Position numbers and translations under genes: made by a program. From Escherichia phage vB_EcoM_G5211, in sequence record MK327947.1: DNA of 64,000 nucleotides; one strand, given 5' to 3'. How positions within the stretch are numbered: position 1 is the first letter of the stretch; each line of letters starts with the position of its first letter. Below, in pieces: positions 1 through 64,000 of the stretch. The notes beneath the pieces were generated by a model, which saw nothing but the letters and a program-made list of their open reading frames with translations, did not search any database and had not been told where the DNA came from.

Positions 1-1233
1 ACTCCGACTAGCCAGATCTTTGCAATCCGTTCTGTATACGGTGGCGATCCGCTGAAATCCGATGCTCGCGAAGCATTCCACCCGATGTTTGCGCCGGATG
101 TATATCATAGCTCTCTTGCCGCTAAAGACGCAACCGCAAGCTCTCCGACTGGTACTGCATTCCAGAAACTGCAAAACAGCCAAGCAATCAACGAAGGTGA
201 TATTGTATATCACGTATTCGAACAGACTGGTATTGCATATCTGCAAAACGTTAAAGGTTCTACCGTAACACCTACTCAGGCGGGAGATACCCTTGATGAA
301 TGCGTAATGAAGCTGATCGAAAAAGGCGAACTGGCTGAAATTGCTGCTGGTATGGCTACTTCCATCGCTGAATTGCAGCAAGGGTTTAATGGTTCTCAGA
401 ATAACCCGTGGAACGAAATGTCAATGCGTATTGACAAACAGGTTGTTGAAGCGAAATCTCGCCAACTGAAAGCCCGTTACTCTATCGAAGTTGCGCAGGA
501 TCTGCGTGCTGTACACGGTATGGATGCTGACGCTGAACTGAATGCTATCCTGGCTAACGAAGTTCTGCTGGAAATCAACCGTGAAATCGTTGACGTCATC
601 AACTTTACCGCTCAGGTTGGTAAGACTGGTATGACTCAGACCGTTGGTTCTAAAGCTGGTGTATTTGACCTGCAAGACCCGATCGATACTCGCGGTGCTC
701 GTTGGGCTGGTGAATCCTTCAAATCTCTGATCTATCAGATCGACAAAGAAGCTGCTGAAATCGCTCGTCAGACTGGTCGCGGTGCTGGTAACTTTATTAT
801 CGCTTCCCGTAACGTTGTAAACATTCTGGCTTCTGCTGATCAGGGTATCAGTCTTGCTATGCAGGGTGCTGCACAGGGTCTGAACACCGACACCACTAAA
901 GCTGTTTTCGCTGGTGTTCTGGCTGGTAAGTATAAAGTATTCATCGACCAGTATGCTCGTCAGGACTACTTCACCGTAGGTTACAAAGGCGACAACGAAA
1001 TGGATGCTGGTATCTACTATGCTCCGTATGTTGCTCTGACTCCGCTGCGTGCAACTGATCCGCAGTCTTTCCACCCGGTTCTGGGCTTCAAGACTCGCTA
1101 CGGCATCGGTATTAACCCGTTTGCAGACAGCAAATCCCAGGCACCGTCCGCTCGCATCACCTCCGGTATGTTGAGCAAAGACAGCGTAGGTAAAAACGCA
1201 TACTTCCGTCGTGTATGGGTTAAAGGTTGCTAA
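1..1233 (+). CDS. 23: major capsid protein gp23, C-terminal ~410 codons (5' end lies upstream of the window)
   Basis: Frame 1 is open from base 1; translation (..GARWAGESFKSLIYQIDKEA..GYKGDNEMDAGIYYAPYVALTPLR..FRRVWVKGC) matches the T4 gp23 C-terminal region as recalled. Confidence 0.95.
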   Translation, partial: TPTSQIFAIRSVYGGDPLKSDAREAFHPMFAPDVYHSSLAAKDATASSPTGTAFQKLQNSQAINEGDIVYHVFEQTGIAYLQNVKGSTVTPTQAGDTLDECVMKLIEKGELAEIAAGMATSIAELQQGFNGSQNNPWNEMSMRIDKQVVEAKSRQLKARYSIEVAQDLRAVHGMDADAELNAILANEVLLEINREIVDVINFTAQVGKTGMTQTVGSKAGVFDLQDPIDTRGARWAGESFKSLIYQIDKEAAEIARQTGRGAGNFIIASRNVVNILASADQGISLAMQGAAQGLNTDTTKAVFAGVLAGKYKVFIDQYARQDYFTVGYKGDNEMDAGIYYAPYVALTPLRATDPQSFHPVLGFKTRYGIGINPFADSKSQAPSARITSGMLSKDSVGKNAYFRRVWVKGC

Positions 1234-1318
1234 TATAAGCCAATTCCTGAAAACTCCGGTCGGGTGCAATACCCGACTTATCATAAACCTTATGACAGTG
1301 TAAAGTGTTAATTCCAAA

Positions 1319-1348
1319 GGGAAGACTCGAAAGGGTCTTCCCTTTTTG
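1319..1348 (+). terminator. intrinsic terminator downstream of gene 23
   Basis: Stem GGGAAGAC/GTCTTCCC followed by TTTTT; a second hairpin GTCGGGT/ACCCGAC lies at ~1259-1277. Confidence 0.6.
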
Positions 1349-1363
1349 CGTATTATATCCCGT

Positions 1364-1371
1364 TATAAATA
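1364..1371 (+). promoter_or_regulatory. T4-type late promoter motif TATAAATA
   Basis: Exact TATAAATA octamer in the 23-24 intergenic region. Confidence 0.35.
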
Positions 1372-1732
1372 AGGTTGCAAGCCTATATTCTATTGGGAGC
1401 GAAAATAGATACACACAACAAAGACAGGAAGATGCAGAACATCGGTGGGTTGCTAGCCTAAATCCGGTGGCTATAATATGTGATTTCTTTTGATGCTGGA
1501 TTTATTAAAACACAACAAACAATTCCACCAATTTTCGTAGTAACTGCATGGCAAAGGGACAAATGAATGAAATGAGCGTTCATGTTGATATTGGGTCGGA
1601 TAGATTTTGTAGATATACAGATCTGGTGTATGCCGACCTTGTTATGACATTCCAGCGTGACGCTAGCGGTAATTTTTGGTTTTGGTACGCTGTTCCCTGA
1701 ATTAACCCAAAATTCTCCATAAGGAGGAATGC

Positions 1733-1885
1733 ATGAGTAAGAAAGAAAACAGCTATGTTATGACTCGTAAGGAATACAACGAATTGATGTTAGCATTAGC
1801 TTATGCAATTATTCGTTCTGATCATGCAATTAATCTGGTAAACAAAGTTAACCGTAGCGTTGATAATGTTTCTAGGAAGAAGTAA
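1733..1885 (+). CDS. small hypothetical protein (50 aa), not in the ORF track
   Basis: ATG preceded by AGGAGG at 1723-1728; translation MSKKENSYVMTRKEYNELMLALAYAIIRSDHAINLVNKVNRSVDNVSRKK. Confidence 0.5.
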   Translation: MSKKENSYVMTRKEYNELMLALAYAIIRSDHAINLVNKVNRSVDNVSRKK

Positions 1886-1894
1886 GTTTATTTT

Positions 1895-1922
1895 GGAATC
1901 CTTCGGATTCCTTTTTCTTTTT
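1895..1922 (+). terminator. hairpin plus T-run terminator
   Basis: GGAATC-cttcg-GATTCC followed by TTTTTCTTTTT. Confidence 0.5.
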
Positions 1923-1923
1923 G

Positions 1924-1931
1924 TATAAATA
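1924..1931 (+). promoter_or_regulatory. late promoter TATAAATA upstream of gene 24
   Basis: Exact TATAAATA about 40 nt upstream of the gene 24 ATG. Confidence 0.6.
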
Positions 1932-1968
1932 TGATATATCCATTAAGGCAAATACAGGATTCATAAAC

Positions 1969-3210
1969 ATGACTCATATTTTTACTGAACTGTTGCGGGA
2001 ATCTACTTCCTCAGTAGCTAACCAGACAGCGCGACCGCAACTATTATCATTAACTCGCGCGGTAAACAACCTGATTTTCTCTGATCTGGTAGCAATCCAG
2101 CCAACGGATCAACCAGTATCTGCATTGTACGGCCTACGTTATCTTAATCGTGATGGTCAGATGACTTTCCGAACTGCTGCGACCTACGGTGGCGCGGCTG
2201 GTGATCGCACAGAGATTGAAGAGTTTTCAAAAGAAAAATCTTATGACGAAGGCGCACTGTTCAAATCAGGCGATGTTGTATACGAAGTTGTGACCGCTGG
2301 TACAGTCGGTGAAGATGCCGAAACTCCAGAATCTGCAATCTTTAAAGGCGTAATGACAAACAAAATTCGTTTCTATAGCGATTGTGCATCGGTAGAATAC
2401 TTTGAAGATAAAAACACCGAAATTGCGTCTACCTCTATGCAGTTTGACAAGTGGCAAGTTAATGTAGGTTCTCGTAAACTGAAAACCTCGTTCACCACTG
2501 AATTAATGCAGGATCTTGAGGCAAGCCAAATCAACTCTGAAAACTCTGTAATTGATCTTCTGGCTACTGTTGCTTCCGAAGAGATCAACAAAGATATTAT
2601 TCAGAAGTTGATCACTGTATCATCTCGCTATAAAATTAAAGGGATCACCCCTGATGGCGTACTTTCTCTCGTTAGCGTTCAGGATGCACCAACACAATCG
2701 CGTGAACTTTACCGCTATGCTTGCGAGATGAGCAATCAAATGTTGCGGACTTCCTCCTTTGCTGGTACATACGTTTTGGCGTCTTCTCGCGTGGTTGGCC
2801 TCCTGCAATCATCCGGTTGGATGGAAGAAACCGACAATGCTCTAAGCGAAGGTCGTCTACGTTGCGGTCTGGAAGTGTACGCAGACACGACAACACCTTT
2901 CGATTATATGCTCGTTGGTTGTAAGCACATGATCGGTGATATGGAGAGTGTCGGTTCTCTGTTCTACTCCCCATATACAGAAGCCGACGGCGCTGGCGCG
3001 TATAAGAGCGTAATTGACCCTAATAGCTTCCAGCATCATGTAGCTATTATGAATCGTTATTCACTCTCTGTCAACCCATACACATCAAAAGTTGATCAGG
3101 AAGAACACCAGGTCATCAAGGGTGACGATTGGGGTAAAATGGCTGGACGTTCAGAAATGTCCTACATTTTAGGAATCGAACTGCCACCACTTGAGATTGA
3201 CAACGCTTAA
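1969..3210 (+). CDS. 24: capsid vertex protein gp24
   Basis: Translation from the internal ATG (MTHIFTELLREST..) parallels T4 gp24 in length and motifs (NPYT, YSPYTE); the track ORF starts at an upstream TTG. Confidence 0.9.
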   Translation: MTHIFTELLRESTSSVANQTARPQLLSLTRAVNNLIFSDLVAIQPTDQPVSALYGLRYLNRDGQMTFRTAATYGGAAGDRTEIEEFSKEKSYDEGALFKSGDVVYEVVTAGTVGEDAETPESAIFKGVMTNKIRFYSDCASVEYFEDKNTEIASTSMQFDKWQVNVGSRKLKTSFTTELMQDLEASQINSENSVIDLLATVASEEINKDIIQKLITVSSRYKIKGITPDGVLSLVSVQDAPTQSRELYRYACEMSNQMLRTSSFAGTYVLASSRVVGLLQSSGWMEETDNALSEGRLRCGLEVYADTTTPFDYMLVGCKHMIGDMESVGSLFYSPYTEADGAGAYKSVIDPNSFQHHVAIMNRYSLSVNPYTSKVDQEEHQVIKGDDWGKMAGRSEMSYILGIELPPLEIDNA

Positions 3211-3798
3211 CTAAATATCTAACCAAGACAAGTCAGATCCGCCAAAGATTTTTTCGACGGCGGATCTATTTTCTTGATGATATAAGTTAAAACATGGTAT
3301 CCCATGTCTACGGGCAACATAAACAGCAATTCTAGTTCCTCCCGAAACGATTCCATTAACTTCTTTCGCCCAAAATATCACACAATCTACAGGGTCATCA
3401 AGTGTCTCACCTAAGACTTGAGCAACATTTCTAGAAAACAGATTTTGCATGTATAACGGTATAGAACGAGGATTATCATAAACGTGTTCTAATTCATCCA
3501 TCGCCAGATTTTTTTGTTCTAAGGTTTGCCATGCAATCACATCATGACCGTTATGCTTGTGGTCATAAAACTTCCAATTTGGAATGAAAATTTTTCTATA
3601 ATCTGGATCGTAATACTTCATGAAAGCATTGTCCATACCGTAAGCCCCTCCAGAATGCGCTACAACGCGATTTTCTGACAATACCCTCCCAATGGTACTA
3701 GCCATTATCAAAATGTCGCTAGGCGCTTTTCTAGAGCCTATTAAAGCACATCTACGAAGTGGTTTTACTCCAAATAGATCTTGTAACTGGTCAAACAT
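3211..3798 (-). CDS. hypothetical protein, SLOG/DprA-like Rossmann motif
   Basis: 195-aa ORF with GGAGGA RBS; motif ALIGSRK..VVAHSGGAYGMD resembles the DprA/LOG-type Rossmann signature. Confidence 0.6.
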   Translation of the reverse strand: MFDQLQDLFGVKPLRRCALIGSRKAPSDILIMASTIGRVLSENRVVAHSGGAYGMDNAFMKYYDPDYRKIFIPNWKFYDHKHNGHDVIAWQTLEQKNLAMDELEHVYDNPRSIPLYMQNLFSRNVAQVLGETLDDPVDCVIFWAKEVNGIVSGGTRIAVYVARRHGIPCFNLYHQENRSAVEKIFGGSDLSWLDI

Positions 3799-3951
3799 AA
3801 TATTTCCTCCATAGAAAGCAATATCATACTACAAGTTAATAACAAATACAAGTATCCGCGTAGCGGAAGCGAGCACAGCGAGCAATAAAAACACTTCCAG
3901 TAATTGATTAATAAATGTTCGAAACAAATTTTTATTATTCTATAAGATAAG

Positions 3952-3977
3952 TCTTCGTTTTGATCATAATTTAATCA
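3952..3977. repeat. 26-bp perfect direct repeat, copy 1
   Basis: tcttcgttttgatcataatttaatca; identical copy ~150 bp downstream with similar flanks. Confidence 0.7.
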
Positions 3978-4100
3978 CACATGTAAAAACTACACAAAAG
4001 GATATCGCTTCGCGAACTCCTACGGAGTATAACATTTGTGTTACAATATGTAGTGATTAATAATTAACCAAAGATACATTTTCTATGTTCTAAAGATCTT

Positions 4101-4126
4101 TCTTCGTTTTGATCATAATTTAATCA
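4101..4126. repeat. 26-bp perfect direct repeat, copy 2
   Basis: Identical to 3952-3977; both lie in a ~400-bp non-coding gap. Confidence 0.7.
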
Positions 4127-4180
4127 AACAGTATTAATATTGTGCACATGTAAACTAAAATTATGTTAATAACATATACA

Positions 4181-4205
4181 AAAAAAGCCGCCCCGAAGGA
4201 CGGCT
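4181..4205 (-). terminator. intrinsic terminator (UUCG tetraloop) on the - strand
   Basis: Minus-strand RNA AGCCGUCC-UUCG-GGGCGGCU followed by U6, just after the stop of 4214..4651. Confidence 0.6.
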
Positions 4206-4213
4206 AATGTTAA

Positions 4214-4651
4214 TTATTTGTTGATAACGATCTGATTTCGGCGAATGGTAACATTACTCTTAGAGATGATCAGATCATCCGGCACTACGTTAGTTTTGTA
4301 TGGTTGGAAGCGAACAAGCATCTGATTGCGTTTAGACCCTTCCTTAATCTTGATTTCCATCTGGATATTGTTGCCTACGTGAGCAACCGCAATTTCACCT
4401 TTATTCTCATAGACCCACTTGCTGGTAACGTCTCCAGCAAAAGCCTTAATAACTTGCAATGCTTCGTCGTATGCGGTAGAGCTGTGAACTTTCAGAAGGC
4501 CAGCCGTAGCAAGACGGGAGCAGGTGATCGCCGGAGATTGCCAAACATCAACATTAATTTGCTCAATCAGAGTAACACCGCCCTGATCAACTGCTTTGAA
4601 TGCTTCGAACATTGCCTTTTTCATTGCTACGTGGTTTTTACGGAATTTCAT
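4214..4651 (-). CDS. hypothetical protein (145 aa)
   Basis: ATG start with GAGGTGA RBS; no motif recognised. Confidence 0.7.
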   Translation of the reverse strand: MKFRKNHVAMKKAMFEAFKAVDQGGVTLIEQINVDVWQSPAITCSRLATAGLLKVHSSTAYDEALQVIKAFAGDVTSKWVYENKGEIAVAHVGNNIQMEIKIKEGSKRNQMLVRFQPYKTNVVPDDLIISKSNVTIRRNQIVINK

Positions 4652-4697
4652 AATTAGTCACCTCTATTGATTAGTTATTCAGAATATTAATTACAAA

Positions 4698-4973
4698 TCA
4701 GGACATTGCCCGTTTGAATGCGTCCATTATAACAGTGTTATTTGGCTTGTCAACACGTTTTTGAACTTTATTTTTAAATTTTTTGTTGATGTGGTGTTTA
4801 CGATAAACAACCTTTTCACGGTTGGCGTAAGCCTCGCGTGCATCTTTTACCATCAACCATGCCTTAGCCGCATCTTGTCCGCTGATCCCGCCAATCTTTT
4901 TAGCAATATCAACAAAATTAAGACCGTGGTCTTCTCGTAGCATGTAAACCATTAACGCTGTTTTCTTGTCCAT
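4698..4973 (-). CDS. hypothetical protein with helix-turn-helix-like segment (92 aa from internal ATG)
   Basis: The internal ATG overlaps the stop of the upstream ORF (TGATG), suggesting translational coupling; the track ORF extends to 5081. Confidence 0.55.
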   Translation of the reverse strand: MDKKTALMVYMLREDHGLNFVDIAKKIGGISGQDAAKAWLMVKDAREAYANREKVVYRKHHINKKFKNKVQKRVDKPNNTVIMDAFKRAMS

Positions 4974-5170
4974 CACTTCGCCCCATTGACGATTAACAGG
5001 ATAGTGATCAGCACCGGAAACTGGATCATGATAGTGCCAATAAACCGGATAAACGCATTTTCTGACTTCCACACATGACATGCGACTAGCTGATATACCA
5101 TTGTTGCCACCAAAGCCAGAAAATACATCTCGATTGGTGTTTCTTTGATCAATCGTACAATCTCATTCAT
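4973..5170 (-). CDS. small hydrophobic membrane protein (65 aa)
   Basis: ATG with GAGGTGA RBS; mostly hydrophobic sequence. Confidence 0.6.
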   Translation of the reverse strand: MNEIVRLIKETPIEMYFLALVATMVYQLVACHVWKSENAFIRFIGTIMIQFPVLITILLIVNGAK

Positions 5171-5297
5171 ACTTCACCTCATACATTCATAAACACAACA
5201 ACGAATAATACAGTAACAGTTATCAACGCCATTTTCAACCCCACATTCATAATATTTTCTTCGCCTCACTATGGACAGTAGCATGTCGATGTGTGCC

Positions 5298-5325
5298 ATT
5301 ATAGGCATCTAAATCGCTCTGTCAA
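5298..5325 (-). promoter_or_regulatory. sigma70-type early promoter, TTGACA-16-TATAAT
   Basis: Perfect -35 and -10 hexamers on the - strand, immediately downstream of the hoc terminator. Confidence 0.5.
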
Positions 5326-5334
5326 GCACAAAAA

Positions 5335-5360
5335 CAAAAAAGCCACCCCGAAGGATGGCT
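5335..5360 (-). terminator. intrinsic terminator (UUCG tetraloop) after hoc
   Basis: Minus-strand RNA AGCCAUCC-UUCG-GGGUGGCU followed by a U-run. Confidence 0.6.
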
Positions 5361-5371
5361 GATATATTTCA

Positions 5372-6586
5372 TTAAGCAGGATGCATTTCACGAATGCGTA
5401 GAACTCGCTCTAACGTCTCTCGGTCCAGTTTATGTAACTCTTTGGAATGATACATGAAACCATTGCGAGATTCCATGCAAGTGCAATCACTATATTTTTC
5501 TTCCGCTGCCGCGATTGTCTCCAGATCTTTGGCGTACTTGCTGGTTGAATAAACTTCTCGATCACGCCACTCTAACCCAGCCTCATTGAATTTAACAATC
5601 TCGTCAAATACCCACCATCCAATGTAGATAAATGAAGTTTTGCGCCACGGGATCGGGTGTACGTAACGAAACATTTTAACAACTTCCATTGAACATTTTC
5701 GGCTTGTACTTGCTGCAACTTCTACTGTTTCATCTTCGATCTGTTGATATAGTTTAGCAACACACCAGAATTTGGCTGTGTCATCGTAAGTAGCACTCTC
5801 TTTGAACAGATGACCGTCTGGCATGATAGAAAATCCTTCCAGTGCTTCGCCGGCCTCACTACCGATTAGAGTCGGTGACGGTTGCCCTTCGCGCTGCAAA
5901 TACCAGTTATATTTGATCGTCAAATTAGGCATACCGCTAGAATCGCCTACAATGTCCTCTGACACAACATAATTAAGTGATATCTCATTACCTAGTGCCA
6001 CGGTCTTTGATTCCACCACATCCTGATCTACGTTCATTGTTGCCAGCATGATTTTAGTCGATGCGCTAGCGGCTGAATCTTCCGACTCACCCCACACTTT
6101 TACAGTATACAAGCCGTTTTTATCTGCTGTAAATTCTCGGATTGTAATATCCTGTTTTGTGTCTATAACGTCTTCGCCCTTACTCCAACTATAATGTAGT
6201 TCATAGTCGTCTGCTGGAGTCTTCCCACCAGAAAATTTTACTGTTGCATGTAATTCTACGTCTTTTTGTGATGATACGTAAAAATGCTGCGGTTCGGTGA
6301 TATTTACGATTAATTCAGCTTCTTCCATGAGGAAAACTTCAGATTCTACTGATTCCGTCGTATCGGTATCTTGTACCGTTACTTTATAGCTACCCGCATT
6401 TTCACTTGTTGCGTCTGCTACAGTTAGCGTAGCTGTGTTATTTTCATGCGGTTGGTCGTCTTTTGTCCATGTATATGTCAAATTGCTGGGTAATGGTTCG
6501 TCACCCGCTACAGTCGCCGTTAAGGTGAAACCATCTCCAGCAAGAAAACATCTTTTGTTAGATTGTATTGATACTGTGAAAGCCAT
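5372..6586 (-). CDS. hoc: Hoc, highly immunogenic outer capsid protein (Ig-like repeats plus capsid-binding C-terminus)
   Basis: 404 aa; repeated Ig-like segments (..YTWTKDD.., ..YSWSKGED..) and C-terminal GWWVFDEI..ESRNG motif as in T4 Hoc. Confidence 0.85.
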   Translation of the reverse strand: MAFTVSIQSNKRCFLAGDGFTLTATVAGDEPLPSNLTYTWTKDDQPHENNTATLTVADATSENAGSYKVTVQDTDTTESVESEVFLMEEAELIVNITEPQHFYVSSQKDVELHATVKFSGGKTPADDYELHYSWSKGEDVIDTKQDITIREFTADKNGLYTVKVWGESEDSAASASTKIMLATMNVDQDVVESKTVALGNEISLNYVVSEDIVGDSSGMPNLTIKYNWYLQREGQPSPTLIGSEAGEALEGFSIMPDGHLFKESATYDDTAKFWCVAKLYQQIEDETVEVAASTSRKCSMEVVKMFRYVHPIPWRKTSFIYIGWWVFDEIVKFNEAGLEWRDREVYSTSKYAKDLETIAAAEEKYSDCTCMESRNGFMYHSKELHKLDRETLERVLRIREMHPA

Positions 6587-6755
6587 ATAAAGCCACTCCC
6601 ATCGAAAATCCGAATTTAATTAATTGAAATAGTTGATTGTCATCAACCAGATAACCATTGCGAGATTCCAATACATGAGTATTAGAATAGTGATGCAACG
6701 AGGCCGAAATAGTATCGATCTCGTCTGGGTATTTGTTCTGTTTGATGTAATACAT
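6558..6755 (-). CDS. 65-aa ORF resembling the extreme C-terminal tail of Hoc; probable gene remnant
   Basis: YPDEID..HVLESRNGYLVDD parallels the T4 Hoc tail YPEVDVQESRNGYIIHK; no RBS before this ATG; starts with YYIK as at the end of 6852..7580. Confidence 0.3.
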   Translation of the reverse strand: MYYIKQNKYPDEIDTISASLHHYSNTHVLESRNGYLVDDNQLFQLIKFGFSMGVALYGFHSINTI

Positions 6756-6851
6756 TGATTTTGTTAGACATGTAGTATCCTCTTTTTAATTGCATAACGG
6801 AACTACAATTAAAATTATAACAAATATTTCACAACTTTTATCACCCAAAAA

Positions 6852-7580
6852 TTACTTGAGTGTGTGGAATTGGCTATGTTTAGTCTCTCGCACCTTGACA
6901 GACCCATCGCGTTTGATATAATAGATCAGTGACTTGAGGGTGTCGTGTACATACGCGTGCGGGAAACGCTCTGGATACTTCTTCCAATCTGGAGTATTAA
7001 CGATCCAGTCGAAAATCCACCACGGGCAGGAGTAGTAACCACGACCGCCACCGATCAAGCAAATGGTTGGACGGAAGCCGGTAAGATCGCAAAATGAATC
7101 AGTGTCATGTGCTGGGGAACGATGTTCTGCTTCGTCAGATAAAATGTTGGCTACCTGAGATTCCACTTTAACTTCCGGTACAACCACAATTTCAACTGGT
7201 ACTGTGTGTGGTTTGGCTTCTTCTACAACTGTAACTGTAACTGTAATTGGTTCTTCTTTTTGTTCTGGTTCTTTCATTGCTTCAACCAGAGACGGATCAA
7301 CTTCGTCGAATACTACTTTATCATCTGCGGTATCTGCTGCCAGAATAAGATCGTTAATACTGGTTCCTTCTGCCGGAGTTTCTTCTTCCATTTCGGATGC
7401 CAGTTTAGTTAATTCTGTTTCTACGAACTCGATCATGTTCTCTAGTGATAGCGTCTTTTTGACCTTGATGTCAAATTGTTTTGCGTAGTCCGCTAATTCT
7501 GTTTTAGCGGCTTTCTGTGCTTCTTTGTCGTCGGACGCCGCAATAGCGCGGAGTTCTTCGAAATATTCTTTATCAAACAT
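6852..7580 (-). CDS. Hoc-family capsid-binding-domain protein with acidic, TV-rich N-terminal region (occupies the inh position)
   Basis: C-terminal SCPWWIFDWI..DWKKYPERFPHAYVHDTLKSL parallels the Hoc module (GWWVFDEI..DW..Y.H..L); AGGAGAA RBS. Confidence 0.7.
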   Translation of the reverse strand: MFDKEYFEELRAIAASDDKEAQKAAKTELADYAKQFDIKVKKTLSLENMIEFVETELTKLASEMEEETPAEGTSINDLILAADTADDKVVFDEVDPSLVEAMKEPEQKEEPITVTVTVVEEAKPHTVPVEIVVVPEVKVESQVANILSDEAEHRSPAHDTDSFCDLTGFRPTICLIGGGRGYYSCPWWIFDWIVNTPDWKKYPERFPHAYVHDTLKSLIYYIKRDGSVKVRETKHSQFHTLK

Positions 7581-7606
7581 GTTATTCTCCTGATTGGGGG
7601 TGTTTG

Positions 7607-7614
7607 TATAAATA
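7607..7614 (+). promoter_or_regulatory. late promoter motif TATAAATA upstream of the segD-like gene and uvsW
   Basis: Exact octamer in the divergent intergenic region. Confidence 0.4.
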
Positions 7615-7652
7615 TTTGTATACTGTATTTATTGCATACGGAGATTTTTACT

Positions 7653-8384
7653 ATGGCTAAAAGATTTCATTATGTTTATGAGATAAAGAATCTTGTAAAC
7701 GGCAAGCTGTATATAGGTAAACATTCTACTAACAATATGCATGATGGATATATGGGGTCTGGTGACCTTCTTCGTGCTGCATTTGAAAAATATGGCATTG
7801 AGAACTTCGAGAAGCGCATATTAAAAATGTTTGATACCGAGCAGGATGCTTACCTATACGAGAAAGAACTTGTCACTGTTGACATTGTAAAAGATCCCAA
7901 TTATTATAATGTAGTTACTGGCGGTCGTTATGACGGAGACCAGGTATACTCAGACTCTGTACGCGCTAAAATGTCTTCTTCTGCCAAAGAGCGCGTAGAA
8001 CGTGATATGAAAACTGGAAAACTAAAAAAAGCAATAGTAGGTATGCGAGAGAGTGTTTCCGGTAGCTCATGGTATAATGACGGTGTTAAATCTATACGAG
8101 TTCGAGATGGAGAAACTCCACCTGACGGATTCGTCAAGGGTAATTTACATGCTGGGTGGGACCATATAGAATGGACGGAGGAACGCAAAGCCGCTAACAG
8201 GGAAATATGTCTAAGACAAGTCCAAAAGGATCGTGAGTCCGGTGCTCTCGCCGAGCGTGTAGCAAGGCTTAACGATTTTCATACTGGCAGTAAGTGGTAT
8301 AACAACGGGGTAGTTAATAAGGTCGTGAAACGCGGTGACACCCCTCCTGATGGTTTTGTTCTTGGAAAACTTGTTAAAAGGTGA
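7653..8384 (+). CDS. segD: GIY-YIG homing endonuclease, Seg-like (segD position)
   Basis: N-terminal HYVYEIKNLVNGKLYIGKHS GIY-YIG motif; GGAG RBS; duplicated GDTPPDGFV segments near the C-terminus. Confidence 0.75.
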   Translation: MAKRFHYVYEIKNLVNGKLYIGKHSTNNMHDGYMGSGDLLRAAFEKYGIENFEKRILKMFDTEQDAYLYEKELVTVDIVKDPNYYNVVTGGRYDGDQVYSDSVRAKMSSSAKERVERDMKTGKLKKAIVGMRESVSGSSWYNDGVKSIRVRDGETPPDGFVKGNLHAGWDHIEWTEERKAANREICLRQVQKDRESGALAERVARLNDFHTGSKWYNNGVVNKVVKRGDTPPDGFVLGKLVKR

Positions 8385-8388
8385 TGTG

Positions 8389-9891
8389 ATGCAAGATATT
8401 CATGTGCATTTTATGAATTATAGTTTTGTTAAAATTGAATGTTCTGATTCAATATCTATGGAATTACGAGACTATTTTTCTTTTGAGATTGAAGGTGCAA
8501 GATTTAATCCTCGTTATCGCTACGGGCAATGGGATGGGCGAATCCGGCTATTTACCTATGAAAACACTCTTCCTATCGGACTGATCAAAACTTTGGGTAT
8601 CTTTGCTAAGAATATGAGCTATTCTGTTTGGATTGATCCCCGTCTTCTGGAAAAGGAGAAAATCACTAAAGAAGATATTGATAGTTGGATCGGTTCGTTG
8701 GCGATATATTCTGGCGCTAATAAGATCACCCCTCATTGGTATCAAAGTGAAGCTGTATTTCAGGGTATACATAATCGTCGTAGAATGTTAGTTTTGCCTA
8801 CTTCTGCTGGTAAAAGTTTGATTGCTTGTTTATTATCTCGATGGTATCTGGAAAACTACGAGGGAAAGGTACTAATCATCGTTCCAACTACTTCTCTTGT
8901 TCTCCAGATGCGTGATGACTTTATTGATTATAGGCTATTCCCTTTTGAGGCTATCCATACAATGATGAGTGGTAGCCAAAAACATCCAGGGGAACGATTG
9001 ATAACTGTTTCAACTTGGCAATCTGCGTGTAAGATGCCTAAAGAGTGGTTCCAGCAATACGGAATGGTTATTGTCGATGAATGTCACAAAGCAACCGCCA
9101 AAAACCTTCAAAATATTGTAAATGATATGACTCATTGCCAATTTAAGATTGGTATGACTGGTTCACCTCGTGACGGTAAGTGTAATGCTTTACAATATGT
9201 TGGATTATTTGGCGATATATCTAGGATCGTAAGTATTGATCGTCTTATGGATGAAGGACAAGTTACAAAACTGAAAATTAACTGTCTATTCCTAAAATAT
9301 ACTGACGATGAATGTACGTCGATTAAGGGGAAAGAATACGCGGAAGAGATCAAATATATAACTTCACACGGTAGACGGAATAAGTTTGTGTGTAATTTGG
9401 CACTAAAACTAGCTAAGAAGGGCGAAAACGTATTCCTGATGTTCCGCAATACTAAGCACGGAAAACTTATGTATGACGCGTTACAGAAGGTACACGACAA
9501 GGTTTATTATATTGACGGTGGAGTTAAGACAGAAGAACGTGATGAATTTAAGAAATTAGCGGAAGGGGAAACAGGGATCATTTGTGTTGCTTCCTATGGT
9601 GTTTTCTCTACTGGTGTTTCAATTAAGAATTTGCACCATGTTATTTTCGGTCATCCCGTGAAGGAATCAACTATCGTTCGTCAGAGTATCGGTCGTGCAT
9701 TGCGTAAACATGGTTCTAAGGATATTGCAACGGTCTGGGATCTTATAGATCATCTGGCGGTGAAGACAAAGAGCAATAATGCTAAGAAACAGTTTAGCCA
9801 CCTTAATTATGCTCTTAAACATGCGCTTGAAAGAATAAAAATTTACAACACCGATCGATTCGAATATGTCACGAAAACAATCGAGATTTAA
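8389..9891 (+). CDS. uvsW: UvsW helicase
   Basis: From the internal ATG (MQDIHVHF..) the sequence parallels T4 UvsW with helicase motifs (LPTSAGKS, DECH); AGGTGA RBS. Confidence 0.9.
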   Translation: MQDIHVHFMNYSFVKIECSDSISMELRDYFSFEIEGARFNPRYRYGQWDGRIRLFTYENTLPIGLIKTLGIFAKNMSYSVWIDPRLLEKEKITKEDIDSWIGSLAIYSGANKITPHWYQSEAVFQGIHNRRRMLVLPTSAGKSLIACLLSRWYLENYEGKVLIIVPTTSLVLQMRDDFIDYRLFPFEAIHTMMSGSQKHPGERLITVSTWQSACKMPKEWFQQYGMVIVDECHKATAKNLQNIVNDMTHCQFKIGMTGSPRDGKCNALQYVGLFGDISRIVSIDRLMDEGQVTKLKINCLFLKYTDDECTSIKGKEYAEEIKYITSHGRRNKFVCNLALKLAKKGENVFLMFRNTKHGKLMYDALQKVHDKVYYIDGGVKTEERDEFKKLAEGETGIICVASYGVFSTGVSIKNLHHVIFGHPVKESTIVRQSIGRALRKHGSKDIATVWDLIDHLAVKTKSNNAKKQFSHLNYALKHALERIKIYNTDRFEYVTKTIEI

Positions 9892-9896
9892 TAAAT

Positions 9897-9920
9897 AGGG
9901 GCTTTAATGCCCCTTTATTC
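9897..9920 (+). terminator. intrinsic terminator after uvsW
   Basis: AGGGGC-tttaat-GCCCCT followed by TTATTCT. Confidence 0.55.
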
Positions 9921-9934
9921 TACGGAGATTAAAA

Positions 9935-10171
9935 ATGATTAGCTTTAAACGTTTTTTGGTTGAGGCCGCTATTGACGGTTTCATGCGTAAGATTTATTCT
10001 TGTAATACTATCGAGGGATTAAATGAACTTGAGGCATATTATGAGAAGCGCAAGAAAGAAACAGAATTGAAACCTGCTGATGATATTTCGATCCGTGATG
10101 CCATCGCTGGACGCCGTAAGCAATTGGAAGCGGACAACGAGCCAGAAGAGGAGCCGGAAGAGGATTTTTAA
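9935..10171 (+). CDS. uvsW.1: UvsW.1-like small acidic protein
   Basis: 78-aa ORF directly after uvsW with GGAG RBS and acidic C-terminus. Confidence 0.7.
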   Translation: MISFKRFLVEAAIDGFMRKIYSCNTIEGLNELEAYYEKRKKETELKPADDISIRDAIAGRRKQLEADNEPEEEPEEDF

Positions 10172-10174
10172 GAT

Positions 10175-10201
10175 ATAAAAAAGCCCCATCAATGATGGGG
10201 C
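10175..10201 (-). terminator. intrinsic terminator on the - strand
   Basis: Hairpin GCCCCATC-aat-GATGGGGC followed by a U-run on the - strand. Confidence 0.55.
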
Positions 10202-10234
10202 AAAATAAACCAATTAAAATCGGTTATCAACAAA

Positions 10235-10411
10235 TTACATTAACAGCATTGTTTGCTCTACGAGTTGTTCTTGTTCTTCGCCGTTCGCATCTTCACTAAT
10301 CGAACGTTCTGTTACTAGCTGTAAGCAGTAGCCAGTGTGAACAACGCCGTTTTCTGTCTGGACGGATAACGCATCCTCGACAGGTTGTTTACAACAAATA
10401 CAGATTTTCAT
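10235..10411 (-). CDS. small Cys-rich protein (58 aa), not in the ORF track
   Basis: ATG preceded by AGGAGG; translation MKICICCKQPVEDALSVQTENGVVHTGYCLQ... Confidence 0.55.
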   Translation of the reverse strand: MKICICCKQPVEDALSVQTENGVVHTGYCLQLVTERSISEDANGEEQEQLVEQTMLLM

Positions 10412-10432
10412 AAAAATTCCTCCTGCATGTAT

Positions 10433-10840
10433 TTAGCGACCAGATTCCAGCATACGCAATTCTATAGCATTCTTGATCGCAAATCCACGAGATTTAACGA
10501 TATCAAGTGCGCGACCAGCGAAATCCATTACCATCTGGTAATATGCAATTTTCGTATCAAGCGGTAAGATCTCGTCGTCTGCTGCCATGACAACTTTCAA
10601 TTCTGATTTCTCATATTCAGCACGACACCAGTCATCACTACGGTTAGTGTAAAAGTCAAGACGATTTTTCATAGCCTTTTTCTTTTTAGCCTCAAGAGCA
10701 ATCGTCTCTCTTTTCGCCTCGCTGTAAATCCTTAACCACTTTGAGTATACTACCGGATTATTCAGCGCCTCCCATTGCAACTTAGTCGCATCGATCTTCA
10801 TGTCAGCTTCTAATTGTTCTTTCAAATCGTTTAGGTCCAT
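10433..10840 (-). CDS. uvsY: UvsY recombination mediator
   Basis: 135 aa; parallels T4 UvsY (..KSRGFAIK.. C-terminal motif). Confidence 0.9.
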   Translation of the reverse strand: MDLNDLKEQLEADMKIDATKLQWEALNNPVVYSKWLRIYSEAKRETIALEAKKKKAMKNRLDFYTNRSDDWCRAEYEKSELKVVMAADDEILPLDTKIAYYQMVMDFAGRALDIVKSRGFAIKNAIELRMLESGR

Positions 10841-10869
10841 AATATCCCCTTATTCACACTAAGACCTAT

Positions 10870-10898
10870 ATCATATCACACACAAAATCACTTTGCAA
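10870..10898 (-). promoter_or_regulatory. putative sigma70-like promoter TTGCAA-17-TATGAT upstream of uvsY
   Basis: Hexamers with 17-bp spacer on the - strand; overlaps the 3' end of gene 25. Confidence 0.3.
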
Positions 10899-11274
10899 GT
10901 CTTATGCGTAGTTGTTCAAGATCATCTGGGTTATCTATTACTGAAAAGTAGATTGATACTATGATTGAGTTATCGTCGTACTGCGGGGTTACTTCTACTG
11001 TCAGGTTTCGGACCCGTGGTTCATAGTTTCGGATCGCCTCATTGATGTTTTTTGATAAGGTATCCACTGTCAGTGGGTTCATGTTCTCAAACAGTGATTT
11101 ATTGAGATCGCATCCAAACAGTGGATCAAATGGACGAGATCCCTTGCGAGTAGTCACGATCAGTAGAATAGAATCCTTAACCGCTTTAATCCCTATGTTC
11201 TTTTTAACGTCGTTATTCCACGATCTGGATATATTGAGATCCAAATCAGTATACATCTGATTAATAGTTGCCAT
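10888..11274 (-). CDS. 25: baseplate wedge subunit gp25
   Basis: From the internal ATG (MATINQMYTD..); TRKGSRPFDP.FGCDL and VIDNPDD motifs as in T4 gp25; the track ORF begins at an upstream TTG. Confidence 0.9.
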   Translation of the reverse strand: MATINQMYTDLDLNISRSWNNDVKKNIGIKAVKDSILLIVTTRKGSRPFDPLFGCDLNKSLFENMNPLTVDTLSKNINEAIRNYEPRVRNLTVEVTPQYDDNSIIVSIYFSVIDNPDDLEQLRIRLAK

Positions 11275-11282
11275 GTTATACC

Positions 11283-11912
11283 TCAAAGAATTTTAAGGAA
11301 ACTGGATAGACCTGATAATGAATATACACCAGATTCCCCGCATTCGCACTTGATCGGTACTGCCAGTGTGATTTGATTTCTTGTTAGCTCGTCGATCACT
11401 TCTTCCACTTTATCCGTGGTAAGCATATCCAGCACGCGGTCAAAGTCCTGTGCGTTCAGGTCGTCTATATTGAATTGCTGATCGCCTATCACGATATATT
11501 CGATACATGCAATTACCATCTGCATAATATCAACATCTTCTGTAAACTTAGGTTGACGAAATTTGATTTTTACTTGCCCTAAGTCCAGAATATACGGTTC
11601 AACTTCTGGTATCTGTGTGCGTGAAACATCAAGAGAGTATACTTTCTCTTTATTGCATACACCACACACCCAAGTAGCATCAATTTTCATCTTATTGAGG
11701 CTGTGACACCATAAGAGAAGAAAAATATATTCTGCTTCGCATTTCTCTAGCTCTAATGCATTGATCCCCGTACATTCATGTATGATCTCTATAACAACCT
11801 CTGACAGCTTGCCAGTCTCTTTTGCTGCTACCAGTTTTTGAAATTCGCCGAAGGTGAAAGCACGGGCGTGTATCAACTTTTCGCCTAATTGGATCTTGAA
11901 AAAGTATTGCAT
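11283..11912 (-). CDS. 26: baseplate hub subunit gp26
   Basis: 209 aa at the T4 gene 26 position, between 25 and 51. Confidence 0.85.
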   Translation of the reverse strand: MQYFFKIQLGEKLIHARAFTFGEFQKLVAAKETGKLSEVVIEIIHECTGINALELEKCEAEYIFLLLWCHSLNKMKIDATWVCGVCNKEKVYSLDVSRTQIPEVEPYILDLGQVKIKFRQPKFTEDVDIMQMVIACIEYIVIGDQQFNIDDLNAQDFDRVLDMLTTDKVEEVIDELTRNQITLAVPIKCECGESGVYSLSGLSSFLKIL

Positions 11913-11954
11913 AATAAAACACCCTTTATAAACACATAGAATTATTTAGTATTT

Positions 11955-11962
11955 TATAAATA
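11955..11962 (+). promoter_or_regulatory. late promoter TATAAATA upstream of gene 51
   Basis: Exact octamer ~20 nt upstream of the gene 51 RBS. Confidence 0.55.
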
Positions 11963-11982
11963 CCCGAAAGGGGGATTATACC

Positions 11983-12753
11983 ATGAATATTATCAGAATA
12001 AAACTACCGGAAGGTGTGCAGAGATTTAAACCATTCACGGTAAAAGATTATAGAGATTTCCTTCTGGTGTCAACTGAAATTAAGATGAATCCAGAAGAAG
12101 AACAAACGATTCTTGATGAGCTATTAGAAGAAATATATCCAGACGTAGATCCGGCATTTCGTGAATATATTTTCCTGAATGTCTTTACTAGTTCAATTGG
12201 TAAAACTAAAATACCTCTTTGTTTTACTTGCCCGACTTGCAACAAAGAAAGAAAAATGTTGCTTAACTTACAGGTTGAAGCACTAAAACCAATCGTTCTA
12301 GAGGCCGCAGGGCTTAAAATAACTTTCCGGTATGTTAAACCATCAACCGACTATGCAAAAACGTTTCTGGATGCGATAGAGCGTGTATCTGATGGTATTA
12401 ATGATTATCTATGGACTGAATTACCGGAAGAAGTTAGAGAACAGGTTATCGATTCAATCTCATTTGCTGAATTTGAAGAAGTTGTTAAGCAGATGCACAC
12501 AATCAAGATCGAACAAAAGATATCTTGTTGTGAAAGTCATGACCTGAAATACATAGGTCTTCTTCCATTATTCAAATTGTTGTTGAATCCAGATGAGTTA
12601 TTCATCTTTTATCGAATAAACCATCTATTGGCAAAATCAAATTATTCTATCAGTGATCTTATGGATATGTTACCGGTCGAGAGAAACATTGCACTGACAC
12701 TGGTCGAGAAAGACGTAAAAGAGGCAAATAATGCAAAGAACGGGGTTTCCTAA
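11983..12753 (+). CDS. 51: baseplate hub assembly catalyst gp51
   Basis: 256 aa, CxxC pairs, at the T4 gene 51 position. Confidence 0.8.
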   Translation: MNIIRIKLPEGVQRFKPFTVKDYRDFLLVSTEIKMNPEEEQTILDELLEEIYPDVDPAFREYIFLNVFTSSIGKTKIPLCFTCPTCNKERKMLLNLQVEALKPIVLEAAGLKITFRYVKPSTDYAKTFLDAIERVSDGINDYLWTELPEEVREQVIDSISFAEFEEVVKQMHTIKIEQKISCCESHDLKYIGLLPLFKLLLNPDELFIFYRINHLLAKSNYSISDLMDMLPVERNIALTLVEKDVKEANNAKNGVS

Positions 12754-13840
12754 TGTCTCAATAAAACTTTATCAGGATTATGAGGCATTTCTAAATCATC
12801 GCTTTATAGAATTGGGTGCTACCTTTGTTACAATGACTCTGCGTGATTCGATTCGTGGGGTGAACGAAGGATTGTTGCAATTCTATGATAATAAGGCGAT
12901 GCATACAAAATTAAACGGGAGAGAGATCATTCAGATTTCGCTATCAACTGCTAATACAGATGAAGTGTTTAACCGAATCTATGGGATCTCTCATAGTAAT
13001 GTAACAATTGACCAAAAATCCGACAACATTTTAACATTCCAGTTAAAGAGCTATCACGAAACACTAAACCTTAAATTTTCCCGCTCATTGACAAATAACG
13101 CTGTTAATAACGTAACTAGCATGATTGATGCCATCTATAAGGAAGTTCCTTTATGGAAACCTACTATAAAGGGTGATAACGTTGTTATTCCTCGTTGTCC
13201 GTGGGTTAGTACCATAAATGACTATATGGATTTTGTGAGGGCATACGGGCAAAGCGTAGAAACAGAGTCTTTCGTGTATTGCTGGGAAGATTTTGATGGT
13301 ATAACGATCGCTGGACACGATACAATATTAAAAAATGAGCCAATACCAGCTATAATCTGTGAGCCTAGACTCATGGGGCAATTTATTGATATGTCGCCTA
13401 ATCTGATGGTTTTTAATTTCGAGTGGAAGACTAAGAGCAATGCTAAAGTTAAAAATTCATTTAGCAATGTGACATACACAACTATTGATTTTGTTACTAA
13501 GCAGTATAATAAAATTATTGTTGGTAATGGGGATAATATTGCACACTTTGCTCATGGTGGCGCTTATGGCGATTTAACTTATAAGAATGCGTTTTTGGAA
13601 GGTTCTAAACTTGCCACAATAGAACAATATGATTCATATGCTACCGCCGTGTGTCACGGTAATTTTTCGTTGCGCCCCGGTATGGTTATTCGATTCTTTG
13701 ATGAGAAGCAACAAGCACGCAATGATTTTATTGTTGACGAAGTGGTGCATGAAATTAGCCGAGAGCAATCATTAACTCACCTGTATATGATCGGTAACAG
13801 CGAAGAATTACAGGAAGTCAAATTTGAAGGTAAGATATAA
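12731..13840 (+). CDS. 27: baseplate hub subunit gp27
   Basis: 369 aa; N-terminus MQRTGFPNVSIKLYQDY.. parallels T4 gp27. Confidence 0.9.
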   Translation: MQRTGFPNVSIKLYQDYEAFLNHRFIELGATFVTMTLRDSIRGVNEGLLQFYDNKAMHTKLNGREIIQISLSTANTDEVFNRIYGISHSNVTIDQKSDNILTFQLKSYHETLNLKFSRSLTNNAVNNVTSMIDAIYKEVPLWKPTIKGDNVVIPRCPWVSTINDYMDFVRAYGQSVETESFVYCWEDFDGITIAGHDTILKNEPIPAIICEPRLMGQFIDMSPNLMVFNFEWKTKSNAKVKNSFSNVTYTTIDFVTKQYNKIIVGNGDNIAHFAHGGAYGDLTYKNAFLEGSKLATIEQYDSYATAVCHGNFSLRPGMVIRFFDEKQQARNDFIVDEVVHEISREQSLTHLYMIGNSEELQEVKFEGKI

Positions 13841-14358
13841 TGACAGAAACTAAACCTATGTTAAAATTTGTTGTTCCTGTAAAAAAATTAGAGATAAACG
13901 GGAAACATATCAAGATCCCAAAAATGGGGATTAAGCAACATCGATTATTAAAAGATGTTCGTAGCTGTGATGAAACATTAAAGATTCTTCTTGATTCAAT
14001 CTGTCCTGGGTTAAACGCTGCCGAGTCTGAATTGGTTATGCTTAACCTTTGTGCGTTTAATGGTAAGTGTCTGGAAGAAAAAGATGGTCTTAAGCTGTCT
14101 GATGTGTATATTTGTACAGAGACTGAATTTACTTTAAATGGTAAAGTCTTTAAATTTAAAAATCCAATGTACACTTCTGACCCCATTATCGATGACGCTG
14201 ATTTCTTGAGTCATCATTATCACGATCCTAGTGTAGACTTCCATGATTTCCCAGCTTTTATTATGGATTGGGCTACAGGATTAAGAAAAACTATTGCGCT
14301 GGATACACCGGAAGGTACTATCTATGGTGGAATTAACATATTGGATCGCCTATCATGA
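13840..14358 (+). CDS. 28: baseplate hub distal subunit gp28
   Basis: 172 aa; start overlaps gp27 stop (TAATG). Confidence 0.8.
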   Translation: MTETKPMLKFVVPVKKLEINGKHIKIPKMGIKQHRLLKDVRSCDETLKILLDSICPGLNAAESELVMLNLCAFNGKCLEEKDGLKLSDVYICTETEFTLNGKVFKFKNPMYTSDPIIDDADFLSHHYHDPSVDFHDFPAFIMDWATGLRKTIALDTPEGTIYGGINILDRLS

Positions 14359-16088
14359 ATGACGCATTAACATCATTTCGCGGGATGCGCAAGGAAGCGG
14401 AAGAAAACCCGATTGATAAACTTAACAAATTAGATAAACTTGATTCTATTGATAATTTGCAAGCCGCTACCGAATTGGTGGCAGAGACAGTAGAACAAAA
14501 ATCTAATGAAGTTGTTGGTGCGGTAGAGGATAACACCGCAGCCAATGAATTGACGGCAGAAAATACACAATCTACCGCTGGCAATACCCAAAAAACTTAT
14601 GAAGAATTGCAAAAACTCAATAATTTCTCTTCTCAGATGAATGAGAAATTACGTGGTTTTGGTGTTATGATGGAACGTAGATTTGGTGTTGTCAGTAAAA
14701 TGGCTAGCGGTATTGGTGCGATTGAAGAAGCACTGAAAAAACCGGAACAACCGCAAACAATGCCATCACCTCAGCCAGTTTTGCCTACTGTACCGGAACA
14801 GCCTAATAATGACAACTATCAAGGTCTTCCAAAGAAAAAACCGGATGTTGAGGAACGGAAGAAAAAGAACGCCGCAGATAAGCGCAATGCAGATTCTATG
14901 GAAAATCTTCTTAAAGTTGTTCGTGGAGGATTTAAAGAAACCATAGGTATCTCTAATAAGGTCTTAGGGATGTTATTTAAGATCACCTTGACCGCTATGG
15001 CAGAAGCCGCAAAATGGGGCGCTATTTTGATGGGTATTGTTTTTGCCATTGATACCCTTATGATTCATTTCAGATATTGGAGTGATTTATTCGAAACAAA
15101 ATTTGATGAATTTATGGATAAAGCCGGAGAATGGGCTGGACCAATTAGTGATATTCTAACAACTATTCGTCAAGTTCGAGATTATTGGTCTAAAGGCGAA
15201 TATGGAGAGTTAATTAAATCTCTTGTTATGGGTATTGGTGATGCATTCTATAAAACCTTTATCCAACTTGATCGAATTATCACTACTGGTATTGCTAAAA
15301 TTCTTCGCATGATCCCTGGTATGGGTGATTATGCCGATAAGTTAGAATATGGTGCTTTAAAATCTGCTGTCGCTCAAGGCTATACGCCAAATGAAAGAGA
15401 ACTCGAATTAATGGATAAGGTCGAGTCTGAACACGAAGAGGACAAATACGGGGAGCGTACTGGTTGGACCGGAAAAGCCCGTGATATTGGTGAGGCTATC
15501 GGTGACTCCATTAAAGATAAAGTTAACGAGGGTCTTGTTAGTCTGGGTTGGAGAGATCAAAAGGATGTTGACGCAGAGAAACGACAAGAAGAATTAAAAC
15601 GCGGGGAATATAAGTCTGTTTCTGCTGAACAACGATCTGCTAGTCGTAAACTTAGAATTAAAAGCGAGGGCGCGATCAATAATATTAATGAAGTTATGGA
15701 GAATTTGAGCGGTGACTATGACAAAGAAAGAATGGAAGAGTTGAAAAAGGATATTGATGTTTACCGTGAGCAAGTTCAAGATCCTACATTAGTTGAAAGT
15801 GATCGTTCTCAGTTAGAGCGTCTTATTGAAAAATTTGATGAGATGTATGCTGATAAAACTAAGGGTGCGGTTCCAACTAATCCTGTTCCTGCAACTGAAA
15901 CGGAAACAGCAAAACAAGCGGAACGTACTGAACAAATGCAGAAACAAGCTGCAATCCAGCAACAAACGACAAATCAGACCTCAAACGTAAATAATACACA
16001 AATTGTAACAAACAATAGAACTATTAAACAGGGTGCACCAACAACTAGAATTGATGCCCCCGGTACAATTAATATGGGGAACTTTTAA
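14355..16088 (+). CDS. 29: baseplate hub / tail length determinator gp29
   Basis: 577 aa; start overlaps gp28 stop (ATGA); position and size as T4 gp29. Confidence 0.85.
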   Translation: MNDALTSFRGMRKEAEENPIDKLNKLDKLDSIDNLQAATELVAETVEQKSNEVVGAVEDNTAANELTAENTQSTAGNTQKTYEELQKLNNFSSQMNEKLRGFGVMMERRFGVVSKMASGIGAIEEALKKPEQPQTMPSPQPVLPTVPEQPNNDNYQGLPKKKPDVEERKKKNAADKRNADSMENLLKVVRGGFKETIGISNKVLGMLFKITLTAMAEAAKWGAILMGIVFAIDTLMIHFRYWSDLFETKFDEFMDKAGEWAGPISDILTTIRQVRDYWSKGEYGELIKSLVMGIGDAFYKTFIQLDRIITTGIAKILRMIPGMGDYADKLEYGALKSAVAQGYTPNERELELMDKVESEHEEDKYGERTGWTGKARDIGEAIGDSIKDKVNEGLVSLGWRDQKDVDAEKRQEELKRGEYKSVSAEQRSASRKLRIKSEGAINNINEVMENLSGDYDKERMEELKKDIDVYREQVQDPTLVESDRSQLERLIEKFDEMYADKTKGAVPTNPVPATETETAKQAERTEQMQKQAAIQQQTTNQTSNVNNTQIVTNNRTIKQGAPTTRIDAPGTINMGNF

Positions 16089-17146
16089 TGAAAATTAGTG
16101 TTATCAATGATGCCGTTGATAGCTTTAAAGCGGGGGTTAAAACCTCCGCTGGTTTTACCTCAAAAAATAAAGGGAAAACATTAACCGCTCAATTCCCCGC
16201 TGAACGTGCTAGCGGTAATGATGCTAGCGGTTATTATATCAACGACTTATATAATAATGGTCTGTTATTCACTGCATACGATTATACATCTCGTACTACC
16301 GGATCGTTGCGTGATTTCAGGAAAAAGAAAAATGTTGCTAGCGGTTTTGGTGGTAGCGTTAATATCGCTGGTTTTGATTTAAATTTGGGTGGGAGAAATG
16401 CTGCATTTGACCGAGAGGCAATTGCTAATATTCTTCTTCCTCGTAGTCAATCTGACGTTGACGCTGCTAGCCATAAGTTTAATGATGTTGGTGAATCTGT
16501 CATTTCTCGCGGCGGTGGTACTTTAGGCGGTGCTCTTTCTAATATGGCATCTACTGCCGTTTTTGGTGGTATCGAAAGTATTACTGGTGGATACCTTGCC
16601 GACCACGGTGAACAGATTTATAATACTGCGCGAAGCATGTATGCGGGTGCTGACGCACGAACTAAAAACTACGTATGGCATTTAACCCCACGTAGTATTG
16701 AAGACCTTCGCAATATTCTGATCATATACGAAACGTTTTTAGAATTGTCTTATGGATCTAGTGGTATTTCCAGCACCGCAAAAGAATTAAAAGCGGAAGT
16801 TGATGCGTGGTATAAAAATACACTATTGAGAAAATCCACCCCAGAGGAAGCGAAGAGAAATGATACTCTGTTTGAAGGGATCACCGATTTTCTATCAAAC
16901 GCAATTACTGTATCTAACCCGACAATATGGATGATCTCTAACTTCGGTAAGCGTACATCGTTTGAAGGGCGTAGCGATGCATTTGGTCCCGCTCAGATCT
17001 CAAGTGTACGTCTGGACAAGTCGCCTGATGGTAAGTTTAATGGTCTTGCTATTTCTCCTAACTTGCCTAGTACATTTGTTCTGGAAGTATCATTTAGAGA
17101 GATCTTGACACTTTCCCGTGGTACTATATTTGGGAGTGCGGCATAA
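16088..17146 (+). CDS. 48: baseplate tail-tube junction protein gp48
   Basis: 352 aa, translationally coupled to gp29. Confidence 0.85.
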   Translation: MKISVINDAVDSFKAGVKTSAGFTSKNKGKTLTAQFPAERASGNDASGYYINDLYNNGLLFTAYDYTSRTTGSLRDFRKKKNVASGFGGSVNIAGFDLNLGGRNAAFDREAIANILLPRSQSDVDAASHKFNDVGESVISRGGGTLGGALSNMASTAVFGGIESITGGYLADHGEQIYNTARSMYAGADARTKNYVWHLTPRSIEDLRNILIIYETFLELSYGSSGISSTAKELKAEVDAWYKNTLLRKSTPEEAKRNDTLFEGITDFLSNAITVSNPTIWMISNFGKRTSFEGRSDAFGPAQISSVRLDKSPDGKFNGLAISPNLPSTFVLEVSFREILTLSRGTIFGSAA

Positions 17147-18078
17147 TGTTTGATTTAAATGACTTTAACGAACAAGCCGCTAACCTTGACTTTCAGCGAT
17201 CTAACTTATTCAGCGTGGCATTTGCCACCACTCCAAGTAATAAGACACAAGCGATCCTAGAAAGTATGGGCGGTGCGGTATATGATATTATACCAAATGC
17301 ATTAAATGACTATTTCGGGATTACTCGTGGTGATTATACTGACGCATTAACAAATCTTGCTGTACAGGGTGTTAGGCGTGCTGTTGATTCATCCGGTGTC
17401 AAAAAGTATCTTTTAGGTGCAATGTCATCCCGCGTAGTTCAATCTCTTCTGGGGCAATTTGATGTTGGTACATATGCGCTTGACTGGTTCAATATGGCAT
17501 ATAAGACAAGCGGTCTTCTGGTGTATGCTGTTAAGGTTCCAGAAAACAGATTGAATTATGAAATGGACCGTAACCACAATGCGCCAAACATTCGAATTAC
17601 CGGACGTGATTTTGATCCGCTTGTATTGAGCTTTAGAATGGACTCTAGCGCATCAAACTATAGAGCAATGCAGGATTGGGTTAACTCAGTAGAAGACCCC
17701 GTGACAGGGCTTCGTGCGCTTCCTGTTGACGTTGAAGCAGATATTCAGGTTAACTTACATAACCGAATGGGAGTTCCTCACACAATCATGATGTTTAATG
17801 GTTGTGTTCCTGTTGGTGTGAGTGCACCGGAATTAACCTATGAAAACAACAACGAAATTACAACATTCGATGTTACTTTTGCGTATAGGACTATGCAAAC
17901 TGGTGCTGTAGGAGAGCAAGCCGCGCGAGAATGGATTGAGGATAAGGCAATAAACGCAATAACAAACACTTTCGGCAATAATTTACTTGATAGTGGGTTA
18001 TCTGCTGCTGGTAATGCTTTATCGCGTCTAAATGGCGTTGGTGGGCGTGTGGTGAATACTGTCACTAACTGGTTCTGA
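17146..18078 (+). CDS. 54: baseplate tail-tube initiator gp54
   Basis: 310 aa, translationally coupled to gp48. Confidence 0.85.
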   Translation: MFDLNDFNEQAANLDFQRSNLFSVAFATTPSNKTQAILESMGGAVYDIIPNALNDYFGITRGDYTDALTNLAVQGVRRAVDSSGVKKYLLGAMSSRVVQSLLGQFDVGTYALDWFNMAYKTSGLLVYAVKVPENRLNYEMDRNHNAPNIRITGRDFDPLVLSFRMDSSASNYRAMQDWVNSVEDPVTGLRALPVDVEADIQVNLHNRMGVPHTIMMFNGCVPVGVSAPELTYENNNEITTFDVTFAYRTMQTGAVGEQAAREWIEDKAINAITNTFGNNLLDSGLSAAGNALSRLNGVGGRVVNTVTNWF

Positions 18079-18087
18079 TAAGCGAAA

Positions 18088-18116
18088 GGCGGGGATTATC
18101 CCCGCCTTTTTATTTT
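18088..18116 (+). terminator. intrinsic terminator after gene 54 (probably bidirectional)
   Basis: GGCGGGG-attat-CCCCGCC followed by TTTTTATTTT. Confidence 0.6.
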
Positions 18117-18595
18117 GCTAAATCATTGCAATATTTTAGTGCCTTAGTTTGAAATTCTGCGCTGTTAAGTTCTTCATAACGGTCATAATCACCGTTTAAT
18201 GCTGCTTTTCTTGCTTCTTGCTCTATCTGCATGTCAGACATGATAATACAGCGATCCCGCGCTTTCATCTTCTCAAGTTGTATAGACTCTTCTTTCTGCT
18301 TGCGCAATTCTTCTTGACGCTTCTTTTCTTCTTGTGCTTTCTCTTCCCGCGCTTCTTTGATTGCATCCTTGAACATCTGCGTTTGTGGTGCTAAACCAAC
18401 TTTAACTCGATCTACGTCTCGACGTTCCATTTTAGAAATAAAGCATGATTCGATCTGATCATCACTTGCATATGCTGCTTTACATTCACGAAGCAAGAAA
18501 ACCGGATCTGATTTAGCATTCATCATAGCTTCCATGTTGGCACAACCAGTAAGCATGAATGCAGCCGCAAGACCAATCAGTTTAATCATTTTCAT
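18110..18595 (-). CDS. predicted lipoprotein (161 aa)
   Basis: N-terminus MKMIKLIGLAAAFMLTGC has a signal peptide and lipobox; start overlaps the upstream stop (ATGA). Confidence 0.65.
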   Translation of the reverse strand: MKMIKLIGLAAAFMLTGCANMEAMMNAKSDPVFLLRECKAAYASDDQIESCFISKMERRDVDRVKVGLAPQTQMFKDAIKEAREEKAQEEKKRQEELRKQKEESIQLEKMKARDRCIIMSDMQIEQEARKAALNGDYDRYEELNSAEFQTKALKYCNDLAK

Positions 18596-19416
18596 TTAGT
18601 CACCTCACCGAAAATTGTAAATTGTCTACGATTCTCATCGCCGAAAGATTCTACTACGTCGTTTACCTTGACGCAAGTCCCGCGCGGTAAAATTACTTCA
18701 CATTCGCAAGGGTTCCATGCAATGGACCCAACAACAAAACCTTTATGATCTTTTACATCAATCACCCATGATACATTACAAGAATGTTGCATCTTTCCGG
18801 TCATGGATTCATATCGATTCTCACAATAAAGGCTAGTGCTGTTTGATAGCCAGCCTCCAAAGATGATCGGTGTCATGCTGGTCGATACAAAGTTTTTAAA
18901 GGTAAACTCCTTATCTTCAATGATACGCTCTATTGTCTGAATGTCAAGATGTTGACCGCGATAAAGAGTACCGTTTAACTTTTCGGTTTTATCCATGACG
19001 CAATCCATCAAATCGACAATCTCTGATATCTCATCGGTCATGTCTTCTTCCCCTAAGAGAGCACCATTTACCCATTCGTATTGCTCAGACACATAATCAC
19101 AGATTGCATTATATTCTGCTGGGGTTATGTTGTTATGTTTGTAATGTTTGAATACATTATCTCCAAAGTCTTCGGAGTGTACTTCATACATCACATTAAT
19201 GATTTTCTTGACAAATCCATAATCTTGTGTCTCACGCTCAAGGAAGCGGATAACCTTCACATAATCATCAAAGTTAATCTGATCGCTGATCATCTCAGTG
19301 ATCATGTAACCATTAATACCCTCAATGTCATATGTTTCGATGTAATTATCCATACGTTCCATCATTGATTCGCGTGATTCTTCTGAAAGACGAAAATCCT
19401 GTAATTTCTTGAACAT
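18592..19416 (-). CDS. ADP-ribosyltransferase, Alt paralog (274 aa)
   Basis: C-terminal FVSTS..IFGGW..ECEVILPRG parallels the Alt catalytic region (YVSTS..IFGGW..ECEILLPRG); GGGAGG RBS. Confidence 0.7.
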   Translation of the reverse strand: MFKKLQDFRLSEESRESMMERMDNYIETYDIEGINGYMITEMISDQINFDDYVKVIRFLERETQDYGFVKKIINVMYEVHSEDFGDNVFKHYKHNNITPAEYNAICDYVSEQYEWVNGALLGEEDMTDEISEIVDLMDCVMDKTEKLNGTLYRGQHLDIQTIERIIEDKEFTFKNFVSTSMTPIIFGGWLSNSTSLYCENRYESMTGKMQHSCNVSWVIDVKDHKGFVVGSIAWNPCECEVILPRGTCVKVNDVVESFGDENRRQFTIFGEVTK

Positions 19417-19430
19417 TTTAAACCTCCCAT

Positions 19431-19468
19431 ATAACAGAAAACGGGGCTAGTATAAAACTAGTCCCCGT
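19431..19468 (-). terminator. hairpin with U-run downstream of alt
   Basis: ACGGGGCTAGT..ACTAGTCCCCGT inverted repeat followed by a U-rich run on the - strand. Confidence 0.5.
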
Positions 19469-19494
19469 TTGAGTCAACCATTATTTCTTAAAAA

Positions 19495-21546
19495 TTACAT
19501 TTTAAATTTATCTGGCATTGCGTCTACAGATACCAGATCAGCGATAAGCTGACGTAGAGTTGCCTTATCTGCTTTCTTACGTTCGGTTTTAGCTTCGCTA
19601 ATGAAGCTGGAGAAAGACAGGTCAGAAGCAGGTTTAATAACACCTTCACGGATGAATGCATCACCGTCCGCGATCATCTCGCCAGATTCTTGTAATGCTG
19701 CCAGTTCATTTTTGTTCATAATATGTGCCTCAATGTAATAAGTTTCTTGTGAATCCGTCGATGCCGTAGCACGAGTTACCGTATCAAAGGATAACACAAC
19801 ACCGCGAGGAAGTAAAATCTCGCATTCTTTGTAAGCAAATGCTTTGTTACCTACTGGCAATACAGGGATGTTTTCCGCGCCAGCAATGGAGAAAGCAACA
19901 TTAGCGCCACCTTCACCGCGAGAGCCAGCCATAGAATCAACACCAGCAACGGCACTAGCCACGTTTGCATTCCAGCCGCCAAAAATGTTAGGTGCAAGGG
20001 AAGTGCTCACATAGTTTTTAAAGTAAAACGCTTTTTGCTTACGTGCAGTTTCCCACATTTGCGACCGGAAGTCCATACCACGATACAGAATAGTACCCGG
20101 ATCAAGTTTAACGCCATAGTTGGAGAAGGCATTATCCAGTGCATCGCACATCTTGACCAATTCTTCTGGATCTGCGATGCCTTCAAACTCTTCCAGCTTA
20201 CGGTCGGTTAGGAAGTTGTTCATATTGATGTATGCTGCATCGGCATATTCGCTCAACACAAAACCTTCCGCGCCCGGCAGATCAAGATCAATATCTGCCA
20301 TCATTTCACCCATGTTGCTAGCAATTGCTTCAAACATACCGGAAGCAACATTACGTAGGGCATCGGTTTTAATCTGGGTGATGTGACTACGCAGCATTTC
20401 AGCTTTTACATCTGCTGGCATAGACTGGTCTACTCGATCCATTGCCAGGGCGGTGATCTTGTTTTCGAATACTTCCTCGCTCATGATTTCTTTTAAGCGT
20501 TTGATTGATGCTGCGATAACTTCCGCAGACAATGGATCATATTGATCCTGAACTTTTACCAGTTCGCTTACTGCGTATTTTGCATCGGCTTCGCTTTCAA
20601 AAATAGTACGCATGAAACCATAGCGAGTGATAATATCACTTGTCCAGTCATTCAGAGAACGGGCGGTTGAACGTTCTAAGGCTTGACGATCAATCAGAGT
20701 ATTAAACTGTTTCTTAGGTTCGGCTTCGGTGATATCTTCTTCCGGTTTAAGATTAATTTTTTCTGGATGATTCACATAGTCGCTGTTATAGGTCGCTTGA
20801 GTTTTCAGCATTTCTTCTTTAGTCAAACGAGATTTAGCCGCTACGCGTTGTTCTGCTTCCGCGTTTCGTTCTTCTTCTGACACAAGACTAGCCGCATATG
20901 CCTCATCTTTAGTCAGAGATTCACCAGTAGCCTTAGATACCCAGCGATCACCTAAATCACTTTCTACTTTAGTGAACAAGGATTCATCAAGTTTAATCCC
21001 TTTAATCTTATCAATCGCCATCCCGCGACGCTTGACAACAACTAAAGCGATCTTTTTGCTGGTCATTACTTCCTGCTGGAATACTTCAAACTTCGGTGTA
21101 CGACGCACCAAACGCTCTATAACGCGCTTAACCAGTTCGGTCTTACCTTTCATGCGGGATACGTTAAAACGGAACATAACAGCGTCTAATTGCGCTTTAC
21201 GGGCTGTTTCCATAACCACATCAAAAGCACTTGACATAACTGCAATCGGGTTATCGCCTAGACCATTTTTAAGCTGTACAATACGACCGCTTTTGTTCAT
21301 TTCGCACAGTACAACATGTGCGGTCTTGTCACCCATACGAATGATTTTAGGTGTTTTGTTGGTGAAGTTACAAAGACGGACAATCACATCTTTATCGCGT
21401 GTCTGTACTGCAAAAAGCTGTTTAGGATTCTGCTTAGGCTTTAAGCACTGTACCGGAGCAATACTGCCAAAGTTTTCTTCCTCTTCCGTCAACAGCCATT
21501 TCTCGAAAGATTCAATCATTAGATCGTCGATTTCTAAGTTAAACAT
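19495..21546 (-). CDS. alt: Alt ADP-ribosyltransferase
   Basis: 683 aa (T4 Alt is ~682 aa); C-terminal ART motifs; AGAGGA RBS. Confidence 0.9.
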   Translation of the reverse strand: MFNLEIDDLMIESFEKWLLTEEEENFGSIAPVQCLKPKQNPKQLFAVQTRDKDVIVRLCNFTNKTPKIIRMGDKTAHVVLCEMNKSGRIVQLKNGLGDNPIAVMSSAFDVVMETARKAQLDAVMFRFNVSRMKGKTELVKRVIERLVRRTPKFEVFQQEVMTSKKIALVVVKRRGMAIDKIKGIKLDESLFTKVESDLGDRWVSKATGESLTKDEAYAASLVSEEERNAEAEQRVAAKSRLTKEEMLKTQATYNSDYVNHPEKINLKPEEDITEAEPKKQFNTLIDRQALERSTARSLNDWTSDIITRYGFMRTIFESEADAKYAVSELVKVQDQYDPLSAEVIAASIKRLKEIMSEEVFENKITALAMDRVDQSMPADVKAEMLRSHITQIKTDALRNVASGMFEAIASNMGEMMADIDLDLPGAEGFVLSEYADAAYINMNNFLTDRKLEEFEGIADPEELVKMCDALDNAFSNYGVKLDPGTILYRGMDFRSQMWETARKQKAFYFKNYVSTSLAPNIFGGWNANVASAVAGVDSMAGSRGEGGANVAFSIAGAENIPVLPVGNKAFAYKECEILLPRGVVLSFDTVTRATASTDSQETYYIEAHIMNKNELAALQESGEMIADGDAFIREGVIKPASDLSFSSFISEAKTERKKADKATLRQLIADLVSVDAMPDKFKM

Positions 21547-21579
21547 TTTATATCCTCTAGTTGATAACCTATAAACCTA

Positions 21580-21607
21580 TATTTATGAAAAGGGGGCTTA
21601 ACGCCCC
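21580..21607 (-). terminator. hairpin GGGGC-guuaa-GCCCC with U-run (- strand)
   Basis: Sits between the stop of 21613..21825 and the alt RBS; same hairpin recurs at 25614. Confidence 0.5.
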
Positions 21608-21612
21608 ATTTA

Positions 21613-21825
21613 TTATAATGCACCATCGAGCAATTGCTCTAAGGTGTATCCTGAATAGTCTTTTTCAATCAGGATATATTTTCCTACTCGTTTAATACAA
21701 CCACGCATTTCAACGTATTCTGCGTAGTTGATGGTACGAGTTGTTCCATCTTCCAGTAATGCAGTACCGATTTCGTTAATGCGGTCATAAGTTACGTCGG
21801 TAATGATGATTTCGATGTTAGCCAT
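21613..21825 (-). CDS. small early hypothetical protein (70 aa)
   Basis: AAGGAG RBS; preceded by a promoter/stem-loop cassette. Confidence 0.6.
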   Translation of the reverse strand: MANIEIIITDVTYDRINEIGTALLEDGTTRTINYAEYVEMRGCIKRVGKYILIEKDYSGYTLEQLLDGAL

Positions 21826-21893
21826 TTGATACTCCTTAGTAGTTCGTTTCGGTATGGGTGTATTATGATATACACCCTCTGTTATGTCAACAA
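21826..21893 (-). promoter_or_regulatory. early promoter plus stem-loop cassette (PeSL-like)
   Basis: On the - strand: A-tract, TTGACA, palindrome GGGTGTAT..ATACACCC over a CATAAT -10, conserved leader CAUACCGAAACGA, then GGAG RBS. Confidence 0.6.
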
Positions 21894-21896
21894 CTT

Positions 21897-22076
21897 TTAG
21901 AACATTTTTGAAATTAATTCTGCTTTGATTTCGCAGAGAACATCTAAAGATTTCTCGTCACCCGCTTTTGCTGCTTCTGCTTGCATTTTTGAAATGGCTT
22001 CAATGTCAGTGCAATTATAAGCCGCTTGAACTTTAGCGATTGCGATGATTGCCGATTCGATGGTTAAGTGTTTCAT
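21897..22076 (-). CDS. small early hypothetical protein (59 aa), not in the ORF track
   Basis: ATG directly follows a cassette leader; translation MKHLTIESAIIAIAKVQAAYNCTDIEAISKMQ... Confidence 0.5.
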   Translation of the reverse strand: MKHLTIESAIIAIAKVQAAYNCTDIEAISKMQAEAAKAGDEKSLDVLCEIKAELISKMF

Positions 22077-22138
22077 GTTTGATTCTCCTTTCGTTTCGGT
22101 ATGTGTGCATTATAGGGGATCTCCGACCCCCCTGTCAA
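22077..22138 (-). promoter_or_regulatory. early promoter plus stem-loop cassette (PeSL-like)
   Basis: TTGACA-18-TATAAT with GGGGATC..GACCCC stem in the spacer. Confidence 0.6.
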
Positions 22139-22145
22139 CAACTTT

Positions 22146-22664
22146 TTAGTTATTTTTTAATTGCTCATCTTGCAATAGGGCAATCACATGCTGGCGATGT
22201 TCTTCCGATTGAGGAACACCGAAAAAGTTTGTTTTGTAGAAATACTCTAATCGGTCTTCTCGTGTGCTCTCTTCCATCATGATCGCGGGTAGTCCGAGAT
22301 TTCGGAAACGTCGCTTTTCTGCTGGCGTAAAATCACTGTAATACAACATAGAATCATCATTACCAGCAATGCTAAACTCATCATTCATGAAGGAGAATAT
22401 TGCGTTTAAACGCTGTTTACCGTCCACGATTTCGATCTCATAGCGAGAGCCATCATCAATCTTAGCCATTGCGATAGCACCAACCGGAAAATCATTAATC
22501 AGGTTTTCGATAAACATACGTTTGTTTTCGGTGTCCCATACCAAAGGACGCTGATAATCTGGGTTCATGTTGATATAGCCATCTTCTAACCATGCATCAT
22601 AAACAGAGATGACAAAGTTTTTAGTATTGGTATAGTAACGGCGTTTAGGCGTTAAACGGTTCAT
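22146..22664 (-). CDS. DUF262 / ParB-like (DGQQR-type) domain protein
   Basis: PDYQRPLVWD ... IVDGKQRLNAI matches the DUF262 N-terminal signature; internal ATG abuts the stop of the upstream ORF. Confidence 0.7.
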   Translation of the reverse strand: MNRLTPKRRYYTNTKNFVISVYDAWLEDGYINMNPDYQRPLVWDTENKRMFIENLINDFPVGAIAMAKIDDGSRYEIEIVDGKQRLNAIFSFMNDEFSIAGNDDSMLYYSDFTPAEKRRFRNLGLPAIMMEESTREDRLEYFYKTNFFGVPQSEEHRQHVIALLQDEQLKNN

Positions 22665-22665
22665 G

Positions 22666-22995
22666 TTATAGTCTCCTGAATGGATCATCACGTAAATCAA
22701 TATCTTTTAAGAACTCATCCCATGAATGGCGGATATTGTTCTTAATTCTCCAGATAAGCGCAGGGATTGAACGCTCTCCCATCTGGAAGTAAGGATCATA
22801 TGATCCGTATGCCCAATATGCTACTACAATTCCACAGTCAGCGCAATAGTATTCTATTTCACTTGCTGGCGACCAAAGTCCATCAATATGATCAGTGATC
22901 TTGCTTTCGATGTTATGACTATGACAATCAGGGCAACGGATGCAATGACCTTGTTTATCGTAATTTGACGTTAGAGAATACTTAAACAATCTCAT
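22666..22995 (-). CDS. zinc-ribbon (CxxC..CxxC) protein
   Basis: CIRCPDC .. CADCG cysteine pairs; start overlaps the stop of the methyltransferase-like gene by 1 nt. Confidence 0.65.
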   Translation of the reverse strand: MRLFKYSLTSNYDKQGHCIRCPDCHSHNIESKITDHIDGLWSPASEIEYYCADCGIVVAYWAYGSYDPYFQMGERSIPALIWRIKNNIRHSWDEFLKDIDLRDDPFRRL

Positions 22996-23711
22996 TATAG
23001 ATCCTTATTGGCTTCAAATACTGCCTTTGCGAATCCTCGCGGGGTAAGTGACCTGATAGTCTTTGTTCTGGTTCCTTTCCCGCCTAGCTTAGAATGCTGT
23101 TTACTGTACCCTTTATTAATCTGCAACGGTTTCTTTTCTGGCATTATAAAGCCTTGTCCGGTCCATAAGCAAGTCTTTTTCGGGTACATATCACGGGCGG
23201 CAATATACTCAGGAAACGTAGGATGCTTATCATCTTCCGGCAAATAACCGCCATATTCCCACGGATGGAACATGTAATCAGGCTTACGCCACATACTAGA
23301 GATAACGCTTACAGGATTCTCTATCATGTAGGGAACTCCTAGCCATTCACCCAAATAAGCGGTTATTTTAGCTGTCCGTACATCATGAACTTGAATCAAT
23401 GGTCCTTGTTCTCGTTTCTTTCGTTCAAAGTGTGCAGCGCCACTAACAGCTAAATTGGTGCACGGTGGGAATGCAAAGATAATATCCGGTTTCCCCCATT
23501 CAAGGTCCATTGCTCTTTCCAGCCAGTTCAAATCAATCCAGGTGTTTACATAAGTAATGTTTGGATGTTCAAATCTGGTATTATACTTTTTGTATGTACC
23601 GTGGTCGGCGTCATCCGCATTAAAGCAGACTACCTTATGACCTGCTTTAGCCCATTCTAGCCCCATTATCCCCGATCCGTCAAAGTTGCAGAATATTAAT
23701 TTTTGTTTCAT
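22995..23711 (-). CDS. SAM-dependent C5-cytosine-methyltransferase-like protein (238 aa)
   Basis: FDGSGIMG (motif I-like), FPPCTNLAVSG (PC motif IV-like), MIENPVS (ENV-like), SLTPRGFAKAV; AGGGTGG RBS. Confidence 0.6.
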   Translation of the reverse strand: MKQKLIFCNFDGSGIMGLEWAKAGHKVVCFNADDADHGTYKKYNTRFEHPNITYVNTWIDLNWLERAMDLEWGKPDIIFAFPPCTNLAVSGAAHFERKKREQGPLIQVHDVRTAKITAYLGEWLGVPYMIENPVSVISSMWRKPDYMFHPWEYGGYLPEDDKHPTFPEYIAARDMYPKKTCLWTGQGFIMPEKKPLQINKGYSKQHSKLGGKGTRTKTIRSLTPRGFAKAVFEANKDL

Positions 23712-23949
23712 ATACCACCCTTTAACCCAGCACAGATTTTAGTCGGTTCTTTACCGTGCCACATTAAGTAAAGTCCGTTAATGCGACCTTGTTTTGTGTG
23801 TGATTCTTTTCTAATCTTCTTATAGTGTCGTGCTTCCTCAACTTATTGTTTAGAATACCAATCATAAAGGAAGAGGCACAAAGGCCAACCATTAGCGGCC
23901 TTAATGCAGTTATTAAGAAATTCCTTATTGCGTTTAATTAATTTTCTTT

Positions 23950-24201
23950 TCACGCTACCCCCATTGGTTTGATAGTAACAGAATCTAAAAGACCTTTGTT
24001 AGCCAGTTCGCGGCAAGTTTTCAGATCCGCAACTTCCCAGCCAGCCGCAATCAGGTTATCAATCAGGCTGTTAGCAACTTCTTCGCTCATGAAAGAGCAC
24101 TGTTTGCCGATGGTGTAGCGCACACGCTGTAATTTCAGTTTACGGAAGCCTTTAACGTTCAGGTCTTTAGCGATTTTCTTTGCGGTTTCGATGTTAGCCA
24201 T
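23950..24201 (-). CDS. small early hypothetical protein (83 aa)
   Basis: AGGAGAA RBS behind a cassette. Confidence 0.6.
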   Translation of the reverse strand: MANIETAKKIAKDLNVKGFRKLKLQRVRYTIGKQCSFMSEEVANSLIDNLIAAGWEVADLKTCRELANKGLLDSVTIKPMGVA

Positions 24202-24270
24202 TGTTTGATTCTCCTAAGTGGTATCTCGTCTTGATGGTTGTATTGTAGGGGAGTTATCCTCCCCTGTCAA
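24202..24270 (-). promoter_or_regulatory. early promoter plus stem-loop cassette (PeSL-like)
   Basis: TTGACA; stem GGGGAG-ttatc-CTCCCC in the spacer. Confidence 0.55.
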
Positions 24271-24284
24271 CACTTTTTATAAAA

Positions 24285-24452
24285 TTATTTGTTAATTTCT
24301 GGTGCGTTGCTAGGATAGTAACCTTCTTTAACTCCGAGGTATTTCGCAACCATCCCTACAATCTTCTGTGCTACTACAATGTCAAATTTCAGATAATCTT
24401 CGCCGTGGGTTTCAATGATATATGCTTCACATGCTGCTTTAGTCTCGAACAT
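24285..24452 (-). CDS. small early protein (55 aa), paralog A of 27551..27718
   Basis: MFETKAACEAYIIETHGEDYLKFDIVVAQKIVGMVAKYLGVKEGYYPSNAPEINK; nearly identical to the 27551 copy. Confidence 0.5.
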   Translation of the reverse strand: MFETKAACEAYIIETHGEDYLKFDIVVAQKIVGMVAKYLGVKEGYYPSNAPEINK

Positions 24453-24514
24453 TTTGATTCTCCTATTTCGTTTCGGTATGTGTGTAGTATAGGGGATCTC
24501 CCGATCCCCGTCAA
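24453..24514 (-). promoter_or_regulatory. early promoter plus stem-loop cassette (PeSL-like)
   Basis: TTGACG-17-TATACT with GGGGATC-tccc-GATCCCC palindrome in the spacer. Confidence 0.6.
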
Positions 24515-24528
24515 CAACTTTTTTAAAA

Positions 24529-24810
24529 TTATTCGTGATTAGTTTCGATATTGTGCATTTTGCACCAGTTCAGCCAATCGCCCAGATCTTTATAGTTGAT
24601 GCTTTTATCTGCTGCCATCGTTTTTGTCTTGATACCCATATGTGCGTTATGAGTAAGCATTTTTACAGTGAACTCAATTTTATCGCCTTTAGCTTTAACA
24701 TCAACCAGTTTGGTCCACTGGCTACCAGCGCCGCGAATGTTCATACCAACGATGTTTCCGATGTATGCTTCTTTGTTTTTCAGGATTTCGGTTGCTTTGA
24801 TGAATTTCAT
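24529..24810 (-). CDS. small early hypothetical protein (93 aa)
   Basis: ATG behind a cassette. Confidence 0.6.
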   Translation of the reverse strand: MKFIKATEILKNKEAYIGNIVGMNIRGAGSQWTKLVDVKAKGDKIEFTVKMLTHNAHMGIKTKTMAADKSINYKDLGDWLNWCKMHNIETNHE

Positions 24811-24872
24811 TTTTGATTCTCCAGTTCGTTTCGGTATGGGTGTATTATGCTATGTTCTTACTTTGGTGTCAA
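24811..24872 (-). promoter_or_regulatory. early promoter cassette (PeSL-like)
   Basis: TTGACA-17-CATAAT plus conserved leader. Confidence 0.55.
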
Positions 24873-24880
24873 CAACTTTT

Positions 24881-25150
24881 TTAGATATTTTCAGAAATAA
24901 ATTTTAAAACTTGACGTAAATGTTTCTCATCTTTGATAGTCGCCGGAAGTTCTTCTTTTACTTCCTGTGCAAGATAGATATTTCCGTTCCAAGTGAAAGA
25001 TCCGTCTTTGTTTACGCGATAGCTGAACATCCACTCGCAATCATTTTCGATTTCATATACACACAGAAGGGTGTAATCGTTAAAGCTATTGATTTCAAGG
25101 TCGAAGCCGTGACGTTTTGCAAAGTTGGTAGTGGTTTTAGTCAGTGCCAT
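24881..25150 (-). CDS. small early hypothetical protein (89 aa)
   Basis: ATG behind a cassette. Confidence 0.6.
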   Translation of the reverse strand: MALTKTTTNFAKRHGFDLEINSFNDYTLLCVYEIENDCEWMFSYRVNKDGSFTWNGNIYLAQEVKEELPATIKDEKHLRQVLKFISENI

Positions 25151-25219
25151 TGTTTGATTCTCCTAAGTGGTATCTCGTTTCGATGGGTGTATTATGCTAT
25201 AGGCTAGATCAGGTGTCAA
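25151..25219 (-). promoter_or_regulatory. early promoter cassette (PeSL-like)
   Basis: TTGACA-17-CATAAT plus conserved leader. Confidence 0.55.
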
Positions 25220-25243
25220 CAACTTTTTTAATTTTTTGGAAAT

Positions 25244-25269
25244 AAAAAAAGCCGACACTAAGGTCGGCT
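25244..25269 (-). terminator. intrinsic terminator (- strand)
   Basis: AGCCGAC-cuuagu-GUCGGCU followed by U7. Confidence 0.55.
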
Positions 25270-25276
25270 AATAAAA

Positions 25277-25585
25277 TCATTTAGACAAATAATCATTCTG
25301 TGCAATCCGGTCGGCGTATGCTGGTGTTATGTCAATCGCCAGCACTTTAACGCGTGCTTTCTTGCGACCTGTGTTTTCTCGTAACCAGTGCTCATGACCG
25401 TGAACATTTTTATACTGCGATGCTTCTTCGAAGGTACGGATCGGACCTGGATAATCTGCGTAAAGGATCTCTAGGTCTTCGGTGATGTAAAAATATACAT
25501 CATAATTACTGTTCTCTAGTTTAAGCAGAGACTTTCGGAACATTGGGAGATTTTCGCGGGTAAATTCAAAGATATTATCTTTCAT
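25277..25585 (-). CDS. small early protein (102 aa), member 1 of an H-x-H-W paralog family
   Basis: ..YFYITEDLEILYADY..HGHEHW..VKVLAIDI.. pattern shared with 26005, 26298 and 27016. Confidence 0.6.
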   Translation of the reverse strand: MKDNIFEFTRENLPMFRKSLLKLENSNYDVYFYITEDLEILYADYPGPIRTFEEASQYKNVHGHEHWLRENTGRKKARVKVLAIDITPAYADRIAQNDYLSK

Positions 25586-25607
25586 AGTATTATCCTCAAT
25601 AGTTGGA

Positions 25608-25630
25608 TGAAAAGGGGGCTTAACGCCCCC
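25608..25630 (-). terminator. hairpin GGGGGC-guuaa-GCCCCC with U-run (- strand)
   Basis: Between 25636..25923 and the RBS of 25277..25585. Confidence 0.5.
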
Positions 25631-25635
25631 ATATA

Positions 25636-25923
25636 TTAAAACAGACCTTCCTGTACACCGTAGTAGAGTTCATCGCTGATAATTTCATTAATGCGACGGT
25701 GTGCATATTCCTGATTTGCGAAGTTGTCAGCAAGTTCTACTTTAGTTTCGCCGTCATGAGTCCATTTAGTGATAACTTTACCATCTGCAAATTTGAAGTT
25801 GAACTCTTTAGCTACCGCATCGCGTACCAGACGTGCAAACTTATTGTTGCGGATTGCATTGTCGGTTTCGTGTGCAGCGTGAGCGAATTTGTTAACTTTC
25901 AGAGTGATAGTAATGTATGCCAT
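25636..25923 (-). CDS. small early hypothetical protein (95 aa)
   Basis: ATG behind a cassette. Confidence 0.6.
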   Translation of the reverse strand: MAYITITLKVNKFAHAAHETDNAIRNNKFARLVRDAVAKEFNFKFADGKVITKWTHDGETKVELADNFANQEYAHRRINEIISDELYYGVQEGLF

Positions 25924-25998
25924 AATTTGATTCTCCTAGTTAGAAAGTGTATCTCGTTTCGATGGGTGTATTATGCTATACACCCAACCTCATGTCAA
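25924..25998 (-). promoter_or_regulatory. early promoter plus stem-loop cassette (PeSL-like)
   Basis: TTGACA-17-CATAAT with GGGTGTAT..ATACACCC palindrome. Confidence 0.6.
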
Positions 25999-26004
25999 CA
26001 CTTT

Positions 26005-26283
26005 TTATAAAATAATTTTTTGATATTTTTCTATGATGTTCGTGTAATTCACATCAACCGCTAGCACCGTTGCTTCGAATCCACCGTTTAGCCAATGGCT
26101 ATGATCGTGATCGTGAAAGAAACCTAGACCAGTACGAAGACCTTCTTTATATTCGGCGCGTACATTTAGATCATCATCGATAAACAGATAAAACCATGAA
26201 TTTTTACTAGGATTGATGATACAACCTTTCAGATTCGGGAGAATATCACGACTAAGAATAAACTTATCACCTACTTTGAACAT
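26005..26283 (-). CDS. small early protein (92 aa), member 2 of the H-x-H-W paralog family
   Basis: ..FYLFIDDDLNVRAEY..HDHDHSHW..VLAVDV.. Confidence 0.6.
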   Translation of the reverse strand: MFKVGDKFILSRDILPNLKGCIINPSKNSWFYLFIDDDLNVRAEYKEGLRTGLGFFHDHDHSHWLNGGFEATVLAVDVNYTNIIEKYQKIIL

Positions 26284-26297
26284 AATATTTTCCTCAC

Positions 26298-26606
26298 TTA
26301 TAAAGTTTGACCGTTGTTTTTCGCATAATGCTTAATGCGTGCTTGATCTGCTTCCGCTGGTGATAGATTCCATGCAACCACTACAACTTCTGACGCATCG
26401 TCATCCGTTTCTGATACCCAATGGTTGTGATTCATACAGTTATTTGCTATCGAGTGAGCAAATGATTTCATCACTGGAGACGTATAATCATAGTAACGGA
26501 TTTTCAGATTTTCATCAACATACAAGTAGATCGTATAAGGTTTATATTCAGTAACCAGTAACAGACAGTTACGCAATTCTGGGAAAATCTTTTTAGTTAA
26601 TTTCAT
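26298..26606 (-). CDS. small early protein (103 aa from internal ATG), member 3 of the H-x-H-W family
   Basis: ..IYLYVDENLKIRYYDY..NHNHW..VVVVAW..; the ATG lies 1 nt from the stop of the upstream ORF. Confidence 0.6.
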   Translation of the reverse strand: MKLTKKIFPELRNCLLLVTEYKPYTIYLYVDENLKIRYYDYTSPVMKSFAHSIANNCMNHNHWVSETDDDASEVVVVAWNLSPAEADQARIKHYAKNNGQTL

Positions 26607-26607
26607 T

Positions 26608-26817
26608 TTATAATCCTCGGTCGCGGCTATAGTACACGGTACGCCATACAATTTCATGTTTCGTGTCGCTCCAGCACACGATCTCATTTACTCTTAAATC
26701 TTTGTTATCAACAAAAGATGAACATTGTGACGCTTCTTTCATCATTTTATCTGCTGTTTTCTCATCAAATACAGCACAGATTTCTTTATACACTCGATAA
26801 TCTTTAAACTTGCTCAT
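26608..26817 (-). CDS. small early protein (~70 aa), MSKFKDY paralog 1
   Basis: MSKFKDYRVYKEICAVFDEKTADKMMKEASQCSSF..; tandem paralog of 26820..27029. Confidence 0.55.
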   Translation of the reverse strand: MSKFKDYRVYKEICAVFDEKTADKMMKEASQCSSFVDNKDLRVNEIVCWSDTKHEIVWRTVYYSRDRGL

Positions 26818-26819
26818 AA

Positions 26820-27029
26820 TTAACACCAATCAAGAGTTTTTGAGAAAACCTCTATCCATTGTTGAGTATATGCGGTTTCTTTCCATGATACAATACCAGT
26901 AGAATAATGGTTTTTGTTTCCAGAAAATGACGGGCATTTTGATGCATCTTCCATCATCTTTTCGGCGAACTCTGGTTCGTATACTCGCAAGATCTGTTGA
27001 TATGCTTTATAATCTTTAAATTTGCTCAT
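26820..27029 (-). CDS. small early protein (~70 aa), MSKFKDY paralog 2
   Basis: MSKFKDYKAYQQILRVYEPEFAEKMMEDASKCPSF.. Confidence 0.55.
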   Translation of the reverse strand: MSKFKDYKAYQQILRVYEPEFAEKMMEDASKCPSFSGNKNHYSTGIVSWKETAYTQQWIEVFSKTLDWC

Positions 27030-27294
27030 AATCATTCACTACCTTATCAGCTTCTTTTGTTGTTTTTACATCAACTGCGATAACCCGTAAAGGTTCGTCA
27101 TGGTTCCACCAATGATCGTGAATATCGGCTTGTGATTTATCACCAAAGGAATCACGAATATCATTTTTACTTTTATAGCTAATGTGACCGTCATAGTCAA
27201 CATAAAGGTAATTATCGAAAATCGGCGTTTTTAAGATCATGCCGAAAAATCTTTCTTTGTGTGTCTTATCCAGCGTTGCAGTAATTCGCATCAT
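27016..27294 (-). CDS. small early protein (92 aa), member 4 of the H-x-H-W paralog family
   Basis: ..YLYVDYDGHISY..HDHWW..VIAVDV.. Confidence 0.6.
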   Translation of the reverse strand: MMRITATLDKTHKERFFGMILKTPIFDNYLYVDYDGHISYKSKNDIRDSFGDKSQADIHDHWWNHDEPLRVIAVDVKTTKEADKVVNDYEQI

Positions 27295-27306
27295 AATATA
27301 TTCCTC

Positions 27307-27486
27307 TTAGAAAGGGATGGTCATTTCTTGAGCTTGTACATTCTCGTTAGGATTAAACTTCATCCAACCAATATTGTCTACCAGCATATGCACATTTTTA
27401 TCATATCCTACGTGAGTAGTCAACACTAAATGTGATTTACCTTCAACGATGATTTCCATGTACTTCTGAACTTCGATAGCTTTCAT
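27307..27486 (-). CDS. small early hypothetical protein (59 aa), not in the ORF track
   Basis: ATG directly after a cassette leader; translation MKAIEVQKYMEIIVEGKSHLVLTTHVGYDKNVHMLVDNIGWMKFNPNENVQAQEMTIPF. Confidence 0.5.
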   Translation of the reverse strand: MKAIEVQKYMEIIVEGKSHLVLTTHVGYDKNVHMLVDNIGWMKFNPNENVQAQEMTIPF

Positions 27487-27547
27487 TTTGATTCTCCGTT
27501 TGTTGTCTTGATGGGAGTATCTTACTACTCCCTTTAATCATTGTCAA
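27487..27547 (-). promoter_or_regulatory. early promoter plus stem-loop cassette (PeSL-like)
   Basis: TTGACA; stem GGGAGTA-tcttac-TACTCCC. Confidence 0.55.
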
Positions 27548-27550
27548 CTA

Positions 27551-27718
27551 TTATTTGTTAATTTCTGGTGCGTTGCTTGGATAGTAACCTTCTTTAACAC
27601 CCAGATATTTTGCAACCATTCCGGTGATCTTCTGTGCTACTACGATATCGAATTTCAGGTAGTCTTCACCGTGTTTTGCTACAATGTATGCTTCGCATTC
27701 TGCTTTAGTCTGGAACAT
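27551..27718 (-). CDS. small early protein (55 aa), paralog B of 24285..24452
   Basis: MFQTKAECEAYIVAKHGEDYLKFDIVVAQKITGMVAKYLGVKEGYYPSNAPEINK. Confidence 0.5.
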   Translation of the reverse strand: MFQTKAECEAYIVAKHGEDYLKFDIVVAQKITGMVAKYLGVKEGYYPSNAPEINK

Positions 27719-27782
27719 TTTTGATTCTCCTATATCTCGTTGGTATGTGTGTATTATAGGGGATCTCCCGATCCCCTGTCAA
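27719..27782 (-). promoter_or_regulatory. early promoter plus stem-loop cassette (PeSL-like)
   Basis: TTGACA-18-TATAAT with GGGGATC-tccc-GATCCCC palindrome. Confidence 0.6.
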
Positions 27783-27795
27783 CAACTTTTTTGAA

Positions 27796-28272
27796 TTATT
27801 TTTCTTGATGCTCGCGCTCGTACTTTTCGAAATAAAATTCTACTGGCTGGTCATGAATTGACAGCAAGCCAAAGCGTTTAGCCGCTCGCAATCCCATATT
27901 GCGCTGAATGTACTTCTGGAAGTTCTCGCGTATACACTTACGCCAGTATTCTAAGCCCATACAGCTTTTATAAAGATTGCATTGTACACACGCCGGATTC
28001 ATGTTATCAAGTATATCATGTTCCGGTTTATGCATTCCTACAACCTTATACTTCCACGACCCATCATCATTACGGGCAATTCGTCCATTTTCATCATAGA
28101 CTACCTTTGAGCGTCGCAATACTGGTTTGATATGGTCTGCGTGCCAGCGATCCCCTAGTTCCTCGCCACAATAGGCACAACGCCCACCGTATTTCATTTT
28201 CAGGATCTGGCGTTGCTCTTTCTTTGACAATTTTTTAGGTTTAGGGGCTTTCGCCCCTTCATTATCACACAT
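27796..28272 (-). CDS. HNH endonuclease (free-standing, abutting the DNA ligase gene)
   Basis: CAYCGEEL..WHADHIKP..NMNPACVQCN matches the HNH Cys/His pattern; start overlaps the 3' end of gene 30. Confidence 0.75.
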   Translation of the reverse strand: MCDNEGAKAPKPKKLSKKEQRQILKMKYGGRCAYCGEELGDRWHADHIKPVLRRSKVVYDENGRIARNDDGSWKYKVVGMHKPEHDILDNMNPACVQCNLYKSCMGLEYWRKCIRENFQKYIQRNMGLRAAKRFGLLSIHDQPVEFYFEKYEREHQEK

Positions 28273-29761
28273 CGAATACCTCTTTTACTGTATTTGCCGT
28301 GGTCTTGTCGTAGCGAATACGTTTGATGATTGGGAGAAATAAAGAGAACTCCGGTTCATCTTCTTTACGTGATTTGCTGCGGATATACCCGTTGCATGTC
28401 ATCTCAATGACTTTTCCAATCAGGTTATGACGGTCAGCCCATAACATTTCTCGGTCGAGTTCATTTCGACGATCGAACGGAATTACACGTTCGATACCAT
28501 CATCACCTTTTTCGGTTGTGGTGTCGGTTAATCCCGATCCGGTGTTAGTCATCATTCGTCCGCACGCACTACGGACAGTAAAACCGCCTACCTTATTGGG
28601 GTCTTTACTATGCGGATATACATCAACAATTTCCGCGTCGAAGTCAATAACTTCTTTAAATTTAACCTGATCTTTACTGCGACGATCTTCAAATACACCA
28701 TGTAAATTTTTAAGGATAATACCTTCTAAGCCCATGTTTACATAGCGATGATATACTTCGCGAGCTTCATCGATATTGTTAACTACAGTGTTTTCGATTA
28801 TCTGAACACGAGGATCGTTAAGTTCTTCAACAATCTGTTTTAGTTCTTCGAATCGATCTTTATATTGCTTCGTTGCTTTCTCGTTTCCGTAATACACATC
28901 ACGGTCGATAACATCCCAGACAGTGTAAACAATACATTGGGCTTCTTCTTTTGGAATAGTTCCTTTCAGTGATTTGTTGAGGATACCATTTCCGGTCTGA
29001 CGATCTGCAACAACGGATTCTTTCACTGCTTCCGCTACTGGCGTTAATGGCATTTCATCTTCTTCAAATATCCATGACAGAGTACCATCATAAACGCTCT
29101 CAACGAAGTTCTGCGCTGGTGTTTGCGAAAGGGTAGGCATATATACCAATTCGCCATCTAGAACAATTCCACGGCCTCGTAGACGCTCTAAAACCACAAA
29201 CAAATCATCAAGCCCTTGATAGGTATTACCTGAACGGGTATAGATTGCTAATGTTTCCCCGTCAATATCAGCCATCCCACGAGCGCCATCGCTTTTAAGT
29301 TGTGCATACGCCGGATATTTGATATTGGCAATGGTCTTATCAGAACATGACGATGCAAGGTGGCACGGCTGCTGAGGAATCAGTTTCTTCCATACCTTGT
29401 TTGCGGTGGTAGCGGAACAACCGCATTCTAGGTCTCGATTCAGGACCATCATTGCAACTTTAGCATCGTCTTCCGACAAGCAAGTCAGAGTATCGGTAAC
29501 TAGCTGTAATGCTGCATTACCAGTTATTTGACGCGTGGCAAGTTTATTTTTAAAGACCTGTAATGCGCCAGATAAAGACAATACAGATGAATAACGCGAC
29601 GGTTTATCGTATTTCTTTACGCCAAACGTAACCTGTTTGCAATATGCCAGATAAAAGCATTCTTTCAGCGTTTCATTGCTTGCAGATTCTTTCAGGATCT
29701 TTTCTTTCAGCGATGTTTTGTCTGTTGCTGCAAGCTGATTAATGATATTAAGAATTGACAT
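28265..29761 (-). CDS. 30: ATP-dependent DNA ligase gp30
   Basis: From the internal ATG (MSILNIINQ..); KSDGAR adenylation motif region and overall parallel to T4 ligase; the track ORF starts at GTG 29767. Confidence 0.9.
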   Translation of the reverse strand: MSILNIINQLAATDKTSLKEKILKESASNETLKECFYLAYCKQVTFGVKKYDKPSRYSSVLSLSGALQVFKNKLATRQITGNAALQLVTDTLTCLSEDDAKVAMMVLNRDLECGCSATTANKVWKKLIPQQPCHLASSCSDKTIANIKYPAYAQLKSDGARGMADIDGETLAIYTRSGNTYQGLDDLFVVLERLRGRGIVLDGELVYMPTLSQTPAQNFVESVYDGTLSWIFEEDEMPLTPVAEAVKESVVADRQTGNGILNKSLKGTIPKEEAQCIVYTVWDVIDRDVYYGNEKATKQYKDRFEELKQIVEELNDPRVQIIENTVVNNIDEAREVYHRYVNMGLEGIILKNLHGVFEDRRSKDQVKFKEVIDFDAEIVDVYPHSKDPNKVGGFTVRSACGRMMTNTGSGLTDTTTEKGDDGIERVIPFDRRNELDREMLWADRHNLIGKVIEMTCNGYIRSKSRKEDEPEFSLFLPIIKRIRYDKTTANTVKEVFDV

Positions 29762-30227
29762 TTTCACCTCGTTTTGTTAAACGTTCACGAATATCATTGA
29801 GGATACTACAAAATTCCGATTCAGTCAATATAGTCTTTAACGGATCAGTTCCACCTATGCTATGACGTAATTTCTTATTTCCGGTAGCGAGTAATGCTTT
29901 ACAAAATTCTGGGTTATTCCGTGCCATCGTAACAAATGCCAGATGTACCAGTCTGTAATAATGCTCACTCATTCGATGAATAGGGCGACCCTGAAAATAT
30001 AACATGTGATTCTCAATCTTTTCAGTTCTTCCGGTTCTTTTTGCTTTGCCACCGTGCATCAAAAAGATTTCTCTTTGTCTCTGAGGGTTCTTAAATCTTA
30101 GCCCCTGTAAAAATCCTTCTGTGCTGTTAATATCGCAACCAAATAGACGGAATGGTCTTTTATTGAAATTGCTCAATTCACCCGATGGATAAGGTCCACC
30201 CGCATAGATATCAATTTCAGAAGTCAT
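29748..30227 (-). CDS. NADAR/YbiA-like (DUF1768) protein
   Basis: PSGELSNFNKRPF..EGFLQGLRF and ALLATGNKKL resemble the NADAR family signature. Confidence 0.6.
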   Translation of the reverse strand: MTSEIDIYAGGPYPSGELSNFNKRPFRLFGCDINSTEGFLQGLRFKNPQRQREIFLMHGGKAKRTGRTEKIENHMLYFQGRPIHRMSEHYYRLVHLAFVTMARNNPEFCKALLATGNKKLRHSIGGTDPLKTILTESEFCSILNDIRERLTKRGENVNS

Positions 30228-30381
30228 TGAAACTAATCTCGCTAATCAGAGAGAACGGATCATAATCGTCATTAGGAATATCGATAGTAATCGAATGAGG
30301 ATTTACCCATACACCAAACTGGCCTTCTTCGGTGAATACTTCGGTATGGATTTCGTGGATGTTTACATTCATAGTTTTCAT
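30217..30381 (-). CDS. small hypothetical protein (55 aa from internal ATG)
   Basis: ATG with AAGGAA RBS; the track ORF starts at an upstream TTG. Confidence 0.45.
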   Translation of the reverse strand: MKTMNVNIHEIHTEVFTEEGQFGVWVNPHSITIDIPNDDYDPFSLISEISFNDF

Positions 30382-30420
30382 AATAAATTCCTTAATAATC
30401 AATAACTTACAAAATCATAT

Positions 30421-30451
30421 AGCCAAAATATAGGCGGGATTATTTCCCGCC
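30421..30451 (-). terminator. hairpin GGCGGGA..TCCCGCC with U-rich tail downstream of gene 31
   Basis: Inverted repeat immediately after the gp31 stop. Confidence 0.4.
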
Positions 30452-30462
30452 GTTTAAAATCA

Positions 30463-30786
30463 TTAACCGTAAACTACCACAATATTCTGTTTGTGTGTTA
30501 CAGTCCATTTCAGGTCGATCTCTTCTTCCTTCTTAACGCCATTAATAACGTCTGGATGAGGAACTTTATTCATCTTGCCATGTGGCAGTAAAACAGTTTT
30601 ACCCAGCAATTCTTTATCTACCGTTTCACCAATATCAATAATCTTACCTACCAGCGGAATCTCACCCATAGTGCGCTTTTGCTCAATAATGATCCCCATA
30701 GAGCTTTTTACTTCGGTCCCTGCGCTTTCTGCTTTAGCTTCGATAATTACATAATCACCAAGTGCTTTAGGAGTTTTAACGGTCAT
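30463..30786 (-). CDS. 31: co-chaperonin gp31 (GroES-like)
   Basis: 107 aa; ..LGDYVIIEA.. and ..KVPHP.. parallel T4 gp31. Confidence 0.75.
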   Translation of the reverse strand: MTVKTPKALGDYVIIEAKAESAGTEVKSSMGIIIEQKRTMGEIPLVGKIIDIGETVDKELLGKTVLLPHGKMNKVPHPDVINGVKKEEEIDLKWTVTHKQNIVVVYG

Positions 30787-30827
30787 AATTTTATTACCTC
30801 TTCAAATCAATACAGTTTAATGATGAA

Positions 30828-31142
30828 TTATTTATAAATTTCGACGATCTGCTCTGTAGTCAGCCCGTCTACATTAATCAGACTATCAAGCCCAAAACTA
30901 CGGAAACCTTCAACTGCAATTTCATATACTGGCAAAGATGTTTCTGATTCTTTACGCGGTTTTTCAACATTCGGAACTAACCACTTTTCGTATGTTTCAA
31001 ACGGCATCAGTGCCGGATCTCGCGTGGCGATCATCTCACAGACAGTACCATCTTTCTTAGTAAACTGCAAAGAGTGAGTACCGACCGAAAACATTTTCTT
31101 TAGTGCTTCACGAAGTGCGATATTATCAACTTGTTCAGTCAT
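30828..31142 (-). CDS. hypothetical protein (31.1/31.2 position)
   Basis: ORF from the internal ATG; the track start is TTG. Confidence 0.55.
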   Translation of the reverse strand: MTEQVDNIALREALKKMFSVGTHSLQFTKKDGTVCEMIATRDPALMPFETYEKWLVPNVEKPRKESETSLPVYEIAVEGFRSFGLDSLINVDGLTTEQIVEIYK

Positions 31143-31641
31143 TATCAATACCCTTCAAATCAGTCAATAATGCTTTTGGAATACGCGTGATCGTAATATC
31201 TGCATTATTCAGAATATCAGCCCAATCACGCCCACCATTTCGATCATATGTGTCGCAATAGTATAGATGTTTAATACCACTGTTTGCAATTGCTTTAGCG
31301 CAATCTGGACACGGTGAAGCAGTACACCACATACTAGCGCCTTCAATCGATACACCGCTACGGGCAGCAAACAAAATAGCATTTAATTCAGCATGGATCT
31401 CGTTTTTCTGTGACCATGCACTATGCTCTGGTCGTTTTTCTGGGATCATTTTGCCGTCATCATCCAGCCAACCGTTTTTATGTGCATGACAGCTACAATT
31501 TACTTGCCCTGCTGGAGTTCCGTTAAATCCAGTAGAAATGATTCGCCCGTCTTTTTCGATCAGTGCGCCTACCTTCCACGAAACACATTTAGAGTTCTTT
31601 GCGATCAGATAGGCGATCTGCATGTAAGTTTGTGACAACAT
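31135..31641 (-). CDS. cd: dCMP deaminase
   Basis: HAELNAI and PCPDCAKAI zinc-binding deaminase motifs. Confidence 0.85.
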   Translation of the reverse strand: MLSQTYMQIAYLIAKNSKCVSWKVGALIEKDGRIISTGFNGTPAGQVNCSCHAHKNGWLDDDGKMIPEKRPEHSAWSQKNEIHAELNAILFAARSGVSIEGASMWCTASPCPDCAKAIANSGIKHLYYCDTYDRNGGRDWADILNNADITITRIPKALLTDLKGIDND

Positions 31642-31662
31642 AATATAATCCTCACATAGTAA

Positions 31663-31866
31663 TTAACCGTATACGCGAAAGTATTCTACTGATCCGTCGC
31701 TATACTGTTTTACATTGAATGTATTCACACCATGATTATTTCTCATGATGACATATACACTGCGACGTTCATCGCTAAACGGCATAACTGGCGCTGGTTC
31801 AATATCAACACTAAAACCACGTTTAGCAAGTGCTTCGCCTAATTGCTTGAGTTTATCGGTAAACAT
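31663..31866 (-). CDS. small hypothetical protein (67 aa)
   Basis: ATG overlaps the pseT stop region. Confidence 0.5.
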   Translation of the reverse strand: MFTDKLKQLGEALAKRGFSVDIEPAPVMPFSDERRSVYVIMRNNHGVNTFNVKQYSDGSVEYFRVYG

Positions 31867-32744
31867 TAAAATTCTCCGTAGTTAACCTGAAAACATTCTA
31901 CACCAATTGAGCGGTACATGTCAACCACTTGATCACGGTCATCTACCGCCAAAACAACATGATAACGCGGTGCAATTTCAGAGAAGAAGATCTCTTTCTT
32001 CACTTCATGATCAGGACGACGATCATTAGTTTCACGTTGAAAGTGATCACTAGGTTCAATACCCTGTTCACGCAACCATTGCAGAGTATCTTCTTCGCAA
32101 ACATCCTCACGCCCTGAGCATGTGATGATACGATAGCCATTATCACGATACAGTTTAAGCATTTCGACCACTTGCGGACGCGGTTTATCTTCTTTGACCT
32201 TTGTCCAGTCAAACGGATGACGACCGCCCTTATCCGCTAATGTCCCATCAATATCAAAGATCACTGCCTTTGGCAGCATGGTATTCGGTTTGTATACTTC
32301 TTGACCCATATATTCCTGCATCAGATAAAATTGGTTGCGCAAATGAGAAAGTGGAATTGCTTTCTCGCCGCGATAGAAATTACGTTTCTTTAGTGTCTCA
32401 AATGATTCATTGAACACTTGTTCAGTATACACCGCGTTAAATTCTTTTGCAAGTTCTTTGTAGAATACACGATGTTTTTCTTTCAGGTTGGTATCGGAGA
32501 TAATGATACTCAATCCGCGTGATAGAGTCTCACGAGCAATCATTCTCTGAATAGACTCTACCAGCTTTTCTTTTTCCTTAGTATACTTGTATTTCAAATG
32601 TGAGTCAACACCAAACAACATAAGACGAAGATCATCACGATTCACATTACGATAATTACTAAACCGTTTACACGTTTCCATAGCCCATGTAGTTTTACCG
32701 GACCCAGAACAACCAACGGTTAAAATCACTTCACATTTCGGCAT
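31866..32744 (-). CDS. pseT: polynucleotide 5'-kinase/3'-phosphatase
   Basis: From the internal ATG with AAGGAGAA RBS; P-loop GCSGSGKTT and HAD motif VIFDIDGTLAD. Confidence 0.85.
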   Translation of the reverse strand: MPKCEVILTVGCSGSGKTTWAMETCKRFSNYRNVNRDDLRLMLFGVDSHLKYKYTKEKEKLVESIQRMIARETLSRGLSIIISDTNLKEKHRVFYKELAKEFNAVYTEQVFNESFETLKKRNFYRGEKAIPLSHLRNQFYLMQEYMGQEVYKPNTMLPKAVIFDIDGTLADKGGRHPFDWTKVKEDKPRPQVVEMLKLYRDNGYRIITCSGREDVCEEDTLQWLREQGIEPSDHFQRETNDRRPDHEVKKEIFFSEIAPRYHVVLAVDDRDQVVDMYRSIGVECFQVNYGEF

Positions 32745-33196
32745 TATTTCTCCTTCGGTTTGCACCGTTCCTCATTAAGTTCTTTTCGATAATAACACAT
32801 GATCAACTTACTTTCAAGTGTATATCTCTTAATATCCGCAAGCCAGACTCTGAATTTTTGGGAGTCCTCCCACGACATAGAAACTCTAGGTTTACCGTCT
32901 ATTGTATCCACTTTCAGGTCAATGTCAACTTTTTCTATTGGTGCTGGTAGTTGAGGATGTAATTTCGGTTCCTGTGAATACTGGTCCATTGTACACGAAG
33001 AAAGAGCAAATACAATAGGTACAGCGAAGACATGGATTATGGCGGTCTGAAAATTCTTATGTGCTTTCTTAAACATCCAGTGTATCACGAAAATTGAAAA
33101 CACCATCAGGATAATAATGCTTGCACCTATCCCCAGATAATCAACCAGATTAAAATTGCTTATCTGCTCTTGCGTAGGCAATATTTCTATGCTCAT
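32744..33196 (-). CDS. membrane protein with internal lipoprotein signal; candidate o-spanin (pseT.2-like)
   Basis: AAGGAGG RBS at 33196; internal MFKKAHKNFQTAIIHVFAVPIVFALSSC has a lipobox; start overlaps the upstream stop (ATGA). Confidence 0.45.
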   Translation of the reverse strand: MSIEILPTQEQISNFNLVDYLGIGASIIILMVFSIFVIHWMFKKAHKNFQTAIIHVFAVPIVFALSSCTMDQYSQEPKLHPQLPAPIEKVDIDLKVDTIDGKPRVSMSWEDSQKFRVWLADIKRYTLESKLIMCYYRKELNEERCKPKEK

Positions 33197-33516
33197 TTAG
33201 TAGCCTCCTTTAATTCTTCGGTAAACTCCTTAAATGAATCATTAAGCTGTTTCTCTACCAACTTGGGTTTTTGTGCTACTACATAGCCTCGTGTAGCGTC
33301 TTTCATTGCTTTGTTTTGTTCTTCTGCAAACTTAGTTCTTATTCCGTACATATCCTTTTGTAGTGAGTCTACGACCTTCATCTTTTCATCTGTCTTTTTC
33401 TTATACTCTGTAAATTCCTGATTCAGTCGGTCTACCTCCTTTTTATTTTCCCACCACATATTACCACCTACCCCTAGCAACACAGAGATGATAACAATGT
33501 ATATCAGCTTTGACAT
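33193..33516 (-). CDS. candidate i-spanin (N-terminal TM plus coiled coil; pseT.3-like)
   Basis: From the internal ATG: MSKLIYIVIISVLLGVGG then a charged helical region; the track ORF starts at an upstream TTG. Confidence 0.45.
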   Translation of the reverse strand: MSKLIYIVIISVLLGVGGNMWWENKKEVDRLNQEFTEYKKKTDEKMKVVDSLQKDMYGIRTKFAEEQNKAMKDATRGYVVAQKPKLVEKQLNDSFKEFTEELKEATK

Positions 33517-33531
33517 ATTACCCCCAACGAC

Positions 33532-33554
33532 AAAAGGCGGGGAACTAGCCCCGC
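33532..33554 (-). terminator. hairpin plus U-run downstream of rnlA
   Basis: GCGGGG-cuaguu-CCCCGC followed by UUUUG on the - strand. Confidence 0.5.
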
Positions 33555-33560
33555 TTATTA

Positions 33561-34730
33561 TTACCAATCAATCTTATCAGCCGGAATAAGTTTCTTATAA
33601 TTCCGTAGATAGTAAGTTTTCATTGAATCCAGAATACGGTCATAATCAAGACCATCAAATGCAATCATCAGACACATGAAAATATATGCTTGTGCATCAC
33701 CATGTTTACTTGATTCGATAGTCGCATTTGATGCATATGTCTTTCTGTCTTCTCCCGCGTGTGCGTTATAAAATTCTGTTGCTGTCGTGAAGGCATTGCG
33801 AAGAATAGACCTGAATGCTTCCTCGAATAGCTCGATTCGTTCCAGTGCTTCCGGTTCGCCTTCATATGCAGCACGCAAATCATCGGTTTCGCTTTCTACG
33901 ACATAGTAGATCAGGTTATTAGGAAACATCGATGTGTTTTTAATGTTATGCACACCAATATACCATTCACTCTTCACTTTGAACATTTGACCGTCTTTAG
34001 TGCGTGCAACAATTCCTTCGATACCTTCTGCGGTCCGAACTTCATCAAGAATATTGCTAAAACGCGCTGAATCAACCTGTAACGCATTTACCAGATGAGG
34101 ACGTAGGATTGCGTCCGCAAATAGCATTTGATGCGGTACGTACTCTCCTGTGACGTTATGACGTACATTCAGAAGTGTTAGCGACGGTTCAGAATATTCT
34201 ACAACAATTCGGTTGCTGGGCGCTGTATATTCAAAGTTGAAAGTATAATCAGACCCAATATCAGCAATCTTAGCGCGTAGATCCGCATACTTCTCTGAAT
34301 ACAGAAGACCGTTTGCTCTCTCTGCCTGGCTTGAGTACAAGGCCGCTTTAGACTTCAACTGAACATAGCCGTTATCAATGTAGGTGCTTACTAGACTACC
34401 GTCCATTTTGTCCATGACCATTTCCACATCTTCCGGCTTAAAGCGAGCGCGATCATTCTCGCCTAAATTAAAAAACTTCTCCATAGGACGAGATGCAATG
34501 CGGACCGGACGACCTTTATCGTCAATTTCAAACATGATCCCGCGACACTCTAACGCATCTGGTTTATTCCACATTTCAGGTTTGCTCAAGTACAGATAAC
34601 TAAAAATGCGCATACGGGTTTGCATCGCCGTAATTTCATCTTTGTAATAGAACGTATCAGATCCGTCACATAGTGCCATCAGATTTTTGAACAATGCTAA
34701 AACTTTTTTGTTGTTTTCTTTTGTTGACAT
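33561..34730 (-). CDS. rnlA: RNA ligase 1
   Basis: KMDGSL nucleotidyltransferase motif; IFSY..DALECRGIMFE..VRIASRPMEKFFNL parallels T4 RnlA. Confidence 0.85.
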   Translation of the reverse strand: MSTKENNKKVLALFKNLMALCDGSDTFYYKDEITAMQTRMRIFSYLYLSKPEMWNKPDALECRGIMFEIDDKGRPVRIASRPMEKFFNLGENDRARFKPEDVEMVMDKMDGSLVSTYIDNGYVQLKSKAALYSSQAERANGLLYSEKYADLRAKIADIGSDYTFNFEYTAPSNRIVVEYSEPSLTLLNVRHNVTGEYVPHQMLFADAILRPHLVNALQVDSARFSNILDEVRTAEGIEGIVARTKDGQMFKVKSEWYIGVHNIKNTSMFPNNLIYYVVESETDDLRAAYEGEPEALERIELFEEAFRSILRNAFTTATEFYNAHAGEDRKTYASNATIESSKHGDAQAYIFMCLMIAFDGLDYDRILDSMKTYYLRNYKKLIPADKIDW

Positions 34731-35127
34731 AATTTGTGTTCCATTCTGGTTTAAATTTGGTGATCAAAACAGGTTCTTCGATATCGGCAGTGCTTATAAT
34801 ATCTTTACCCGTTGGATTCTCAATATATAACTCAAAGCACTGGCGGTAATAGAATGTTACTGTCTTACCTTCCTCTAGCGCCTTATGAATATTCTTACTC
34901 TTGCGAGTATCCGCTGTTGGTGTTTGTCTGTTAATGCTAGTCCGGTAATAATTGATCCGCTTTCTGAGATTGACAGTCTGACCAATGTATACCAGTTCAT
35001 CATCAACAACAATAGCGTAAAGAACATTTAAACGGTTCTTCTGAGGCGGCAGAATCACATCACCATCTTTACACTCTAAACATGAATATTTAACGAATCC
35101 ATAGTTTTCTATTAGCTCATTAATCAT
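34666..35127 (-). CDS. denA: GIY-YIG endonuclease II
   Basis: VLYAIVVDDELVYIGQT..RKRINYY GIY-YIG motif; position between rnlA and nrdB as in T4; 65-nt overlap with rnlA. Confidence 0.75.
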   Translation of the reverse strand: MINELIENYGFVKYSCLECKDGDVILPPQKNRLNVLYAIVVDDELVYIGQTVNLRKRINYYRTSINRQTPTADTRKSKNIHKALEEGKTVTFYYRQCFELYIENPTGKDIISTADIEEPVLITKFKPEWNTNYVNKRKQQKSFSIVQKSDGTM

Positions 35128-35152
35128 TATCCTTTCCTCACGTCACAACAAA

Positions 35153-35170
35153 GGCGGGATTTCTCCCGCC
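35153..35170 (-). terminator. hairpin GGCGGGA-gaaa-UCCCGCC (attenuator-like)
   Basis: Inverted repeat between the stop of 35178..35576 and the denA RBS. Confidence 0.35.
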
Positions 35171-35177
35171 CACCTTA

Positions 35178-35576
35178 TTAACTTTCCAGAATATCGCGAG
35201 CTTCGTTACGCTCCTTGATGATTTTCAGGACAAATTCCAGTTTTTCTTTGTTTAGTGTTCCGTTTTCCATTGCTTCTTTGACGGTAAACACTCCGCCACC
35301 TTGCCCGTATACAGTGACAGTGATTTCACCTAACATCGTGGTGTGAAAACCGCCAATTTTCGGTGATTCGAAAGAAACAATTACCTCGCGGACAGTATTA
35401 CCGTCGTTGATTTCTGAGAGGGTAATGTCGTTTTTGTAGGCGGTTGCTTTAACCATACGGATCAGCATAGTCTGATCTGGGGAGATGGTCATTTTGTCCA
35501 TTGCATGTTGCAATGCAGCGTAACCGAAAACTTTAACGAAGTCCAGAACGTCTTTGCGAGTTTGAAATTTAATCAT
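35178..35576 (-). CDS. early hypothetical protein (132 aa)
   Basis: ATG behind a cassette. Confidence 0.6.
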   Translation of the reverse strand: MIKFQTRKDVLDFVKVFGYAALQHAMDKMTISPDQTMLIRMVKATAYKNDITLSEINDGNTVREVIVSFESPKIGGFHTTMLGEITVTVYGQGGGVFTVKEAMENGTLNKEKLEFVLKIIKERNEARDILES

Positions 35577-35638
35577 CTTGATACTCCTTAGTTGTTTTGG
35601 TATGGGAGTATCTTACTACTCCCGTGATATGCTGTCAA
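35577..35638 (-). promoter_or_regulatory. early promoter plus stem-loop cassette (PeSL-like)
   Basis: TTGACA; stem GGGAGTA-tcttac-TACTCCC. Confidence 0.55.
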
Positions 35639-35646
35639 CTGCTTTT

Positions 35647-35796
35647 TTATGCAACCGCAAACATCAACATTTGAACATTCTTGGCTGTCTGGCTTTCAAA
35701 GTTCTGACATTCTTTGATAATGTCCTCTACTTTCTCGCCGGAGATCTCCGCGTAAGTTTCGATTGCCATTTTCAGTACCGCGTCAAAGTTGTTCAT
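35647..35796 (-). CDS. small early hypothetical protein (49 aa), not in the ORF track
   Basis: ATG after a cassette leader; translation MNNFDAVLKMAIETYAEISGEKVEDIIKECQNFESQTAKNVQMLMFAVA. Confidence 0.45.
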   Translation of the reverse strand: MNNFDAVLKMAIETYAEISGEKVEDIIKECQNFESQTAKNVQMLMFAVA

Positions 35797-35863
35797 TTGA
35801 TTCTCCTTAAAGTGTATTTCGTTTCGATGGGGGTATATTACTACCCCCGTTTCATGCTGTCAA
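35797..35863 (-). promoter_or_regulatory. early promoter plus stem-loop cassette (PeSL-like)
   Basis: TTGACA; stem GGGGGTA-tattac-TACCCCC. Confidence 0.55.
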
Positions 35864-36082
35864 CTACTTTTTAATGACAAGTTCGAATTTTGCTACCTTG
35901 CGTCCTCGTTTATTGAAAGCAACCCACGGACGGTTTTCAATGTAGAACAATTCTTCGCCAATAATGAATACTGGCTGATTGTAAAGGCGACCCATCAGGT
36001 CACGCTGGCGAATGGTAGTAGATTCGTATACTTCGCCTACTACAAAGTGCTTGCTGATAGAGTCGGTGCAAGTAAATTTCAT
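35864..36082 (-). CDS. small early hypothetical protein (72 aa)
   Basis: ATG behind a cassette. Confidence 0.55.
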   Translation of the reverse strand: MKFTCTDSISKHFVVGEVYESTTIRQRDLMGRLYNQPVFIIGEELFYIENRPWVAFNKRGRKVAKFELVIKK

Positions 36083-36146
36083 TTTGATTCTCCTTTGTTT
36101 CGTTTCGATGGGGGTATATTACTACCCCCCCGTTATTCAGTGTCAA
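36083..36146 (-). promoter_or_regulatory. early promoter plus stem-loop cassette (PeSL-like)
   Basis: TTGACA; stem GGGGGTA-tattac-TACCCCC. Confidence 0.55.
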
Positions 36147-36153
36147 CTACTTT

Positions 36154-36372
36154 TTACTTGTTGTATTCATTCCACCATTGGGTTAGCTTATCAATTATTT
36201 TTGTGTTTCTATCCAACTTCTCCCACCGTTTTCTAGGGTTTATCAACCGGAATAGGTAAGGTGTACTTGTTAAGTGAACTCGGTCAATGTAGTGATTGAT
36301 GTACTGCTTTTCGATTCTAAGTTTCATCTTTTTACGATGAAAATATGCAATGACTTGTTCTTCTGTTTCCAT
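36154..36372 (-). CDS. small early hypothetical protein (72 aa)
   Basis: ATG behind a cassette. Confidence 0.55.
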   Translation of the reverse strand: METEEQVIAYFHRKKMKLRIEKQYINHYIDRVHLTSTPYLFRLINPRKRWEKLDRNTKIIDKLTQWWNEYNK

Positions 36373-36425
36373 ATGTTCCTCCGTTTCGATGTGCGTATTA
36401 TGCTATGGCAAGATCAGATTGTCAA
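36373..36425 (-). promoter_or_regulatory. early promoter cassette (PeSL-like)
   Basis: TTGACA-17-CATAAT plus conserved leader. Confidence 0.55.
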
Positions 36426-36435
36426 CACCCAATAA

Positions 36436-36461
36436 CAAAAAAGTCGCCACTATGGGCGACT
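36436..36461 (-). terminator. intrinsic terminator (- strand)
   Basis: GUCGCC-cauagug-GGCGAC followed by U6. Confidence 0.5.
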
Positions 36462-36472
36462 TTGAACAAACA

Positions 36473-36949
36473 TTAATCATGACCGTGATTTGCAATATCC
36501 GCTCGCGTCTTATCTTTGTGATTTCCTACGTCAAAGACACGATAACCATTTTCACGCAAAACTTTAATCACTTCTGGGTTATCCTCAAAGACTCCGACAA
36601 CTTCATCTTTATCAAAGGATTTAATTACCTCTAATTTGATGTGATAGTCTTTACGGGAATCGGTACGGCCTCTCATAAAGATTTTATCAAAACACACCCC
36701 GTTAGAAATTAACCAATCAATTGTTTCCATGTAAGCATGTGAACTTCGTCCGGTGAGGATGTAAATCAAATGCCCGTTGTCGGAAAGAGCATTAATAACA
36801 CGAATTACATCGTAAATGGGGGAATCTCCCCCACATGCCTTGTTATATTCGATCCATGACTCGACTTTATCAAGATTTTCGGTTGGCATCTTTGCTAGTC
36901 GATGCGTTGGATCTGTGATCGTAAAATCTAAATCGACAAAATATATCAT
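36473..36949 (-). CDS. HAD-superfamily phosphatase (nucleotidase-like)
   Basis: FVDLDFTIT (DxDxT), ILTGRS and FEDN motifs; start overlaps the nrdB stop (ATGA). Confidence 0.65.
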   Translation of the reverse strand: MIYFVDLDFTITDPTHRLAKMPTENLDKVESWIEYNKACGGDSPIYDVIRVINALSDNGHLIYILTGRSSHAYMETIDWLISNGVCFDKIFMRGRTDSRKDYHIKLEVIKSFDKDEVVGVFEDNPEVIKVLRENGYRVFDVGNHKDKTRADIANHGHD

Positions 36950-38133
36950 AGATATTTCCCGAATCGGTTGTAGTCTTCGTCTGTTAAATCGGTATTAACC
37001 TGAGATACCAGATACATGATCTCTACTTCTTGCGCCGCGTTTTGAACTTCGTCAGAGTTTAACCACTTACGCATCCACGGTAAAGGATGACGACGAACAC
37101 TAAACGGGCTTTTCAGTCCGGCAGCACGCATACGGGAATCTGCCAGGTATTCTACATAGGTTTTCAGAATTTCCGGTGACAGGTTAGGAATTGCCCCCAT
37201 TGCGAATAGGTGGTCTACCCATTCTTTTTCTTGCTCGACAACATCCAGAAAGATTTTCGTTGCTTCGCCTTCAAGTTCTTCCGCAATCTGTTTCCACTCA
37301 TCACCATCAGCCCCCGTTTGCCATTGACGAATAATGTATTGTGTGCCTTTTAAGTGAAGTTGTTCATCACGCGCAATAAATTTCATGATCTTCGCGTTAC
37401 CTTCCAGTAAACCACGTTCGGCAAAGCTGAAAGTACATGCAAAGGACACATAAAAACGGATTGCTTCCAGTGCATTGACGCAGTGTACACACAGATAAAT
37501 CGAAGCCATCAGATCTCGTTTTGTATCTTCAAAAAATCTTCTTGCATCATCTAATTCTGTCTGATCGTCTCGTTCTTCCCAATAGTGGTGGAGAACTTCT
37601 TCTTCCCAATAGCGGAGATCTTCTTTTGCATTCTCATACTTACGAATCCAATAGAGAACATCATCATAATATTGCCCGATAGATTCCGCTCGCTTCATGA
37701 TAGCAGGGTTATCGATGATCTGGTCAAACTCACTAGCCGGATCAATAAAACAGTTACGCATAATGTGTGTATAGCTTCTGCTATGAATCGTTTCGCTGAA
37801 TGTCCATGTTTGCAACCATGTATCAAGAGTTGGATCAGATACAATTGGACCAAATACACGGGCTGGCGCTCTGCCTTGAATCGAATCTAGCAAAGTTTGA
37901 TAACGTAAGTTCTCGGTGAAGAAACGCTTTTCAACATCGCTCATATTCAGATATTGAATGCGGTCAGTTGCAAGTGAAATCTCTTCTGGACGCCAGAAAA
38001 ATGACAACTGCTTCTCGATCAACTCTTCAAATACTTGATGACGCTGAATATCATAACGGGCAATCCCTAAATCACTACCAAAAAACATCGGTTCGGTCAT
38101 AATATCAACATGTTCACGATTAAATACGCTCAT
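36946..38133 (-). CDS. nrdB: ribonucleotide reductase small subunit
   Basis: From the second codon ATG (MSVFNREH..); di-iron/tyrosyl-radical region ..FSFAERG..; continuous ORF with no intron. Confidence 0.9.
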   Translation of the reverse strand: MSVFNREHVDIMTEPMFFGSDLGIARYDIQRHQVFEELIEKQLSFFWRPEEISLATDRIQYLNMSDVEKRFFTENLRYQTLLDSIQGRAPARVFGPIVSDPTLDTWLQTWTFSETIHSRSYTHIMRNCFIDPASEFDQIIDNPAIMKRAESIGQYYDDVLYWIRKYENAKEDLRYWEEEVLHHYWEERDDQTELDDARRFFEDTKRDLMASIYLCVHCVNALEAIRFYVSFACTFSFAERGLLEGNAKIMKFIARDEQLHLKGTQYIIRQWQTGADGDEWKQIAEELEGEATKIFLDVVEQEKEWVDHLFAMGAIPNLSPEILKTYVEYLADSRMRAAGLKSPFSVRRHPLPWMRKWLNSDEVQNAAQEVEIMYLVSQVNTDLTDEDYNRFGKYL

Positions 38134-38135
38134 CA

Positions 38136-38675
38136 CTATTCTCCATCAATTTTGTTTATATTGTAGCCCATGTTGCCTTTTTCTATTTCTCTCAACGCAA
38201 CTGAATTAAACGCTCTTGCCGCATCTTGTTCGCTATCAAATCTCCCTATATGAACACTCTTTCCTTGTATATTAATATGAACTAGCCATCTATTTGTGTA
38301 CTTACACCAACTTACCCCGTTATATTTTGATGATGCACCTTTAAATTTAGTTCTGTTTCTATTATTGACAGAATAATCAGTACCTCGTAAATTTTCTATA
38401 TGATTGTTCAGCTTGTTTCGGTCGATGTGATCTATAACTTTAGGCTTATGCCCGTGAAACATATGATAAATCACATGATGTATTAACTTCTTTCTATTGT
38501 CTACTGTTAGTTGAAGATATCCCCCATTATGTGGACTTCCAACCTCATCACCAACTTTAACTTTATTGCTTGTTGAAACCTTTCTGAAAAGTTTACCATC
38601 TTCGTATTTAAATAGATAATGATACCTTTCGTAAAGTATTCGGTCCTCTTCCGTATAATGTATTACCTCATACAT
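38136..38675 (-). CDS. HNH homing endonuclease with AP2-like DNA-binding domain (mobE-like position between nrdA and nrdB)
   Basis: HNH motif ..IDHIDRNKLNNHIENLR..; AP2-like SSKYNGVSW..KSVHIGRFDSEQDAARAF. Confidence 0.75.
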   Translation of the reverse strand: MYEVIHYTEEDRILYERYHYLFKYEDGKLFRKVSTSNKVKVGDEVGSPHNGGYLQLTVDNRKKLIHHVIYHMFHGHKPKVIDHIDRNKLNNHIENLRGTDYSVNNRNRTKFKGASSKYNGVSWCKYTNRWLVHINIQGKSVHIGRFDSEQDAARAFNSVALREIEKGNMGYNINKIDGE

Positions 38676-38685
38676 AATATTTTAC

Positions 38686-38853
38686 TCACTTTTTAACACA
38701 AAATAACTTAGTATTTCTGTTTACTTCGCTATCCCGCTGCAATTCCTGCACAGCTTCAAAACAATTTTGATATGATGAAAACTCTACGCTGGTAACAGTT
38801 CCTTTATTATATACGCCTACGCTAACGGAAAGCAATAACCATAATGTAGCCAT
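38686..38853 (-). CDS. small protein with hydrophobic N-terminus (55 aa), tandem paralog 1; not in the ORF track
   Basis: MATLWLLLSVSVGVYNKGTVTSVEFSSYQNCFEAVQELQRDSEVNRNTKLFCVKK; start overlaps the paralog stop (TAATG). Confidence 0.45.
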   Translation of the reverse strand: MATLWLLLSVSVGVYNKGTVTSVEFSSYQNCFEAVQELQRDSEVNRNTKLFCVKK

Positions 38854-39026
38854 TAGTTCACCTTTTGTTTTTCAACGCAATATAGATTCATAAAGCGTTT
38901 ATTGTCTTCGCTGATAATCTCGCGAGCTTTAACGCAATCCTGCTTTGTTGCAAACTCAATGCTTGACATATTTCCGTAATTATACATTGAATTGCTTATT
39001 GCAATCAATAACCATACAGTAGCCAT
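38853..39026 (-). CDS. small protein with hydrophobic N-terminus (57 aa), tandem paralog 2; not in the ORF track
   Basis: MATVWLLIAISNSMYNYGNMSSIEFATKQDCVKAREIISEDNKRFMNLYCVEKQKVN. Confidence 0.45.
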   Translation of the reverse strand: MATVWLLIAISNSMYNYGNMSSIEFATKQDCVKAREIISEDNKRFMNLYCVEKQKVN

Positions 39027-39193
39027 TATCCGACAACCTCAAAACATTTATCATCAGGAAGAATCGCCCATTCTACACCGTATTCATCCTCGACGTAGTA
39101 GCAAGTCCCATCATGTCGAGCATCATATTCATCACCAACAACAAAGCTATCAGCTAGTTCAAAATCTACAGCAACACATTTTAATTTGGTCAT
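39026..39193 (-). CDS. small early hypothetical protein (55 aa from internal ATG)
   Basis: ATG directly after a cassette leader; CxxxxC-rich. Confidence 0.5.
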   Translation of the reverse strand: MTKLKCVAVDFELADSFVVGDEYDARHDGTCYYVEDEYGVEWAILPDDKCFEVVG

Positions 39194-39253
39194 AATAAAA
39201 TCCTCACTTGTTTTTGATGGTTGTATTATAGCGGGGATTTCTCCCCGCGTCAA
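39194..39253 (-). promoter_or_regulatory. early promoter plus stem-loop cassette (PeSL-like)
   Basis: TTGACG-17-TATAAT with GCGGGGA-tttc-TCCCCGC palindrome. Confidence 0.6.
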
Positions 39254-39261
39254 CACTTATT

Positions 39262-41505
39262 TTACAGCTTGCAAGATGAGCACTCGCTAGCGTCTTCCGT
39301 ACCATCTGCACCGTCGCGAACGTTCGCATAATACAGGGTTTTCAGACCGTAATATTGAGCAAACAACATATCATCTAATACATCAGCAATATCGACTTTA
39401 CCAGTCTTATAAGTGCTTGGATCGTAGGATGTGTTGGAACTAATCGCCTGATCTACAAACTTCTGCATGATCGCTGCCAGTGTCAGATAAGGCTTGTTAC
39501 CTTTCTTGATCAGTGTCCAAAGCAGGTCAATAACATCAGCATTATTCTCTACGTTCGGAATAACCTGATTAAATTGCCCTTCTTTCGATCCTTTAACCGA
39601 TACAATACCGCGAGGCGGTTCAATACCGTTTGTGCTGTTAGATACCTGAGAAGACGACTCACAAGGCATCAGCGCCGACAGTGTACTGTTACGAATGCCA
39701 TATTTTTTCAGGTCTTCGCGCAGTTCTTCCCAATCCATCTCATACACCGGATCAACCAGTTCATCTACTGTCTTTTTGTACCAGTCGATAGGAAGTTCAC
39801 CGCGACCATAGCGTGTTTCGTGCATCAGTTCGCAAGCACCCTTCTCTTTAGCCAGTCGCACACTAGCCTTAATCAGAGCATATTGCAAGCGTTCAAACGT
39901 TTTATGCGTAAACTCGTTAGCGTCTTCATATGTGAAGAAATTATCTGCTAGATATGATGCAAAGTTAGTAACACCAACACCCAGAGAGCGACGTTTTTTG
40001 GCTGTCAGAGCTTGTTCTACAGGATAATCCTGATAATCTAACAGGTTGTCAAGTGCACGCACCATAACCATAGCAATGCGTTCTACTTCTTCCATATTTT
40101 CGATATCGAAATTACCTAAAACATATGCTGCCAAAGTACATAGGCTAATTTCTGAATCATCACGCCCCATCGGTTTTGTTGGCAGAGCAATTTCACAACA
40201 CAAGTTAGATTGTTTAATCGGTGCTACATTACGAATAAACGCCCCGTGATTGTTCATGTTGTCTGTGAACGTTGGGTAGATTCGACCAGTGTTAAAACGT
40301 TCAATTGCCACCGCTAAAAACAGGTCTTCGGCTTTAACACGAGTTTTACGAACACTCGGATCTTTTTCCAGTTTTTCGTAAAGCTGGCGGAAACCTTCCT
40401 CATCTCGGAAGTATAGATCCCACAACAAGCCACCCGCAACATCTGGACTAAACAGAGTAATGTAATCCCGTTTAAGGAATCGCTCTACCATCAGGTTATT
40501 AATCTGTACGCCGTAGTCAAGATGGCGAATGCGGTTATCTTCCACGCCCTTATTGTTCTTTAACACAATCAGACTTTCAAACTCTAAATGCCACATTGGG
40601 TAATAGAGAGTCGCCGCCCCGCCACGAATGCCGCCTTGTGAGCATGACTTAACGGCAGTCTGAAAATGTTTCCAGAATGGGATAACGCCAGTATGACGAA
40701 CTTCACCATGCCCGATCTTAGATCCTTCCGCGCGAATCATGCCAGCGTTGATACCGATACCAGCACGCTTGCTAATATACTTGATGATTGCATTTGCTGT
40801 TTCGTTGATGCCCTGCAATGAGTCATCACTTTCAATCACCACACACGAACTAAATTGGCGTGTTGGGGTACGCACACCTGCCATAATCGGAGTAGGCAGA
40901 GAGATTTGCTTATTCGCAACAGCATTATAAAAATCAATCACATGTTCAAGTCGATTTTCTGTCTCTTCTTGATGCAAGCACATACCGATCAGCATATACG
41001 CAAATTGCGGTGTTTCGATGATTTTCTTAGTGCTGCGATCCTGAACAAGATATTTCTCTTTTAACTGCATCGCACCAGCATAGGTCATTTTAAAATCAAG
41101 TTTATGGTCGATGAATTTCTCCAGATATTCCACTTCTTCACGGGAATACTTTTGCAGAATTTCGCGATCATATTTTCCGGTTGCAATATTACGCTCAATA
41201 TGGCTGTAAAAATCAATCGGTTGGAATTGACCGTATACTGATTTGCGAAGCGCGAACATTGCAAGGTTACTTGCTACATATTGATAATCGGGCGTTTCTA
41301 CCGTGATGTTATCTGCGGCGACCTTAATCAATACTTTCTGGATATCATTGGTAGACATACCTTCTGTCAGAAGTGGTTCAACCATATCAAACAATTCATA
41401 TGGATCAACGTTATGACCTTCGGCTGCCGCTTCCAGAATTTTCATTACTTTTTCTTTTTCAAACGGAACAGTCAGACCGGAAGACTTAACAACATTTTTA
41501 ATCAT
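39262..41505 (-). CDS. nrdA: ribonucleotide reductase large subunit
   Basis: 747 aa; ATP-cone N-terminus; catalytic-site motifs (..NLCCEI.., ..CESSSQV..); C-terminal CSSCKL. Confidence 0.9.
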   Translation of the reverse strand: MIKNVVKSSGLTVPFEKEKVMKILEAAAEGHNVDPYELFDMVEPLLTEGMSTNDIQKVLIKVAADNITVETPDYQYVASNLAMFALRKSVYGQFQPIDFYSHIERNIATGKYDREILQKYSREEVEYLEKFIDHKLDFKMTYAGAMQLKEKYLVQDRSTKKIIETPQFAYMLIGMCLHQEETENRLEHVIDFYNAVANKQISLPTPIMAGVRTPTRQFSSCVVIESDDSLQGINETANAIIKYISKRAGIGINAGMIRAEGSKIGHGEVRHTGVIPFWKHFQTAVKSCSQGGIRGGAATLYYPMWHLEFESLIVLKNNKGVEDNRIRHLDYGVQINNLMVERFLKRDYITLFSPDVAGGLLWDLYFRDEEGFRQLYEKLEKDPSVRKTRVKAEDLFLAVAIERFNTGRIYPTFTDNMNNHGAFIRNVAPIKQSNLCCEIALPTKPMGRDDSEISLCTLAAYVLGNFDIENMEEVERIAMVMVRALDNLLDYQDYPVEQALTAKKRRSLGVGVTNFASYLADNFFTYEDANEFTHKTFERLQYALIKASVRLAKEKGACELMHETRYGRGELPIDWYKKTVDELVDPVYEMDWEELREDLKKYGIRNSTLSALMPCESSSQVSNSTNGIEPPRGIVSVKGSKEGQFNQVIPNVENNADVIDLLWTLIKKGNKPYLTLAAIMQKFVDQAISSNTSYDPSTYKTGKVDIADVLDDMLFAQYYGLKTLYYANVRDGADGTEDASECSSCKL

Positions 41506-41552
41506 ATTACCTCACTTCATATTTTAGCAGGAACAAGTTTATCCTCCATATT

Positions 41553-41577
41553 GGGGGCTTTCGCCCCCCTTTTTTTT
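41553..41577 (+). terminator. antisense-oriented intrinsic terminator (GNRA-type hairpin plus T9) between td and nrdA
   Basis: On the + strand GGGGGC-tttc-GCCCCC followed by nine T; local genes are on the - strand. Confidence 0.45.
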
Positions 41578-42796
41578 ATACTGCCATTTGAGCGGTGATC
41601 GCTGGATGGCTTTGATAGTTGTGAATTTTAAAGTCTTTAGGAGTTTTTGTCAATACCTCATCTAAAGATTTAAATTCCGGCAACTCAATTGTTGGTTTAT
41701 CAAACGGAACACGGCTTAACTGTTCCATAACTTGGTCAAAATGGTTTTTGTAAATGTGAGTATCTCCACCAGAGAAAATCAGTTCTCCTACCTCAAGATC
41801 ACACATTTTCGCTATGATGTGAGTTAACAGCGCATAGCTGGCGACGTTAAAGGGCAAGCCCAAAAAGCTGTCTACGCTTCGCTGAAACCACATACAAGAC
41901 AATTTACCTTCATTGACATAGAATTGCACGAAAGGATGACATACACCTAATACAGCATTATGTGTTCCTTGTACGTTCCATGAGTCAATAATGATCCGGC
42001 GATCCGTTGGATTGTTTTTAATTTGTTCAATCACGTTTTGTAACTGGTCTTCCCAAATCTTCGGGCGATAGACATATTCTTCATCGTCTTTAGTGCTTGA
42101 TGTGTCTACGTCCATACTAACAAACATCGTGGTATCCGGTGCTATAATATCCCCACCCAGATAATCACTATCAAGCAGATAACCGAAATAACCATCATCT
42201 ACCCATTCCTGGAATCCCCACAAGCAATATGCATCATTAACAAAATTAGATTGAGTCTTCCAGTGGTCTGCTACCAGAATATAATCAAACTCTTCATAAC
42301 GCATACCACGCCAGATAGCACATAAACGGTCTTCTGTGTCATTGGTTGGCGTAAAGTCTTCTACCCACGGGTGCTTAAATGTATGTGTATATTTGCTCTT
42401 AACGCGCTTAATTTTGATTTCACCATGTGGATGAATCGGTTTGCGTCGCCACGCCATACCATACATATTGCCGACATTATAACCATTGAATCGCAAGGGA
42501 TTCTTTTCTTTCATATCAAGACAGTTGCCGCGCCAAATATCAAAGGCTTCCTCGTCAAACTTGCCTCGTGTAATTTCCTGTAAGCGACGGCGGTCAAGTG
42601 ATCCCTCCATAAACCATAGCAATTCGCCAATTACAGAGGCTGTAGCCATCTTTTTAGTGGTAAGTAAGGGGAAACCCTTGCTTAAGTCAATTCGCATCTC
42701 TGCGCCGAATTTAGATAGCGTACCTACCCCCGTGCGGTCTTCACGAGGCCAGCCATTATCAAGAACATCATGCAACAGTTTCAAATATTCTTTCAT
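41576..42796 (-). CDS. td: thymidylate synthase with ~120-aa in-frame insertion
   Basis: TS hallmarks DRTGVGT, CHPFVQFYV..GKLSC..FQRSVDSFLGLPFNVASYALL; 406 aa versus ~265-286 aa for typical TS; continuous ORF with no intron. Confidence 0.85.
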   Translation of the reverse strand: MKEYLKLLHDVLDNGWPREDRTGVGTLSKFGAEMRIDLSKGFPLLTTKKMATASVIGELLWFMEGSLDRRRLQEITRGKFDEEAFDIWRGNCLDMKEKNPLRFNGYNVGNMYGMAWRRKPIHPHGEIKIKRVKSKYTHTFKHPWVEDFTPTNDTEDRLCAIWRGMRYEEFDYILVADHWKTQSNFVNDAYCLWGFQEWVDDGYFGYLLDSDYLGGDIIAPDTTMFVSMDVDTSSTKDDEEYVYRPKIWEDQLQNVIEQIKNNPTDRRIIIDSWNVQGTHNAVLGVCHPFVQFYVNEGKLSCMWFQRSVDSFLGLPFNVASYALLTHIIAKMCDLEVGELIFSGGDTHIYKNHFDQVMEQLSRVPFDKPTIELPEFKSLDEVLTKTPKDFKIHNYQSHPAITAQMAV

Positions 42797-43037
42797 CCCA
42801 CATCACCTTTTTCTTATTGATTGCTTTCTTACGCAGTTTTGCTACTGTCTCGTCAATATCGATAAAGACAACTCCACGGTCGAATATAGTAGCAGGTCTT
42901 GAGATATCGCTATTTTCCTGTACTGGAAGCCATGATGCGCTCGCTTCATCATAGAGATATTGTAAACCGTAATAATCTACGGCTACTGCGTAGTTTTCAC
43001 TGGTAGCTGACCATAATTGAATAATACCGACTTTCAT
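42768..43037 (-). CDS. hypothetical protein (89 aa from internal ATG) between frd and td
   Basis: The track ORF starts at GTG 43064; the internal ATG overlaps the stop of a 30-aa mini-ORF. Confidence 0.5.
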   Translation of the reverse strand: MKVGIIQLWSATSENYAVAVDYYGLQYLYDEASASWLPVQENSDISRPATIFDRGVVFIDIDETVAKLRKKAINKKKVMWDERIFETVA

Positions 43038-43129
43038 TATTGTTCCCGTCCGCAATGTAAACACCGACTACCAGCAAACATCAAAGATTCACCACAATGT
43101 TTGCACTCATAATCTGTCAGAATTTTCAT
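43037..43129 (-). CDS. 30-aa zinc-ribbon mini-ORF
   Basis: MKILTDYECKHCGESLMFAGSRCLHCGREQ; sits between the frd stop and the next ATG with 1-nt overlaps. Confidence 0.3.
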   Translation of the reverse strand: MKILTDYECKHCGESLMFAGSRCLHCGREQ

Positions 43130-43130
43130 G

Positions 43131-43700
43131 TTACGCCTTCTTACGTTCTAAAATTTGTTCGCTGATCAGGTAATCATCAAGGAAGTAATTATGTTCTTCT
43201 TTTGTTGCAAAGTCAAAATATAATTCCTGAATCATTTCCTTAGAGATGCCAACATCATATTCAAACGGATCATTAATTCCTGATCGTTGAACATACGTTA
43301 ACACAATACGGTCCGCAAAGTCAACTGCTTTTTCAATCAGGGAAGGTCCGCCAATAACGCTTACCAAACCTTGCGTTTTCTCTAGGGCTTTTAACAGATC
43401 CTTCAATTCAATTCCAGTATACACATCAGGTTGGTCGCCGTTTTTAGCTTTCGGTTCTGGCTTGCTGGTATCGGTGCTAATAACCACATTCAAACGTCCC
43501 CAAAGTGCTTTAGGCAGACTTTCAAAGGTATTACGTCCCATTACTACCGCAGCAAAATCAACCTCGCCAATAGTGCGGATTTTAAAGTTTTCCATATCTT
43601 TTTTGATTGGACGCCCCCACGGTAAACCGCCTTTAAAACCAAAAGCCCAATTTTCATCCGACATTTTAGTGTCACCAATCGCAAATACACATTGAATCAT
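43131..43700 (-). CDS. frd: dihydrofolate reductase
   Basis: 189 aa; ..GLPWGRPIKKD.. and ..VIGGPSLIE.. DHFR motifs; TAGGAGA RBS. Confidence 0.85.
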   Translation of the reverse strand: MIQCVFAIGDTKMSDENWAFGFKGGLPWGRPIKKDMENFKIRTIGEVDFAAVVMGRNTFESLPKALWGRLNVVISTDTSKPEPKAKNGDQPDVYTGIELKDLLKALEKTQGLVSVIGGPSLIEKAVDFADRIVLTYVQRSGINDPFEYDVGISKEMIQELYFDFATKEEHNYFLDDYLISEQILERKKA

Positions 43701-43715
43701 AATATAAATCTCCTA

Positions 43716-44045
43716 TCAAATCAGTTTAAAGAAGTTTTCGTTTACATTTTCTTCTGTGATTGCTGTCTTAAATTCTTGACCGTTATCCGGTGTGATGAAA
43801 TAACGGTCAGAATAATCACGAAAACGTTTTAAGTGAGATACCCCAACATTAACACCATTTTCCCAAAAACGAAAGGTAATCATTTTTGGTTCATATCGAT
43901 AGTCGCTGGTTAACACAGTACCATCACCACGACGGGCTTCATAAACCGTAATACATTCACGATTAGCGGCTTTAAGGCATTCTTCAATAGTGCCGCACGA
44001 GATAATACTTACTTTTTCATCTACGATTTGTTCTACAGTCCACAT
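43716..44045 (-). CDS. early hypothetical protein (109 aa; frd.1 position)
   Basis: ATG behind a cassette. Confidence 0.6.
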   Translation of the reverse strand: MWTVEQIVDEKVSIISCGTIEECLKAANRECITVYEARRGDGTVLTSDYRYEPKMITFRFWENGVNVGVSHLKRFRDYSDRYFITPDNGQEFKTAITEENVNENFFKLI

Positions 44046-44104
44046 AATATAATCCTCTCTTTGTTTTGATGTTTGTATTATACACTATTGCGTTACGCTG
44101 TCAA
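44046..44104 (-). promoter_or_regulatory. early promoter cassette (PeSL-like)
   Basis: TTGACA-16-TATAAT on the - strand. Confidence 0.5.
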
Positions 44105-44430
44105 CCTTTTTGTTCCATGAAAAGCGGTGCTGTTTCTTCTTTCAGTTTAATAACTAGCGCGGAAACTTCATCAAGAAAATCTTTTTCCATATGAGCAAGC
44201 ATTGATTTAGAATCTTTGATGACTTTCAAAGAATATTCACTTAGATTTCCTTGTCCTAACAATAATGCAGGATACACACTATGTGGGATCTCGATTTCAT
44301 GATATTCGCTCATATTATAATATTTGTGAATTTTTAAATCTATATTTCTTCGTTGTACGTCCACATCAGCAATGACATACAGAAGTTCGATTTTATCACT
44401 TTTCTGGGAAAGGGTAGCATTCAAAAACAT
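44101..44430 (-). CDS. early hypothetical protein (109 aa)
   Basis: ATG behind a cassette. Confidence 0.6.
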   Translation of the reverse strand: MFLNATLSQKSDKIELLYVIADVDVQRRNIDLKIHKYYNMSEYHEIEIPHSVYPALLLGQGNLSEYSLKVIKDSKSMLAHMEKDFLDEVSALVIKLKEETAPLFMEQKG

Positions 44431-44488
44431 TGTTAATCCTCCGTTGTTTCGATGAGTTCATTATACATTACCTCGCCAACATGTCAAT
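44431..44488 (-). promoter_or_regulatory. early promoter ATTGACA-17-TATAAT
   Basis: Consensus hexamers on the - strand followed by GGAGG RBS. Confidence 0.55.
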
Positions 44489-44513
44489 ACATTTTCATAA
44501 AATTTTAGGCAAT

Positions 44514-44537
44514 AAAAAAGCCTCCCCGAAGGAAGGC
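44514..44537 (-). terminator. intrinsic terminator (UUCG tetraloop) after gene 32
   Basis: GCCUUCC-UUCG-GGGAGGC followed by U6 on the - strand. Confidence 0.6.
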
Positions 44538-44548
44538 TTTAAAATTCA

Positions 44549-45517
44549 TTACATCCCTAACAGAGCGTCAAGATCATCCAGATCAGAAGCGGAGGAAGTA
44601 CCGCCACCCAGATCCAGCGATGCCATCAGGTCATCAGCGGAAGAATCTAACGCCGTGCTAGCTGCGTTAATACCAACTACAGTGCTAGCTGCGTTAATAC
44701 CAGAATCGAATGCATTCATCTGTGCGTCAAAATCGTCAAGCTGGCTGTTAATCGCTGCCGCAGCACTGGAAGCCGCAGCACCAGCTACCATAGAAACGCC
44801 CATAGTTTTCTTAAATTTGGTTTCCAGTTCATCGAACGGTTTAAACTGGCTAGGCGCTACAATCTCACTCAGGTCAACCATGTTTTCCATCAGATATTTC
44901 TGATATGCTTCGTCTTCAATTTTCGGAAGCTGTGATTGCTGCATGAAACGAGAATCATCATAGTTCTGGTGTTTATCAACCTTCTTAGCTTTCAGGAGGA
45001 AGTTAGCACCGGAGAACACACAAGTTACATCTACCGGAACTTCGCCCATGTCGGTATTCACGTTCACCATTGCAACGATCTTATCATAAATTTTCTGACC
45101 GAAGCGGAATTTGAATACCTTACCTTCATTTTCTGGTGATTGAGGATCTTTCAGTACCAGAATATTTGCGTAGTAAGACGCTTTACGCTTAATCAGTTGC
45201 CATTCGGTTTTATCGGTATTGTACAGGTCTTTTTCGTTAATATATTTGCACACAGGGCAAGAATCAAAATCACCGTGGGTGCTGGAGCAGTTTTCCCAAT
45301 ACCATTTGCCATTAACTTTGAAGGAATGGTTTACCAGTTTCACAATCGGCAGACCGTCTTCTGTCTTAGACGGCAGGAAGCGAATCAGGGCTTCACCGTT
45401 ACCTGCTGCATCAGTCTTAATCTTCCACTCTTTTGGATCTTCTTTGGAGAAACCGTTGCCACCTTTCAGTGCGGCCAGTTGAGCTTGCAGTTTGGAAGAA
45501 TCTTGGCGTTTAAACAT
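44549..45517 (-). CDS. 32: single-stranded DNA-binding protein gp32
   Basis: From the internal ATG (MFKRQ..); ..[27 protein letters not shown].. parallels T4 gp32; acidic C-terminus. Confidence 0.9.
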
Positions 45518-45553
45518 ATTCACTATTCCTTCTTTTGATTAATTTACTAGACT

Positions 45554-45581
45554 ATTATACAGATTTAAGTTTACTTGTCAA
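45554..45581 (-). promoter_or_regulatory. sigma70-type promoter TTGACA-16-TATAAT upstream of gene 32
   Basis: Perfect hexamers on the - strand; -35 overlaps the gene 59 stop; AU-rich leader precedes the gp32 start. Confidence 0.55.
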
Positions 45582-46258
45582 CTATTTGTTTCGGATTTTA
45601 ATTGAGATATTTCTTTACACTCTTTAACTACTTTAACAAATAATGCTCTTGCTTTTGCGGCGTCAATAACAAGTAGTTTCTTGTACGCCTTCATTTTAAC
45701 ACTATAAGTTTGCCAAATCAAGTCTTTGGCTACCTTGTCGTGTTCGTCGATTATATTTAGAAAGCTATCTAACAACATAAACGACTCAAACGATATAATC
45801 CGATTTTGCAGTAGTTTAAAGATACCGCTAGTTTCGGTTGCGGGATTGTATGTAATTAGCTCTTTAAGAGTAACCCCGCGTTTCTCGGAGAAGTATACCA
45901 GACTTTTAATGTCATCGTCAAATCTTGTTGCTGCATCGGTTATCTTTCCTATGTATTCCATATAAAAGCCGTATGCGTCAACATCAGTGATTTCACCTAC
46001 CCATGCATCGGTATTAGCTACCAGATTGCTTAGGAATAGGAAGTATAGTTCTCTTAGATTGTACTTTTCCGCTAATTTTGCGAAATAATACTTATCTCTG
46101 CGTTTATTGAATGCGGCATCAGACAACCGCATCCTCCAATTGTATTTTACGCAATCATAACGCCCGTTCATATGAGCTTTCATCATGCAATATAACATAT
46201 ACACAGATTTAGCATTAATTCGCATATCTGGATCTGGAGGAAGACGGTTTCTGATCAT
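45578..46258 (-). CDS. 59: helicase loader gp59
   Basis: 226 aa; ..GKSVYMLYCMMKAHMNGRYD.. parallels the T4 gp59 N-terminus. Confidence 0.85.
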   Translation of the reverse strand: MIRNRLPPDPDMRINAKSVYMLYCMMKAHMNGRYDCVKYNWRMRLSDAAFNKRRDKYYFAKLAEKYNLRELYFLFLSNLVANTDAWVGEITDVDAYGFYMEYIGKITDAATRFDDDIKSLVYFSEKRGVTLKELITYNPATETSGIFKLLQNRIISFESFMLLDSFLNIIDEHDKVAKDLIWQTYSVKMKAYKKLLVIDAAKARALFVKVVKECKEISQLKSETNS

Positions 46259-46267
46259 ACATACCCC

Positions 46268-46537
46268 TTAAATATCGAGAGTGTTGGTCGGTTCGTCGAT
46301 CACTCCCTTCCTGAGCGTTCTATTTACTATACATTCTTGTGTGATCTTGTCAATAATGGACACCGGAATATACTTCTGATAGTGACCATATTCGATAGAG
46401 TTTTCCTCTACAAACTGCGTTGTCGCTTCAAGATAAGTCAATCCCTCTTCAACAACCAGTTTTTCGATTGCAAGACCGTTTGCTGTTTTGTTCGCGGCTT
46501 TTACCGCATGTTCATTAAGCATTGAACACCCGATCAT
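46268..46537 (-). CDS. 33: late transcription co-activator gp33
   Basis: ..GLTYLEATTQFVEENSI.. parallels T4 gp33; the true start may be the ATG at 46522. Confidence 0.7.
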   Translation of the reverse strand: MIGCSMLNEHAVKAANKTANGLAIEKLVVEEGLTYLEATTQFVEENSIEYGHYQKYIPVSIIDKITQECIVNRTLRKGVIDEPTNTLDI

Positions 46538-46790
46538 AGAGTTCTACCGCTTCATCGCGTTCTGCTTCGAAGGTTTCGCGCTGTTGCTGGTGATACAGTT
46601 TAAACAGAATGCCCCACATTTTACCATCTACGCCTAATTCTTCTTTAGCACGCTGTTTGATCTCTTTGATCTTATCGCCATATGCTTCTTGAATGGTTTT
46701 CTGATCGCTGGCTTCTTTAATCAGTTGTGCCAGGGTATTTCCGTGTACATTTTCGTCAAATACTACTTTTTCTTTTTTCTGTTCAGTCAT
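46515..46790 (-). CDS. dsbA: small basic protein at the dsbA position
   Basis: 91 aa between gene 33 and rnh; called by position. Confidence 0.55.
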   Translation of the reverse strand: MTEQKKEKVVFDENVHGNTLAQLIKEASDQKTIQEAYGDKIKEIKQRAKEELGVDGKMWGILFKLYHQQQRETFEAERDEAVELYDRVFNA

Positions 46791-46794
46791 AATA

Positions 46795-47391
46795 TTAACC
46801 CTCTTTCGTCATTAATTGAAAACCACGTTCAGCTTTTGAAATTTCGCTAGGACTTAAATCGTCACCCACATATTCTAGCATCATTTCTCGGATAATGTCA
46901 AGTGCTTTTTCATCACCTGATTTTAACTCGAACTCAAGTTCATAGTGAGCATCTCCCATGACTTTGCCGACTTTGCAATAATAGAAAGTGTCTTTGCACA
47001 TTTCCACTATAGCACCCTCAAGGTCAAGTGTCAATGACTTGCGGTATGTCATTACTTGCAATAAAGGAACGATAAGGTCGGAGTTTACGCCTAGACTATC
47101 AACATAGTGATAGAAATCATCCATTGTTGAAAAAGTAATTTCTTCTCGGTTGAATAGTCCAGATTCACCATCACCTATTTTGACCATGATCAATGATCTA
47201 TTAACGTCAAGTCGAGCATAAATTCCTTTTCGACGCAGTGCATGATCTTCGGTATCATAATAAAATTCGTGTTTTAGAATGTTATCTCGGTCTACGAGAT
47301 TGTACCCGTCATACATTGCTACCCACAAATCACAGATGGTTTCGACGCCAATTTGTGAGTGTGCATAGTATTTTAATTCAAGTTCTTTCAT
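46795..47391 (-). CDS. CYTH-like (triphosphate tunnel metalloenzyme) domain protein
   Basis: N-terminal ELELK (ExExK) and later ELEFELK acidic motifs typical of CYTH/CyaB-ThTPase domains. Confidence 0.5.
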   Translation of the reverse strand: MKELELKYYAHSQIGVETICDLWVAMYDGYNLVDRDNILKHEFYYDTEDHALRRKGIYARLDVNRSLIMVKIGDGESGLFNREEITFSTMDDFYHYVDSLGVNSDLIVPLLQVMTYRKSLTLDLEGAIVEMCKDTFYYCKVGKVMGDAHYELEFELKSGDEKALDIIREMMLEYVGDDLSPSEISKAERGFQLMTKEG

Positions 47392-47401
47392 ATGTCAACC
47401 C

Positions 47402-48349
47402 TTAGAACTCACCAATTTTCTGCAACATTTTAACTAACGCATTTGTTACAAAATAGTTATAAATTTTACCGCGTGGTGCTGGTTTAGATTTTTCCCATGA
47501 CGCCAGAATCTGATTCTGAATATTGTCTGGGATGTAATCGAAATCAATAAGTTCGCGGTTTTCGTCAAAACGTCGTGCTTCTTCCTCTGTCATCAAAGAC
47601 TTTGGATCTTCGGCATCGAAAATTTGCTCTAACCATTTGGTTGCAATTGGTTTAGCTCGTTCCCCTTCCAGTCGAGAGATAATGAAATCACTACGACACT
47701 TGACAGAAGCCACACCGTCTTTTGCGTCACCCTTAACACATTTTACCATAAGGTCTTTGTAAGGGCTACCATATTTGCATTTCTTCCATGCTTTCTGTAC
47801 TGGCGCCCACTGTTTCACATTTTTGTATTTGTGTAACTGTGTGTAGTCACCATCGCCGGAGTTGATTAGCACCTGACGACCTTCTACAGAAAACTTTTTA
47901 GTTAACACAGCGATTATATCATCTGCCTCAACTTTGTCAACCTTAATAACGTGATAAGGCATGTTCTCTTTAAACTCTTCGGTGATCTTATTGATCGCAG
48001 CAAAGATCATCTCCCAATCACGCGGATCTGCGTCTCGTTTTTCCTTACGGTTGCGTTTATAGTAAGGGGCGATATCACGTCGCCAGTAACCTTTGCTTGA
48101 ATCGAATGCAAGTACCGTTATTGGGTATTGCTCTTTGAATTTTGTCATATTATAACGCATGGTGTCAAGAATAAGATGACGGATCATGCCTTCATTAATA
48201 GGATCTTCCGGTTTAAATGTATGAGAGATAGTAGCAATCATAAGCTGTGACATATCAATCAAATGCACACCTTCCGGTAGTTTATCTTCTGGATCATCGA
48301 AGAAATCATTAAGTGTAGCGGTAGTTTTTGTAAACGGGTTATACGTCAT
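47402..48349 (-). CDS. rnh: RNase H / 5'-3' flap exonuclease
   Basis: 315 aa with acidic metal-binding clusters (..VLAFDSS.., ..EADDII.., ..SGDGDY..), as in T4 RNase H. Confidence 0.85.
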   Translation of the reverse strand: MTYNPFTKTTATLNDFFDDPEDKLPEGVHLIDMSQLMIATISHTFKPEDPINEGMIRHLILDTMRYNMTKFKEQYPITVLAFDSSKGYWRRDIAPYYKRNRKEKRDADPRDWEMIFAAINKITEEFKENMPYHVIKVDKVEADDIIAVLTKKFSVEGRQVLINSGDGDYTQLHKYKNVKQWAPVQKAWKKCKYGSPYKDLMVKCVKGDAKDGVASVKCRSDFIISRLEGERAKPIATKWLEQIFDAEDPKSLMTEEEARRFDENRELIDFDYIPDNIQNQILASWEKSKPAPRGKIYNYFVTNALVKMLQKIGEF

Positions 48350-48351
48350 AA

Positions 48352-48537
48352 TTAAGTTCTCTCCACTCTCACAACAACATATTCGCCAAACGAGTTAGAT
48401 ACTTCACGATCATACCCGTATTTCTCCATAACTCGCAGAATTGCATTGTTTAATTCGGCACGGAAATAATTGTAATCCTTATCAGGGATTCTGTCAACTA
48501 CCCATTTTGCACCATCTGACAAATCAAATTTAACCAT
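48352..48537 (-). CDS. small hypothetical protein (61 aa)
   Basis: ATG-initiated ORF directly downstream of rnh. Confidence 0.5.
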   Translation of the reverse strand: MVKFDLSDGAKWVVDRIPDKDYNYFRAELNNAILRVMEKYGYDREVSNSFGEYVVVRVERT

Positions 48538-48575
48538 AATATATCATCCTCTTTTGTTTCTATCAAGCCTTATTT

Positions 48576-48583
48576 TATAAATA
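48576..48583 (+). promoter_or_regulatory. late promoter TATAAATA upstream of gene 34
   Basis: Exact octamer ~30 nt upstream of the gene 34 ATG. Confidence 0.55.
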
Positions 48584-48611
48584 TGAACATACTATAAAAG
48601 GAGACCCAATA

Positions 48612-51600
48612 ATGGCAGATTTTTCTCAACATTTCAAGGCCACATTTGGCTTTGACGCTGGTAATGAAAAGGTCGTCAATGTAGCATTGGCTGATAAGAA
48701 TGTCAACACCGATGCGGTCAACGTTGAATTTTTCAATTACCATAATGGTATTACTCAGTATGACGCAACTCGCGGTTATGATCAATACGGCACTACAATC
48801 TATCAAAACCGTCCGTATTATGCAAAAGAAGATATCACAAAACCAGCAGGTGATTTTGACCCGACTAAATGGCAAGCACTGCGCACGGACCCACGTTGGG
48901 ATTATGTTGCAGCAACTTCCGGCGATACTCCTTTAAAGTCCGGTGATTATATCGCAGCGGACTGTCAGTTTGCAAACTTGACATTCTCAATGCCTACAAA
49001 TCCGGTAGAGGGCGACAATATAACAGTAAAAGATATCGGTGGCAAGTGCGGTGTTAATGAGTTATCGTTCCTTTCGGTTGGTCATGAGTTCTATCATAAT
49101 GGTGTGGTAAACAACCGCAAATGGTACTGTACTACCCCTTATGCAATGAACTACTTCATTTTTGTTCGCAATCGCTGGCACGTTTACCAGACGGGAACGG
49201 AGCCACGCGGGGTATATGCACAACCATCTATCGACCCGATCCAGATGCAAAACGGTGATCAGGTATTCCGCCGTAGTTCTTTGGGTAACATTGTTTTGAT
49301 GCTTCCTAAGTTTGCTAATAACGGTGATATGATCCAGACTACCGATCTTGACGGATTGACTGCAACCAACCATGTTACGGTAAAAGTGCATGAAGGTGCG
49401 CAAGAACAATCGATCGGTACTTTCGGGGTAAAAGAAATTGTTGGTAAGCGTAGCGGTCATGGTGTATTCATATTTGACAAACCGGAAAACTTATGGCGTT
49501 TGTGGGATGGTGATCAGTCTGTTCGCTTGAATCCTATCATTAGTGATACTCGCTTGTCCCCCAATAGCTATGTTGCAGTATTTGGTGATCGTGATGTTAC
49601 CTTGACTTTACCGACCAGCGTCGAGCATGGTGATCGTATCCAAATTTCTATGCAGTATATGCACGGAAACCAGAATTGCCGAATCGTTACCGCAGAAGAG
49701 GATACAAAAATCCTTATGCAGAAAAACATGGTTCAGTTTCCTAAGCGTAGCGAGTACCCGTTCAATGGGACCGATACATGGAAGGAAGTGTCTGAATTGT
49801 CTTTCAACGCTGCAAATGATTATGTACCTTATCTGGAGTTCTCTTATTCAGAAGGTGATGATGGTAAGAAACACTGGTTGGTAGCACATGCTCACCCGAT
49901 CGTAGAACGAGTAGATCCGACTCGTAAAGAGCGTGTTGGTGTTATTGCGCTTGCAACACAGGACGAAACCAACAAAAACCATGAAGATAATCCTAGCGAC
50001 GAAGTTGCAGTAACGCCAAAAATGCTTGCCAATAAGACTGCAAACGAAACGCGTCGAGGTATTGCTAGAATCGCTACTCAAGAAGAAACGCACCAACATA
50101 CAGGGGCAAATTTTCTTGATGATGTGATCGTAACTCCTAAAAAACTAAATGCGTGTGTTGCTTCCGAAGAACATCGAGGCGTGTTGGAGATTGCAACTCA
50201 GGAAGAAACCAACGTAGGTTTAGACGATACACGCGCAATCACCCCTAAGAAATTAGAGGAACGTCGCGCGTCGGAAGACCTTGCTGGTATCGCTGAAATT
50301 GTTCAGATGGGTGGTAGTGCTGCCGCTCGACGTGGCGAAGCTGGTACAGGGGTCTATAACATCAATGACCATGCTAAAATCGTTACACCACAAAACATCA
50401 ACGAAGTTAAGGCGACCGAAACTTCCCGTGGTGTTGGTTATCTGGCAACTGACGCGGAAGTGCAAGGGGCTACAGAAGCAACCCCGCAAGATGCAATGCT
50501 GATCACTACTCGCACGTTAACCAAGCGTACTGCTACCGAATCGCGTACTGGTATCGCTGAAATTGCTACGCAGGAAGAAACTAACTTAGGCCAGAGTGAT
50601 AACCATATCATCACGCCTAAAAAGCTGCATACTCGCCGCGCAACTGAAACTTTACATGGTTTAGCAGAAATTGCAACTCAGCCGGAATTTGACGCAGGTC
50701 GTGACGATGCTCGCATTTCTACTCCATTGAAGATTAAAACCTTCTTTGAGAAAGCACAGCGTTTGAGAGTAGATCCGAATCAGGGGCTTAACCTTACGGG
50801 TGATTTATGGCAAGGTATCACGATCAGCGGTCTTGATGCAACCGAAGATACAAAAGGTGTCGCGAAAGTTGCTACTAGTCAGCTTACCGATGTGGGAGAA
50901 GATGACGCCACGATCATTACTCCTAAAAAGCTGCAAGGCAAAAAGGCCACCGAAGATAAAGAAGGTATTATCAGAGTTGGTACTCAAGCCGAAACCGTCG
51001 CTGGTGCACTGGACAATGTAGCAATTTCTCCGAAGAATTTCAAATATGTTGTCCAGACAGAGGATACATGGAAAGCAACCGAAGCGCGTCGTGGATTCTT
51101 GAAAGTTGCTACTCAGGAAAACTGTTTTGTTGGCGATAATCTGCAAGGTTCTACTCAAGAGCTTGATGAATATCAGCATGATGGGATTGCGGTAACTCCG
51201 AAAGGATTAAACTACGCACTTGCTAATTTCTTACCTAAAATGGCAACCGCTCAGAATAGTTTGAAATTGGGTAACGTAGAGGCCGCTAAATGGGCGCGCA
51301 GAGACATTGACCAGACCATTGAGAGCAATTACACGTTTAATAAAAACGTTAACGTGAAGGGCGATTTAGAGTGCTTAAAATCCGGTTCCTTTGAAACTCT
51401 GTTTGTGACTAAGAACTCGACTGACGATCCGAGTAATGGTCATCTGGTATTGGGTGAGCGTGGAGTTGACGGTCACACCGGAATTACTCTGCATGGCACA
51501 ACCTTGTCAGAAGGTATGGAAAACTCATGGTCTATTATCGTTGGTGGCACTGGAACGGCGCAAGCAGTTAATAGTGATGCTATCGCTTTCTGTAAGATTG

Positions 51601-52352
51601 ACGATTCTGGATCTGTTGAACATTATGCCTTTGCTATGGAACGTGACGGCGATGCGTTAGCATATAGAGACTTCATAGCAGGTCGTAACCTGTATGCGAA
51701 GCAAGGCGGTTTATATATTGTAGACCACTCCAATCCGGCAATGACTCGCTCTCCAGACGGTATGTTGAATATCGGTCACGGTGGAAGTGTTAACATCAAA
51801 GCAGGTTATCAGAATCTGACTACAGAGATCGCTGGGCAGAAATATCAGATCGTACACGCAGGAAACGCTGACGAAGTTCTTAACCGTCAGTTTGTTAAGA
51901 ATGCTGGCGATACAATGGTCGGTAAGCTGATTATGGATAATGCGCCTATTGTTTCTGTTAAGCATGAAGCTAGCGCGGCAACCGCTCCGGCAATCGGTAA
52001 CATCGGTTTCTGGAACATGCGAGTAACTACCCAAAACATCAAAGAAACCTATCCAGAGAAGAAAAACGGCACATTGATGCAATGGGGTACTGATGAAAAC
52101 GGCCTTACCCAAATCTGGTCACCTGATGGTACTCATAAGCATTATATCCGTTCCGGTACAGATGGTCAATGGACCGCATGGGGCGAAATTTACACCAAAC
52201 AGAACAAGCCTACCGCTCAGGAAATCGGGGCAGTGGTTGCCGAAGGTGGTTTGATGAACTCTATGACGGTTCGTGACTGGATCAAGGTTGGTAATGTTAA
52301 AATTATTGCCAATAATCTGACTCGTACCGTAGATTTTATCTGGGAAGACTAA
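48612..52352 (+). CDS. 34: long tail fibre proximal subunit gp34
   Basis: 1246 aa; N-terminus and the repeated ..GIAxIATQEET..ITPKKL.. units parallel T4 gp34. Confidence 0.9.
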   Translation: MADFSQHFKATFGFDAGNEKVVNVALADKNVNTDAVNVEFFNYHNGITQYDATRGYDQYGTTIYQNRPYYAKEDITKPAGDFDPTKWQALRTDPRWDYVAATSGDTPLKSGDYIAADCQFANLTFSMPTNPVEGDNITVKDIGGKCGVNELSFLSVGHEFYHNGVVNNRKWYCTTPYAMNYFIFVRNRWHVYQTGTEPRGVYAQPSIDPIQMQNGDQVFRRSSLGNIVLMLPKFANNGDMIQTTDLDGLTATNHVTVKVHEGAQEQSIGTFGVKEIVGKRSGHGVFIFDKPENLWRLWDGDQSVRLNPIISDTRLSPNSYVAVFGDRDVTLTLPTSVEHGDRIQISMQYMHGNQNCRIVTAEEDTKILMQKNMVQFPKRSEYPFNGTDTWKEVSELSFNAANDYVPYLEFSYSEGDDGKKHWLVAHAHPIVERVDPTRKERVGVIALATQDETNKNHEDNPSDEVAVTPKMLANKTANETRRGIARIATQEETHQHTGANFLDDVIVTPKKLNACVASEEHRGVLEIATQEETNVGLDDTRAITPKKLEERRASEDLAGIAEIVQMGGSAAARRGEAGTGVYNINDHAKIVTPQNINEVKATETSRGVGYLATDAEVQGATEATPQDAMLITTRTLTKRTATESRTGIAEIATQEETNLGQSDNHIITPKKLHTRRATETLHGLAEIATQPEFDAGRDDARISTPLKIKTFFEKAQRLRVDPNQGLNLTGDLWQGITISGLDATEDTKGVAKVATSQLTDVGEDDATIITPKKLQGKKATEDKEGIIRVGTQAETVAGALDNVAISPKNFKYVVQTEDTWKATEARRGFLKVATQENCFVGDNLQGSTQELDEYQHDGIAVTPKGLNYALANFLPKMATAQNSLKLGNVEAAKWARRDIDQTIESNYTFNKNVNVKGDLECLKSGSFETLFVTKNSTDDPSNGHLVLGERGVDGHTGITLHGTTLSEGMENSWSIIVGGTGTAQAVNSDAIAFCKIDDSGSVEHYAFAMERDGDALAYRDFIAGRNLYAKQGGLYIVDHSNPAMTRSPDGMLNIGHGGSVNIKAGYQNLTTEIAGQKYQIVHAGNADEVLNRQFVKNAGDTMVGKLIMDNAPIVSVKHEASAATAPAIGNIGFWNMRVTTQNIKETYPEKKNGTLMQWGTDENGLTQIWSPDGTHKHYIRSGTDGQWTAWGEIYTKQNKPTAQEIGAVVAEGGLMNSMTVRDWIKVGNVKIIANNLTRTVDFIWED

Positions 52353-52359
52353 TTAAAAG

Positions 52360-52377
52360 GGGGGCGAAAGCCCCCTA
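52360..52377 (-). terminator. antisense-oriented hairpin terminator between genes 34 and 35
   Basis: GGGGGC-uuuc-GCCCCCC followed by UUUUAAUU on the - strand; reverse complement of the element at 41553. Confidence 0.4.
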
Positions 52378-52387
52378 TGGGGTTATT

Positions 52388-53527
52388 ATGACACAAGAAA
52401 TAGAATTACGCAATACTGGAATTAAGTTTGCGCATTTCGACGAAGACTCCGCGACATTTACAAGCATTTCAGAAAACAACTCTGTGATGTATAAGCTGGA
52501 AGTGCGCGGATCTAATGCGGATTCTTCCAAACCAGCAAGGATTAGATTTAATGGAGTGGAGATCGTCGGGACTGGCTATGAGACTGGCCTAAACTTTAAA
52601 GTTTTTACTCCAACTGGACAATTGCACGAAGAAAAGGTATTCTATGGTCGTGGTGCTGTATTGGCAATGCGTGATTATCTTTATTTGCTGAAAGGCGACT
52701 ATATCATTGCGATGGCAACGCATGGAGAATTGTTTGCAGATCCGATAAGTGATGATATATTTTCTAAGCTGGGATCTGTATCATTCCCGAATCACATTTT
52801 GTTACAGCAAATGCCTCGTGTGTCATATGCTGCAATTTATTCTACTAAAATGGGTAAAATTGTGTGCGAAGGGATGCAAGCAACGCACGGAGAAGGTCAA
52901 GATTCGTCTATACAAATTGAGAAGGTTTATGATACTATAGATGATCTTGCGGTCACAGGAACACCACAACGATTTTTAGATTATCCGGTTGAGTATGTTA
53001 GCGAAGATGCCGAACATTTCGAGCTAATACAATGGCCTCATGATGAGATCAGCGCACCACTTGAATATTTTAACATAAAGGCAGGTGACAAACTATCAAT
53101 ATCCTTTGAATTGTTCCGTGATAGTGCCGCAGCCGCAGCCAACGTAACAGCGCGTTTCTATCACAACTACTTCACTGATGGACAATATCAAACTGGCGTT
53201 CGTTATAATGCCAGCCAGAAAGATCAATGGGAAAAGTTTGAAGCCGTCTATACCGTACCGGAAGGAGTTGATAGTGTAGTAACTGGTTGTATCAGATATC
53301 CAACCAACTCCAATGAAGGTGTTGTTAAGGTTAGAAACATACTAATAACGCCGATCAGTGGAGTCGTCAAAACTACTGGTCCTACTTCATTTGGTGTTAA
53401 TGGTGTTAGAACAACTCATATTCAGGATAACGGTGATTTTACTAACCCTGTAATGAGTCTTCTTAAACTGCCTAGAGATAATAAACACATCACATCCAAC
53501 AACTTTAAAGAGTTCGATGTTGATTAA
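52388..53527 (+). CDS. 35: long tail fibre hinge connector gp35
   Basis: 379 aa at the T4 gene 35 position. Confidence 0.85.
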   Translation: MTQEIELRNTGIKFAHFDEDSATFTSISENNSVMYKLEVRGSNADSSKPARIRFNGVEIVGTGYETGLNFKVFTPTGQLHEEKVFYGRGAVLAMRDYLYLLKGDYIIAMATHGELFADPISDDIFSKLGSVSFPNHILLQQMPRVSYAAIYSTKMGKIVCEGMQATHGEGQDSSIQIEKVYDTIDDLAVTGTPQRFLDYPVEYVSEDAEHFELIQWPHDEISAPLEYFNIKAGDKLSISFELFRDSAAAAANVTARFYHNYFTDGQYQTGVRYNASQKDQWEKFEAVYTVPEGVDSVVTGCIRYPTNSNEGVVKVRNILITPISGVVKTTGPTSFGVNGVRTTHIQDNGDFTNPVMSLLKLPRDNKHITSNNFKEFDVD

Positions 53528-53538
53528 CATTTTTAACA

Positions 53539-53570
53539 AGCCGATCCATGTGGTCGGCTTTATTTTTATA
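53539..53570 (+). terminator. intrinsic terminator after gene 35
   Basis: AGCCGA-uccaugugg-UCGGCU followed by a U-rich run. Confidence 0.6.
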
Positions 53571-53688
53571 CAGTTGGTTAAAACATAACCAAAACGAAGA
53601 AAGATCTTTAGAATAATAGAAAATTTGTTTCGGCTAAAAAATAGTCAGTGCCTACGGCACGTCGCGAAGCGATATTTTGTTAACATTC

Positions 53689-53696
53689 TATAAATA
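53689..53696 (+). promoter_or_regulatory. late promoter TATAAATA upstream of gene 36
   Basis: Exact octamer ~35 nt upstream of the gene 36 ATG. Confidence 0.55.
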
Positions 53697-53729
53697 CTCG
53701 GAACTATAACTAATTTTTGAGGTTACTTT

Positions 53730-55220
53730 ATGGCAGATTTGAAACATGGATCTACTGTAGGCGGATCTCCCATTTGGACGCAAGGAAACTTGACGATCCA
53801 GCCAGCGGGTGATCAGCTTTTCTACAAAGGTCATAAAATCTATACCGCTTTTGATAAACCTTCGGCTGCCGATTTTGATGCTGTTAGTGCATCCGAAGGG
53901 GGTACATTTCAGAAACTGGTCCATTTTGAGGAAGGTTTAAGCGTAGGTAGCGCATCCGGTGGAGAAACCAAAAAGAACGGGATCTTTAAAGGCAATAGTG
54001 ATGCGGCTAACTTTGACGGTGTAAGTTGGGGTTTGCATTCGTGGAAATCTATTGGTTTTGTTAATGCTCGTGATGATGTTATCATGGCTTATATTGACAC
54101 TACCACAGGTGATTTTAAAACTAAAGGGACCATCGAAGGGACAACCATTAAAGACACAGGTCAACGCGTCTATAGCCCTGTTAATAAACCAACGAATAAT
54201 GATTTAGATTTGGTGTCTCGTCGCGGTGATACCCTCACAGGAACATATAATTTAAACACTGTCACTGTTAAACTATCGGTTGATTCGAAATTAATTGCAA
54301 GGGAACGTGATTTAATTAATTTTGATGCGACTAAGATCTATTATGGTAACGTTCTTGATACGTTGGTCTTCCGAAGTAAAGATGAGCCTACCATTTTTGT
54401 TAATGGCAGAGAAGGTCGTTTTTATCACACCAACAATAAACCAACTAAAGCCGATGTTGGGCTAGGCAATGTCACCAATGATGCACAGGTTAAACGTGCT
54501 GGTGATATTATGGAAGGTAACTTGCAAGCGCCTAGAATGTTGGCGACAAACGATCCGGCTGGTCCTAATGAATTGGTTCGTTTGAGCTACTTTGAGAAAA
54601 AATCAATGGTAGCAAATCCAACCATCATAGGAAACGTTGATTGGAACACTCTTATTAATCGCGGTATCTATCGTGTGGAAAATGCTGGGTCAGGTACTAA
54701 TAAACCGTCTGATAGCTATTATAACGGCGTTTTGATGGTATATCGCCCAGAAGATGCGGTCGGTACTCGTCGAATTGTTCAGGTATACTATCCTGAATCT
54801 ATTGATCATCCGATGTGCTGGCGTTCTTGTTCTAATGAATCATGGACTGCATGGAACTATGTAGATCACCGTAAATTGGCTGATATTCGCTATGTTAACG
54901 TCACTGGCGATACCATGACAGGACCGTTAACTGTTCCGGCGGCAAATGGCGTTCATACCGCAGAAGCTAACTATAATGGTGATAATTGCTACGCTGGACT
55001 TAATAGCTTAAATGGCACAGCAATGATTCATCGTGTTAGTGATATTAAAGCGCACGAGAAACTAGGCATCACACATGATTCTAAAATTATTTTCGTTAAA
55101 TCACGCAACAATACTCAGGACACCGATACATTTGAATTATACCACGAAGGACACAAACCAACTCCTGATGATGTTGGCGCTGTTCCGCTTAATGCGGTAA
55201 TTGATTTTGGTACTTTCTAA
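53730..55220 (+). CDS. 36: long tail fibre subunit gp36 (enlarged, 496 aa)
   Basis: N-terminus MADLKHGSTVGGSPIWTQGN.. parallels T4 gp36, which is only ~221 aa. Confidence 0.8.
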   Translation: MADLKHGSTVGGSPIWTQGNLTIQPAGDQLFYKGHKIYTAFDKPSAADFDAVSASEGGTFQKLVHFEEGLSVGSASGGETKKNGIFKGNSDAANFDGVSWGLHSWKSIGFVNARDDVIMAYIDTTTGDFKTKGTIEGTTIKDTGQRVYSPVNKPTNNDLDLVSRRGDTLTGTYNLNTVTVKLSVDSKLIARERDLINFDATKIYYGNVLDTLVFRSKDEPTIFVNGREGRFYHTNNKPTKADVGLGNVTNDAQVKRAGDIMEGNLQAPRMLATNDPAGPNELVRLSYFEKKSMVANPTIIGNVDWNTLINRGIYRVENAGSGTNKPSDSYYNGVLMVYRPEDAVGTRRIVQVYYPESIDHPMCWRSCSNESWTAWNYVDHRKLADIRYVNVTGDTMTGPLTVPAANGVHTAEANYNGDNCYAGLNSLNGTAMIHRVSDIKAHEKLGITHDSKIIFVKSRNNTQDTDTFELYHEGHKPTPDDVGAVPLNAVIDFGTF

Positions 55221-55224
55221 TTCT

Positions 55225-55250
55225 AGCGGGGATTATCCCCGCTTTTCTAA
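55225..55250 (+). terminator. hairpin plus T-run after gene 36
   Basis: AGCGGGG-auua-UCCCCGCU followed by UUUUC. Confidence 0.5.
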
Positions 55251-55287
55251 ATAATATTATTCTAACAACCGTTAAGGATTTTATAAA

Positions 55288-58068
55288 ATGGCAGATTTAC
55301 AGAGAATCCAATTTAAAAGAACAAGTACGGCAGGTCGCAAGCCGGATGCGAATATTCTAACTCCGGGTGAACTTGCTATTAACCTAGCGGATCGAGAACT
55401 ATATACAAAAGATGACAGCAATAATGTAATTACTTTGGGACACTTTCGCGGTGAGTTGCCATCTGATGCAAATTTAGATAATTATGGACCTACTGGTAAA
55501 TTTACTGGCGTTTGGTCTAAATCAACTTCAACAAATGCGCAGCCAGCAAATAAATTCCCAGAAGAGAATGCTGTAGGTGTATTAGAAGTATTTGTGGCTG
55601 GTCAATTTGCTGGCACTCAGCGTTATACTGTTCGGTCTGGTAACGTTTATATCCGTTCTTTGTCTGCGAAATGGAATGGCGTAGATGGTCCATGGGGTCC
55701 GTGGCGCAATATTCAAACTGGCACACGTCCACTATCAACTACACTAGACTTGAATACTTTAGGTGATGCTTCTCATTTTGGGTTATGGCGAAATAGTTCA
55801 AGTTCCATTGCATCATTTTCTCGAAATTACCCAGAAGAAGGTGGTCTCGCGCAAGGTCTTTTAGAAATTTATGAAGGTGGTAACTATTCTCGCACGCAAC
55901 GTTATACTACCCGAATGGGTGTTGTATATGTTCGTTGTCTTGCTGGTGCATGGGATCCAGAAGCTCCGAATTGGGGACCGTGGCAACAAGTAGGTATGGT
56001 TACTCCCAACACATTCTATGACGGGGATCTTAATAATTTTCGTTCTCCTGGCTTATATAATATTTTAGGCACTGATGCCGTTATTAACCGTCCAGTTGCA
56101 GAAGGTGTTCCGGTTGAGATGACCGGATTGCTTGAGGTTAAACAGCGTGCTTCCGGTGGCGCTATTTTCCAACGTTTCACTACCGCAGGAACGGGATCTA
56201 CTACCCGTGGTCGTGTTTTTGAACGTGCAATGACAAATAATATCTGGGGAAATTGGCATGAAGTATATACATCTTATTCTCTGCCAATTACTTTGGGTAT
56301 GGGTGGTATTAAAACTCAATTAGCGGAGCTAGATTGGCAAACATTTGATTTTGTTCCTGGTAGTATGTTTAGCGTTCCTTTGAACAAAATAAAGAACATG
56401 CCAGCAAATATGGATTGGGGTGCGATTGACGGAAACTTGGTTATGTTTTCTGTCGGTCCTAGCGAACACACTAGCACAGGGCGTACTGTTCAGGTTTGGC
56501 GTGGTACTGTATCCCAGACAAACTACCGTTATTTTGTCGTTCGTGTGTTCGGTAATTCTGGAAATAGAACTTGTACAGTTCGCCGTGTTGTTCTTGAAGA
56601 CGGATCACATACTTGGACTGCTAAACAAGATTTTAATGGTGCTGTCAACTTTGGTGGTTCGACAACTTTTAAGTCCACTACAACTTTTAACACAGAAGTT
56701 AAATTCCGTTCATCCAATGCATTTAAAATGTATGGCGGTAATTTTGGCACAATTTTCCGTAATGATGGTGAAAGTCTTTATATTCTTTCCACCGACGAAA
56801 ATGATCAAGATGGAAACTTTAATACAAATAGACCTTTCCGCTATCAATTAAAAACTGGCGATGTTACTTTGGGTGGCACTAGCGGTGCTAACGCTTTAGT
56901 ATTAAAAGGCGGTTCTCTTGCTGCTACCTTTAGCGGTGATGTTAATTTAAGTAAAGGTACGCTGACGTTTGAAGCGGGTGGTAAGCAATCACGCGATTAT
57001 TTCCGGTTTAATCATTGGGGTGATAGCAATAACGCTCGTGATAACATTATTCAGTTAGAAGATAGTAAAGGCGCTCATTTTTCCACTGAACGTACTTTAG
57101 CGACTGGTGCAATTAAAACTAAATTCTTTGGTGAAGTTGAATCAACTGGTCGATTGACTATTAAACGTCCGGGTGGTGCTATTGTATTATCGACTACAGC
57201 CAGCAACGCTTTGCATATTCGCGGTGACGTAGACGGGAATGGTAACTGGTATATTGGTAAAGGTGGTGCTGATAATTCGCTAGCATTTTATAGCTATGCT
57301 ACTCAGGCGGCAGTACATATAACAAACAATGGTGAGATTGCGTTAAACCCGCAAAATACCTTAATGGTTAACGTTAACCGCGATCGTATGTATATCAATG
57401 GTGCAAGTTGGGTTGCCAGACAACCAGGTGATTGGGGCAACCAATGGCGAGTAGAAGCTCCATTATTCGTTGATCATGGTTATGTTGGTCAAGATAGTTA
57501 TTATCCTATTCTTAAAGCAAGAAGCGTTATAACCAATCAAGGATATAGCACCGCTGTTGACTTTGGTATGCGTCGTATTCCATCACAGTGGGGGCAAGCA
57601 ATCATTCGTGTCGGATCCACGGAGGCTTCTCCTGATGCTGGACACCCACAAGCTGTGTTTGAATTCCATCATGATGGGTTCTTTTATACACCAGGAAATG
57701 GTAGCTTTAGCGATGTGTATATTCGTTCTGACTCCCGTCTTAAGATTAATAAAGAAGAGTTAGAAAACGGAGCACTTGAAAAAGTATGCCGTCTGAAAGT
57801 TTATACTTACGATAAAGTTAAGTCTATTAAAGATCGTAGTGTGATTAAACGTGAAGCTGGTATTATTGCTCAGGATCTTGAAAAAGAATTGCCGGAAGCT
57901 GTATCTAAAGTTGAAGTTGATGGATCTGATGTTCTGACAATTTCTAACTCGGCAGTGAATGCTCTTTTAATTAAGGCTATTCAGGAAATGAGTGAAGAAA
58001 TTAAAGAATTGAAAACTCCTTTCTTTACTAAAATTGCTCGCAAAATTAGTAAATATTTTAAATTCTAA
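55288..58068 (+). CDS. 37: long tail fibre distal subunit gp37 with C-terminal intramolecular-chaperone (S74-like) domain
   Basis: N-terminus MADLQRIQFKRTSTAGRKPD.. parallels T4/T2 gp37; C-terminal SDSRLKINKEELENGALEKV..GIIAQDLEKELPEAV matches the auto-cleaving chaperone signature. Confidence 0.85.
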   Translation: MADLQRIQFKRTSTAGRKPDANILTPGELAINLADRELYTKDDSNNVITLGHFRGELPSDANLDNYGPTGKFTGVWSKSTSTNAQPANKFPEENAVGVLEVFVAGQFAGTQRYTVRSGNVYIRSLSAKWNGVDGPWGPWRNIQTGTRPLSTTLDLNTLGDASHFGLWRNSSSSIASFSRNYPEEGGLAQGLLEIYEGGNYSRTQRYTTRMGVVYVRCLAGAWDPEAPNWGPWQQVGMVTPNTFYDGDLNNFRSPGLYNILGTDAVINRPVAEGVPVEMTGLLEVKQRASGGAIFQRFTTAGTGSTTRGRVFERAMTNNIWGNWHEVYTSYSLPITLGMGGIKTQLAELDWQTFDFVPGSMFSVPLNKIKNMPANMDWGAIDGNLVMFSVGPSEHTSTGRTVQVWRGTVSQTNYRYFVVRVFGNSGNRTCTVRRVVLEDGSHTWTAKQDFNGAVNFGGSTTFKSTTTFNTEVKFRSSNAFKMYGGNFGTIFRNDGESLYILSTDENDQDGNFNTNRPFRYQLKTGDVTLGGTSGANALVLKGGSLAATFSGDVNLSKGTLTFEAGGKQSRDYFRFNHWGDSNNARDNIIQLEDSKGAHFSTERTLATGAIKTKFFGEVESTGRLTIKRPGGAIVLSTTASNALHIRGDVDGNGNWYIGKGGADNSLAFYSYATQAAVHITNNGEIALNPQNTLMVNVNRDRMYINGASWVARQPGDWGNQWRVEAPLFVDHGYVGQDSYYPILKARSVITNQGYSTAVDFGMRRIPSQWGQAIIRVGSTEASPDAGHPQAVFEFHHDGFFYTPGNGSFSDVYIRSDSRLKINKEELENGALEKVCRLKVYTYDKVKSIKDRSVIKREAGIIAQDLEKELPEAVSKVEVDGSDVLTISNSAVNALLIKAIQEMSEEIKELKTPFFTKIARKISKYFKF

Positions 58069-58104
58069 CAACAAGGGGGCGTTGCCCCCTTTGGAGTATA
58101 AATT

Positions 58105-58218
58105 ATGGCAGTAGTTGGTGTTCCTGGTTGGATTGGAAGTTCAGCCGCAAATGAAACAGGACAACGATGGATGAGTCAAGCGGCTGGTCAATTAAGATTG
58201 GTGTTCCTTGCTGGATGA
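58105..58218 (+). pseudogene. 38: gp38 adhesin N-terminal segment (37 codons) in a different frame from the gp38 body
   Basis: GGAG RBS then [32 protein letters not shown] (conserved gp38 N-terminus), running into a TGA at 58216; the body continues in the -1 frame. Confidence 0.6.
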
Positions 58219-58904
58219 GTCAATTTGCAGGTCGCTCGCGAGAAATTATTCATACTGTAGGAGCAAACCACAATTTTAATGGTCAGTGGTTCCGTGATAG
58301 ATGCTTTGAAGCTGGCGGTGCACCTATTGTATTCAATATTGTTGGTGATATCGTTTCTTATTCTAAAGATGTACCGCTTTTCTTTATGTATGGTGACACT
58401 CCTAACGAATACGTTGTCCTTAATATTCATGGTGGTGTCCATATGTGGGGTCGAGGTGGTAATGGTGGATACACTCACTCAGGTGGAGATGGTAACGGTA
58501 CACAAGGCGGTCATGTTATTCAAAATGATATCGGTGGACGGCTTCGTATTTGGAACTACGGTGTTATAGCTGCTGGCGGTGGTGGCGGTGGTGGTATTGC
58601 ATATCGTCCACACTCAGGGGCAAACTGGCAAGATATCGGTGGCGGTGGCGGTCGACCTTTCGGTGGTGCTGGCGGTGGCGGTTATTCCGGTGGTGCTGCT
58701 TCTTATGAAGGTCCGGGTGGTGGTTACAACTATGGTAACGCACACTCCGGCGCGGGTGGTAATGCTGGCGCTGCTGGTCAGAATGCATGGTCTGATGGCG
58801 GTAAAGTTCTTAAAGTTGGTGTTGGTGGTGCTTCTGGTCATGCCGTGTTTGGATCTTCTCCAACTTGGGGCGCTGTAGGGACAATTTATGGACCTTACAT
58901 TTAA
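58167..58904 (+). CDS. 38: gp38 receptor-recognising adhesin, body with glycine-rich motifs (T2-type)
   Basis: ..[41 protein letters not shown].. plus poly-Gly motifs; no RBS before this in-frame ATG. Confidence 0.8.
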
Positions 58905-58963
58905 CCGTTAAAAAAGAATTAAGGAAAAATCCCAGGGAAGGGAACTACTAAGGAGAAACGGCT

Positions 58964-59203
58964 ATGGTCTATAATATCGTCATTGGTGCTTTGTCTAATT
59001 TCGGAATGAAATTATTGTCAAAGTTAATTAGTGAAAAGATGCTCACTAAAATTTTCTTCTATTGCGCTCGTCGTCTTGCGGCTTATACCAATACGCCAAT
59101 TGATGATCGTTTTGTGGAAGAACTTTATAAGGAGTTTAATAAAGATCAGTCAGAAGATAGTAACGAGCAAGATAAACCTAGTGATAGTCAACTACCTAAA
59201 TAA
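58964..59203 (+). CDS. small protein with hydrophobic N-terminus (79 aa) between genes 38 and t
   Basis: AAGGAGAA RBS; N-terminal MVYNIVIGALSNFGMKLLSKLI; acidic C-terminus. Confidence 0.55.
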   Translation: MVYNIVIGALSNFGMKLLSKLISEKMLTKIFFYCARRLAAYTNTPIDDRFVEELYKEFNKDQSEDSNEQDKPSDSQLPK

Positions 59204-59236
59204 GAGTACACTGTCATAGTTATCTTAGGGCATTAT

Positions 59237-59893
59237 ATGCAAGTTTCTGAAAAAGGGAAAGACTTTGCTATCTCAAATGTCCTGCGCGCTATTTTCACAA
59301 CTAAAAGCACGGAGTTGCTCGTACTTCGTGTTTTTGCTGCCGTCGTGTTGTCCATATTAGCATTTGTCGTTTATAGTAAAAACGAGTTATTTGCGCTTTA
59401 TAAAGAGACTCGTTATGAGACTTATGCTCACATTCTCCAGGTAGAGAAAGACCGCAATTTTGATAATGCAGCACAGGAGCAGTTACAGATAGTTCATGTG
59501 TCGGCTGATGCCGATTTTTCTGCTGTTTTTAGTTTTCGTCCGAAAAACCTAAACTATTTTGTTGATTTGGTGGCATATGAAGGAAAGTTACCGCATACAA
59601 TCGATGAAAAAAATTTAGGCGGATTCCCTATCAATAAAACGAGTGAAGAATATCGTAGGCATCTTTTAGGTAAATCATATTTTACCGATAAAGATTTCCA
59701 GTATATTCCATCAAGAGAAAAGAAATTAGAGAATATCGATATAGGGTTTATGTATTCTTGCCCTATATTCAATCTCGATAATGTCTATTCTGGTAGTATC
59801 GCCATTGCATGGAAGAATAAACCGGATATTGACATTGAGAATTTAGATACTCTTTGCAATCAATCTGCCAGAATCCTCGGAAGGATTAGATAA
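59237..59893 (+). CDS. t: holin T
   Basis: 218 aa; ..LEQLQIVHVSADADFSAVFSFRPKNLNYFVDLVAYEGKLP.. parallels T4 holin; N-terminal TM; C-terminal ..ARILGR.. Confidence 0.9.
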   Translation: MQVSEKGKDFAISNVLRAIFTTKSTELLVLRVFAAVVLSILAFVVYSKNELFALYKETRYETYAHILQVEKDRNFDNAAQEQLQIVHVSADADFSAVFSFRPKNLNYFVDLVAYEGKLPHTIDEKNLGGFPINKTSEEYRRHLLGKSYFTDKDFQYIPSREKKLENIDIGFMYSCPIFNLDNVYSGSIAIAWKNKPDIDIENLDTLCNQSARILGRIR

Positions 59894-59898
59894 CTTAA

Positions 59899-59930
59899 AG
59901 GGGAAGCCTTTCGGCCTCCCCTTCTTTTTA
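59899..59930. terminator. bidirectional terminator between convergent genes
   Basis: GGGGAAGCC-tttc-GGCCTCCCC with T-rich runs on both sides. Confidence 0.55.
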
Positions 59931-60176
59931 TTGGCGCATAGAAGCCCCTGAATCACATTTTGACGCTGTATGATGAAAACAGGTAGCGTACCAGTCATCG
60001 GCTTGTTTGTCTTCGTCAGAAAACGCGTAATTGCGTTGTATGCCGTTTTCTACTTTGACCAGTGCAATAGCTGTTTCTGGAAGATCAATCAATCGGACAA
60101 AATCACCATCTTCCCACTCTACACGAGCAATATCATAGCCCATCTCAACGTATACAATCGCTTGTTCTAATTTCAT
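59928..60176 (-). CDS. hypothetical protein (82 aa)
   Basis: ORF convergent with t; no motif recognised. Confidence 0.5.
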   Translation of the reverse strand: MKLEQAIVYVEMGYDIARVEWEDGDFVRLIDLPETAIALVKVENGIQRNYAFSDEDKQADDWYATCFHHTASKCDSGASMRQ

Positions 60177-60496
60177 TCTGGAAACTTCCCGTAAACATTC
60201 TCTGCCAGCTTACGTGCATCTTTTACAATATCTTTCATGTAATGACTATAATTTTTAGCTAGATCAATGATACAATCAACAAAGAAGTAATAGCGTCGCA
60301 GTGCTACCAGCCCAACATCTTCAAGATGACCATTTTCTCCAATCGCTGAAATGTGTTTAAATTCCTTTCGGATCGCGTCCATCGCTACATTAACTTCTTT
60401 TATAATATCTTTAGTATTATATGCACCTCGACTAATCAAAATTTTGGTTAGGTCTTCTGCTTTTTCGTGAAAGTTGTCAATTTCAAACTCGATCAT
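60173..60496 (-). CDS. hypothetical protein (~107 aa), paralog of 60611..60943
   Basis: From the internal ATG with GAGAGGTGA RBS; C-terminus ..ENVYGKFPE resembles ..ENIFGKF of the neighbour. Confidence 0.55.
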   Translation of the reverse strand: MIEFEIDNFHEKAEDLTKILISRGAYNTKDIIKEVNVAMDAIRKEFKHISAIGENGHLEDVGLVALRRYYFFVDCIIDLAKNYSHYMKDIVKDARKLAENVYGKFPE

Positions 60497-60610
60497 AATC
60501 ACCTCTCATAATTTCACGCTGTTGTTTCAACATTTTTTCGTGGTTTGCTAATTCTATACCTTGTAATAGCATAACCAGTGCAATTTTCAATGATTCATCA
60601 TCTTTCATAA

Positions 60611-60943
60611 TCAAAATTTACCGAAAATATTCTCTGTCATAATTCTTGCTTCGTCGATTATTTTCGTCATGTTCATGGTGTAGTTATGATCATTTAGTGC
60701 CTTAATGACAACGAGCAAGGAATCTAAAAACACTCGATACCGTGTATATTCTACGCTATTTGTGAATACCGATGTTTTCTCTACTTTATCGATCAGATAG
60801 CCTAAAACCGATAGCGCCTCGTTGACTTCCCTTGTTACTTTATCGGCGCTAAACAGCACCGGATAAAGACGCGGTGTGATTAACCGCGCTGCCTCTTTCA
60901 ATTCGGTCGCTTTCCATGATTCATATTTGTCATAGTTAAACAT
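60611..60943 (-). CDS. hypothetical protein (110 aa), paralog of 60173..60496
   Basis: Shared length and C-terminal motif. Confidence 0.55.
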   Translation of the reverse strand: MFNYDKYESWKATELKEAARLITPRLYPVLFSADKVTREVNEALSVLGYLIDKVEKTSVFTNSVEYTRYRVFLDSLLVVIKALNDHNYTMNMTKIIDEARIMTENIFGKF

Positions 60944-60955
60944 TGTATAATCTCC

Positions 60956-61288
60956 TTACAGATGAAAACCTGTTACAATAACCGCATCGATCATACCGCT
61001 AGGAATAAACGGTTCGCCCTCTTTTATTTCAACTTTGAATTGATGCCATTTCGCTAATACTTCTTCCGGTACACCCAGCGATTCGGCGTCTGCTTTAGTT
61101 TCATCCATAATCCAACTAGGCTGCATGAGAGCATAGTTTACATAGTCCATTTCTGGGGTCATGTCATCAATGTTAATATATTTGCAGTTGACGCGTTTCA
61201 GAATTTCAAATTCTTTATTATCAACCTGTACCATGTATAATTCAGTAGTTTCTGGAATCAGTTCCCACACAATCAGTACATTTTTCAT
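60956..61288 (-). CDS. hypothetical protein (110 aa)
   Basis: ATG-initiated ORF in a tightly packed - strand array. Confidence 0.55.
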   Translation of the reverse strand: MKNVLIVWELIPETTELYMVQVDNKEFEILKRVNCKYINIDDMTPEMDYVNYALMQPSWIMDETKADAESLGVPEEVLAKWHQFKVEIKEGEPFIPSGMIDAVIVTGFHL

Positions 61289-61296
61289 AGTTCACC

Positions 61297-61665
61297 TCAC
61301 TTAACAAAGATTTTCTTTAATGCTTTCAGGATCGTTGCTTCCGGCGCTTCTTCCGGTGGAGGGAGCAATTCTACCACTTCCTCTTCCAACTCGATATAGT
61401 CTACCAGATATTCTACATAGAATGCAAGTGCTTCCATGAAATTAGATGCTACATCCGATTCACCACACGCGCCTACATGCATTGTATAAACATCACTGCG
61501 ATCAAGTTTGTGGATGCTTCCCAGATAGTTCCGGTTATACCAGACTTCCCACACTTTCAGCTTTCCGGTTTTGGTTGATGTTTTATAATCGGTTTCGTAA
61601 TGATGCAATTGACGTTGCAGATCATTGATAATAACACATTTTTCGTAATTGTTTTGAATTTCCAT
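61297..61665 (-). CDS. hypothetical protein (122 aa)
   Basis: ATG-initiated ORF. Confidence 0.55.
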   Translation of the reverse strand: MEIQNNYEKCVIINDLQRQLHHYETDYKTSTKTGKLKVWEVWYNRNYLGSIHKLDRSDVYTMHVGACGESDVASNFMEALAFYVEYLVDYIELEEEVVELLPPPEEAPEATILKALKKIFVK

Positions 61666-61675
61666 GATGCAATCC

Positions 61676-61867
61676 TCACTTATCGTTCAGAAGTTCTAAA
61701 ACTTTCTGTCGTACTTTGTCAATATTAGTTGATTCAAAAACTGTACGGTATCCCCAGCTTTGACCGTATGAGCGGTTGCAATCTCCATATCCCCATTGTT
61801 CAACCTGATAGTATTCAAGGAATGGATGCTGTCGAACTATGATACCATCGCGATTAAAAATTACCAT
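61676..61867 (-). CDS. small hypothetical protein (63 aa)
   Basis: ATG-initiated ORF. Confidence 0.5.
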   Translation of the reverse strand: MVIFNRDGIIVRQHPFLEYYQVEQWGYGDCNRSYGQSWGYRTVFESTNIDKVRQKVLELLNDK

Positions 61868-61890
61868 AATATAATCCTCACGTCAACAAC

Positions 61891-62178
61891 TTATTTTCGG
61901 TTGTGGTCACGATATGTTTTAAAATATCCCTCGTACCACGGTAAAACATCTGGATTTTTACCACTATACAGACCTTTAACCATCATGTCAATAAGGCCAT
62001 CCGGTGTTTGATAGTTTCCAGCTTTTATAAGCTCTCTGATTAAAATCTCTCTGTATATGTCTTTCGGATCTTCGTAATCAACTTGTATTGTGGTTGTGGT
62101 CTCATTCAATTTGGTTTCTGGAGTATCTCGCATCACATCCCACCAATCTTTTGTGATCTTCATGTTATTGAATTGCAT
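61891..62178 (-). CDS. hypothetical protein (95 aa)
   Basis: ATG-initiated ORF. Confidence 0.55.
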   Translation of the reverse strand: MQFNNMKITKDWWDVMRDTPETKLNETTTTIQVDYEDPKDIYREILIRELIKAGNYQTPDGLIDMMVKGLYSGKNPDVLPWYEGYFKTYRDHNRK

Positions 62179-62189
62179 AATTTAACCTC

Positions 62190-62948
62190 TTACTTGCAAA
62201 CGTATTGATCTACATCAATTGCGCCACCGAATGTAGGATGACGTTTTTCAAATCTAATAGTTCCGTCGTTTGGTTCGAAAACGGAGTATTCATATAGATC
62301 TTTCTTGCCAACATTCTTATAAAACCCGCCTTTAGTCATAACGGTTTCTTGTACGTTTGCTTTGTGTACGTTGTATTCGTCAATGTATACAAAATCAACC
62401 ATCTTCCCATTTTTAATGGTTACTTTAAGATCTCCTGGTTGATTTCCATATTTTGCATACAGTGGCGCTTCTTTAATTTTTGTGGAAATTCCATCTTTCA
62501 TACTCCACTCATAACGAACGGTGCATTGATAGGTAAAAGTTTCGACCTTCGGTTCTTCTACCACTTTTGCTTCCTGTTTCGGTTGTTCTTCTTCAACCTT
62601 CGCAGAAGTCTCTGAATCGCTTTCTGACGCGGTTTCTTCTTTAGGTAATACGTTCATCAAGTTTTGGATTTGAGCGTTGTATACAGCCTCCAGTGGCTGA
62701 ATCTGCCCGATATTGATCATTGTATCACGAACAGTTTTATTCCAGTTTCGTTGCTCTTGTTTCAGAGACGGATCAATCTTAACAGCCTTAACATACACCT
62801 CATGAAGTTTAGAGTCCAGTGCGGAGATAGACTCATTAGCACAAATAAACTTCTCTGATTTGGTAGTAGCTTTAGCGCAATCAAAGGACGCAGCGTTAGC
62901 ACCGAAAGCAGTAGCAGAAAGAACGATAGCAGCGATAATGTTTTTCAT
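62190..62948 (-). CDS. secreted/periplasmic early protein (252 aa) with Sec-type signal peptide
   Basis: N-terminus MKNIIAAIVLSATAFGANAAS; acidic linker; preceded by a cassette. Confidence 0.65.
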   Translation of the reverse strand: MKNIIAAIVLSATAFGANAASFDCAKATTKSEKFICANESISALDSKLHEVYVKAVKIDPSLKQEQRNWNKTVRDTMINIGQIQPLEAVYNAQIQNLMNVLPKEETASESDSETSAKVEEEQPKQEAKVVEEPKVETFTYQCTVRYEWSMKDGISTKIKEAPLYAKYGNQPGDLKVTIKNGKMVDFVYIDEYNVHKANVQETVMTKGGFYKNVGKKDLYEYSVFEPNDGTIRFEKRHPTFGGAIDVDQYVCK

Positions 62949-63011
62949 AATATATTCCTCAGTGTTTTGTCTTGATGGGAGTATCTTACTACTCCCTTAA
63001 TCCGGTGTCAA
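62949..63011 (-). promoter_or_regulatory. early promoter plus stem-loop cassette (PeSL-like)
   Basis: TTGACA; stem GGGAGTA-tcttac-TACTCCC. Confidence 0.55.
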
Positions 63012-63018
63012 CTACTTT

Positions 63019-63174
63019 TTAAATTTCTTCTACAGTAAAGTCTTCAATGTTGTTGTGCTCGGCGAACGTTGCCAGACCAGCATTCCATGCATCATCCTCA
63101 GAGAAGAATACACCGTAACGTTCATATCCTTTAGCGCCTTCAAATTTAACCATTAATTTGTGAGTATGTTTCAT
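63019..63174 (-). CDS. small early hypothetical protein (51 aa from internal ATG)
   Basis: ATG directly after a cassette leader. Confidence 0.45.
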   Translation of the reverse strand: MKHTHKLMVKFEGAKGYERYGVFFSEDDAWNAGLATFAEHNNIEDFTVEEI

Positions 63175-63234
63175 TTTGATTCTCCTTCGTTGTCTTGATG
63201 AGTTTAGTATAGGGGATCGCCGATCCCCTGTCAA
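63175..63234 (-). promoter_or_regulatory. early promoter plus stem-loop cassette (PeSL-like)
   Basis: TTGACA-17-TATACT with GGGGATC-gcc-GATCCCC palindrome. Confidence 0.6.
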
Positions 63235-63244
63235 CAACTATTTT

Positions 63245-63457
63245 TTAATTTTTACCCGCTCGTGCATTAATACGCATTTTCTGCATAGCCATGATCTGGC
63301 TTACTGCTTCTTCTTTACGTTCTTGCGTGATAACGTGACCAGATTCCGCAAACTCTCCCGCAACTTCTTCTACGATCTCGCGAATTTGAGAACGTCCAAA
63401 GATGCGGTTTCCTTCGTAGCCCATAAACTCGGTTACTACTTGCTCGATAGATTTCAT
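63245..63457 (-). CDS. small early hypothetical protein (70 aa from internal ATG)
   Basis: ATG directly after a cassette leader. Confidence 0.5.
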   Translation of the reverse strand: MKSIEQVVTEFMGYEGNRIFGRSQIREIVEEVAGEFAESGHVITQERKEEAVSQIMAMQKMRINARAGKN

Positions 63458-63515
63458 GTGATTCTCCTTTCGTTTGGTATGGGAGTATGTTACTACTCCC
63501 ATTTCTTTACGTCAA
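63458..63515 (-). promoter_or_regulatory. early promoter plus stem-loop cassette (PeSL-like)
   Basis: TTGACG; stem GGGAGTA-tgttac-TACTCCC. Confidence 0.55.
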
Positions 63516-63518
63516 CAA

Positions 63519-63680
63519 CTATTTTAAATTATTTTCGACCTTCATCCATTCCGCGTATTCTTGCGCGGCTACTTTCGGATTTAGTCCATCTTCGTACATT
63601 GCTTCAAGTAATTCTTTGTCGGTGGGCTTATACCCTAGATAAGCCTCCACCTGATTTTTCCAAATTTTATACCAGTTCAT
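63519..63680 (-). CDS. small early hypothetical protein (53 aa from internal ATG)
   Basis: The internal ATG follows the stop of the upstream ORF. Confidence 0.45.
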   Translation of the reverse strand: MNWYKIWKNQVEAYLGYKPTDKELLEAMYEDGLNPKVAAQEYAEWMKVENNLK

Positions 63681-63684
63681 ATTA

Positions 63685-63957
63685 TCACCAATCAAGAGCG
63701 CGTGTCTCTGCGTCTTCCCATGCTTGACCCATAACAGCCTTGAAAACATATTCTAGAGTATCATCTTTAGAGAATCCGAAGACCTTAGACGGGATATCTT
63801 CAATTGCTACTCCCGCAACTTCTGCATTGCGCGCTTGGCAGTAATGCAACTCTAAGTTATCGAGATAGCGACCGCCTAATTTCTCCATATCATCCCAGCA
63901 TTTCCAGTAACCTACTTTATCTGCAATTGCTAACACTTTGCTGTTTTTGTTGCTCAT
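63685..63957 (-). CDS. early hypothetical protein (90 aa)
   Basis: ATG behind a cassette leader. Confidence 0.55.
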   Translation of the reverse strand: MSNKNSKVLAIADKVGYWKCWDDMEKLGGRYLDNLELHYCQARNAEVAGVAIEDIPSKVFGFSKDDTLEYVFKAVMGQAWEDAETRALDW

Positions 63958-64000
63958 CTTTGATTCTCCTTTTGTTTGGTATGTGTGTATTATGCAATGA
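63958..64000 (-). promoter_or_regulatory. partial early promoter cassette (leader and -10; -35 lies beyond the window)
   Basis: Conserved leader GGAG..CAAACAAA..CATACC and CATAAT at the window edge. Confidence 0.4.

Follow-up and report, generated by a model that had tools for sequence, protein, structure and literature searches.

The closest described systems are the promoter-early stem-loops (PeSLs) of RB49-like coliphages, a published explanation of how accessory genes are shuffled in T4-type phages with their regulation intact. PeSLs, whose definition allows for five hairpin positions, were defined and tested in the variable region HPR3, described as "eight PeSLs in an ~5-kb area" (Arbiol et al., 2010, PMC2839356). 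Promoter activity was tested there for PeSL193/192 and PeSL206/205 (~13,000 Miller units for the latter), and the stem-loop of PeSL211/210, the only orthologous element for which terminator activity was measured, terminates as strongly as rrnB T1 (PMC2839356). Mini-circles formed from ORF192 and ORF210, and their PeSL crossovers were sequenced (PMC2839356). The early-promoter consensus of RB49 fits mapped 5' ends (PMC1524935). PeSL-like composite promoter-terminator motifs also occur in T4/PST and KVP40/nt-1; these belong to other T4-like lineages and share with the cassettes described here the concept of an early promoter plus stem-loop bordering variable genes (Comeau et al., 2014, PMC4122927).

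The window (the whole 64,000-nucleotide stretch of Escherichia phage vB_EcoM_G5211 that was analyzed, record MK327947.1) belongs to a Krischvirus, a T4-type coliphage of the RB49-like kind with many GenBank relatives that are 96-98% identical. The block at 21826-27782 matches RB49, Phi1 and ~60 Krischvirus genomes at 95-98% identity, with collinear megablast matches that cross the cassettes. Its genes are all on the minus strand, and their counterpart is ORF185/186-205 of RB49, with which (as with Phi1) they are collinear at ~97% identity. On these sequence comparisons, the locus is the HPR3 cluster of RB49-like coliphages. It is bordered, as the initial annotation had it, by alt on one side and the HNH and ligase genes on the other (Table 1). 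Compared with RB49 and Phi1, the window is a gene-content variant lacking ORF192, ORF195-196.1 and ORF206-211, and it carries a hybrid PeSL between the HNH gene and ORF205 that is absent from both.

The block encodes 18 small ORFs, or 19 with ORF185, whose cassette opens the block; the earlier figure of more than 20 was too high. Also overstated was the claim that nearly every small ORF is preceded by the repeat. A cassette lies directly 5' of nine ORFs and the others are inside multi-gene runs, with ORF187-189.1, ORF197 and ORF199-203 lacking a cassette of their own. The encoded proteins all fall in PHROGs of unknown function, except those of ORF189 (DNA methyltransferase) and ORF187 (GmrSD_N domain). 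Several ORFs group as paralogues: 191/205, 201/202 and 197/199/200/203. The terminator-like hairpin after ORF198 has an exact 23-nt duplicate at 21585-21607, after ORF185.

The T4 gene cluster 30.1-30.9 resembles the block in being a run of small early ORFs adjoining the ligase gene, and it does lie on the other side of ligase: in T4, alt.1 alone is found between alt and gene 30, and 30.1-30.9 are upstream of gene 30. The suggestion that the block is this cluster repositioned is, however, unsupported. None of 19 block proteins matched the T4 alt.1/30.1-30.9/rIII segment (119000-135000; tblastn, all E > 0.1), in which the control proteins ligase and 30.3 were recovered at 1e-113 and 3e-23, and no Pfam match to T4 30.x families was found within the block. 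The sole shared gene is 30.3, still in its T4-like position upstream of ligase. These results argue against relocation of the T4 cluster and for the block being a hyperplastic insertion, specific to its lineage, of ORFans that differ from those of T4.

Table 1. PeSLs and neighboring features in the window (hairpin free energies in kcal/mol; z relative to shuffled sequences).
Feature	Position	Strand	Remarks
alt, RNA polymerase ADP-ribosyltransferase	19495-21546	-	downstream border of block
PeSL 5' of ORF185 (21613-21825)	21819-21911	-	hairpin GGGTGTAT-ATCATA-ATACACCC overlapping -10 box; -12.1, z = -6.1
18 small ORFs	21897..27718	-	RB49/Phi1 homologues ORF186-191, 193, 194, 197-205
PeSL 5' of ORF186	22070-22158	-	spacer hairpin, -12.4
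PeSL 5' of ORF190	24200-24290	-	first of five-gene run ORF190-189.1-189-188-187; spacer hairpin GGGGAGGATAACTCCCC; -13.5, z = -5.8
PeSL 5' of ORF191	24449-24534	-	spacer hairpin GGGGATCGGGAGATCCCC, -13.7
PeSL 5' of ORF193	24807-24892	-	no hairpin (dG 0.0)
PeSL 5' of ORF194	25149-25238	-	promoter, leader and SD kept; no hairpin (dG -0.2)
Intrinsic terminator	25250-25269	-	AGCCGAC..GTCGGCT then T7; after ORF197, precedes ORF194 PeSL; annotated as terminator in relatives
Terminator-like hairpin	25614-25630	-	GGGGGCGTTAAGCCCCC then TTTT; after ORF198
PeSL 5' of ORF198	25923-26017	-	hairpin GGGTGTAT-AGCATA-ATACACCC overlapping -10 box (CATAAT); -13.5
PeSL 5' of ORF204	27483-27567	-	first gene of ORF204-199 run; hairpin GGGAGTA-GTAAGA-TACTCCC overlapping -10 box (TAAGAT); -12.2, z = -4.6
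PeSL HNH (ORF212)/ORF205	27715-27801	-	A-tract, TTGACA, spacer hairpin GGGGATCGGGAGATCCCC, TATAAT, leader, GGAGAATCAAAA, ATG at 27718; nhmmer E = 8e-19; -14.8, z = -5.0
HNH endonuclease (ORF212)	27796-28272	-	upstream border of block, with ligase
DNA ligase gp30	28265-29767	-	upstream border of block, with HNH
30.3 homologue	29754-30233	-	Pfam Phage_30_3, E = 1e-38; upstream of ligase
Four PeSLs	35576-35649, 35789-35875, 36080-36156, 36382-36429	-	5' of small ORFs equivalent to RB49 ORF225-228
PeSL downstream of nrdA	39203-39265	-	spacer hairpin GCGGGGAGAAATCCCCGC, -14.9, z = -6.5; ATG at 39193
Two weaker PeSL-like promoters	44055-44109, 44433-44506	-	no hairpin; either side of 109-aa ORF
Four PeSLs, ORF263-267 hyperplastic region	62958-63024, 63171-63253, 63457-63534, 63955-63997	-	nhmmer; last one at window end

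A profile made from the nine block copies and searched across the window with nhmmer retrieved these nine (E = 1e-12 to 6e-20) and eleven more copies (E = 1e-13 to 7e-3), every one on the minus strand, with the eleven lying exactly where recurrence of the cassette had been noted before. All 20 copies are oriented as the downstream ORF and finish at its ATG. PeSLs cluster with ORF185-205, ORF225-228 and ORF263-267, and the ORFs downstream belong to function-unknown PHROGs. The 109-aa ORF between the two weaker promoters takes the place of RB49 ORF240.

The cassettes have the proposed build of A-tract, TTGACA and -10 box, with a 17-18 nt spacer. The -35 box is TTGAC[AG] in 19/19 complete copies, the nine block copies all score 10-12 of 12 as sigma-70 promoters, and, of the block's 12 best sigma-70 matches, seven reach 11-12 of 12. 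The consensus upstream of the promoters is AAAAAGTTG; the AT-rich tract before TTGACA has the consensus AAAAAATTTTAAAAAAGTTG, and stop codons from upstream fall inside it. T4 early promoters, which carry UP-like A-tracts (Durand et al., 2006, PMC1702504; review PMC3014915), similarly combine an A-rich upstream tract with a sigma-70-type promoter driving small early ORFs, but have GTTTAC as the -35 box instead of TTGACA. A repeat length of ~60-70 bp describes the distance from the -35 box to the ATG (60-75 nt); the conserved unit including the A-tract is longer, at 83-95 nt.

Hairpins were identified in 14/19 copies (7/9 in the block), at -12 to -16 kcal/mol and z = -2.2 to -6.6 relative to shuffles. 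The "palindromic spacer" of the initial annotation holds for four of the nine block copies; in three the palindrome overlaps the -10 box, and in two (25219, 24872) it is absent. Folding against shuffles found no hairpin in these two or at 36425, 44487 and 44104, and the hairpin-less copies are plain early promoters with a conserved leader. The arms vary between copies yet stay complementary (GGGAGTA/TACTCCC, GGGGGTA/TACCCCC, GGGTGTAT/ATACACCC). No U-tracts were found after the cassette hairpins, and terminator activity is for this reason unreadable from their sequence. The short conserved leader, usually of the form GGAGAATCAAA, is unstructured (0 to -2.2 kcal/mol). The version first proposed, CAUACCGAAACGA, is exact in 4/9 copies, the rest having CAUCGAAACGAGAUAC, CAUCAAGAC... 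or CAUACCAACGAGA. Every copy has a Shine-Dalgarno (SD) motif 6-9 nt 5' of the ORF-start ATG, as GAGG in some cases rather than the GGAG anticipated. The window contains 15 GGAG[AT]ATCA motifs, every one of them minus-strand and within a cassette, against a chance expectation of ~1 (our estimate).

The cassettes are very probably Krischvirus PeSLs orthologous to the RB49/Phi1 elements, in agreement with the identification made originally: the HPR3 locus (alt ... ORF185-205 ... HNH-ligase), the genus, the ~97% nucleotide identity and the association with ORFan indels are all shared, as is the composite build, in which an AT-rich tract and a sigma-70 promoter, with a stem-loop placed either in its spacer or across its -10 box, lead to an SD and an ATG. 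Because these are published PeSLs in the same variable region where they were first defined, the finding itself is ordinary; the window re-finds PeSLs at their type locus, and so brings nothing new to the field in this respect.

We predict that each cassette works as an 85-95 bp regulatory unit directly 5' of an accessory ORF or short ORF run. The A-rich UP-like tract and near-consensus -35 and -10 boxes would recruit host sigma-70 RNA polymerase right after infection. The G/C-clamped hairpin, whether placed in the spacer or across the -10 box, would form in transcripts arriving from upstream and attenuate or terminate them, so that the module would be insulated from its neighbors. The leader, unstructured over its 26-40 nt and closing with GGAGAAUCAAA-AUG, would provide strong translation initiation. 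Published work has shown promoter and terminator activity, as well as mini-circles, for orthologous copies; the early timing and activity of each individual copy in the window are inferred. Since copies next to unrelated ORFs have ~50-90 bp in common, they would act as portable homology for the phage recombination system. Exchange between two PeSLs would delete, insert or swap ORF modules and leave a functional hybrid cassette behind.

Block indels were compared between the window and RB49, Phi1, Makalu_003, FL37 and G2494. All three large block indels break inside a PeSL or no more than 30 nt away (24529-24533, 25172-25268 and 27721-27812). The first is at the 5' edge of the ORF191 PeSL, where RB49 ORF192 would insert; the window has the Phi1-like arrangement with a single PeSL. 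At the second, the 97-nt unit of the ORF194 PeSL occurs twice in RB49, either side of ORF195-196.1 (overlapping matches at 25172-25268). With three sites, the enrichment of breakpoints is weak if insertions are tolerated between genes only ((9/19)^3, ~0.1 by our estimate). At the third, ORF206-210/211 are deleted and the HNH/ORF205 cassette is a chimera: in alignments its 5' flank and half are of the PeSL212/210 type, and its 3' half with the leader is of the PeSL206/205 type. A contiguous ORF205-HNH arrangement was found in one other record among 50,697, phage phiS; its deletion is the same, but its crossover is located downstream of the leader, between SD and coding sequence, instead of in the promoter core. 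The different crossover points to independent deletion events in the two phages. The ORF206-210 deletion would then have arisen at least twice, which would make particular pairs of PeSLs look like hot-spots where natural recombination recurs. Read in this way, the sequence of the window gives natural evidence of PeSL-mediated shuffling.

The cassettes might instead be ordinary strong early promoters with separate terminators, alike because each converged toward the sigma-70/UP consensus and an efficient ribosome binding site, with no role in recombination. The promoter boxes are indeed consensus-like, 5/19 copies have no hairpin, and separate U-tract terminators are present at 25250-25269, 25614-25630 and 21593-21607. 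However, the likeness reaches positions without known promoter or ribosome-binding constraint (the upstream AAAAAGTTG, the leader's ACACCCAT(A)CCGAAACGA and the AATCAAA that follows the SD), the indels and two distinct PeSL chimeras have their junctions inside shared sequence, and sequenced mini-circles carry PeSL crossovers (PMC2839356). Convergence is thus an unlikely explanation.

A second possibility is that the cassettes are sites of a site-specific recombinase, comparable to integron attC, with the hairpin recognized and the ORFs as gene cassettes. Hairpin-bearing repeats flanking single small ORFs, reports of circular molecules of an ORF plus one repeat, and the homology described between RB49 ORF211 and an integron ORF would all fit, and "homologous or site-specific" was left open by Comeau et al. 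(2014, PMC4122927). The crossover varies, however, between window and phiS, and published mini-circle crossovers lie in the AT-rich region, the loop, or between the -10 box and SD (PMC2839356). The hairpins differ in position and sequence among copies, some recombinogenic copies lack one, and none of the block ORFs was seen to encode an integrase-like protein. Two independent natural hybrid PeSLs with loss of the same ORF206-210 segment support homologous, position-variable exchange over site-specific recombination, and we consider attC-like sites very improbable. Scarcely credible is the spread of a small non-autonomous (MITE- or REP-like) transposable element: the dispersed 85-95 bp copies with an internal palindrome are many, but 20/20 are oriented as the downstream gene and end at an ATG 6-9 nt past the SD, terminal inverted repeats and target-site duplications are absent, and the copies are orthologous and positionally stable in dozens of genomes.

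The PeSL leader may have a further role. RegB/S1 cleavage sites, single-stranded 11-nt sequences between the genes of early mRNAs, are found at GGAG Shine-Dalgarno sequences, and RB49 has a divergent RegB that is active (Durand et al., 2006, PMC1702504; review PMC3014915). The invariant 3' end of the PeSL, GGAGAAUCAAA-AUG, may double as ribosome binding site and built-in RegB/S1 endonuclease site; in conjunction with recurrent hot-spots at PeSL pairs, we regard this as possible rather than probable. If true, ~90 bp would combine four functions (promoter, insulator against upstream transcription, strong translation start and programmed early shut-off), and an ORF captured by PeSL recombination would automatically receive a full early on/off expression program. 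The RegB/S1 resemblance, if borne out, would widen the functional description of PeSLs. The sequence GGAGAAUCAAA, present in 13 cassettes, fits the RegB/S1 consensus GGAGRAYARAA at 10/11 positions, the exception being position 8, which is C instead of the strongly preferred A, and GGAGUAUCAA occurs in two more cassettes.

The block of small early ORFs between alt and the HNH/ligase genes (21826-27782) matched 63 phage records in a nucleotide search, 52 of them at 95-99% identity and essentially all Krischvirus (RB49-like "pseudo-T-even" coliphages). A 24-kb query around it gave the same picture (66 records). Collinear alignment and tblastn, both against the RefSeq-annotated RB49 and Phi1, identified homologues of ORF186-191, 193, 194 and 197-205, all on the minus strand. 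This gives 18 ORFs (19 including ORF185), fewer than the more than 20 counted in the initial annotation. Nearly all fall in function-unknown PHROGs. When the 19 block proteins were scanned against Pfam and PHROGs, neither a T4 30.x homologue nor a recombinase was found; the only named families are GmrSD_N (ORF187), a weak zinc ribbon (ORF188) and a DNA methyltransferase PHROG (ORF189).

ORF187 (172 aa; within 22146-23711, minus strand) consists almost wholly of a GmrSD_N (DUF262) domain (Pfam E = 5e-20), and ORF189 is assigned as a DNA methyltransferase by phrog_757, with no match in Pfam. Co-transcribed with ORF188 (possible zinc ribbon) and ORF189, ORF187 may be part of a DNA-modification or anti-restriction module. 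ORF189.1 (23708-23953, minus strand) contains an in-frame TAA at 23843-23845 where Phi1, RB49 and ELT3 have TCA (Ser37), and its truncation is either a nonsense mutation or a sequencing error.

The repeated cassette opens on the minus strand with an A-rich tract ending in AAAAAGTTG, followed by TTGACA, a spacer of 17-18 nt, a TATAAT-like hexamer, sequence of the type ACACCCAT(A)CCGAAACGA, GGAG, AATCAAA and ATG. A generic promoter scan of the block was not enriched in total over shuffles (27 vs 21.4 ± 5.4), and the cassettes accounted only for its top-scoring sites, so a profile search was used. A profile HMM trained on the nine block copies regained all of them (E = 1e-12 to 6e-20) and, across the whole window, added eleven on the same strand, at the outside sites where recurrence had been proposed. 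Each copy ends at an ORF start codon, and all 15 occurrences of GGAG[AT]ATCA in the window are on the minus strand and within cassettes. Thus, the repeat is real and far beyond chance. The earlier statement that nearly every small ORF lies behind a cassette was too broad: only nine do so directly, while ORF190-189.1-189-188-187 and ORF204-199 are multi-gene runs with one cassette each. ORF197 (25277-25585) is flanked by two intrinsic terminators and lacks a recognisable promoter of its own. An exact 23-nt repeat (GGGGCGTTAAGCCCCCTTTTCAT, minus strand) at 21585-21607 and 25607-25629 forms terminator-like hairpins after ORF185 and ORF198.

Features of the block, its flanks and the cassette copies (single positions name individual copies)
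Feature	Position	Strand	Basis or remark
alt	19495-21546	-	downstream of block
ORF185	21613-21825	-	downstream of block
ORF191	24285-24452	-	paralogue of ORF205
ORF205	27551-27718	-	paralogue of ORF191
HNH endonuclease ORF212	27796-28272	-	upstream of block
DNA ligase gp30	28265-29767	-	upstream of block
gp30.3	29754-30233	-	upstream of block
Cassettes, hairpin in spacer	27782, 24514, 24270, 22138	-	folding; 4/9 block copies
Cassettes, hairpin overlapping -10 box	27547, 25998, 21890	-	folding; 3/9 block copies
Cassettes without hairpin	25219, 24872	-	folding; 2/9 block copies
Extra cassettes, four	35576-36429	-	profile HMM
Extra cassette	39203-39265	-	profile HMM
Extra cassette	44055-44109	-	profile HMM
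Extra cassette	44433-44506	-	profile HMM
Extra cassettes, four	62958-63997	-	profile HMM
Indel, ORF192 present/absent	24529-24533		PeSL-associated breakpoint
Indel, ORF195-196.1 present/absent	25172-25268		97-nt unit here duplicated in RB49
Indel, ORF206-211 present/absent	27721-27812		PeSL-associated breakpoint

The cassettes are the promoter-early stem-loops (PeSLs) of Arbiol et al. (2010; PMC2839356) and the block is their type locus; the feature is already known, and the initial annotation recognized it correctly. PeSLs were described as motifs that recur in the hyperplastic regions of RB49 and Phi1 (51-52 copies per genome, mostly ahead of ORFans) and whose 3' end carries a Shine-Dalgarno sequence and start codon (PMC2839356). 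The block corresponds to the cluster that supplied the experimental examples of that study (PeSL193/192, PeSL206/205, PeSL211/210 and the ORFan192 and ORFan210 mini-circles). There, cloned wild-type PeSL206/205 yielded about 13,000 Miller units, the stem-loop of PeSL211/210 cut read-through as strongly as rrnB T1, and inverse PCR recovered circles with crossovers within PeSLs (PMC2839356). The predicted RB49 early-promoter consensus fits mapped 5' ends of early transcripts (Nolan et al., 2006; PMC1524935), so the transcription-start test proposed in the initial annotation has in effect been passed for the RB49-like phage group. The concept was carried to other T4-like lineages by Comeau et al. 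(2014; PMC4122927).

When the 38 nt starting at the -35 box were folded and compared with shuffles, a strong hairpin was found in 14 of the 19 complete copies (-12 to -16 kcal/mol, z = -2.2 to -6.6). The arms vary from copy to copy yet stay complementary (GGGAGTA/TACTCCC, GGGGGTA/TACCCCC, GGGTGTAT/ATACACCC, GGGGATC/GATCCCC, GCGGGGA/TCCCCGC), an argument for maintenance of the structure itself. The predicted leaders (approximately +1 to ATG, 26-40 nt) show essentially no structure (0 to -2.2 kcal/mol). Rfam had no match in the whole window at gathering thresholds, so the conserved leader belongs to no described RNA family.

The conserved leader and Shine-Dalgarno sequence go undiscussed in the PeSL papers. 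Within the cassette, GGAGAAUCAAA fits 10 of the 11 positions of the RegB/S1 target consensus GGAGRAYARAA (PMC1702504), and the leaders are predicted to be single-stranded, as RegB requires. The RB49 RegB is divergent but active (PMC3014915). Position 8 is C where RegB/S1 prefers A, and for this reason we treat GGAGAAUCAAA as a hypothetical target. If the site is used, each PeSL module would carry its own mRNA shut-off signal.

The suggestion that the block is a repositioned T4 30.1-30.9 cluster is rejected. The T4 order is 54, alt.-3 ... alt, alt.1, 30, 30.1-30.9, rIII, 31, and in the window gp30.3 (Pfam Phage_30_3, E = 1e-38) still lies directly upstream of ligase. In tblastn against the T4 alt-pseT segment (alt.1, 30.1-30.9), none of the 19 block proteins matched (all E > 0.1); only ligase (1e-113) and 30.3 did. 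Between ligase/HNH and alt, the block forms an inserted hyperplastic region specific to the lineage.

Compared with RB49, Phi1, Makalu_003, FL37 and G2494, the block has three large indels, all of which break inside a PeSL or no more than 30 nt from one. With three sites, and supposing that breakpoints are tolerated only between genes, this enrichment is weak on its own, and the argument for shuffling is carried by the junction sequences. The most informative indel is that of ORF206-211. The interval reads 205-206-207-208-209-210-211-HNH in RB49, 205 to 210 and then HNH in Phi1, and 205 to 209 and then HNH in ELT3 and Makalu_003; in the window, ORF205 directly adjoins HNH. In alignment, the HNH/ORF205 cassette has the 5' flank and A-tract of Phi1 PeSL212/210 and the leader and Shine-Dalgarno sequence of PeSL206/205, with a shared core of ~50 nt between the halves. 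As judged from sequence, the cassette is precisely the hybrid that an exchange between two PeSLs should leave.

Among 50,697 records, a 441-nt junction query was contiguous in only one other, phage phiS (PP449093.1, 440-580 vs window 27700-27830), in which the hybrid PeSL keeps a 210-type leader up to the ORF205 ATG. Thus, the deletion joining ORF205 to HNH appears to have arisen twice, with different crossover points, a pattern that speaks for homologous exchange at variable positions rather than for site-specific recombination. Coverage of most of the 24-kb query had suggested that the closest relatives ELT3, ELT4 and FL04 share the junction, but ELT3 retains ORF206-209.

Local duplication is evident from the paralogues ORF191/205 (89% amino-acid identity; 172 nt at 85%), 201/202 and 197/199/200/203. 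The PeSLs of ORF191 and ORF205 are ~80% identical, in direct orientation and 3.3 kb apart, a likely substrate for a large deletion or mini-circle.

A 553-bp segment between nrdB and the ORF231 homologue, missing in RB49 and Phi1, is taken up by a 179-aa ORF (38136-38675, minus strand) that has an HNH-like motif (HIDRNKLNNHIENL) and is AP2-like in its C-terminal region (YNGVSW...GRFDSEQDAARAF). The ORF probably represents an inserted free-standing homing endonuclease, and no PeSL was found at its borders. A 109-aa ORF (44101-44430, minus strand) lies upstream of gene 32 between two hairpin-less PeSL-like promoters (-35 boxes 44487 and 44104), where RB49 has the 1.46-kb ORF240 'endonuclease', and thus indicates module replacement. 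The distal long-tail-fibre/adhesin region (55415-58911) has diverged strongly from that of RB49, keeping 74-79% identity only in patches, between flanks that are 92-98% identical, the pattern expected of host-range variation.

Follow-up and report, generated by a model that had tools for sequence, protein, structure and literature searches.

The methyltransferase family to which the enzyme described here belongs already has a characterised member, i.e. the Dcm of phage K42, a phage that shares 95.4% identity with KarlJaspers. In K42, a dcm gene of 711 bp raises the 5-methylcytosine (5mC) content of msDNA as measured by LC-MS, the formation of 5mC requires the residues C82 (the one changed in the inactive control), E128, K175 and K176, and expression of the enzyme alone from a plasmid suffices for activity; its specificity for CCWGG was only inferred (bioRxiv 10.1101/2023.08.16.553469). 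The same gene was shown to be an escape locus for retron Ec86, which senses the activity of the methyltransferase (bioRxiv 10.1101/2023.08.16.553469). In KarlJaspers, bas06_0055 is a 711-bp gene annotated as 'Dcm-like C5 cytosine methyltransferase'. Two further sets of data are of importance for the locus. The PeSL cassettes of RB49/Phi1, composed of an AT-rich region, a -35 TTGACA hexamer, a G/C stem-loop, a -10 hexamer and a Shine-Dalgarno sequence, were demonstrated experimentally to have promoter and terminator activity (Arbiol et al. 2010, PMC2839356). RB49 has neither a hydroxymethylase nor a glucosyltransferase, and HpaII and NheI, both being methyl-sensitive, cut its DNA (PMC4041780).

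Here, we analysed a stretch of 64,000 nucleotides of Escherichia phage vB_EcoM_G5211 (MK327947.1), in the following called the window. The source phage is a Krischvirus showing 98.6% identity to GoldenSnicker and 98.4% identity to Phi1 and GEC-3S in a 2.5-kb comparison. By its sequence, the window belongs to the RB49/Phi1/GEC-3S-like Krischvirus phages and not to a T-even phage with glucosyl-hydroxymethylcytosine in its DNA. A preliminary description had called a cytosine methyltransferase unexpected in such a T-even phage; this premise does not apply, as the DNA is of the RB49 type with unmodified cytosine, and a cytosine methyltransferase is therefore not anomalous here. Restriction-site avoidance is extreme across the window, as is typical of unmodified DNA. 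We favour, with a probability of roughly 0.7, the reading that the locus is an RB49-like early PeSL unit encoding a minimal orphan Dcm-like methyltransferase together with independent Zn-ribbon and DUF262 accessory genes. The locus is a known and already catalogued early gene cluster of RB49-like coliphages and not a new anti-restriction module; more than 50 Krischvirus genomes published so far contain it, in part under the labels 'DNA methyltransferase' or 'DUF262 domain protein', and the finding matters little as it stands.

The three open reading frames reported earlier with their motifs at 22146-23711 do exist, and all are encoded on the minus strand, which reverses the order given before with the DUF262 gene in first place: the order is methyltransferase, Zn ribbon, DUF262 (Table 1). 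Overlapping start and stop codons had been described for the trio, which holds for the junction of methyltransferase and Zn ribbon, where stop and start share one base (TAATG), and not for the Zn-ribbon stop and the DUF262 ATG, being separated by a one-base gap (TAA-C-ATG). What had been taken for a 238-bp leader (23712-23949) is orf81, an 81-codon reading frame annotated and intact in six relatives, i.e. RB49 (RB49p189.1), GEC-3S, JEP8, GoldenSnicker, TB34 and SAP, and matching phrog_7065 (E 4e-38). In the window, a TCA→TAA nonsense mutation interrupts it at codon 37, with the premature TAA at 23843-23845 as seen in the alignment with GEC-3S and TB34. The orf81 stop overlaps the methyltransferase ATG (ATGA), the orf83 stop overlaps the orf81 GTG start by 4 nt (GTGA), and orf83 lies directly behind a PeSL cassette. 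These overlaps, together with the PeSL lying directly ahead of orf83, show that the trio occupies the three distal positions in a unit of five genes with a single cassette.

Table 1. Features of the five-gene unit and its flanking cassettes (positions in the window).
Feature	Position	Strand	Description
PeSL cassette	24202..24292	-	sigma70-type early promoter, stem-loop, then Shine-Dalgarno; predicted to drive the five-gene unit
orf83, first gene of the unit	23950..24201	-	83-codon Krischvirus-specific ORFan, phrog_14908
orf81	23708..23953	-	81 codons, GTG start, phrog_7065; nonsense-truncated in the window
Methyltransferase gene	22995..23711	-	238-aa putative orphan Dcm-like C5-cytosine DNA methyltransferase, probably minimal target-recognition region
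Zn-ribbon gene	22666..22995	-	109-aa small zinc-ribbon protein, Cys-rich, phrog_2993
DUF262 gene	22146..22664	-	172 aa from ATG at 22664; stand-alone DUF262, without nuclease
Next PeSL cassette	22075..22145	-	promoter and stem-loop; promoter predicted to drive a downstream 59-codon ORF

Cassettes of ~80 nt, repeats of one kind to which the PeSL of the five-gene unit and its neighbours belong, are located at about 21830-21910, 22075-22156, 24202-24292, 24452-24533 and 24810-24891, with more beyond, and repeat and promoter scans found none between 22157 and 24201. The statement that cassettes surround the trio and none lies within it was thus correct, and the conclusion that the trio has none was not, as it belongs to the unit with the PeSL at 24202-24292. 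A promoter scan assigned to this PeSL a -35 TTGACA (24270-24265) and a -10 TACAAT (24247-24242; 11/12 match), the stem-loop GGGGAGG..CCTCCCC sitting between the two hexamers, and to the PeSL at 22075-22156 a -35 TTGACA (22138-22133) and a -10 TATAAT (22114-22109; 12/12 match). Repeats at the latter belong to the families D1, D4 and D5, and its stem-loop GGGGGGTCGGAGATCCCC is probably the terminator of the five-gene unit. Equivalent promoters are annotated in GEC-3S. Compared to the PeSLs of RB49/Phi1 (PMC2839356), which share the same elements, nothing essential differs, except that five genes instead of one are placed between two PeSLs. Multi-gene units occur nearby as well, GEC-3S having five genes in a row without intervening promoter. 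We dismissed an internal promoter-like site at 23683-23654, with 7 promoter-like matches in the region against 8.8 expected from shuffled sequences. The locus would thus be part of the hyperplastic early region of an RB49-like Krischvirus, in which one PeSL with its strong sigma70-type promoter and stem-loop is predicted to give rise to a translationally packed five-gene transcript running from orf83 through the truncated orf81, the methyltransferase and the Zn ribbon to DUF262 and terminating in the stem-loop of the PeSL that follows.

The 238-aa protein carries the C5-methyltransferase-like motifs FDGSG, PPC and ENP, in agreement with the preliminary description. In an alignment of 43 homologues, F10, G12, S13 and G14 of motif I (FDGSG, residues 10-14) are at least 90% conserved, P82, P83 and C84 of motif IV and E131, N132 and P133 of motif VI are invariant, C84 being the catalytic Cys by alignment, and a C-terminal IRSLTPRG block is invariant or nearly so; Lys178 and Lys179 are conserved as well. 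Where a target-recognition domain would be expected, there is just one loop, some 30 residues in length (185-215), ahead of an invariant LGGK..TK.IRSLTPRGFA block, and both together probably constitute a minimal recognition region plus motif X. The profile check suggested earlier gave a divided result: the Pfam profile PF00145 covers only residues 10-100 and scores 15.2 bits, i.e. below its gathering cut-off of 22 (E 0.014), and the match to phrog_757 'DNA methyltransferase' is strong (E 3e-91). The phrog_757 family is very large, its members being short orphan C5-methyltransferases of phages, and is present in 1,524 phage records; we collected 7,321 homologues, all of the 120 listed having a length of about 220-260 aa, and RB49p189 is annotated as DNA methyltransferase in RB49. 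Searches of PDB sequences yielded no match, permissive E-values included. The predicted fold is that of a DNMT3-like C5-methyltransferase, the protein being structurally closest to the catalytic domain of DNMT3A/B, which likewise has a small recognition region. In contrast to E. coli Dcm, M.HhaI and M.HaeIII (PF00145), it is ~90-230 residues shorter and lacks a large target-recognition domain. The protein is best described as a putative minimal orphan Dcm-like C5-cytosine DNA methyltransferase, for which motifs and homology suggest that it would transfer methyl groups. We rejected the idea that the methyltransferase is split as in M.AquI alpha/beta, with the Zn ribbon contributing motifs IX-X, as the protein has a conserved C-terminal block of its own and its homologues both act and occur alone. 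No nuclease domain as expected for a type II restriction-modification partner was detected among the five products (Pfam, PHROG, PADLOC, NCBIfam), none of which matched any NCBIfam profile.

The methyltransferase is 56% identical over its full length to KarlJaspers bas06_0055 (E 4e-93). C82, E128, K175 and K176 of K42 align with C84, E131, K178 and K179 of the window's protein, and the enzymes are of similar size (238 aa versus 236 aa) with the same catalytic and binding residues, a predicted DNMT3-like fold in both and a location in an early or accessory region as orphans without restriction partner. In contrast, K42/KarlJaspers are represented by a 51-kb T1-like Drexlerviridae siphovirus and the phage studied here is a 164-kb T4-like myovirus, and the gene here is found inside a five-gene PeSL unit beside DUF262 and Zn-ribbon genes. 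The putative recognition loop also differs, being GYSKQHSKLGGK (GYSKQHS) here and DNPGWAKTGGK in K42/KarlJaspers, and the target site may differ because this loop is unlike that of the K42/KarlJaspers subtype. By homology, the methyltransferase would bind SAM via motif I FDGSG, a flipped-out cytosine in a short target site would be attacked at C6 by Cys84 of motif IV and protonated at N3 by Glu131 of motif VI, and it would receive a methyl group at C5, the short recognition loop apparently resembling that of DNMT3, whose target-recognition region is small. The likely gain would be that phage DNA, unmodified otherwise, is shielded at this site from restriction that is sensitive to methylation, and the cost known from relatives would be the sensing of methyltransferase activity by retron Ec86. 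Krischvirus phages in therapy collections carry this Dcm-like enzyme, which makes it a predicted and testable Ec86-linked host-range determinant.

We regard it as very unlikely that the 238-aa protein is something other than a plain DNA 5mC methyltransferase, i.e. a DNMT2-like enzyme acting on RNA or an enzyme transferring another group to C5, such as carboxymethyl or hydroxymethyl. It might even start the pathway to the cytosine hypermodification that has been reported, and not explained, for Krischvirus SAP. The K42 enzyme, with its 56% identity, gives 5mC in DNA by LC-MS, methyl-sensitive enzymes cut RB49 DNA, and the unit holds neither a TET nor a glycosyltransferase partner. Moreover, Krischvirus TB34 shares with SAP the coding sequence at the locus, yet its cytosines are canonical, HPLC/MS of its DNA revealing no modified nucleoside (PMC13390438). 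Coding sequences of TB34 and SAP are identical at the locus, with proteins 98-99% identical to those of the window, and the sole structural difference in the aligned 5.5-kb locus, apart from single-base indels, is a 79-bp tandem PeSL duplication just downstream of the DUF262 gene. The locus was therefore rejected as the cause of SAP being 'modified' and TB34 'unmodified'.

Methylation was not detected in Krischvirus virion DNA by HPLC/MS of TB34 or by HpaII/NheI digestion of RB49. Together, these results exclude global methylation and methylation of CCGG; a rare site may be methylated nonetheless. With only 22 occurrences of CCWGG in 64 kb, full methylation of this motif would, by our estimate, probably be too scarce for HPLC to reveal. 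CCWGG is depleted in the window (O/E 0.31), and so is CTTGG/CCAAG, whereas CTAGG/CCTAG occurs as often as expected. A footprint of 5mC deamination at CCWGG was therefore rejected, as CTAGG/CCTAG is not raised and CTTGG/CCAAG is also reduced, and the depletion of CCWGG looks like avoidance of restriction sites rather than mutational decay.

ParB/DUF262-type proteins are known to pair with DNA-modification enzymes, as for DndB, DpdB and ParB-MTase fusions. The trio might accordingly form a functional DNA-modification module, in which the DUF262 NTPase loads or regulates the minimal methyltransferase and the Zn ribbon serves as adaptor or regulator. The very short recognition loop of the methyltransferase would fit with this, as would the tight packing of the trio, in which neighbouring genes are separated by, or overlap by, at most one base, an arrangement conserved in at least 56 Krischvirus genomes. 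We nevertheless consider such a module unlikely. Searching 5 kb around the methyltransferase homologue with tblastn and profile HMMs, we found a Zn-ribbon or DUF262 homologue in 0 of 79 non-Krischvirus loci, and in the reciprocal direction, short DUF262 homologues in Lw1, in a P22-like phage and in metagenomic phage contigs have no methyltransferase neighbour, short Zn-ribbon homologues likewise occurring elsewhere without it. The K42 homologue works by itself from a plasmid, and in a single genus whose members share 92-99% nucleotide identity, conservation is little evidence of selected linkage. The linkage of the trio is lineage-specific by sequence comparison, and a three-gene functional module is unsupported because neither partner is near the methyltransferase in 79 unrelated loci; neither the dedicated module nor the decoy proposed in the preliminary description is borne out by these comparisons. 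This absence elsewhere does not disprove a lineage-specific partnership, and the tight packing is compatible with co-function. For the favoured reading of a methyltransferase with independent accessory genes, PeSL-mediated shuffling would probably have placed the Zn-ribbon and DUF262 genes beside the methyltransferase in this lineage, the partners not being obligate and any role of theirs being conjectural.

The 172-aa protein has an N-terminal DUF262 domain (Pfam) with a ParB/Srx-fold, putatively NTP-binding, and shows the motifs PDYQRPLVWD (YQRPLVW), IVDGKQRL (DGKQR) and NFFGVPQSEEH, so that the earlier assignment of a DUF262 signature without nuclease domain was right. A C-terminal DUF1524/HNH-type nuclease is absent, the protein stopping at residue 172 right after DUF262 (Pfam, PADLOC, NCBIfam), and the PADLOC match to 'REase_II' spans only the DUF262 part of the model (positions 29-145 of 372). 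It shares with GmrSD, BrxU and SspE, which are type IV and PT-sensing restriction enzymes combining DUF262 with DUF1524 or another nuclease, the DUF262 N-terminal domain, the YQR..VW and DG(Q/K)QR motifs and the ParB/Srx fold, whereas it lacks their nuclease, has one third of their length and is a phage product; the protein alone cannot act as a restriction enzyme. PDB sequence searches returned nothing, permissive E-values included, and a word-indexed homologue search retrieved nine DUF262 relatives. Close homologues are all 160-177 aa long, and the short form (~170 aa with invariant YQR..VW, DGKQR and NFxGVPQSEEH) recurs in Krischvirus, Pseudotevenvirus, Slopekvirus-like and P22-like phages. 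Most likely, it is an NTP-binding protein of the ParB/Srx type with either DNA or a DUF262 enzyme of the host as its target.

An improbable alternative is that the DUF262 protein acts as an anti-defence decoy mimicking the regulatory NTPase domain of GmrSD, BrxU or SspE and poisoning assembly or activation, which would shield DNA turned into a type IV restriction target by the phage's own methyltransferase. Neither experiments nor genomic context support inhibition, the DUF262 family is unlinked to methyltransferases elsewhere, and the conserved NTP-binding motif suggests an enzyme and not an inert mimic. In addition, the lack of DNA modification already makes Krischvirus TB34 insensitive to BrxU (PMC13390438). 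More generally, the uncharacterised stand-alone DUF262 proteins of phages could be anti-defence factors, and a doubtful but far-reaching possibility is that the short form represents a new class of phage effector, either a dominant-negative inhibitor of host DUF262 enzymes, for which GmrSD/BrxU, SspE, DndI, NsnA and PD-T4-2 could be targets, or an NTP-dependent DNA clamp assisting the minimal methyltransferase. If true, carrying the methyltransferase would become safe or effective for Krischvirus through the short DUF262 protein.

The Zn-ribbon protein shows the motifs CxxCxxC ... CxxC followed by WAYGxYxP, with weak Pfam zinc-ribbon matches and a match to phrog_2993 (E 5e-34). An exhaustive HMMER search gave 164 representative clusters without an informative domain fusion, the proteins standing alone in nearly every case and having a length of 55-140 aa, and the word-indexed search gave one relative. 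Homologues in Nonagvirus JenK1, Felixounavirus and others have no methyltransferase neighbour. The first gene of the unit, orf83, is annotated in all relatives checked, matches phrog_14908 with E 2e-58 and shows a weak PADLOC match to the C-terminal region of RT_UG35 (E 2.6e-5).

The domain assignments made for the three genes hold, and the locus is already present in databases with these annotations; strand order, leader and phage type had been misread. The ORFs encoding a methyltransferase, a Cys-rich Zn-ribbon protein and a DUF262 protein are present with the motifs claimed for them, as judged from the ORF list, the translation and the annotation of relatives. The region's genes all lie on the minus strand, and the trio is transcribed in the order opposite to that given in the preliminary description. 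The junctions within the trio are tight, stop and start sharing one base between the methyltransferase and Zn-ribbon genes (TAATG) and lying one base apart between the Zn-ribbon and DUF262 genes (TAA-C-ATG). The supposed 238-bp leader without a cassette is a gene, orf81, an 81-codon ORF annotated at this position in relatives (RB49p189.1, BN201_0195, JEP8_040, others), the product of which matches phrog_7065 (E 4e-38). It overlaps both neighbours, with its GTG start at the stop of the upstream 83-codon ORF (orf83) and its own stop at the methyltransferase ATG. In the window, a TCA→TAA change cuts orf81 short at codon 37; the gene is intact in six of six relatives inspected (RB49, GEC-3S, JEP8, GoldenSnicker, TB34, SAP) and none of the records in the phage collection matches the window perfectly over this stretch. 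The nonsense codon, called isolate-specific, precedes the methyltransferase start by ~130 nt and may act polarly on the downstream methyltransferase gene and reduce its expression, if translation of the two is coupled.

The ~80-nt repeat cassettes around the trio are real and, as had been noted, the trio has none of its own, the stretch 22157-24201 being free of them. These cassettes are promoter-early stem-loop (PeSL) elements of the RB49/Phi1 kind, which join a stem-loop terminator to a strong early promoter of the sigma70-like type and mediate ORFan shuffling in hyperplastic regions (PMC2839356). The 83-codon ORF directly follows the cassette carrying the upstream promoter and orf81 lies in between; the trio therefore makes up the distal end of a five-gene unit served by a single cassette. 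Nearby in GEC-3S, further units of several genes likewise lack internal cassettes. In PADLOC, the 83-aa orf83 product weakly matches positions 722-785, in the C-terminal region, of a UG35 defence reverse transcriptase (E 2.6e-5).

Features of the five-gene unit and its surroundings
Feature	Coordinates	Strand	Remarks
Upstream promoter	24270-24242	-	-35 TTGACA, -10 TACAAT; 11/12 match in promoter scan
orf83	23950-24201	-	phrog_14908
orf81	23708-23953	-	TCA→TAA at 23843-23845
238-aa methyltransferase	22995-23711	-	FDGSG, PPC, ENP motifs
109-aa Cys-rich (Zn-ribbon) protein	22666-22995	-	
172-aa DUF262 protein	22146-22664	-	PDYQRPLVWD, IVDGKQRL; relatives' annotation starts at ATG 22664
Next PeSL cassette	22075-22145		stem-loop 22116-22132
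70-aa ORF	21613-21825	-	phrog_10679
Direct repeat (172 nt)	24284-24455 and 27550-27721		85% identity

For the methyltransferase, PF00145 alone stays below the Pfam threshold (15.2 vs 22 bits, residues 10-100); phrog_757 "DNA methyltransferase" matches the protein end to end (E 3e-91), and the motifs are conserved. An alignment of 43 homologues of 56-65% identity shows little or no variation in PPC (Cys84), ENP (Glu131) and a C-terminal LGGK..TK.IRSLTPRGFA block, and conservation of at least 90% in motif I FDGSG. The family comprises 7,321 database proteins, ~220-260 aa long among 120 listed, and homologues occur in 1,524 phage records, including T1-like Drexlerviridae, 44-kb siphoviruses, rV5-like myoviruses and Klebsiella phages. 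This family has a characterised member. The locus of escape from the retron Ec86 was reported to be the 711-bp dcm gene of K42, a Drexlerviridae phage with 95.4% identity to KarlJaspers/Bas06; expression of K42 dcm, but not of a C82A/E128A/K175A/K176A mutant, increased 5mC in msDNA as measured by LC-MS, and mutating the msDNA CCTGG motif abolished Ec86 defence, CCWGG being the inferred rather than mapped K42 target (bioRxiv 10.1101/2023.08.16.553469). The KarlJaspers (MZ501090) "Dcm-like C5 cytosine methyltransferase" bas06_0055 (711 bp, 236 aa) and the window protein share 56% identity along their entire length (E 4e-93), and C82, E128, K175 and K176 align with window C84, E131, K178 and K179. 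The 238-aa protein thus belongs to a family for which DNA C5-methylation has been demonstrated. Its putative recognition loop is not that of KarlJaspers (GYSKQHSKLGGK vs DNPGWAKTGGK). Homologues 42-50% identical to the 70-aa ORF two cassettes downstream lie near a Dcm-like gene in several T1-like phages, a loose recurrence that in KarlJaspers (L095 2955-3146) is ~3 kb from dcm.

More than 50 published Krischvirus genomes, GoldenSnicker, Phi1, GEC-3S, JEP8, TB34 and RB49 among them, match the 2.5 kb around the trio at 97-98.6% identity, placing the phage by sequence with the RB49-like pseudo-T-even Krischvirus rather than with the T-even phages, as had been assumed. A cytosine methyltransferase is then not unexpected: dCMP hydroxymethylase and glucosyltransferase are absent from RB49, the DNA of which has been described as unmodified and is susceptible to cutting by methyl-sensitive HpaII and NheI (PMC4041780), HMC genes are absent from Krischvirus and Pseudotevenvirus (PMC12115623), TB34 genomic DNA contains canonical nucleosides only by HPLC/MS (PMC13390438), and the window avoids restriction palindromes. 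Over the whole window (1-64000), TCCGGA (0 vs 26.6 expected), AAGCTT (0 vs 14), AGCGCT (0 vs 12) and GAATTC (1 vs 16.7) are extremely depleted and GGCC and CCWGG have O/E values of 0.33 and 0.31, without a matching surplus of CTWGG/CCWAG. Such a pattern is expected of restriction-exposed DNA and fits unmodified DNA evading restriction through site loss. The RB49 and TB34 data exclude global and CCGG methylation and are compatible with rare-site methylation; given that 64 kb contain only 22 CCWGG sites, full CCWGG methylation is, by estimate, probably too rare for HPLC detection.

The DUF262 signature is supported by Pfam GmrSD_N/DUF262 (E 5e-20, above threshold); in defence databases the protein best matches NsnA (E 1e-20) and PD-T4-2_A, in each case in the DUF262 part. 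Every close relative is short (160-177 aa, except one of 282 aa), with YQR..VW, DGKQR and NFxGVPQSEEH invariant. The 172-aa protein is a complete, nuclease-free stand-alone DUF262 (ParB/Srx-fold) domain and so not a GmrSD-type enzyme. Homologues occur in 319 phage records (tblastn), including Pseudotevenvirus Lw1, Slopekvirus-like Klebsiella/Enterobacter phages and a P22-like phage, in which the gene lies in the ea region adjoining abc1/abc2. The 109-aa protein falls in the function-unassigned phrog_2993 and shows weak zinc-ribbon Pfam matches only (TFIIB ribbon E 5.6e-4, sub-threshold). An exhaustive HMMER search returned 164 representative clusters, nearly all stand-alone (55-140 aa) and sharing a CxxC...CxxC-WAYG core, with no informative domain fusion among them; homologues are found in Nonagvirus JenK1, Felixounavirus and others.

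The trio had been proposed to act as one module, possibly an anti-restriction decoy. At 79 non-Krischvirus viral loci with a methyltransferase homologue (≤5 kb flank on each side), tblastn and profile HMMs of both families detected a DUF262 or Zn-ribbon homologue beside it in none; conversely, no methyltransferase homologue is present at loci that carry short homologues of the DUF262 or Zn-ribbon protein, and the K42 enzyme is active by itself (bioRxiv 10.1101/2023.08.16.553469). Neither the module nor the decoy interpretation is upheld. The three genes may form a lineage-specific partnership; linkage is confined to one genus with a 92-99% identical locus, so there is little evidence of selection for co-function. 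The simplest reading is three independent accessory genes in one transcription unit within a PeSL field whose ORFans are shuffled blockwise.

In the most likely model, host RNA polymerase would, early in infection, initiate at the PeSL promoter and transcription would pass through five packed genes to the next PeSL stem-loop. The 238-aa enzyme would methylate cytosine C5 at a short site as phage DNA replicates, with host or retron DNA as incidental substrates; such methylation would guard against methyl-sensitive restriction. In relatives this activity is a liability, being sensed by retron Ec86. The DUF262 protein probably binds nucleotide via DGKQR and probably acts on DNA or on a host protein containing DUF262. 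What remains of interest is the stand-alone DUF262 family, so far uncharacterised, and the unmapped methyltransferase target site.

SAP (OZ034687.1) carries at 1779-1857 a 79-bp tandem PeSL duplication directly downstream of the DUF262 gene compared to TB34 and the window (window 22077), which a SNP-only comparison might overlook. SAP and TB34 were reported to be 99.96% identical, SAP DNA being said to contain glucosyl-hmC and TB34 DNA to be canonical (PMC13390438); as the two do not differ in coding sequence at the trio locus, the duplication is an unlikely cause of the difference in DNA modification. In Krischvirus ELT3 (PQ368571.1) and ELT4 (OM803178.1), matches to window 21800-24300 span ~3.4 kb compared to 2.5 kb elsewhere, implying an insertion of ~0.9 kb within this stretch. 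The 172-nt direct repeat covers a small ORF and its cassette and suggests a duplicated PeSL-ORFan unit inside the hyperplastic region.

Follow-up and report, generated by a model that had tools for sequence, protein, structure and literature searches.

The repeated promoter-hairpin units in this DNA are promoter-early stem-loops (PeSLs), a known element already described in RB49-like T4-type coliphages. They are best read as composite early cassettes in which the embedded hairpin most likely terminates or attenuates the transcript arriving from upstream, with the pairing under selection and the stems derived mainly from recombined types; we consider this reading probable. The window analyzed, a stretch of 64,000 nucleotides from Escherichia phage vB_EcoM_G5211 (MK327947.1), comes from a Krischvirus (RB49-like) phage with 95 to 97% identity to Krischvirus genomes, and RB49 (L008) carries the same promoter cores. 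The setting is that of PeSLs, a T4-type genome with the elements placed between small open reading frames (ORFs) of the hyperplastic region, and the segment from alt to gp30 is crowded with ORFs of 50 to 130 amino acids. The promoter boxes match the sigma-70 −35 and −10 hexamers at 10 to 12 of 12 positions, the 25 nt upstream are 60 to 88% A+T, and the 3′ end presents GGAG or GAGG followed by an ATG within 70 nt and an open frame. Across 16 genomes, the gene content between PeSLs varies and the cores are exchanged at orthologous sites.

The published accounts (Arbiol 2010, PMC2839356; Comeau 2014, PMC4122927) give PeSLs sigma-70 boxes with an AT-rich stretch upstream, G-T pairs, and a GN-loop-CN stem-loop that lies either in the −35/−10 spacer or across the −10. 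The elements of the window share with the PeSLs of RB49 and phi1 the genus, the hyperplastic location, the layout (AT-rich region, TTGACA-N17-TATAAT, GN-loop-CN, Shine-Dalgarno [SD] sequence and ATG), the two main stem-loop positions, the G-T pairs, and the role in cassette exchange, with no structural difference. Promoter and terminator/attenuator activity has been reported for PeSL193/192, PeSL206/205, and PeSL211/210, and the stem-loop of PeSL211/210 lowered lacZ expression like rrnB T1 (PMC2839356; PMC4122927). PeSL211/210 is a class A copy in the terms used below, and this one stem-loop is the extent of the experimental terminator-like support in the literature. Base-pair compensation or covariation is not discussed in the text of either paper.

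All 13 inverted repeats of the preliminary description were recovered with their positions and arms, each within a minus-strand promoter of the form TTGACA/G-N17-19-TAnnnT. That description held that the hairpin always forms in the spacer that separates the −35 box from the −10 box, but this is true of only six copies, whereas eight enclose the −10 hexamer and at least six sister promoters have no hairpin; the architecture was thus misread for eight of the 13 named copies. Nor are its six stem classes aligned variants of a single helix, as at least four registers are present.

In the six spacer copies (class A; minus strand, as are all features below), the spacer measures 17 to 18 nt. The core at 22109 to 22138, which the preliminary description had missed, consists of TTGACA, an 18-nt spacer formed by the hairpin GGGGGGTC-gga-GATCCCCT (22114 to 22132, with one G·U pair, G·T in DNA), and TATAAT. 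At 24242 to 24270, the hairpin AGGGGAG-gataa-CTCCCCT (24247 to 24265) occupies the whole 17-nt spacer, and its outer A-T pair joins the last base of the −35 to the first base of the −10. The core at 24486 to 24514 has TTGACG, the hairpin GGGGATC-ggga-GATCCCC (24492 to 24509) with a GNRA loop, and TATACT, the sixth base of the −35 being the first G of the stem. The remaining three are found at 27753 to 27782 (18-nt spacer with AGGGGATC-ggga-GATCCCCT, 27758 to 27777), at 39225 to 39253 (TTGACG, GCGGGGA-gaaa-TCCCCGC at 39231 to 39248, TATAAT), immediately downstream of the nrdA stop codon, and at 63206 to 63234 (AGGGGATC-ggc-GATCCCCT, 63211 to 63229).

In the eight other copies, the loop together with the first one or two bases of the 3′ arm makes up the −10 hexamer, and the 3′ arm covers approximately −7 to −1. 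Two belong to class B2, namely, the core at 21856 to 21890, where GGGTGTAT-atcata-ATACACCC (21856 to 21877) surrounds the hexamer CATAAT (21862 to 21867), and that at 25963 to 25998, where TGGGTGTAT-agcata-ATACACCCA (25963 to 25986) also surrounds CATAAT. The class B1 cores at 27513 to 27547, 35604 to 35638, and 62977 to 63011 carry the same hairpin, GGGAGTA-gtaaga-TACTCCC (27513 to 27532, around the −10 hexamer TAAGAT; 35604 to 35623; 62977 to 62996). The hairpin GGGGGTA-gtaata-TACCCCC is found in the cores at 35829 to 35863 (35829 to 35848), where the −35 directly abuts the upstream stop codon, and at 36110 to 36146 (36110 to 36129), where the spacer is 19 nt. The last B1 core, at 63479 to 63515, has ATGGGAGTA-gtaaca-TACTCCCAT (63479 to 63502).

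RNA folding of the 14 promoter cores that bear a hairpin gives −11.9 to −15.8 kcal/mol, with z scores of −1.7 to −4.6 relative to dinucleotide shuffles, whereas five hairpin-less sister promoters give 0 to −4.7 kcal/mol and z scores near 0. Perfect hairpins with stems of 6 bp or more number 129 in the window as a whole, versus 99 ± 10 in shuffles, and a search of all of the window with Rfam covariance models returned no hits at gathering thresholds.

The embedded hairpins and the ordinary terminators of the window show a complementary distribution. PeSL-type promoters without a hairpin are found at 24872, 25219, 36425, 44104, 44487, and 45581. In all 14 promoters with an embedded hairpin, the gap between the upstream gene's stop codon and the −35 is 0 to 14 nt and holds no terminator, whereas in three of the six hairpin-less promoters the gap is 47 to 61 nt and contains a canonical hairpin and T-run terminator (Fisher P of ∼0.018 for 14 versus 6 promoters in the window; over all 16 genomes, this exclusivity is a trend only, with a P value of 0.1). 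Thus, the promoter at 25191 to 25219 is preceded by AGCCGAC-cttagt-GTCGGCT and a T-run (25250 to 25269; whole unit, 25191 to 25269), and that at 36397 to 36425 by AAAGTCGCC...GGCGACTTT and a T-run (36440 to 36463; whole unit, 36397 to 36463). The promoters at 24872, 44104, and 45581 have neither hairpin nor terminator; the first of these (24844 to 24872) keeps CATAAT-ACACCC and lacks the 5′ arm. At sites with an ordinary terminator (orthologous groups 8 and 12), the 3′ arm is still there and the 5′ arm has decayed. The stem-loop appears to stand in for an ordinary terminator wherever the space between genes leaves no room for one.

The embedded hairpins are nevertheless not canonical terminators. 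In a minus-strand scan for a U-tract (at least five T's in eight bases), none of them passed and seven stand-alone terminators did, and they are not called in the ARNOLD-based annotation of the relative G2494, so that canonical intrinsic termination is not expected. The bases 3′ of the stem are instead UAUAAU or UAUACU in class A and AUCAAG or AUACCG in class B.

The preliminary description also proposed that pairing is kept while the stem sequence changes. The compensation is real and in register, but it is small and restricted to four of 23 base pairs; at these four, G·U intermediates are present and A·C is absent. One is in class B1 (11 A-U, 8 G-C, 4 G-U, and no A·C), two are neighboring pairs in class B2 that switch jointly (an orthologous site has the G-U intermediate), and one is in class A (8 U-A, 2 G-C). 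The B2 case is seen at the orthologues of the core at 25963 to 25998, which have either GGGGATAT/ATATCCCC or, as an intermediate with G·U, GGGGGTAT/ATATCCCC. Pair counts on aligned copies thus reveal paired substitutions within classes, so the stems do not differ by descent from distinct cassettes only. The covarying pairs probably reflect very few, linked events. Pairing is also broken in places, as the outer pair is interrupted on one side in 5 of 23 B1 alleles, and one orthologue (in L050) has no 3′ arm.

Constraint on the arms is clearer. In the aligned stems, 96 to 98% of cells are paired, versus 29 to 73% after a shift of the 3′ partner by one to three columns. Segregating sites number 14 of 80 in the arms, versus 21 of 51 in the adjacent unpaired spacer (P = 0.004) and 38 of 84 in the leader (P = 0.0002), and at orthologous sites the arms are two to three times less variable than that spacer. 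It could be argued that the constraint is on sequence and that the G-run and C-run are promoter features, for instance, a C-rich segment at −3 to −1, with incidental complementarity. The early promoters of RB49, RB69, and 44RR do favor C over positions −3 to −1, and either T or C at position −12 (Nolan 2006), and the 3′ arm ACACCC is retained in the hairpin-less promoters 24872 and 25219. The GGG/CCC core pairs are invariant, as this explanation would have it; being invariant, they are uninformative on pairing, for or against. However, four pairs are altered on both sides in register, slid partners are far less often paired, and the C-runs of class A lie in the spacer and not at −3 to −1. The spacers of hairpin-less promoters lack a G-run, which shows that a promoter does not need one there. 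Sequence constraint by itself is accordingly a highly improbable explanation.

Most of the differences between classes are those of different hairpins in different registers, exchanged as whole promoter cores among related phages. In orthologous groups 7, 9, 11, and 13, whole cores have been replaced or cassette types have crossed over within the loop, and cores have been swapped from class B to class A (group 7) and from GGGGAG to GGGGATC (groups 9 and 10). Chimeras (group 13; L111) combine the 5′ arm of one type with the −10 and 3′ arm of another. The 3-nt loops GGT (15 copies) and ACC (12 copies) are mutual reverse complements between identical flanks, the pattern left when strand switching inverts a hairpin loop. 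A crossover has been mapped inside a loop (Arbiol 2010, PMC2839356). These swapped cores, chimeras, inverted loops, and the in-loop crossover are what would be expected if structure were not selected at all, the arms being copied from one another by quasi-palindrome template switching or hairpin-templated repair and the classes being source cassettes spread by PeSL recombination. Such an origin is unlikely to account for the whole pattern, because the arms are less variable than the neighboring unpaired bases and the hairpins are missing exactly at the sites of ordinary terminators. Moreover, a symmetrical mechanism would be expected to yield A·C and G·U equally often and to invert 4-nt loops too, yet only G·U and sense-strand GNRA loops are seen.

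The strand asymmetry shows in several counts. The 36 stem types contain about nine wobble pairs; G·U is confined to the sense strand, and a true A·C does not occur. Of 57 unique hairpins, 38 are more stable as sense RNA and 9 as antisense RNA, and differences of at least 3 kcal between strands favor the sense strand in 10 of 10 cases. Each of the 19 unique 4-nt loops reads GNRA in the sense direction. The G·T pairs and GNRA loops of the sense strand fit non-template single-stranded DNA as well as RNA. Arm constraint, GNRA loops, sense-only G·U, and the distribution of stop-codon gaps support selection on sense-strand pairing, by which the stem-loop appears to be kept. The step made in the preliminary description from covariation to selection on structure therefore stands as regards these four lines, but most of the between-class differences that it rested on are due to descent and recombination.

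The structure might alternatively act in DNA, as a cruciform or hairpin that tunes promoter strength with supercoiling or exposes the non-template bases of the −10 in a single-stranded loop (class B), or by offering a structure-specific target through which PeSLs become hot spots of recombination. The hairpin is located within the promoter core, the class B loop is the −10 element, and the loop inversions show that DNA does adopt the hairpin with some frequency. Non-template single-stranded DNA can likewise accommodate G·T pairs and GNRA-like loops, or be stable with them. In published work, stem-loops blocked sequencing reactions on single-stranded template; mini-circle crossovers were located in or beside the stem-loop (PMC2839356). 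A cruciform, however, needs both strands paired, and each G·T is an A·C on the other strand, yet these variants persist. Arms of 7 to 9 bp are also short for cruciform extrusion. The hairpin-less PeSL promoters do not differ in −35, −10, or leader, which means that the promoter can do without the hairpin, and promoter tuning gives no account of the complementary distribution with upstream terminators. Action in DNA is, on this evidence, quite unlikely.

In the favored explanation, a PeSL comprises a UP region rich in A/T, a sigma-70 promoter close to consensus, an embedded G-run/loop/C-run hairpin, a conserved short leader, and an SD sequence with ATG. The hairpin would lie inside the promoter because the upstream stop codon is 0 to 14 nt from the −35, which leaves no space for a separate 3′ signal, and it may be sited where sigma-70 accepts almost any sequence. 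One such place would be the 17- to 18-nt spacer, exactly filled by a stem of 7 to 8 bp and a loop of 3 to 5 nt, and the other the surroundings of the −10, with the C-rich −6 to −1 segment as 3′ arm. Transcription presumably starts about 7 nt past the −10, as judged from standard spacing, and the cassette's own transcript would then not contain the hairpin. Since the hairpin ends at or before −1, it would form only in sense-strand read-through RNA from the upstream gene, where it may serve that gene as terminator, attenuator, or 3′-end-protecting hairpin and so insulate adjoining early transcription units. For class B, we infer a mechanism at the RNA level, and likewise that release proceeds without a U-tract. 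Arm complementarity would be maintained by purifying selection on sense-strand pairing, and the variety of stems would come mainly from several recombining cassette types, with a few true compensatory changes via G·U. A dual use is conceivable but very unlikely, in which the hairpin is a U-tract-less terminator in read-through RNA (with UAUAAU of class A as a weak-hybrid release segment) and, in class B, also a non-template-strand hairpin that holds the −10 bases, including A-11, single stranded and so aids or gates the sigma-70 open complex.

Several known systems resemble PeSLs in part. Like intrinsic terminators, the embedded hairpins have a G/C-rich stem of 7 to 9 bp and a short, often GNRA, loop 13 to 24 nt past a stop codon, and they resemble the stand-alone terminators of the phage itself, such as GGGCGGGA-gaaa-TCCCGCC at 35152 to 35171. 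Unlike them, they have no U-tract, and what follows the stem on its 3′ side is the −10 hexamer in class A and the transcription start region in class B. The inverted repeats in the hairpin promoters of the phage N4 virion RNA polymerase and in cruciform-regulated synthetic promoters can form a DNA hairpin; PeSLs differ in having full conserved sigma-70 boxes and functioning without the hairpin, and a cruciform is hard to reconcile with their strand asymmetry. The N4 promoters have no sigma-70 boxes and are recognized by a virion-packaged single-subunit RNA polymerase, an enzyme type that is presumably not involved in PeSLs. Quasi-palindromes with inverted hairpin loops are familiar from chloroplast intergenic hairpins, and templated mutations from T4 rII. 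The GGT/ACC loops between identical perfect arms are of this kind, but such inversions account for part of the PeSL variation and not for the function of the element. The “morons” of lambda-type phages are also small accessory genes with their own promoter and terminator, whereas in PeSLs promoter and stem-loop are fused into a single conserved repeat, and homologous exchange is mediated by this repeat itself (Arbiol 2010, PMC2839356).

The present analysis adds no new type of element. What it adds to the PeSL papers is modest and consists of the pair-by-pair counts, the sense-strand asymmetry, the loop inversion, and the distribution relative to stand-alone terminators and stop-to-(−35) distance. 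PeSLs are regarded as drivers of gene shuffling in the variable parts of T4-type phage genomes and are believed to make each small accessory gene its own transcription unit; selection on sense-strand pairing, together with the apparent replacement of terminators, supports the published terminator/attenuator idea and would explain the place of the hairpin inside the promoter.

All 13 inverted repeats listed in the preliminary description were recovered with the arms it reported, and each lies on the - strand within a promoter of the form TTGACA/G, 17 to 19 nt, TAnnnT, with A/T-rich sequence upstream and a Shine-Dalgarno sequence and ATG downstream. These cassettes are promoter-early stem-loops (PeSLs), an already known element. 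The 14 hairpin-bearing cores of the window follow two architectures. In class A (24270, 24514, 27782, 39253, 63234, and 22138, the last missing from the earlier list; all -), a stem of 7 to 8 bp and a loop of 3 to 5 nt fill the spacer exactly, and the outer pair often joins the last base of the -35 box to the first base of the -10 box. In class B (21890, 25998, 27547, 35638, 35863, 36146, 63011, and 63515; all -), the 3' part of the spacer serves as the 5' arm and most of the -10 hexamer as the loop, with the 3' arm extending from the end of the -10 box to about -1. The statement that a perfect hairpin is always present in the spacer holds for 5 of the 13 listed copies but neither for the others nor for at least six sister promoters that share the boxes and leader and carry no hairpin (24872, 25219, 36425, 44104, 44487, and 45581). 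The folding energy of the 14 hairpin cores ranges from -11.9 to -15.8 kcal/mol (z of -1.7 to -4.6), compared with 0 to -4.7 kcal/mol (z of about 0) for cores without one, showing that the hairpins are beyond chance.

The stems also reach into the promoter boxes. At 24509-24514 and 39248-39253 (-) the -35 box reads TTGACG, precisely where the 17-nt spacer carries a hairpin with a 4-nt loop, so that the sixth -35 base is the first stem G. The 27782 copy, with an 18-nt spacer, has TTGACA, whose A pairs with the T of TATAAT. The sense strand of nine of the 14 hairpins contains GGAG (22138, 24270, 24514, 27782, 39253, 27547, 35638, 63011, and 63515), the target motif of the T4 endoribonuclease RegB, a diverged gene for which is present in RB49 (PMC3014915); here the motif may follow from the G-richness of the stems or may mark a processing site.

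The same cassette was described in RB49 and phi1 by Arbiol et al. (2010; PMC2839356), who showed promoter activity for PeSLs, noted GN-loop-CN stems with G-T pairs, and placed crossovers within the stem-loop or next to it. One of the RB49 elements, PeSL211/210, belongs to class A (TTGACA GGGGAT-cacgt-ATCCCC TATACT). Different stem consensus sequences occur in other T4-like lineages (Comeau et al., 2014; PMC4122927), and a word search of these two texts retrieved no mention of compensation or covariation. Early promoters of RB49 favor C at -3 to -1 and T or C at -12 (Nolan et al., 2006), and this preference for C makes the class B 3' arm partly a promoter feature. The hairpin-less promoters at 24844-24872 and 25191-25219 (-) keep the 3' arm, CATAAT-ACACCC, next to an unrelated 5' spacer. 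Both observations fit a C-rich segment from -6 to -1 that is a promoter feature onto which hairpins are built.

Approximately 60 Krischvirus genomes (RB49, phi1, JSE, GEC-3S, and others) are 95 to 97% identical to 24000-30000 and 21500-28300. The genes of the alt-region part of the window are encoded on the - strand, and open reading frames (ORFs) of 50 to 130 amino acids crowd the interval between alt and DNA ligase; Rfam and tRNA scans of the whole window gave no match. Immediately upstream of the DNA ligase gene, the ORF at 27796-28272 (-), whose counterpart in relatives is annotated as an HNH endonuclease, is likely a mobile element on the margin of the variable region. Two 55-amino-acid ORFs, 24285-24452 and 27551-27718 (-), are paralogues with 89% identity, each with a class A PeSL directly upstream (cores 24486-24514 and 27753-27782); this pair is a cassette duplication inside the variable region, and two copies are also found in relatives (orthologous promoter group 0). 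Given that a protein-anchored IMG/VR search for orthologous regions returned only two loci, the alt-to-nrd region was gathered from GenBank phage records of 15 relatives, from which 265 PeSL-type promoters were extracted and 30 orthologous sites were grouped by downstream gene. Few further cassettes came from the second variable region, near 63 kb, as retrieved for four relatives.

Orthologous sites show replacement of whole cores: class B by class A (group 7), GGGGAG by GGGGATC (groups 9 and 10), and GGGAGTA+TAAGAT+ACTCCC by GGGGGTA+TAATAT+ACCCCC (group 11). Most of the differences between sequence classes that had been read as compensatory are therefore different cassettes, exchanged by recombination and in different registers. 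A few true compensatory pairs do exist within classes. Class B1 has seven pairs, five of them invariant, and one that covaries (A-U 11, G-C 8, G-U 4, with no A·C); 96.9% of its cells are paired versus 47 to 73% with the partners slid. Class B2 has eight pairs, four invariant, with two adjacent covarying pairs (U-A 9 and G-C 3; G-C 9, A-U 2, and G-U 1) and 97.9% of cells paired versus 29 to 64%; all three B2 states are present at the site orthologous to window copy 25998. In class A with odd loops, five of eight pairs are invariant, one covaries (U-A 8, G-C 2), another position has one G-U, and 96.3% of cells are paired versus 40 to 61%. It is highly improbable that the arms answer to sequence constraint alone, a reading contradicted by these in-register double changes and by hairpin-less promoters without the G-run. 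Some G·U “intermediates” are crossovers that combine the 5' arm of one type with the -10 box and 3' arm of the other (group 13; comparison sequence L111), 5 of 23 B1 alleles have a broken outer pair, and the 3' arm is gone from one orthologue (L050). In all, covariation involves 4 of 23 pairs and probably goes back to very few events. These paired changes within classes speak against stems that differ by descent from separate source cassettes alone, the refuting case named in the preliminary description, but by themselves they are thin support for selection on pairing. The original observation is confirmed in part, and its interpretation as selection on structure is likewise partly supported.

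In all 14 hairpin-bearing window promoters the upstream stop codon lies 0 to 14 nt before the -35 box, and the embedded hairpin begins 13 to 24 nt past that stop. Three hairpin-less promoters (25219, 36425, and 44487) have a gap of 47 to 61 nt with a canonical terminator, a G/C hairpin followed by a T-run; the other three in the window have neither an embedded hairpin nor a terminator. An upstream terminator therefore accompanies none of 14 hairpin-bearing versus three of six hairpin-less promoters in the window (Fisher P of ∼0.018). Over 16 genomes, with an automatic terminator rule, this exclusivity is a trend only (P = 0.1), and the window analysis with stop distances is clearer. All relatives keep CATAAT-ACACCC at the 25219 and 36425 sites (groups 8 and 12), next to a degenerate 5' arm. 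None of the embedded hairpins has a T-tail, and a terminator scan of the - strand called seven stand-alone terminators and no embedded hairpin. The class A stem is followed by UAUAAU or UAUACU, and the class B stem by no U-rich sequence. The annotations of G2494 (ARNOLD-based) and of GEC-3S (promoters and terminators) list the cassettes purely as promoters. A long bulged hairpin, AAACGGGGACTAG...CTAGCCCCGTTT, with TTTC after it, overlaps the promoter at 19449-19477 (-) that precedes the ORF at 18592-19416. This hairpin looks like a canonical terminator enclosing the -10 box; it is kept in 11 compared sequences, with a single-base T-tail variant in L001 only.

In class B orthologous sets, chosen regardless of hairpin quality, segregating sites number 14 of 80 in the arms versus 21 of 51 in the unpaired part of the spacer (P = 0.004), 38 of 84 in the leader (P = 0.0002 versus arms), and 0 of 36 in the -35 box. 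Because the alleles share phylogenetic history, these counts and the following ones on stem types, hairpins, and loops are indications and not exact tests. In the 36 stem types of 32 sequences, the internal non-Watson-Crick pairs are nine G·T or T·G and no true A·C. The lone A·C (GGGACTAGT/ACTAGCCCC) is an artifact of gapless pairing and belongs to the bulged terminator at 19477, and a T·C mismatch (GGTAGTA/TACTCCC) likewise arose from gapless pairing in the wrong register. For 57 unique excised hairpins, stability is higher for the sense RNA in 38 and for the antisense RNA in 9, with 10 ties, and all 10 differences of at least 3 kcal favor the sense strand; the asymmetry is seen only with excised hairpins, as whole cores with flanks give 52 versus 51. 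The 4-nt loops of spacer hairpins are all GNRA on the sense strand (GGGA 12, GAAA 6, and GCGA 1 unique contexts), and those of 3 nt are seen in either orientation (GGT 15 and ACC 12 unique contexts). In the AGGGGATC...GATCCCCT hairpin (window 22114-22132, L001 and L007 versus L008; also groups 0 and 10), GGT and its reverse complement ACC alternate as the loop while arms and flanks stay identical, which is the signature of a hairpin loop inverted through strand switching. The GGC and GCC loops at the 63211-63229 site (Brandy, L137) were discarded as proof of such an inversion, since a single change at the central base could account for them as well.

A purely mutational or recombinational origin of arm complementarity would fit this inversion, the core swaps, and the chimeras, but is unlikely because it leaves unexplained why the asymmetry is one of G·U pairs only, why GNRA loops keep one orientation, why the arms vary so little, and why embedded hairpins and terminators are distributed in a complementary way. 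The inversion also shows that the DNA hairpin forms at least occasionally; a role at the DNA level, as a cruciform, in presentation of the -10 box, or as a recombination target, nevertheless fits the strand asymmetry and the relationship to terminators poorly and is quite unlikely.

Most likely, the cassette is a compact fusion in which the downstream promoter incorporates the upstream gene's 3' hairpin, as almost no intergenic space is left for it. The hairpin would be placed where sigma-70 reads least, in the spacer or in the bases around the -10 box. As the stem ends at or before -1, the promoter's own transcript should lack it, given standard -10 to +1 spacing, and the hairpin would form in read-through RNA only, where attenuation, termination, or 3'-end protection would insulate adjacent early units. 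An attenuator or terminator function was proposed by Arbiol et al. (2010) and tested there on one class A stem-loop, that of PeSL211/210, which cut lacZ like rrnB T1. With nothing U-rich after the class B stem, a pause, a processing site, or 3' protection is equally possible for class B.

Novelty is low because the element is already known as PeSL; the present analysis adds modest covariation, a signature of the sense strand, and a rule that ties the embedded hairpin to intergenic distance and stand-alone terminators. An IMG/VR DNA-pattern scan with the four outer stem pairs left free retrieved mainly unrelated sigma-70 promoters and approximately 12 Krischvirus-like loci. In unrelated phage contigs (L022 and L090, L029, L106, and L115), a perfect 7-bp hairpin surrounds the -10 box of sigma-70-type promoters, for example, AGGAGTA-gtaaaa-TACTCCT followed by CTTTTTTT. 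Four such hairpins among the non-Krischvirus matches exceed the chance expectation for four further Watson-Crick pairs ((1/4)^4, ∼0.4% per match), and promoters that overlap a terminator at the -10 box may be more widespread.
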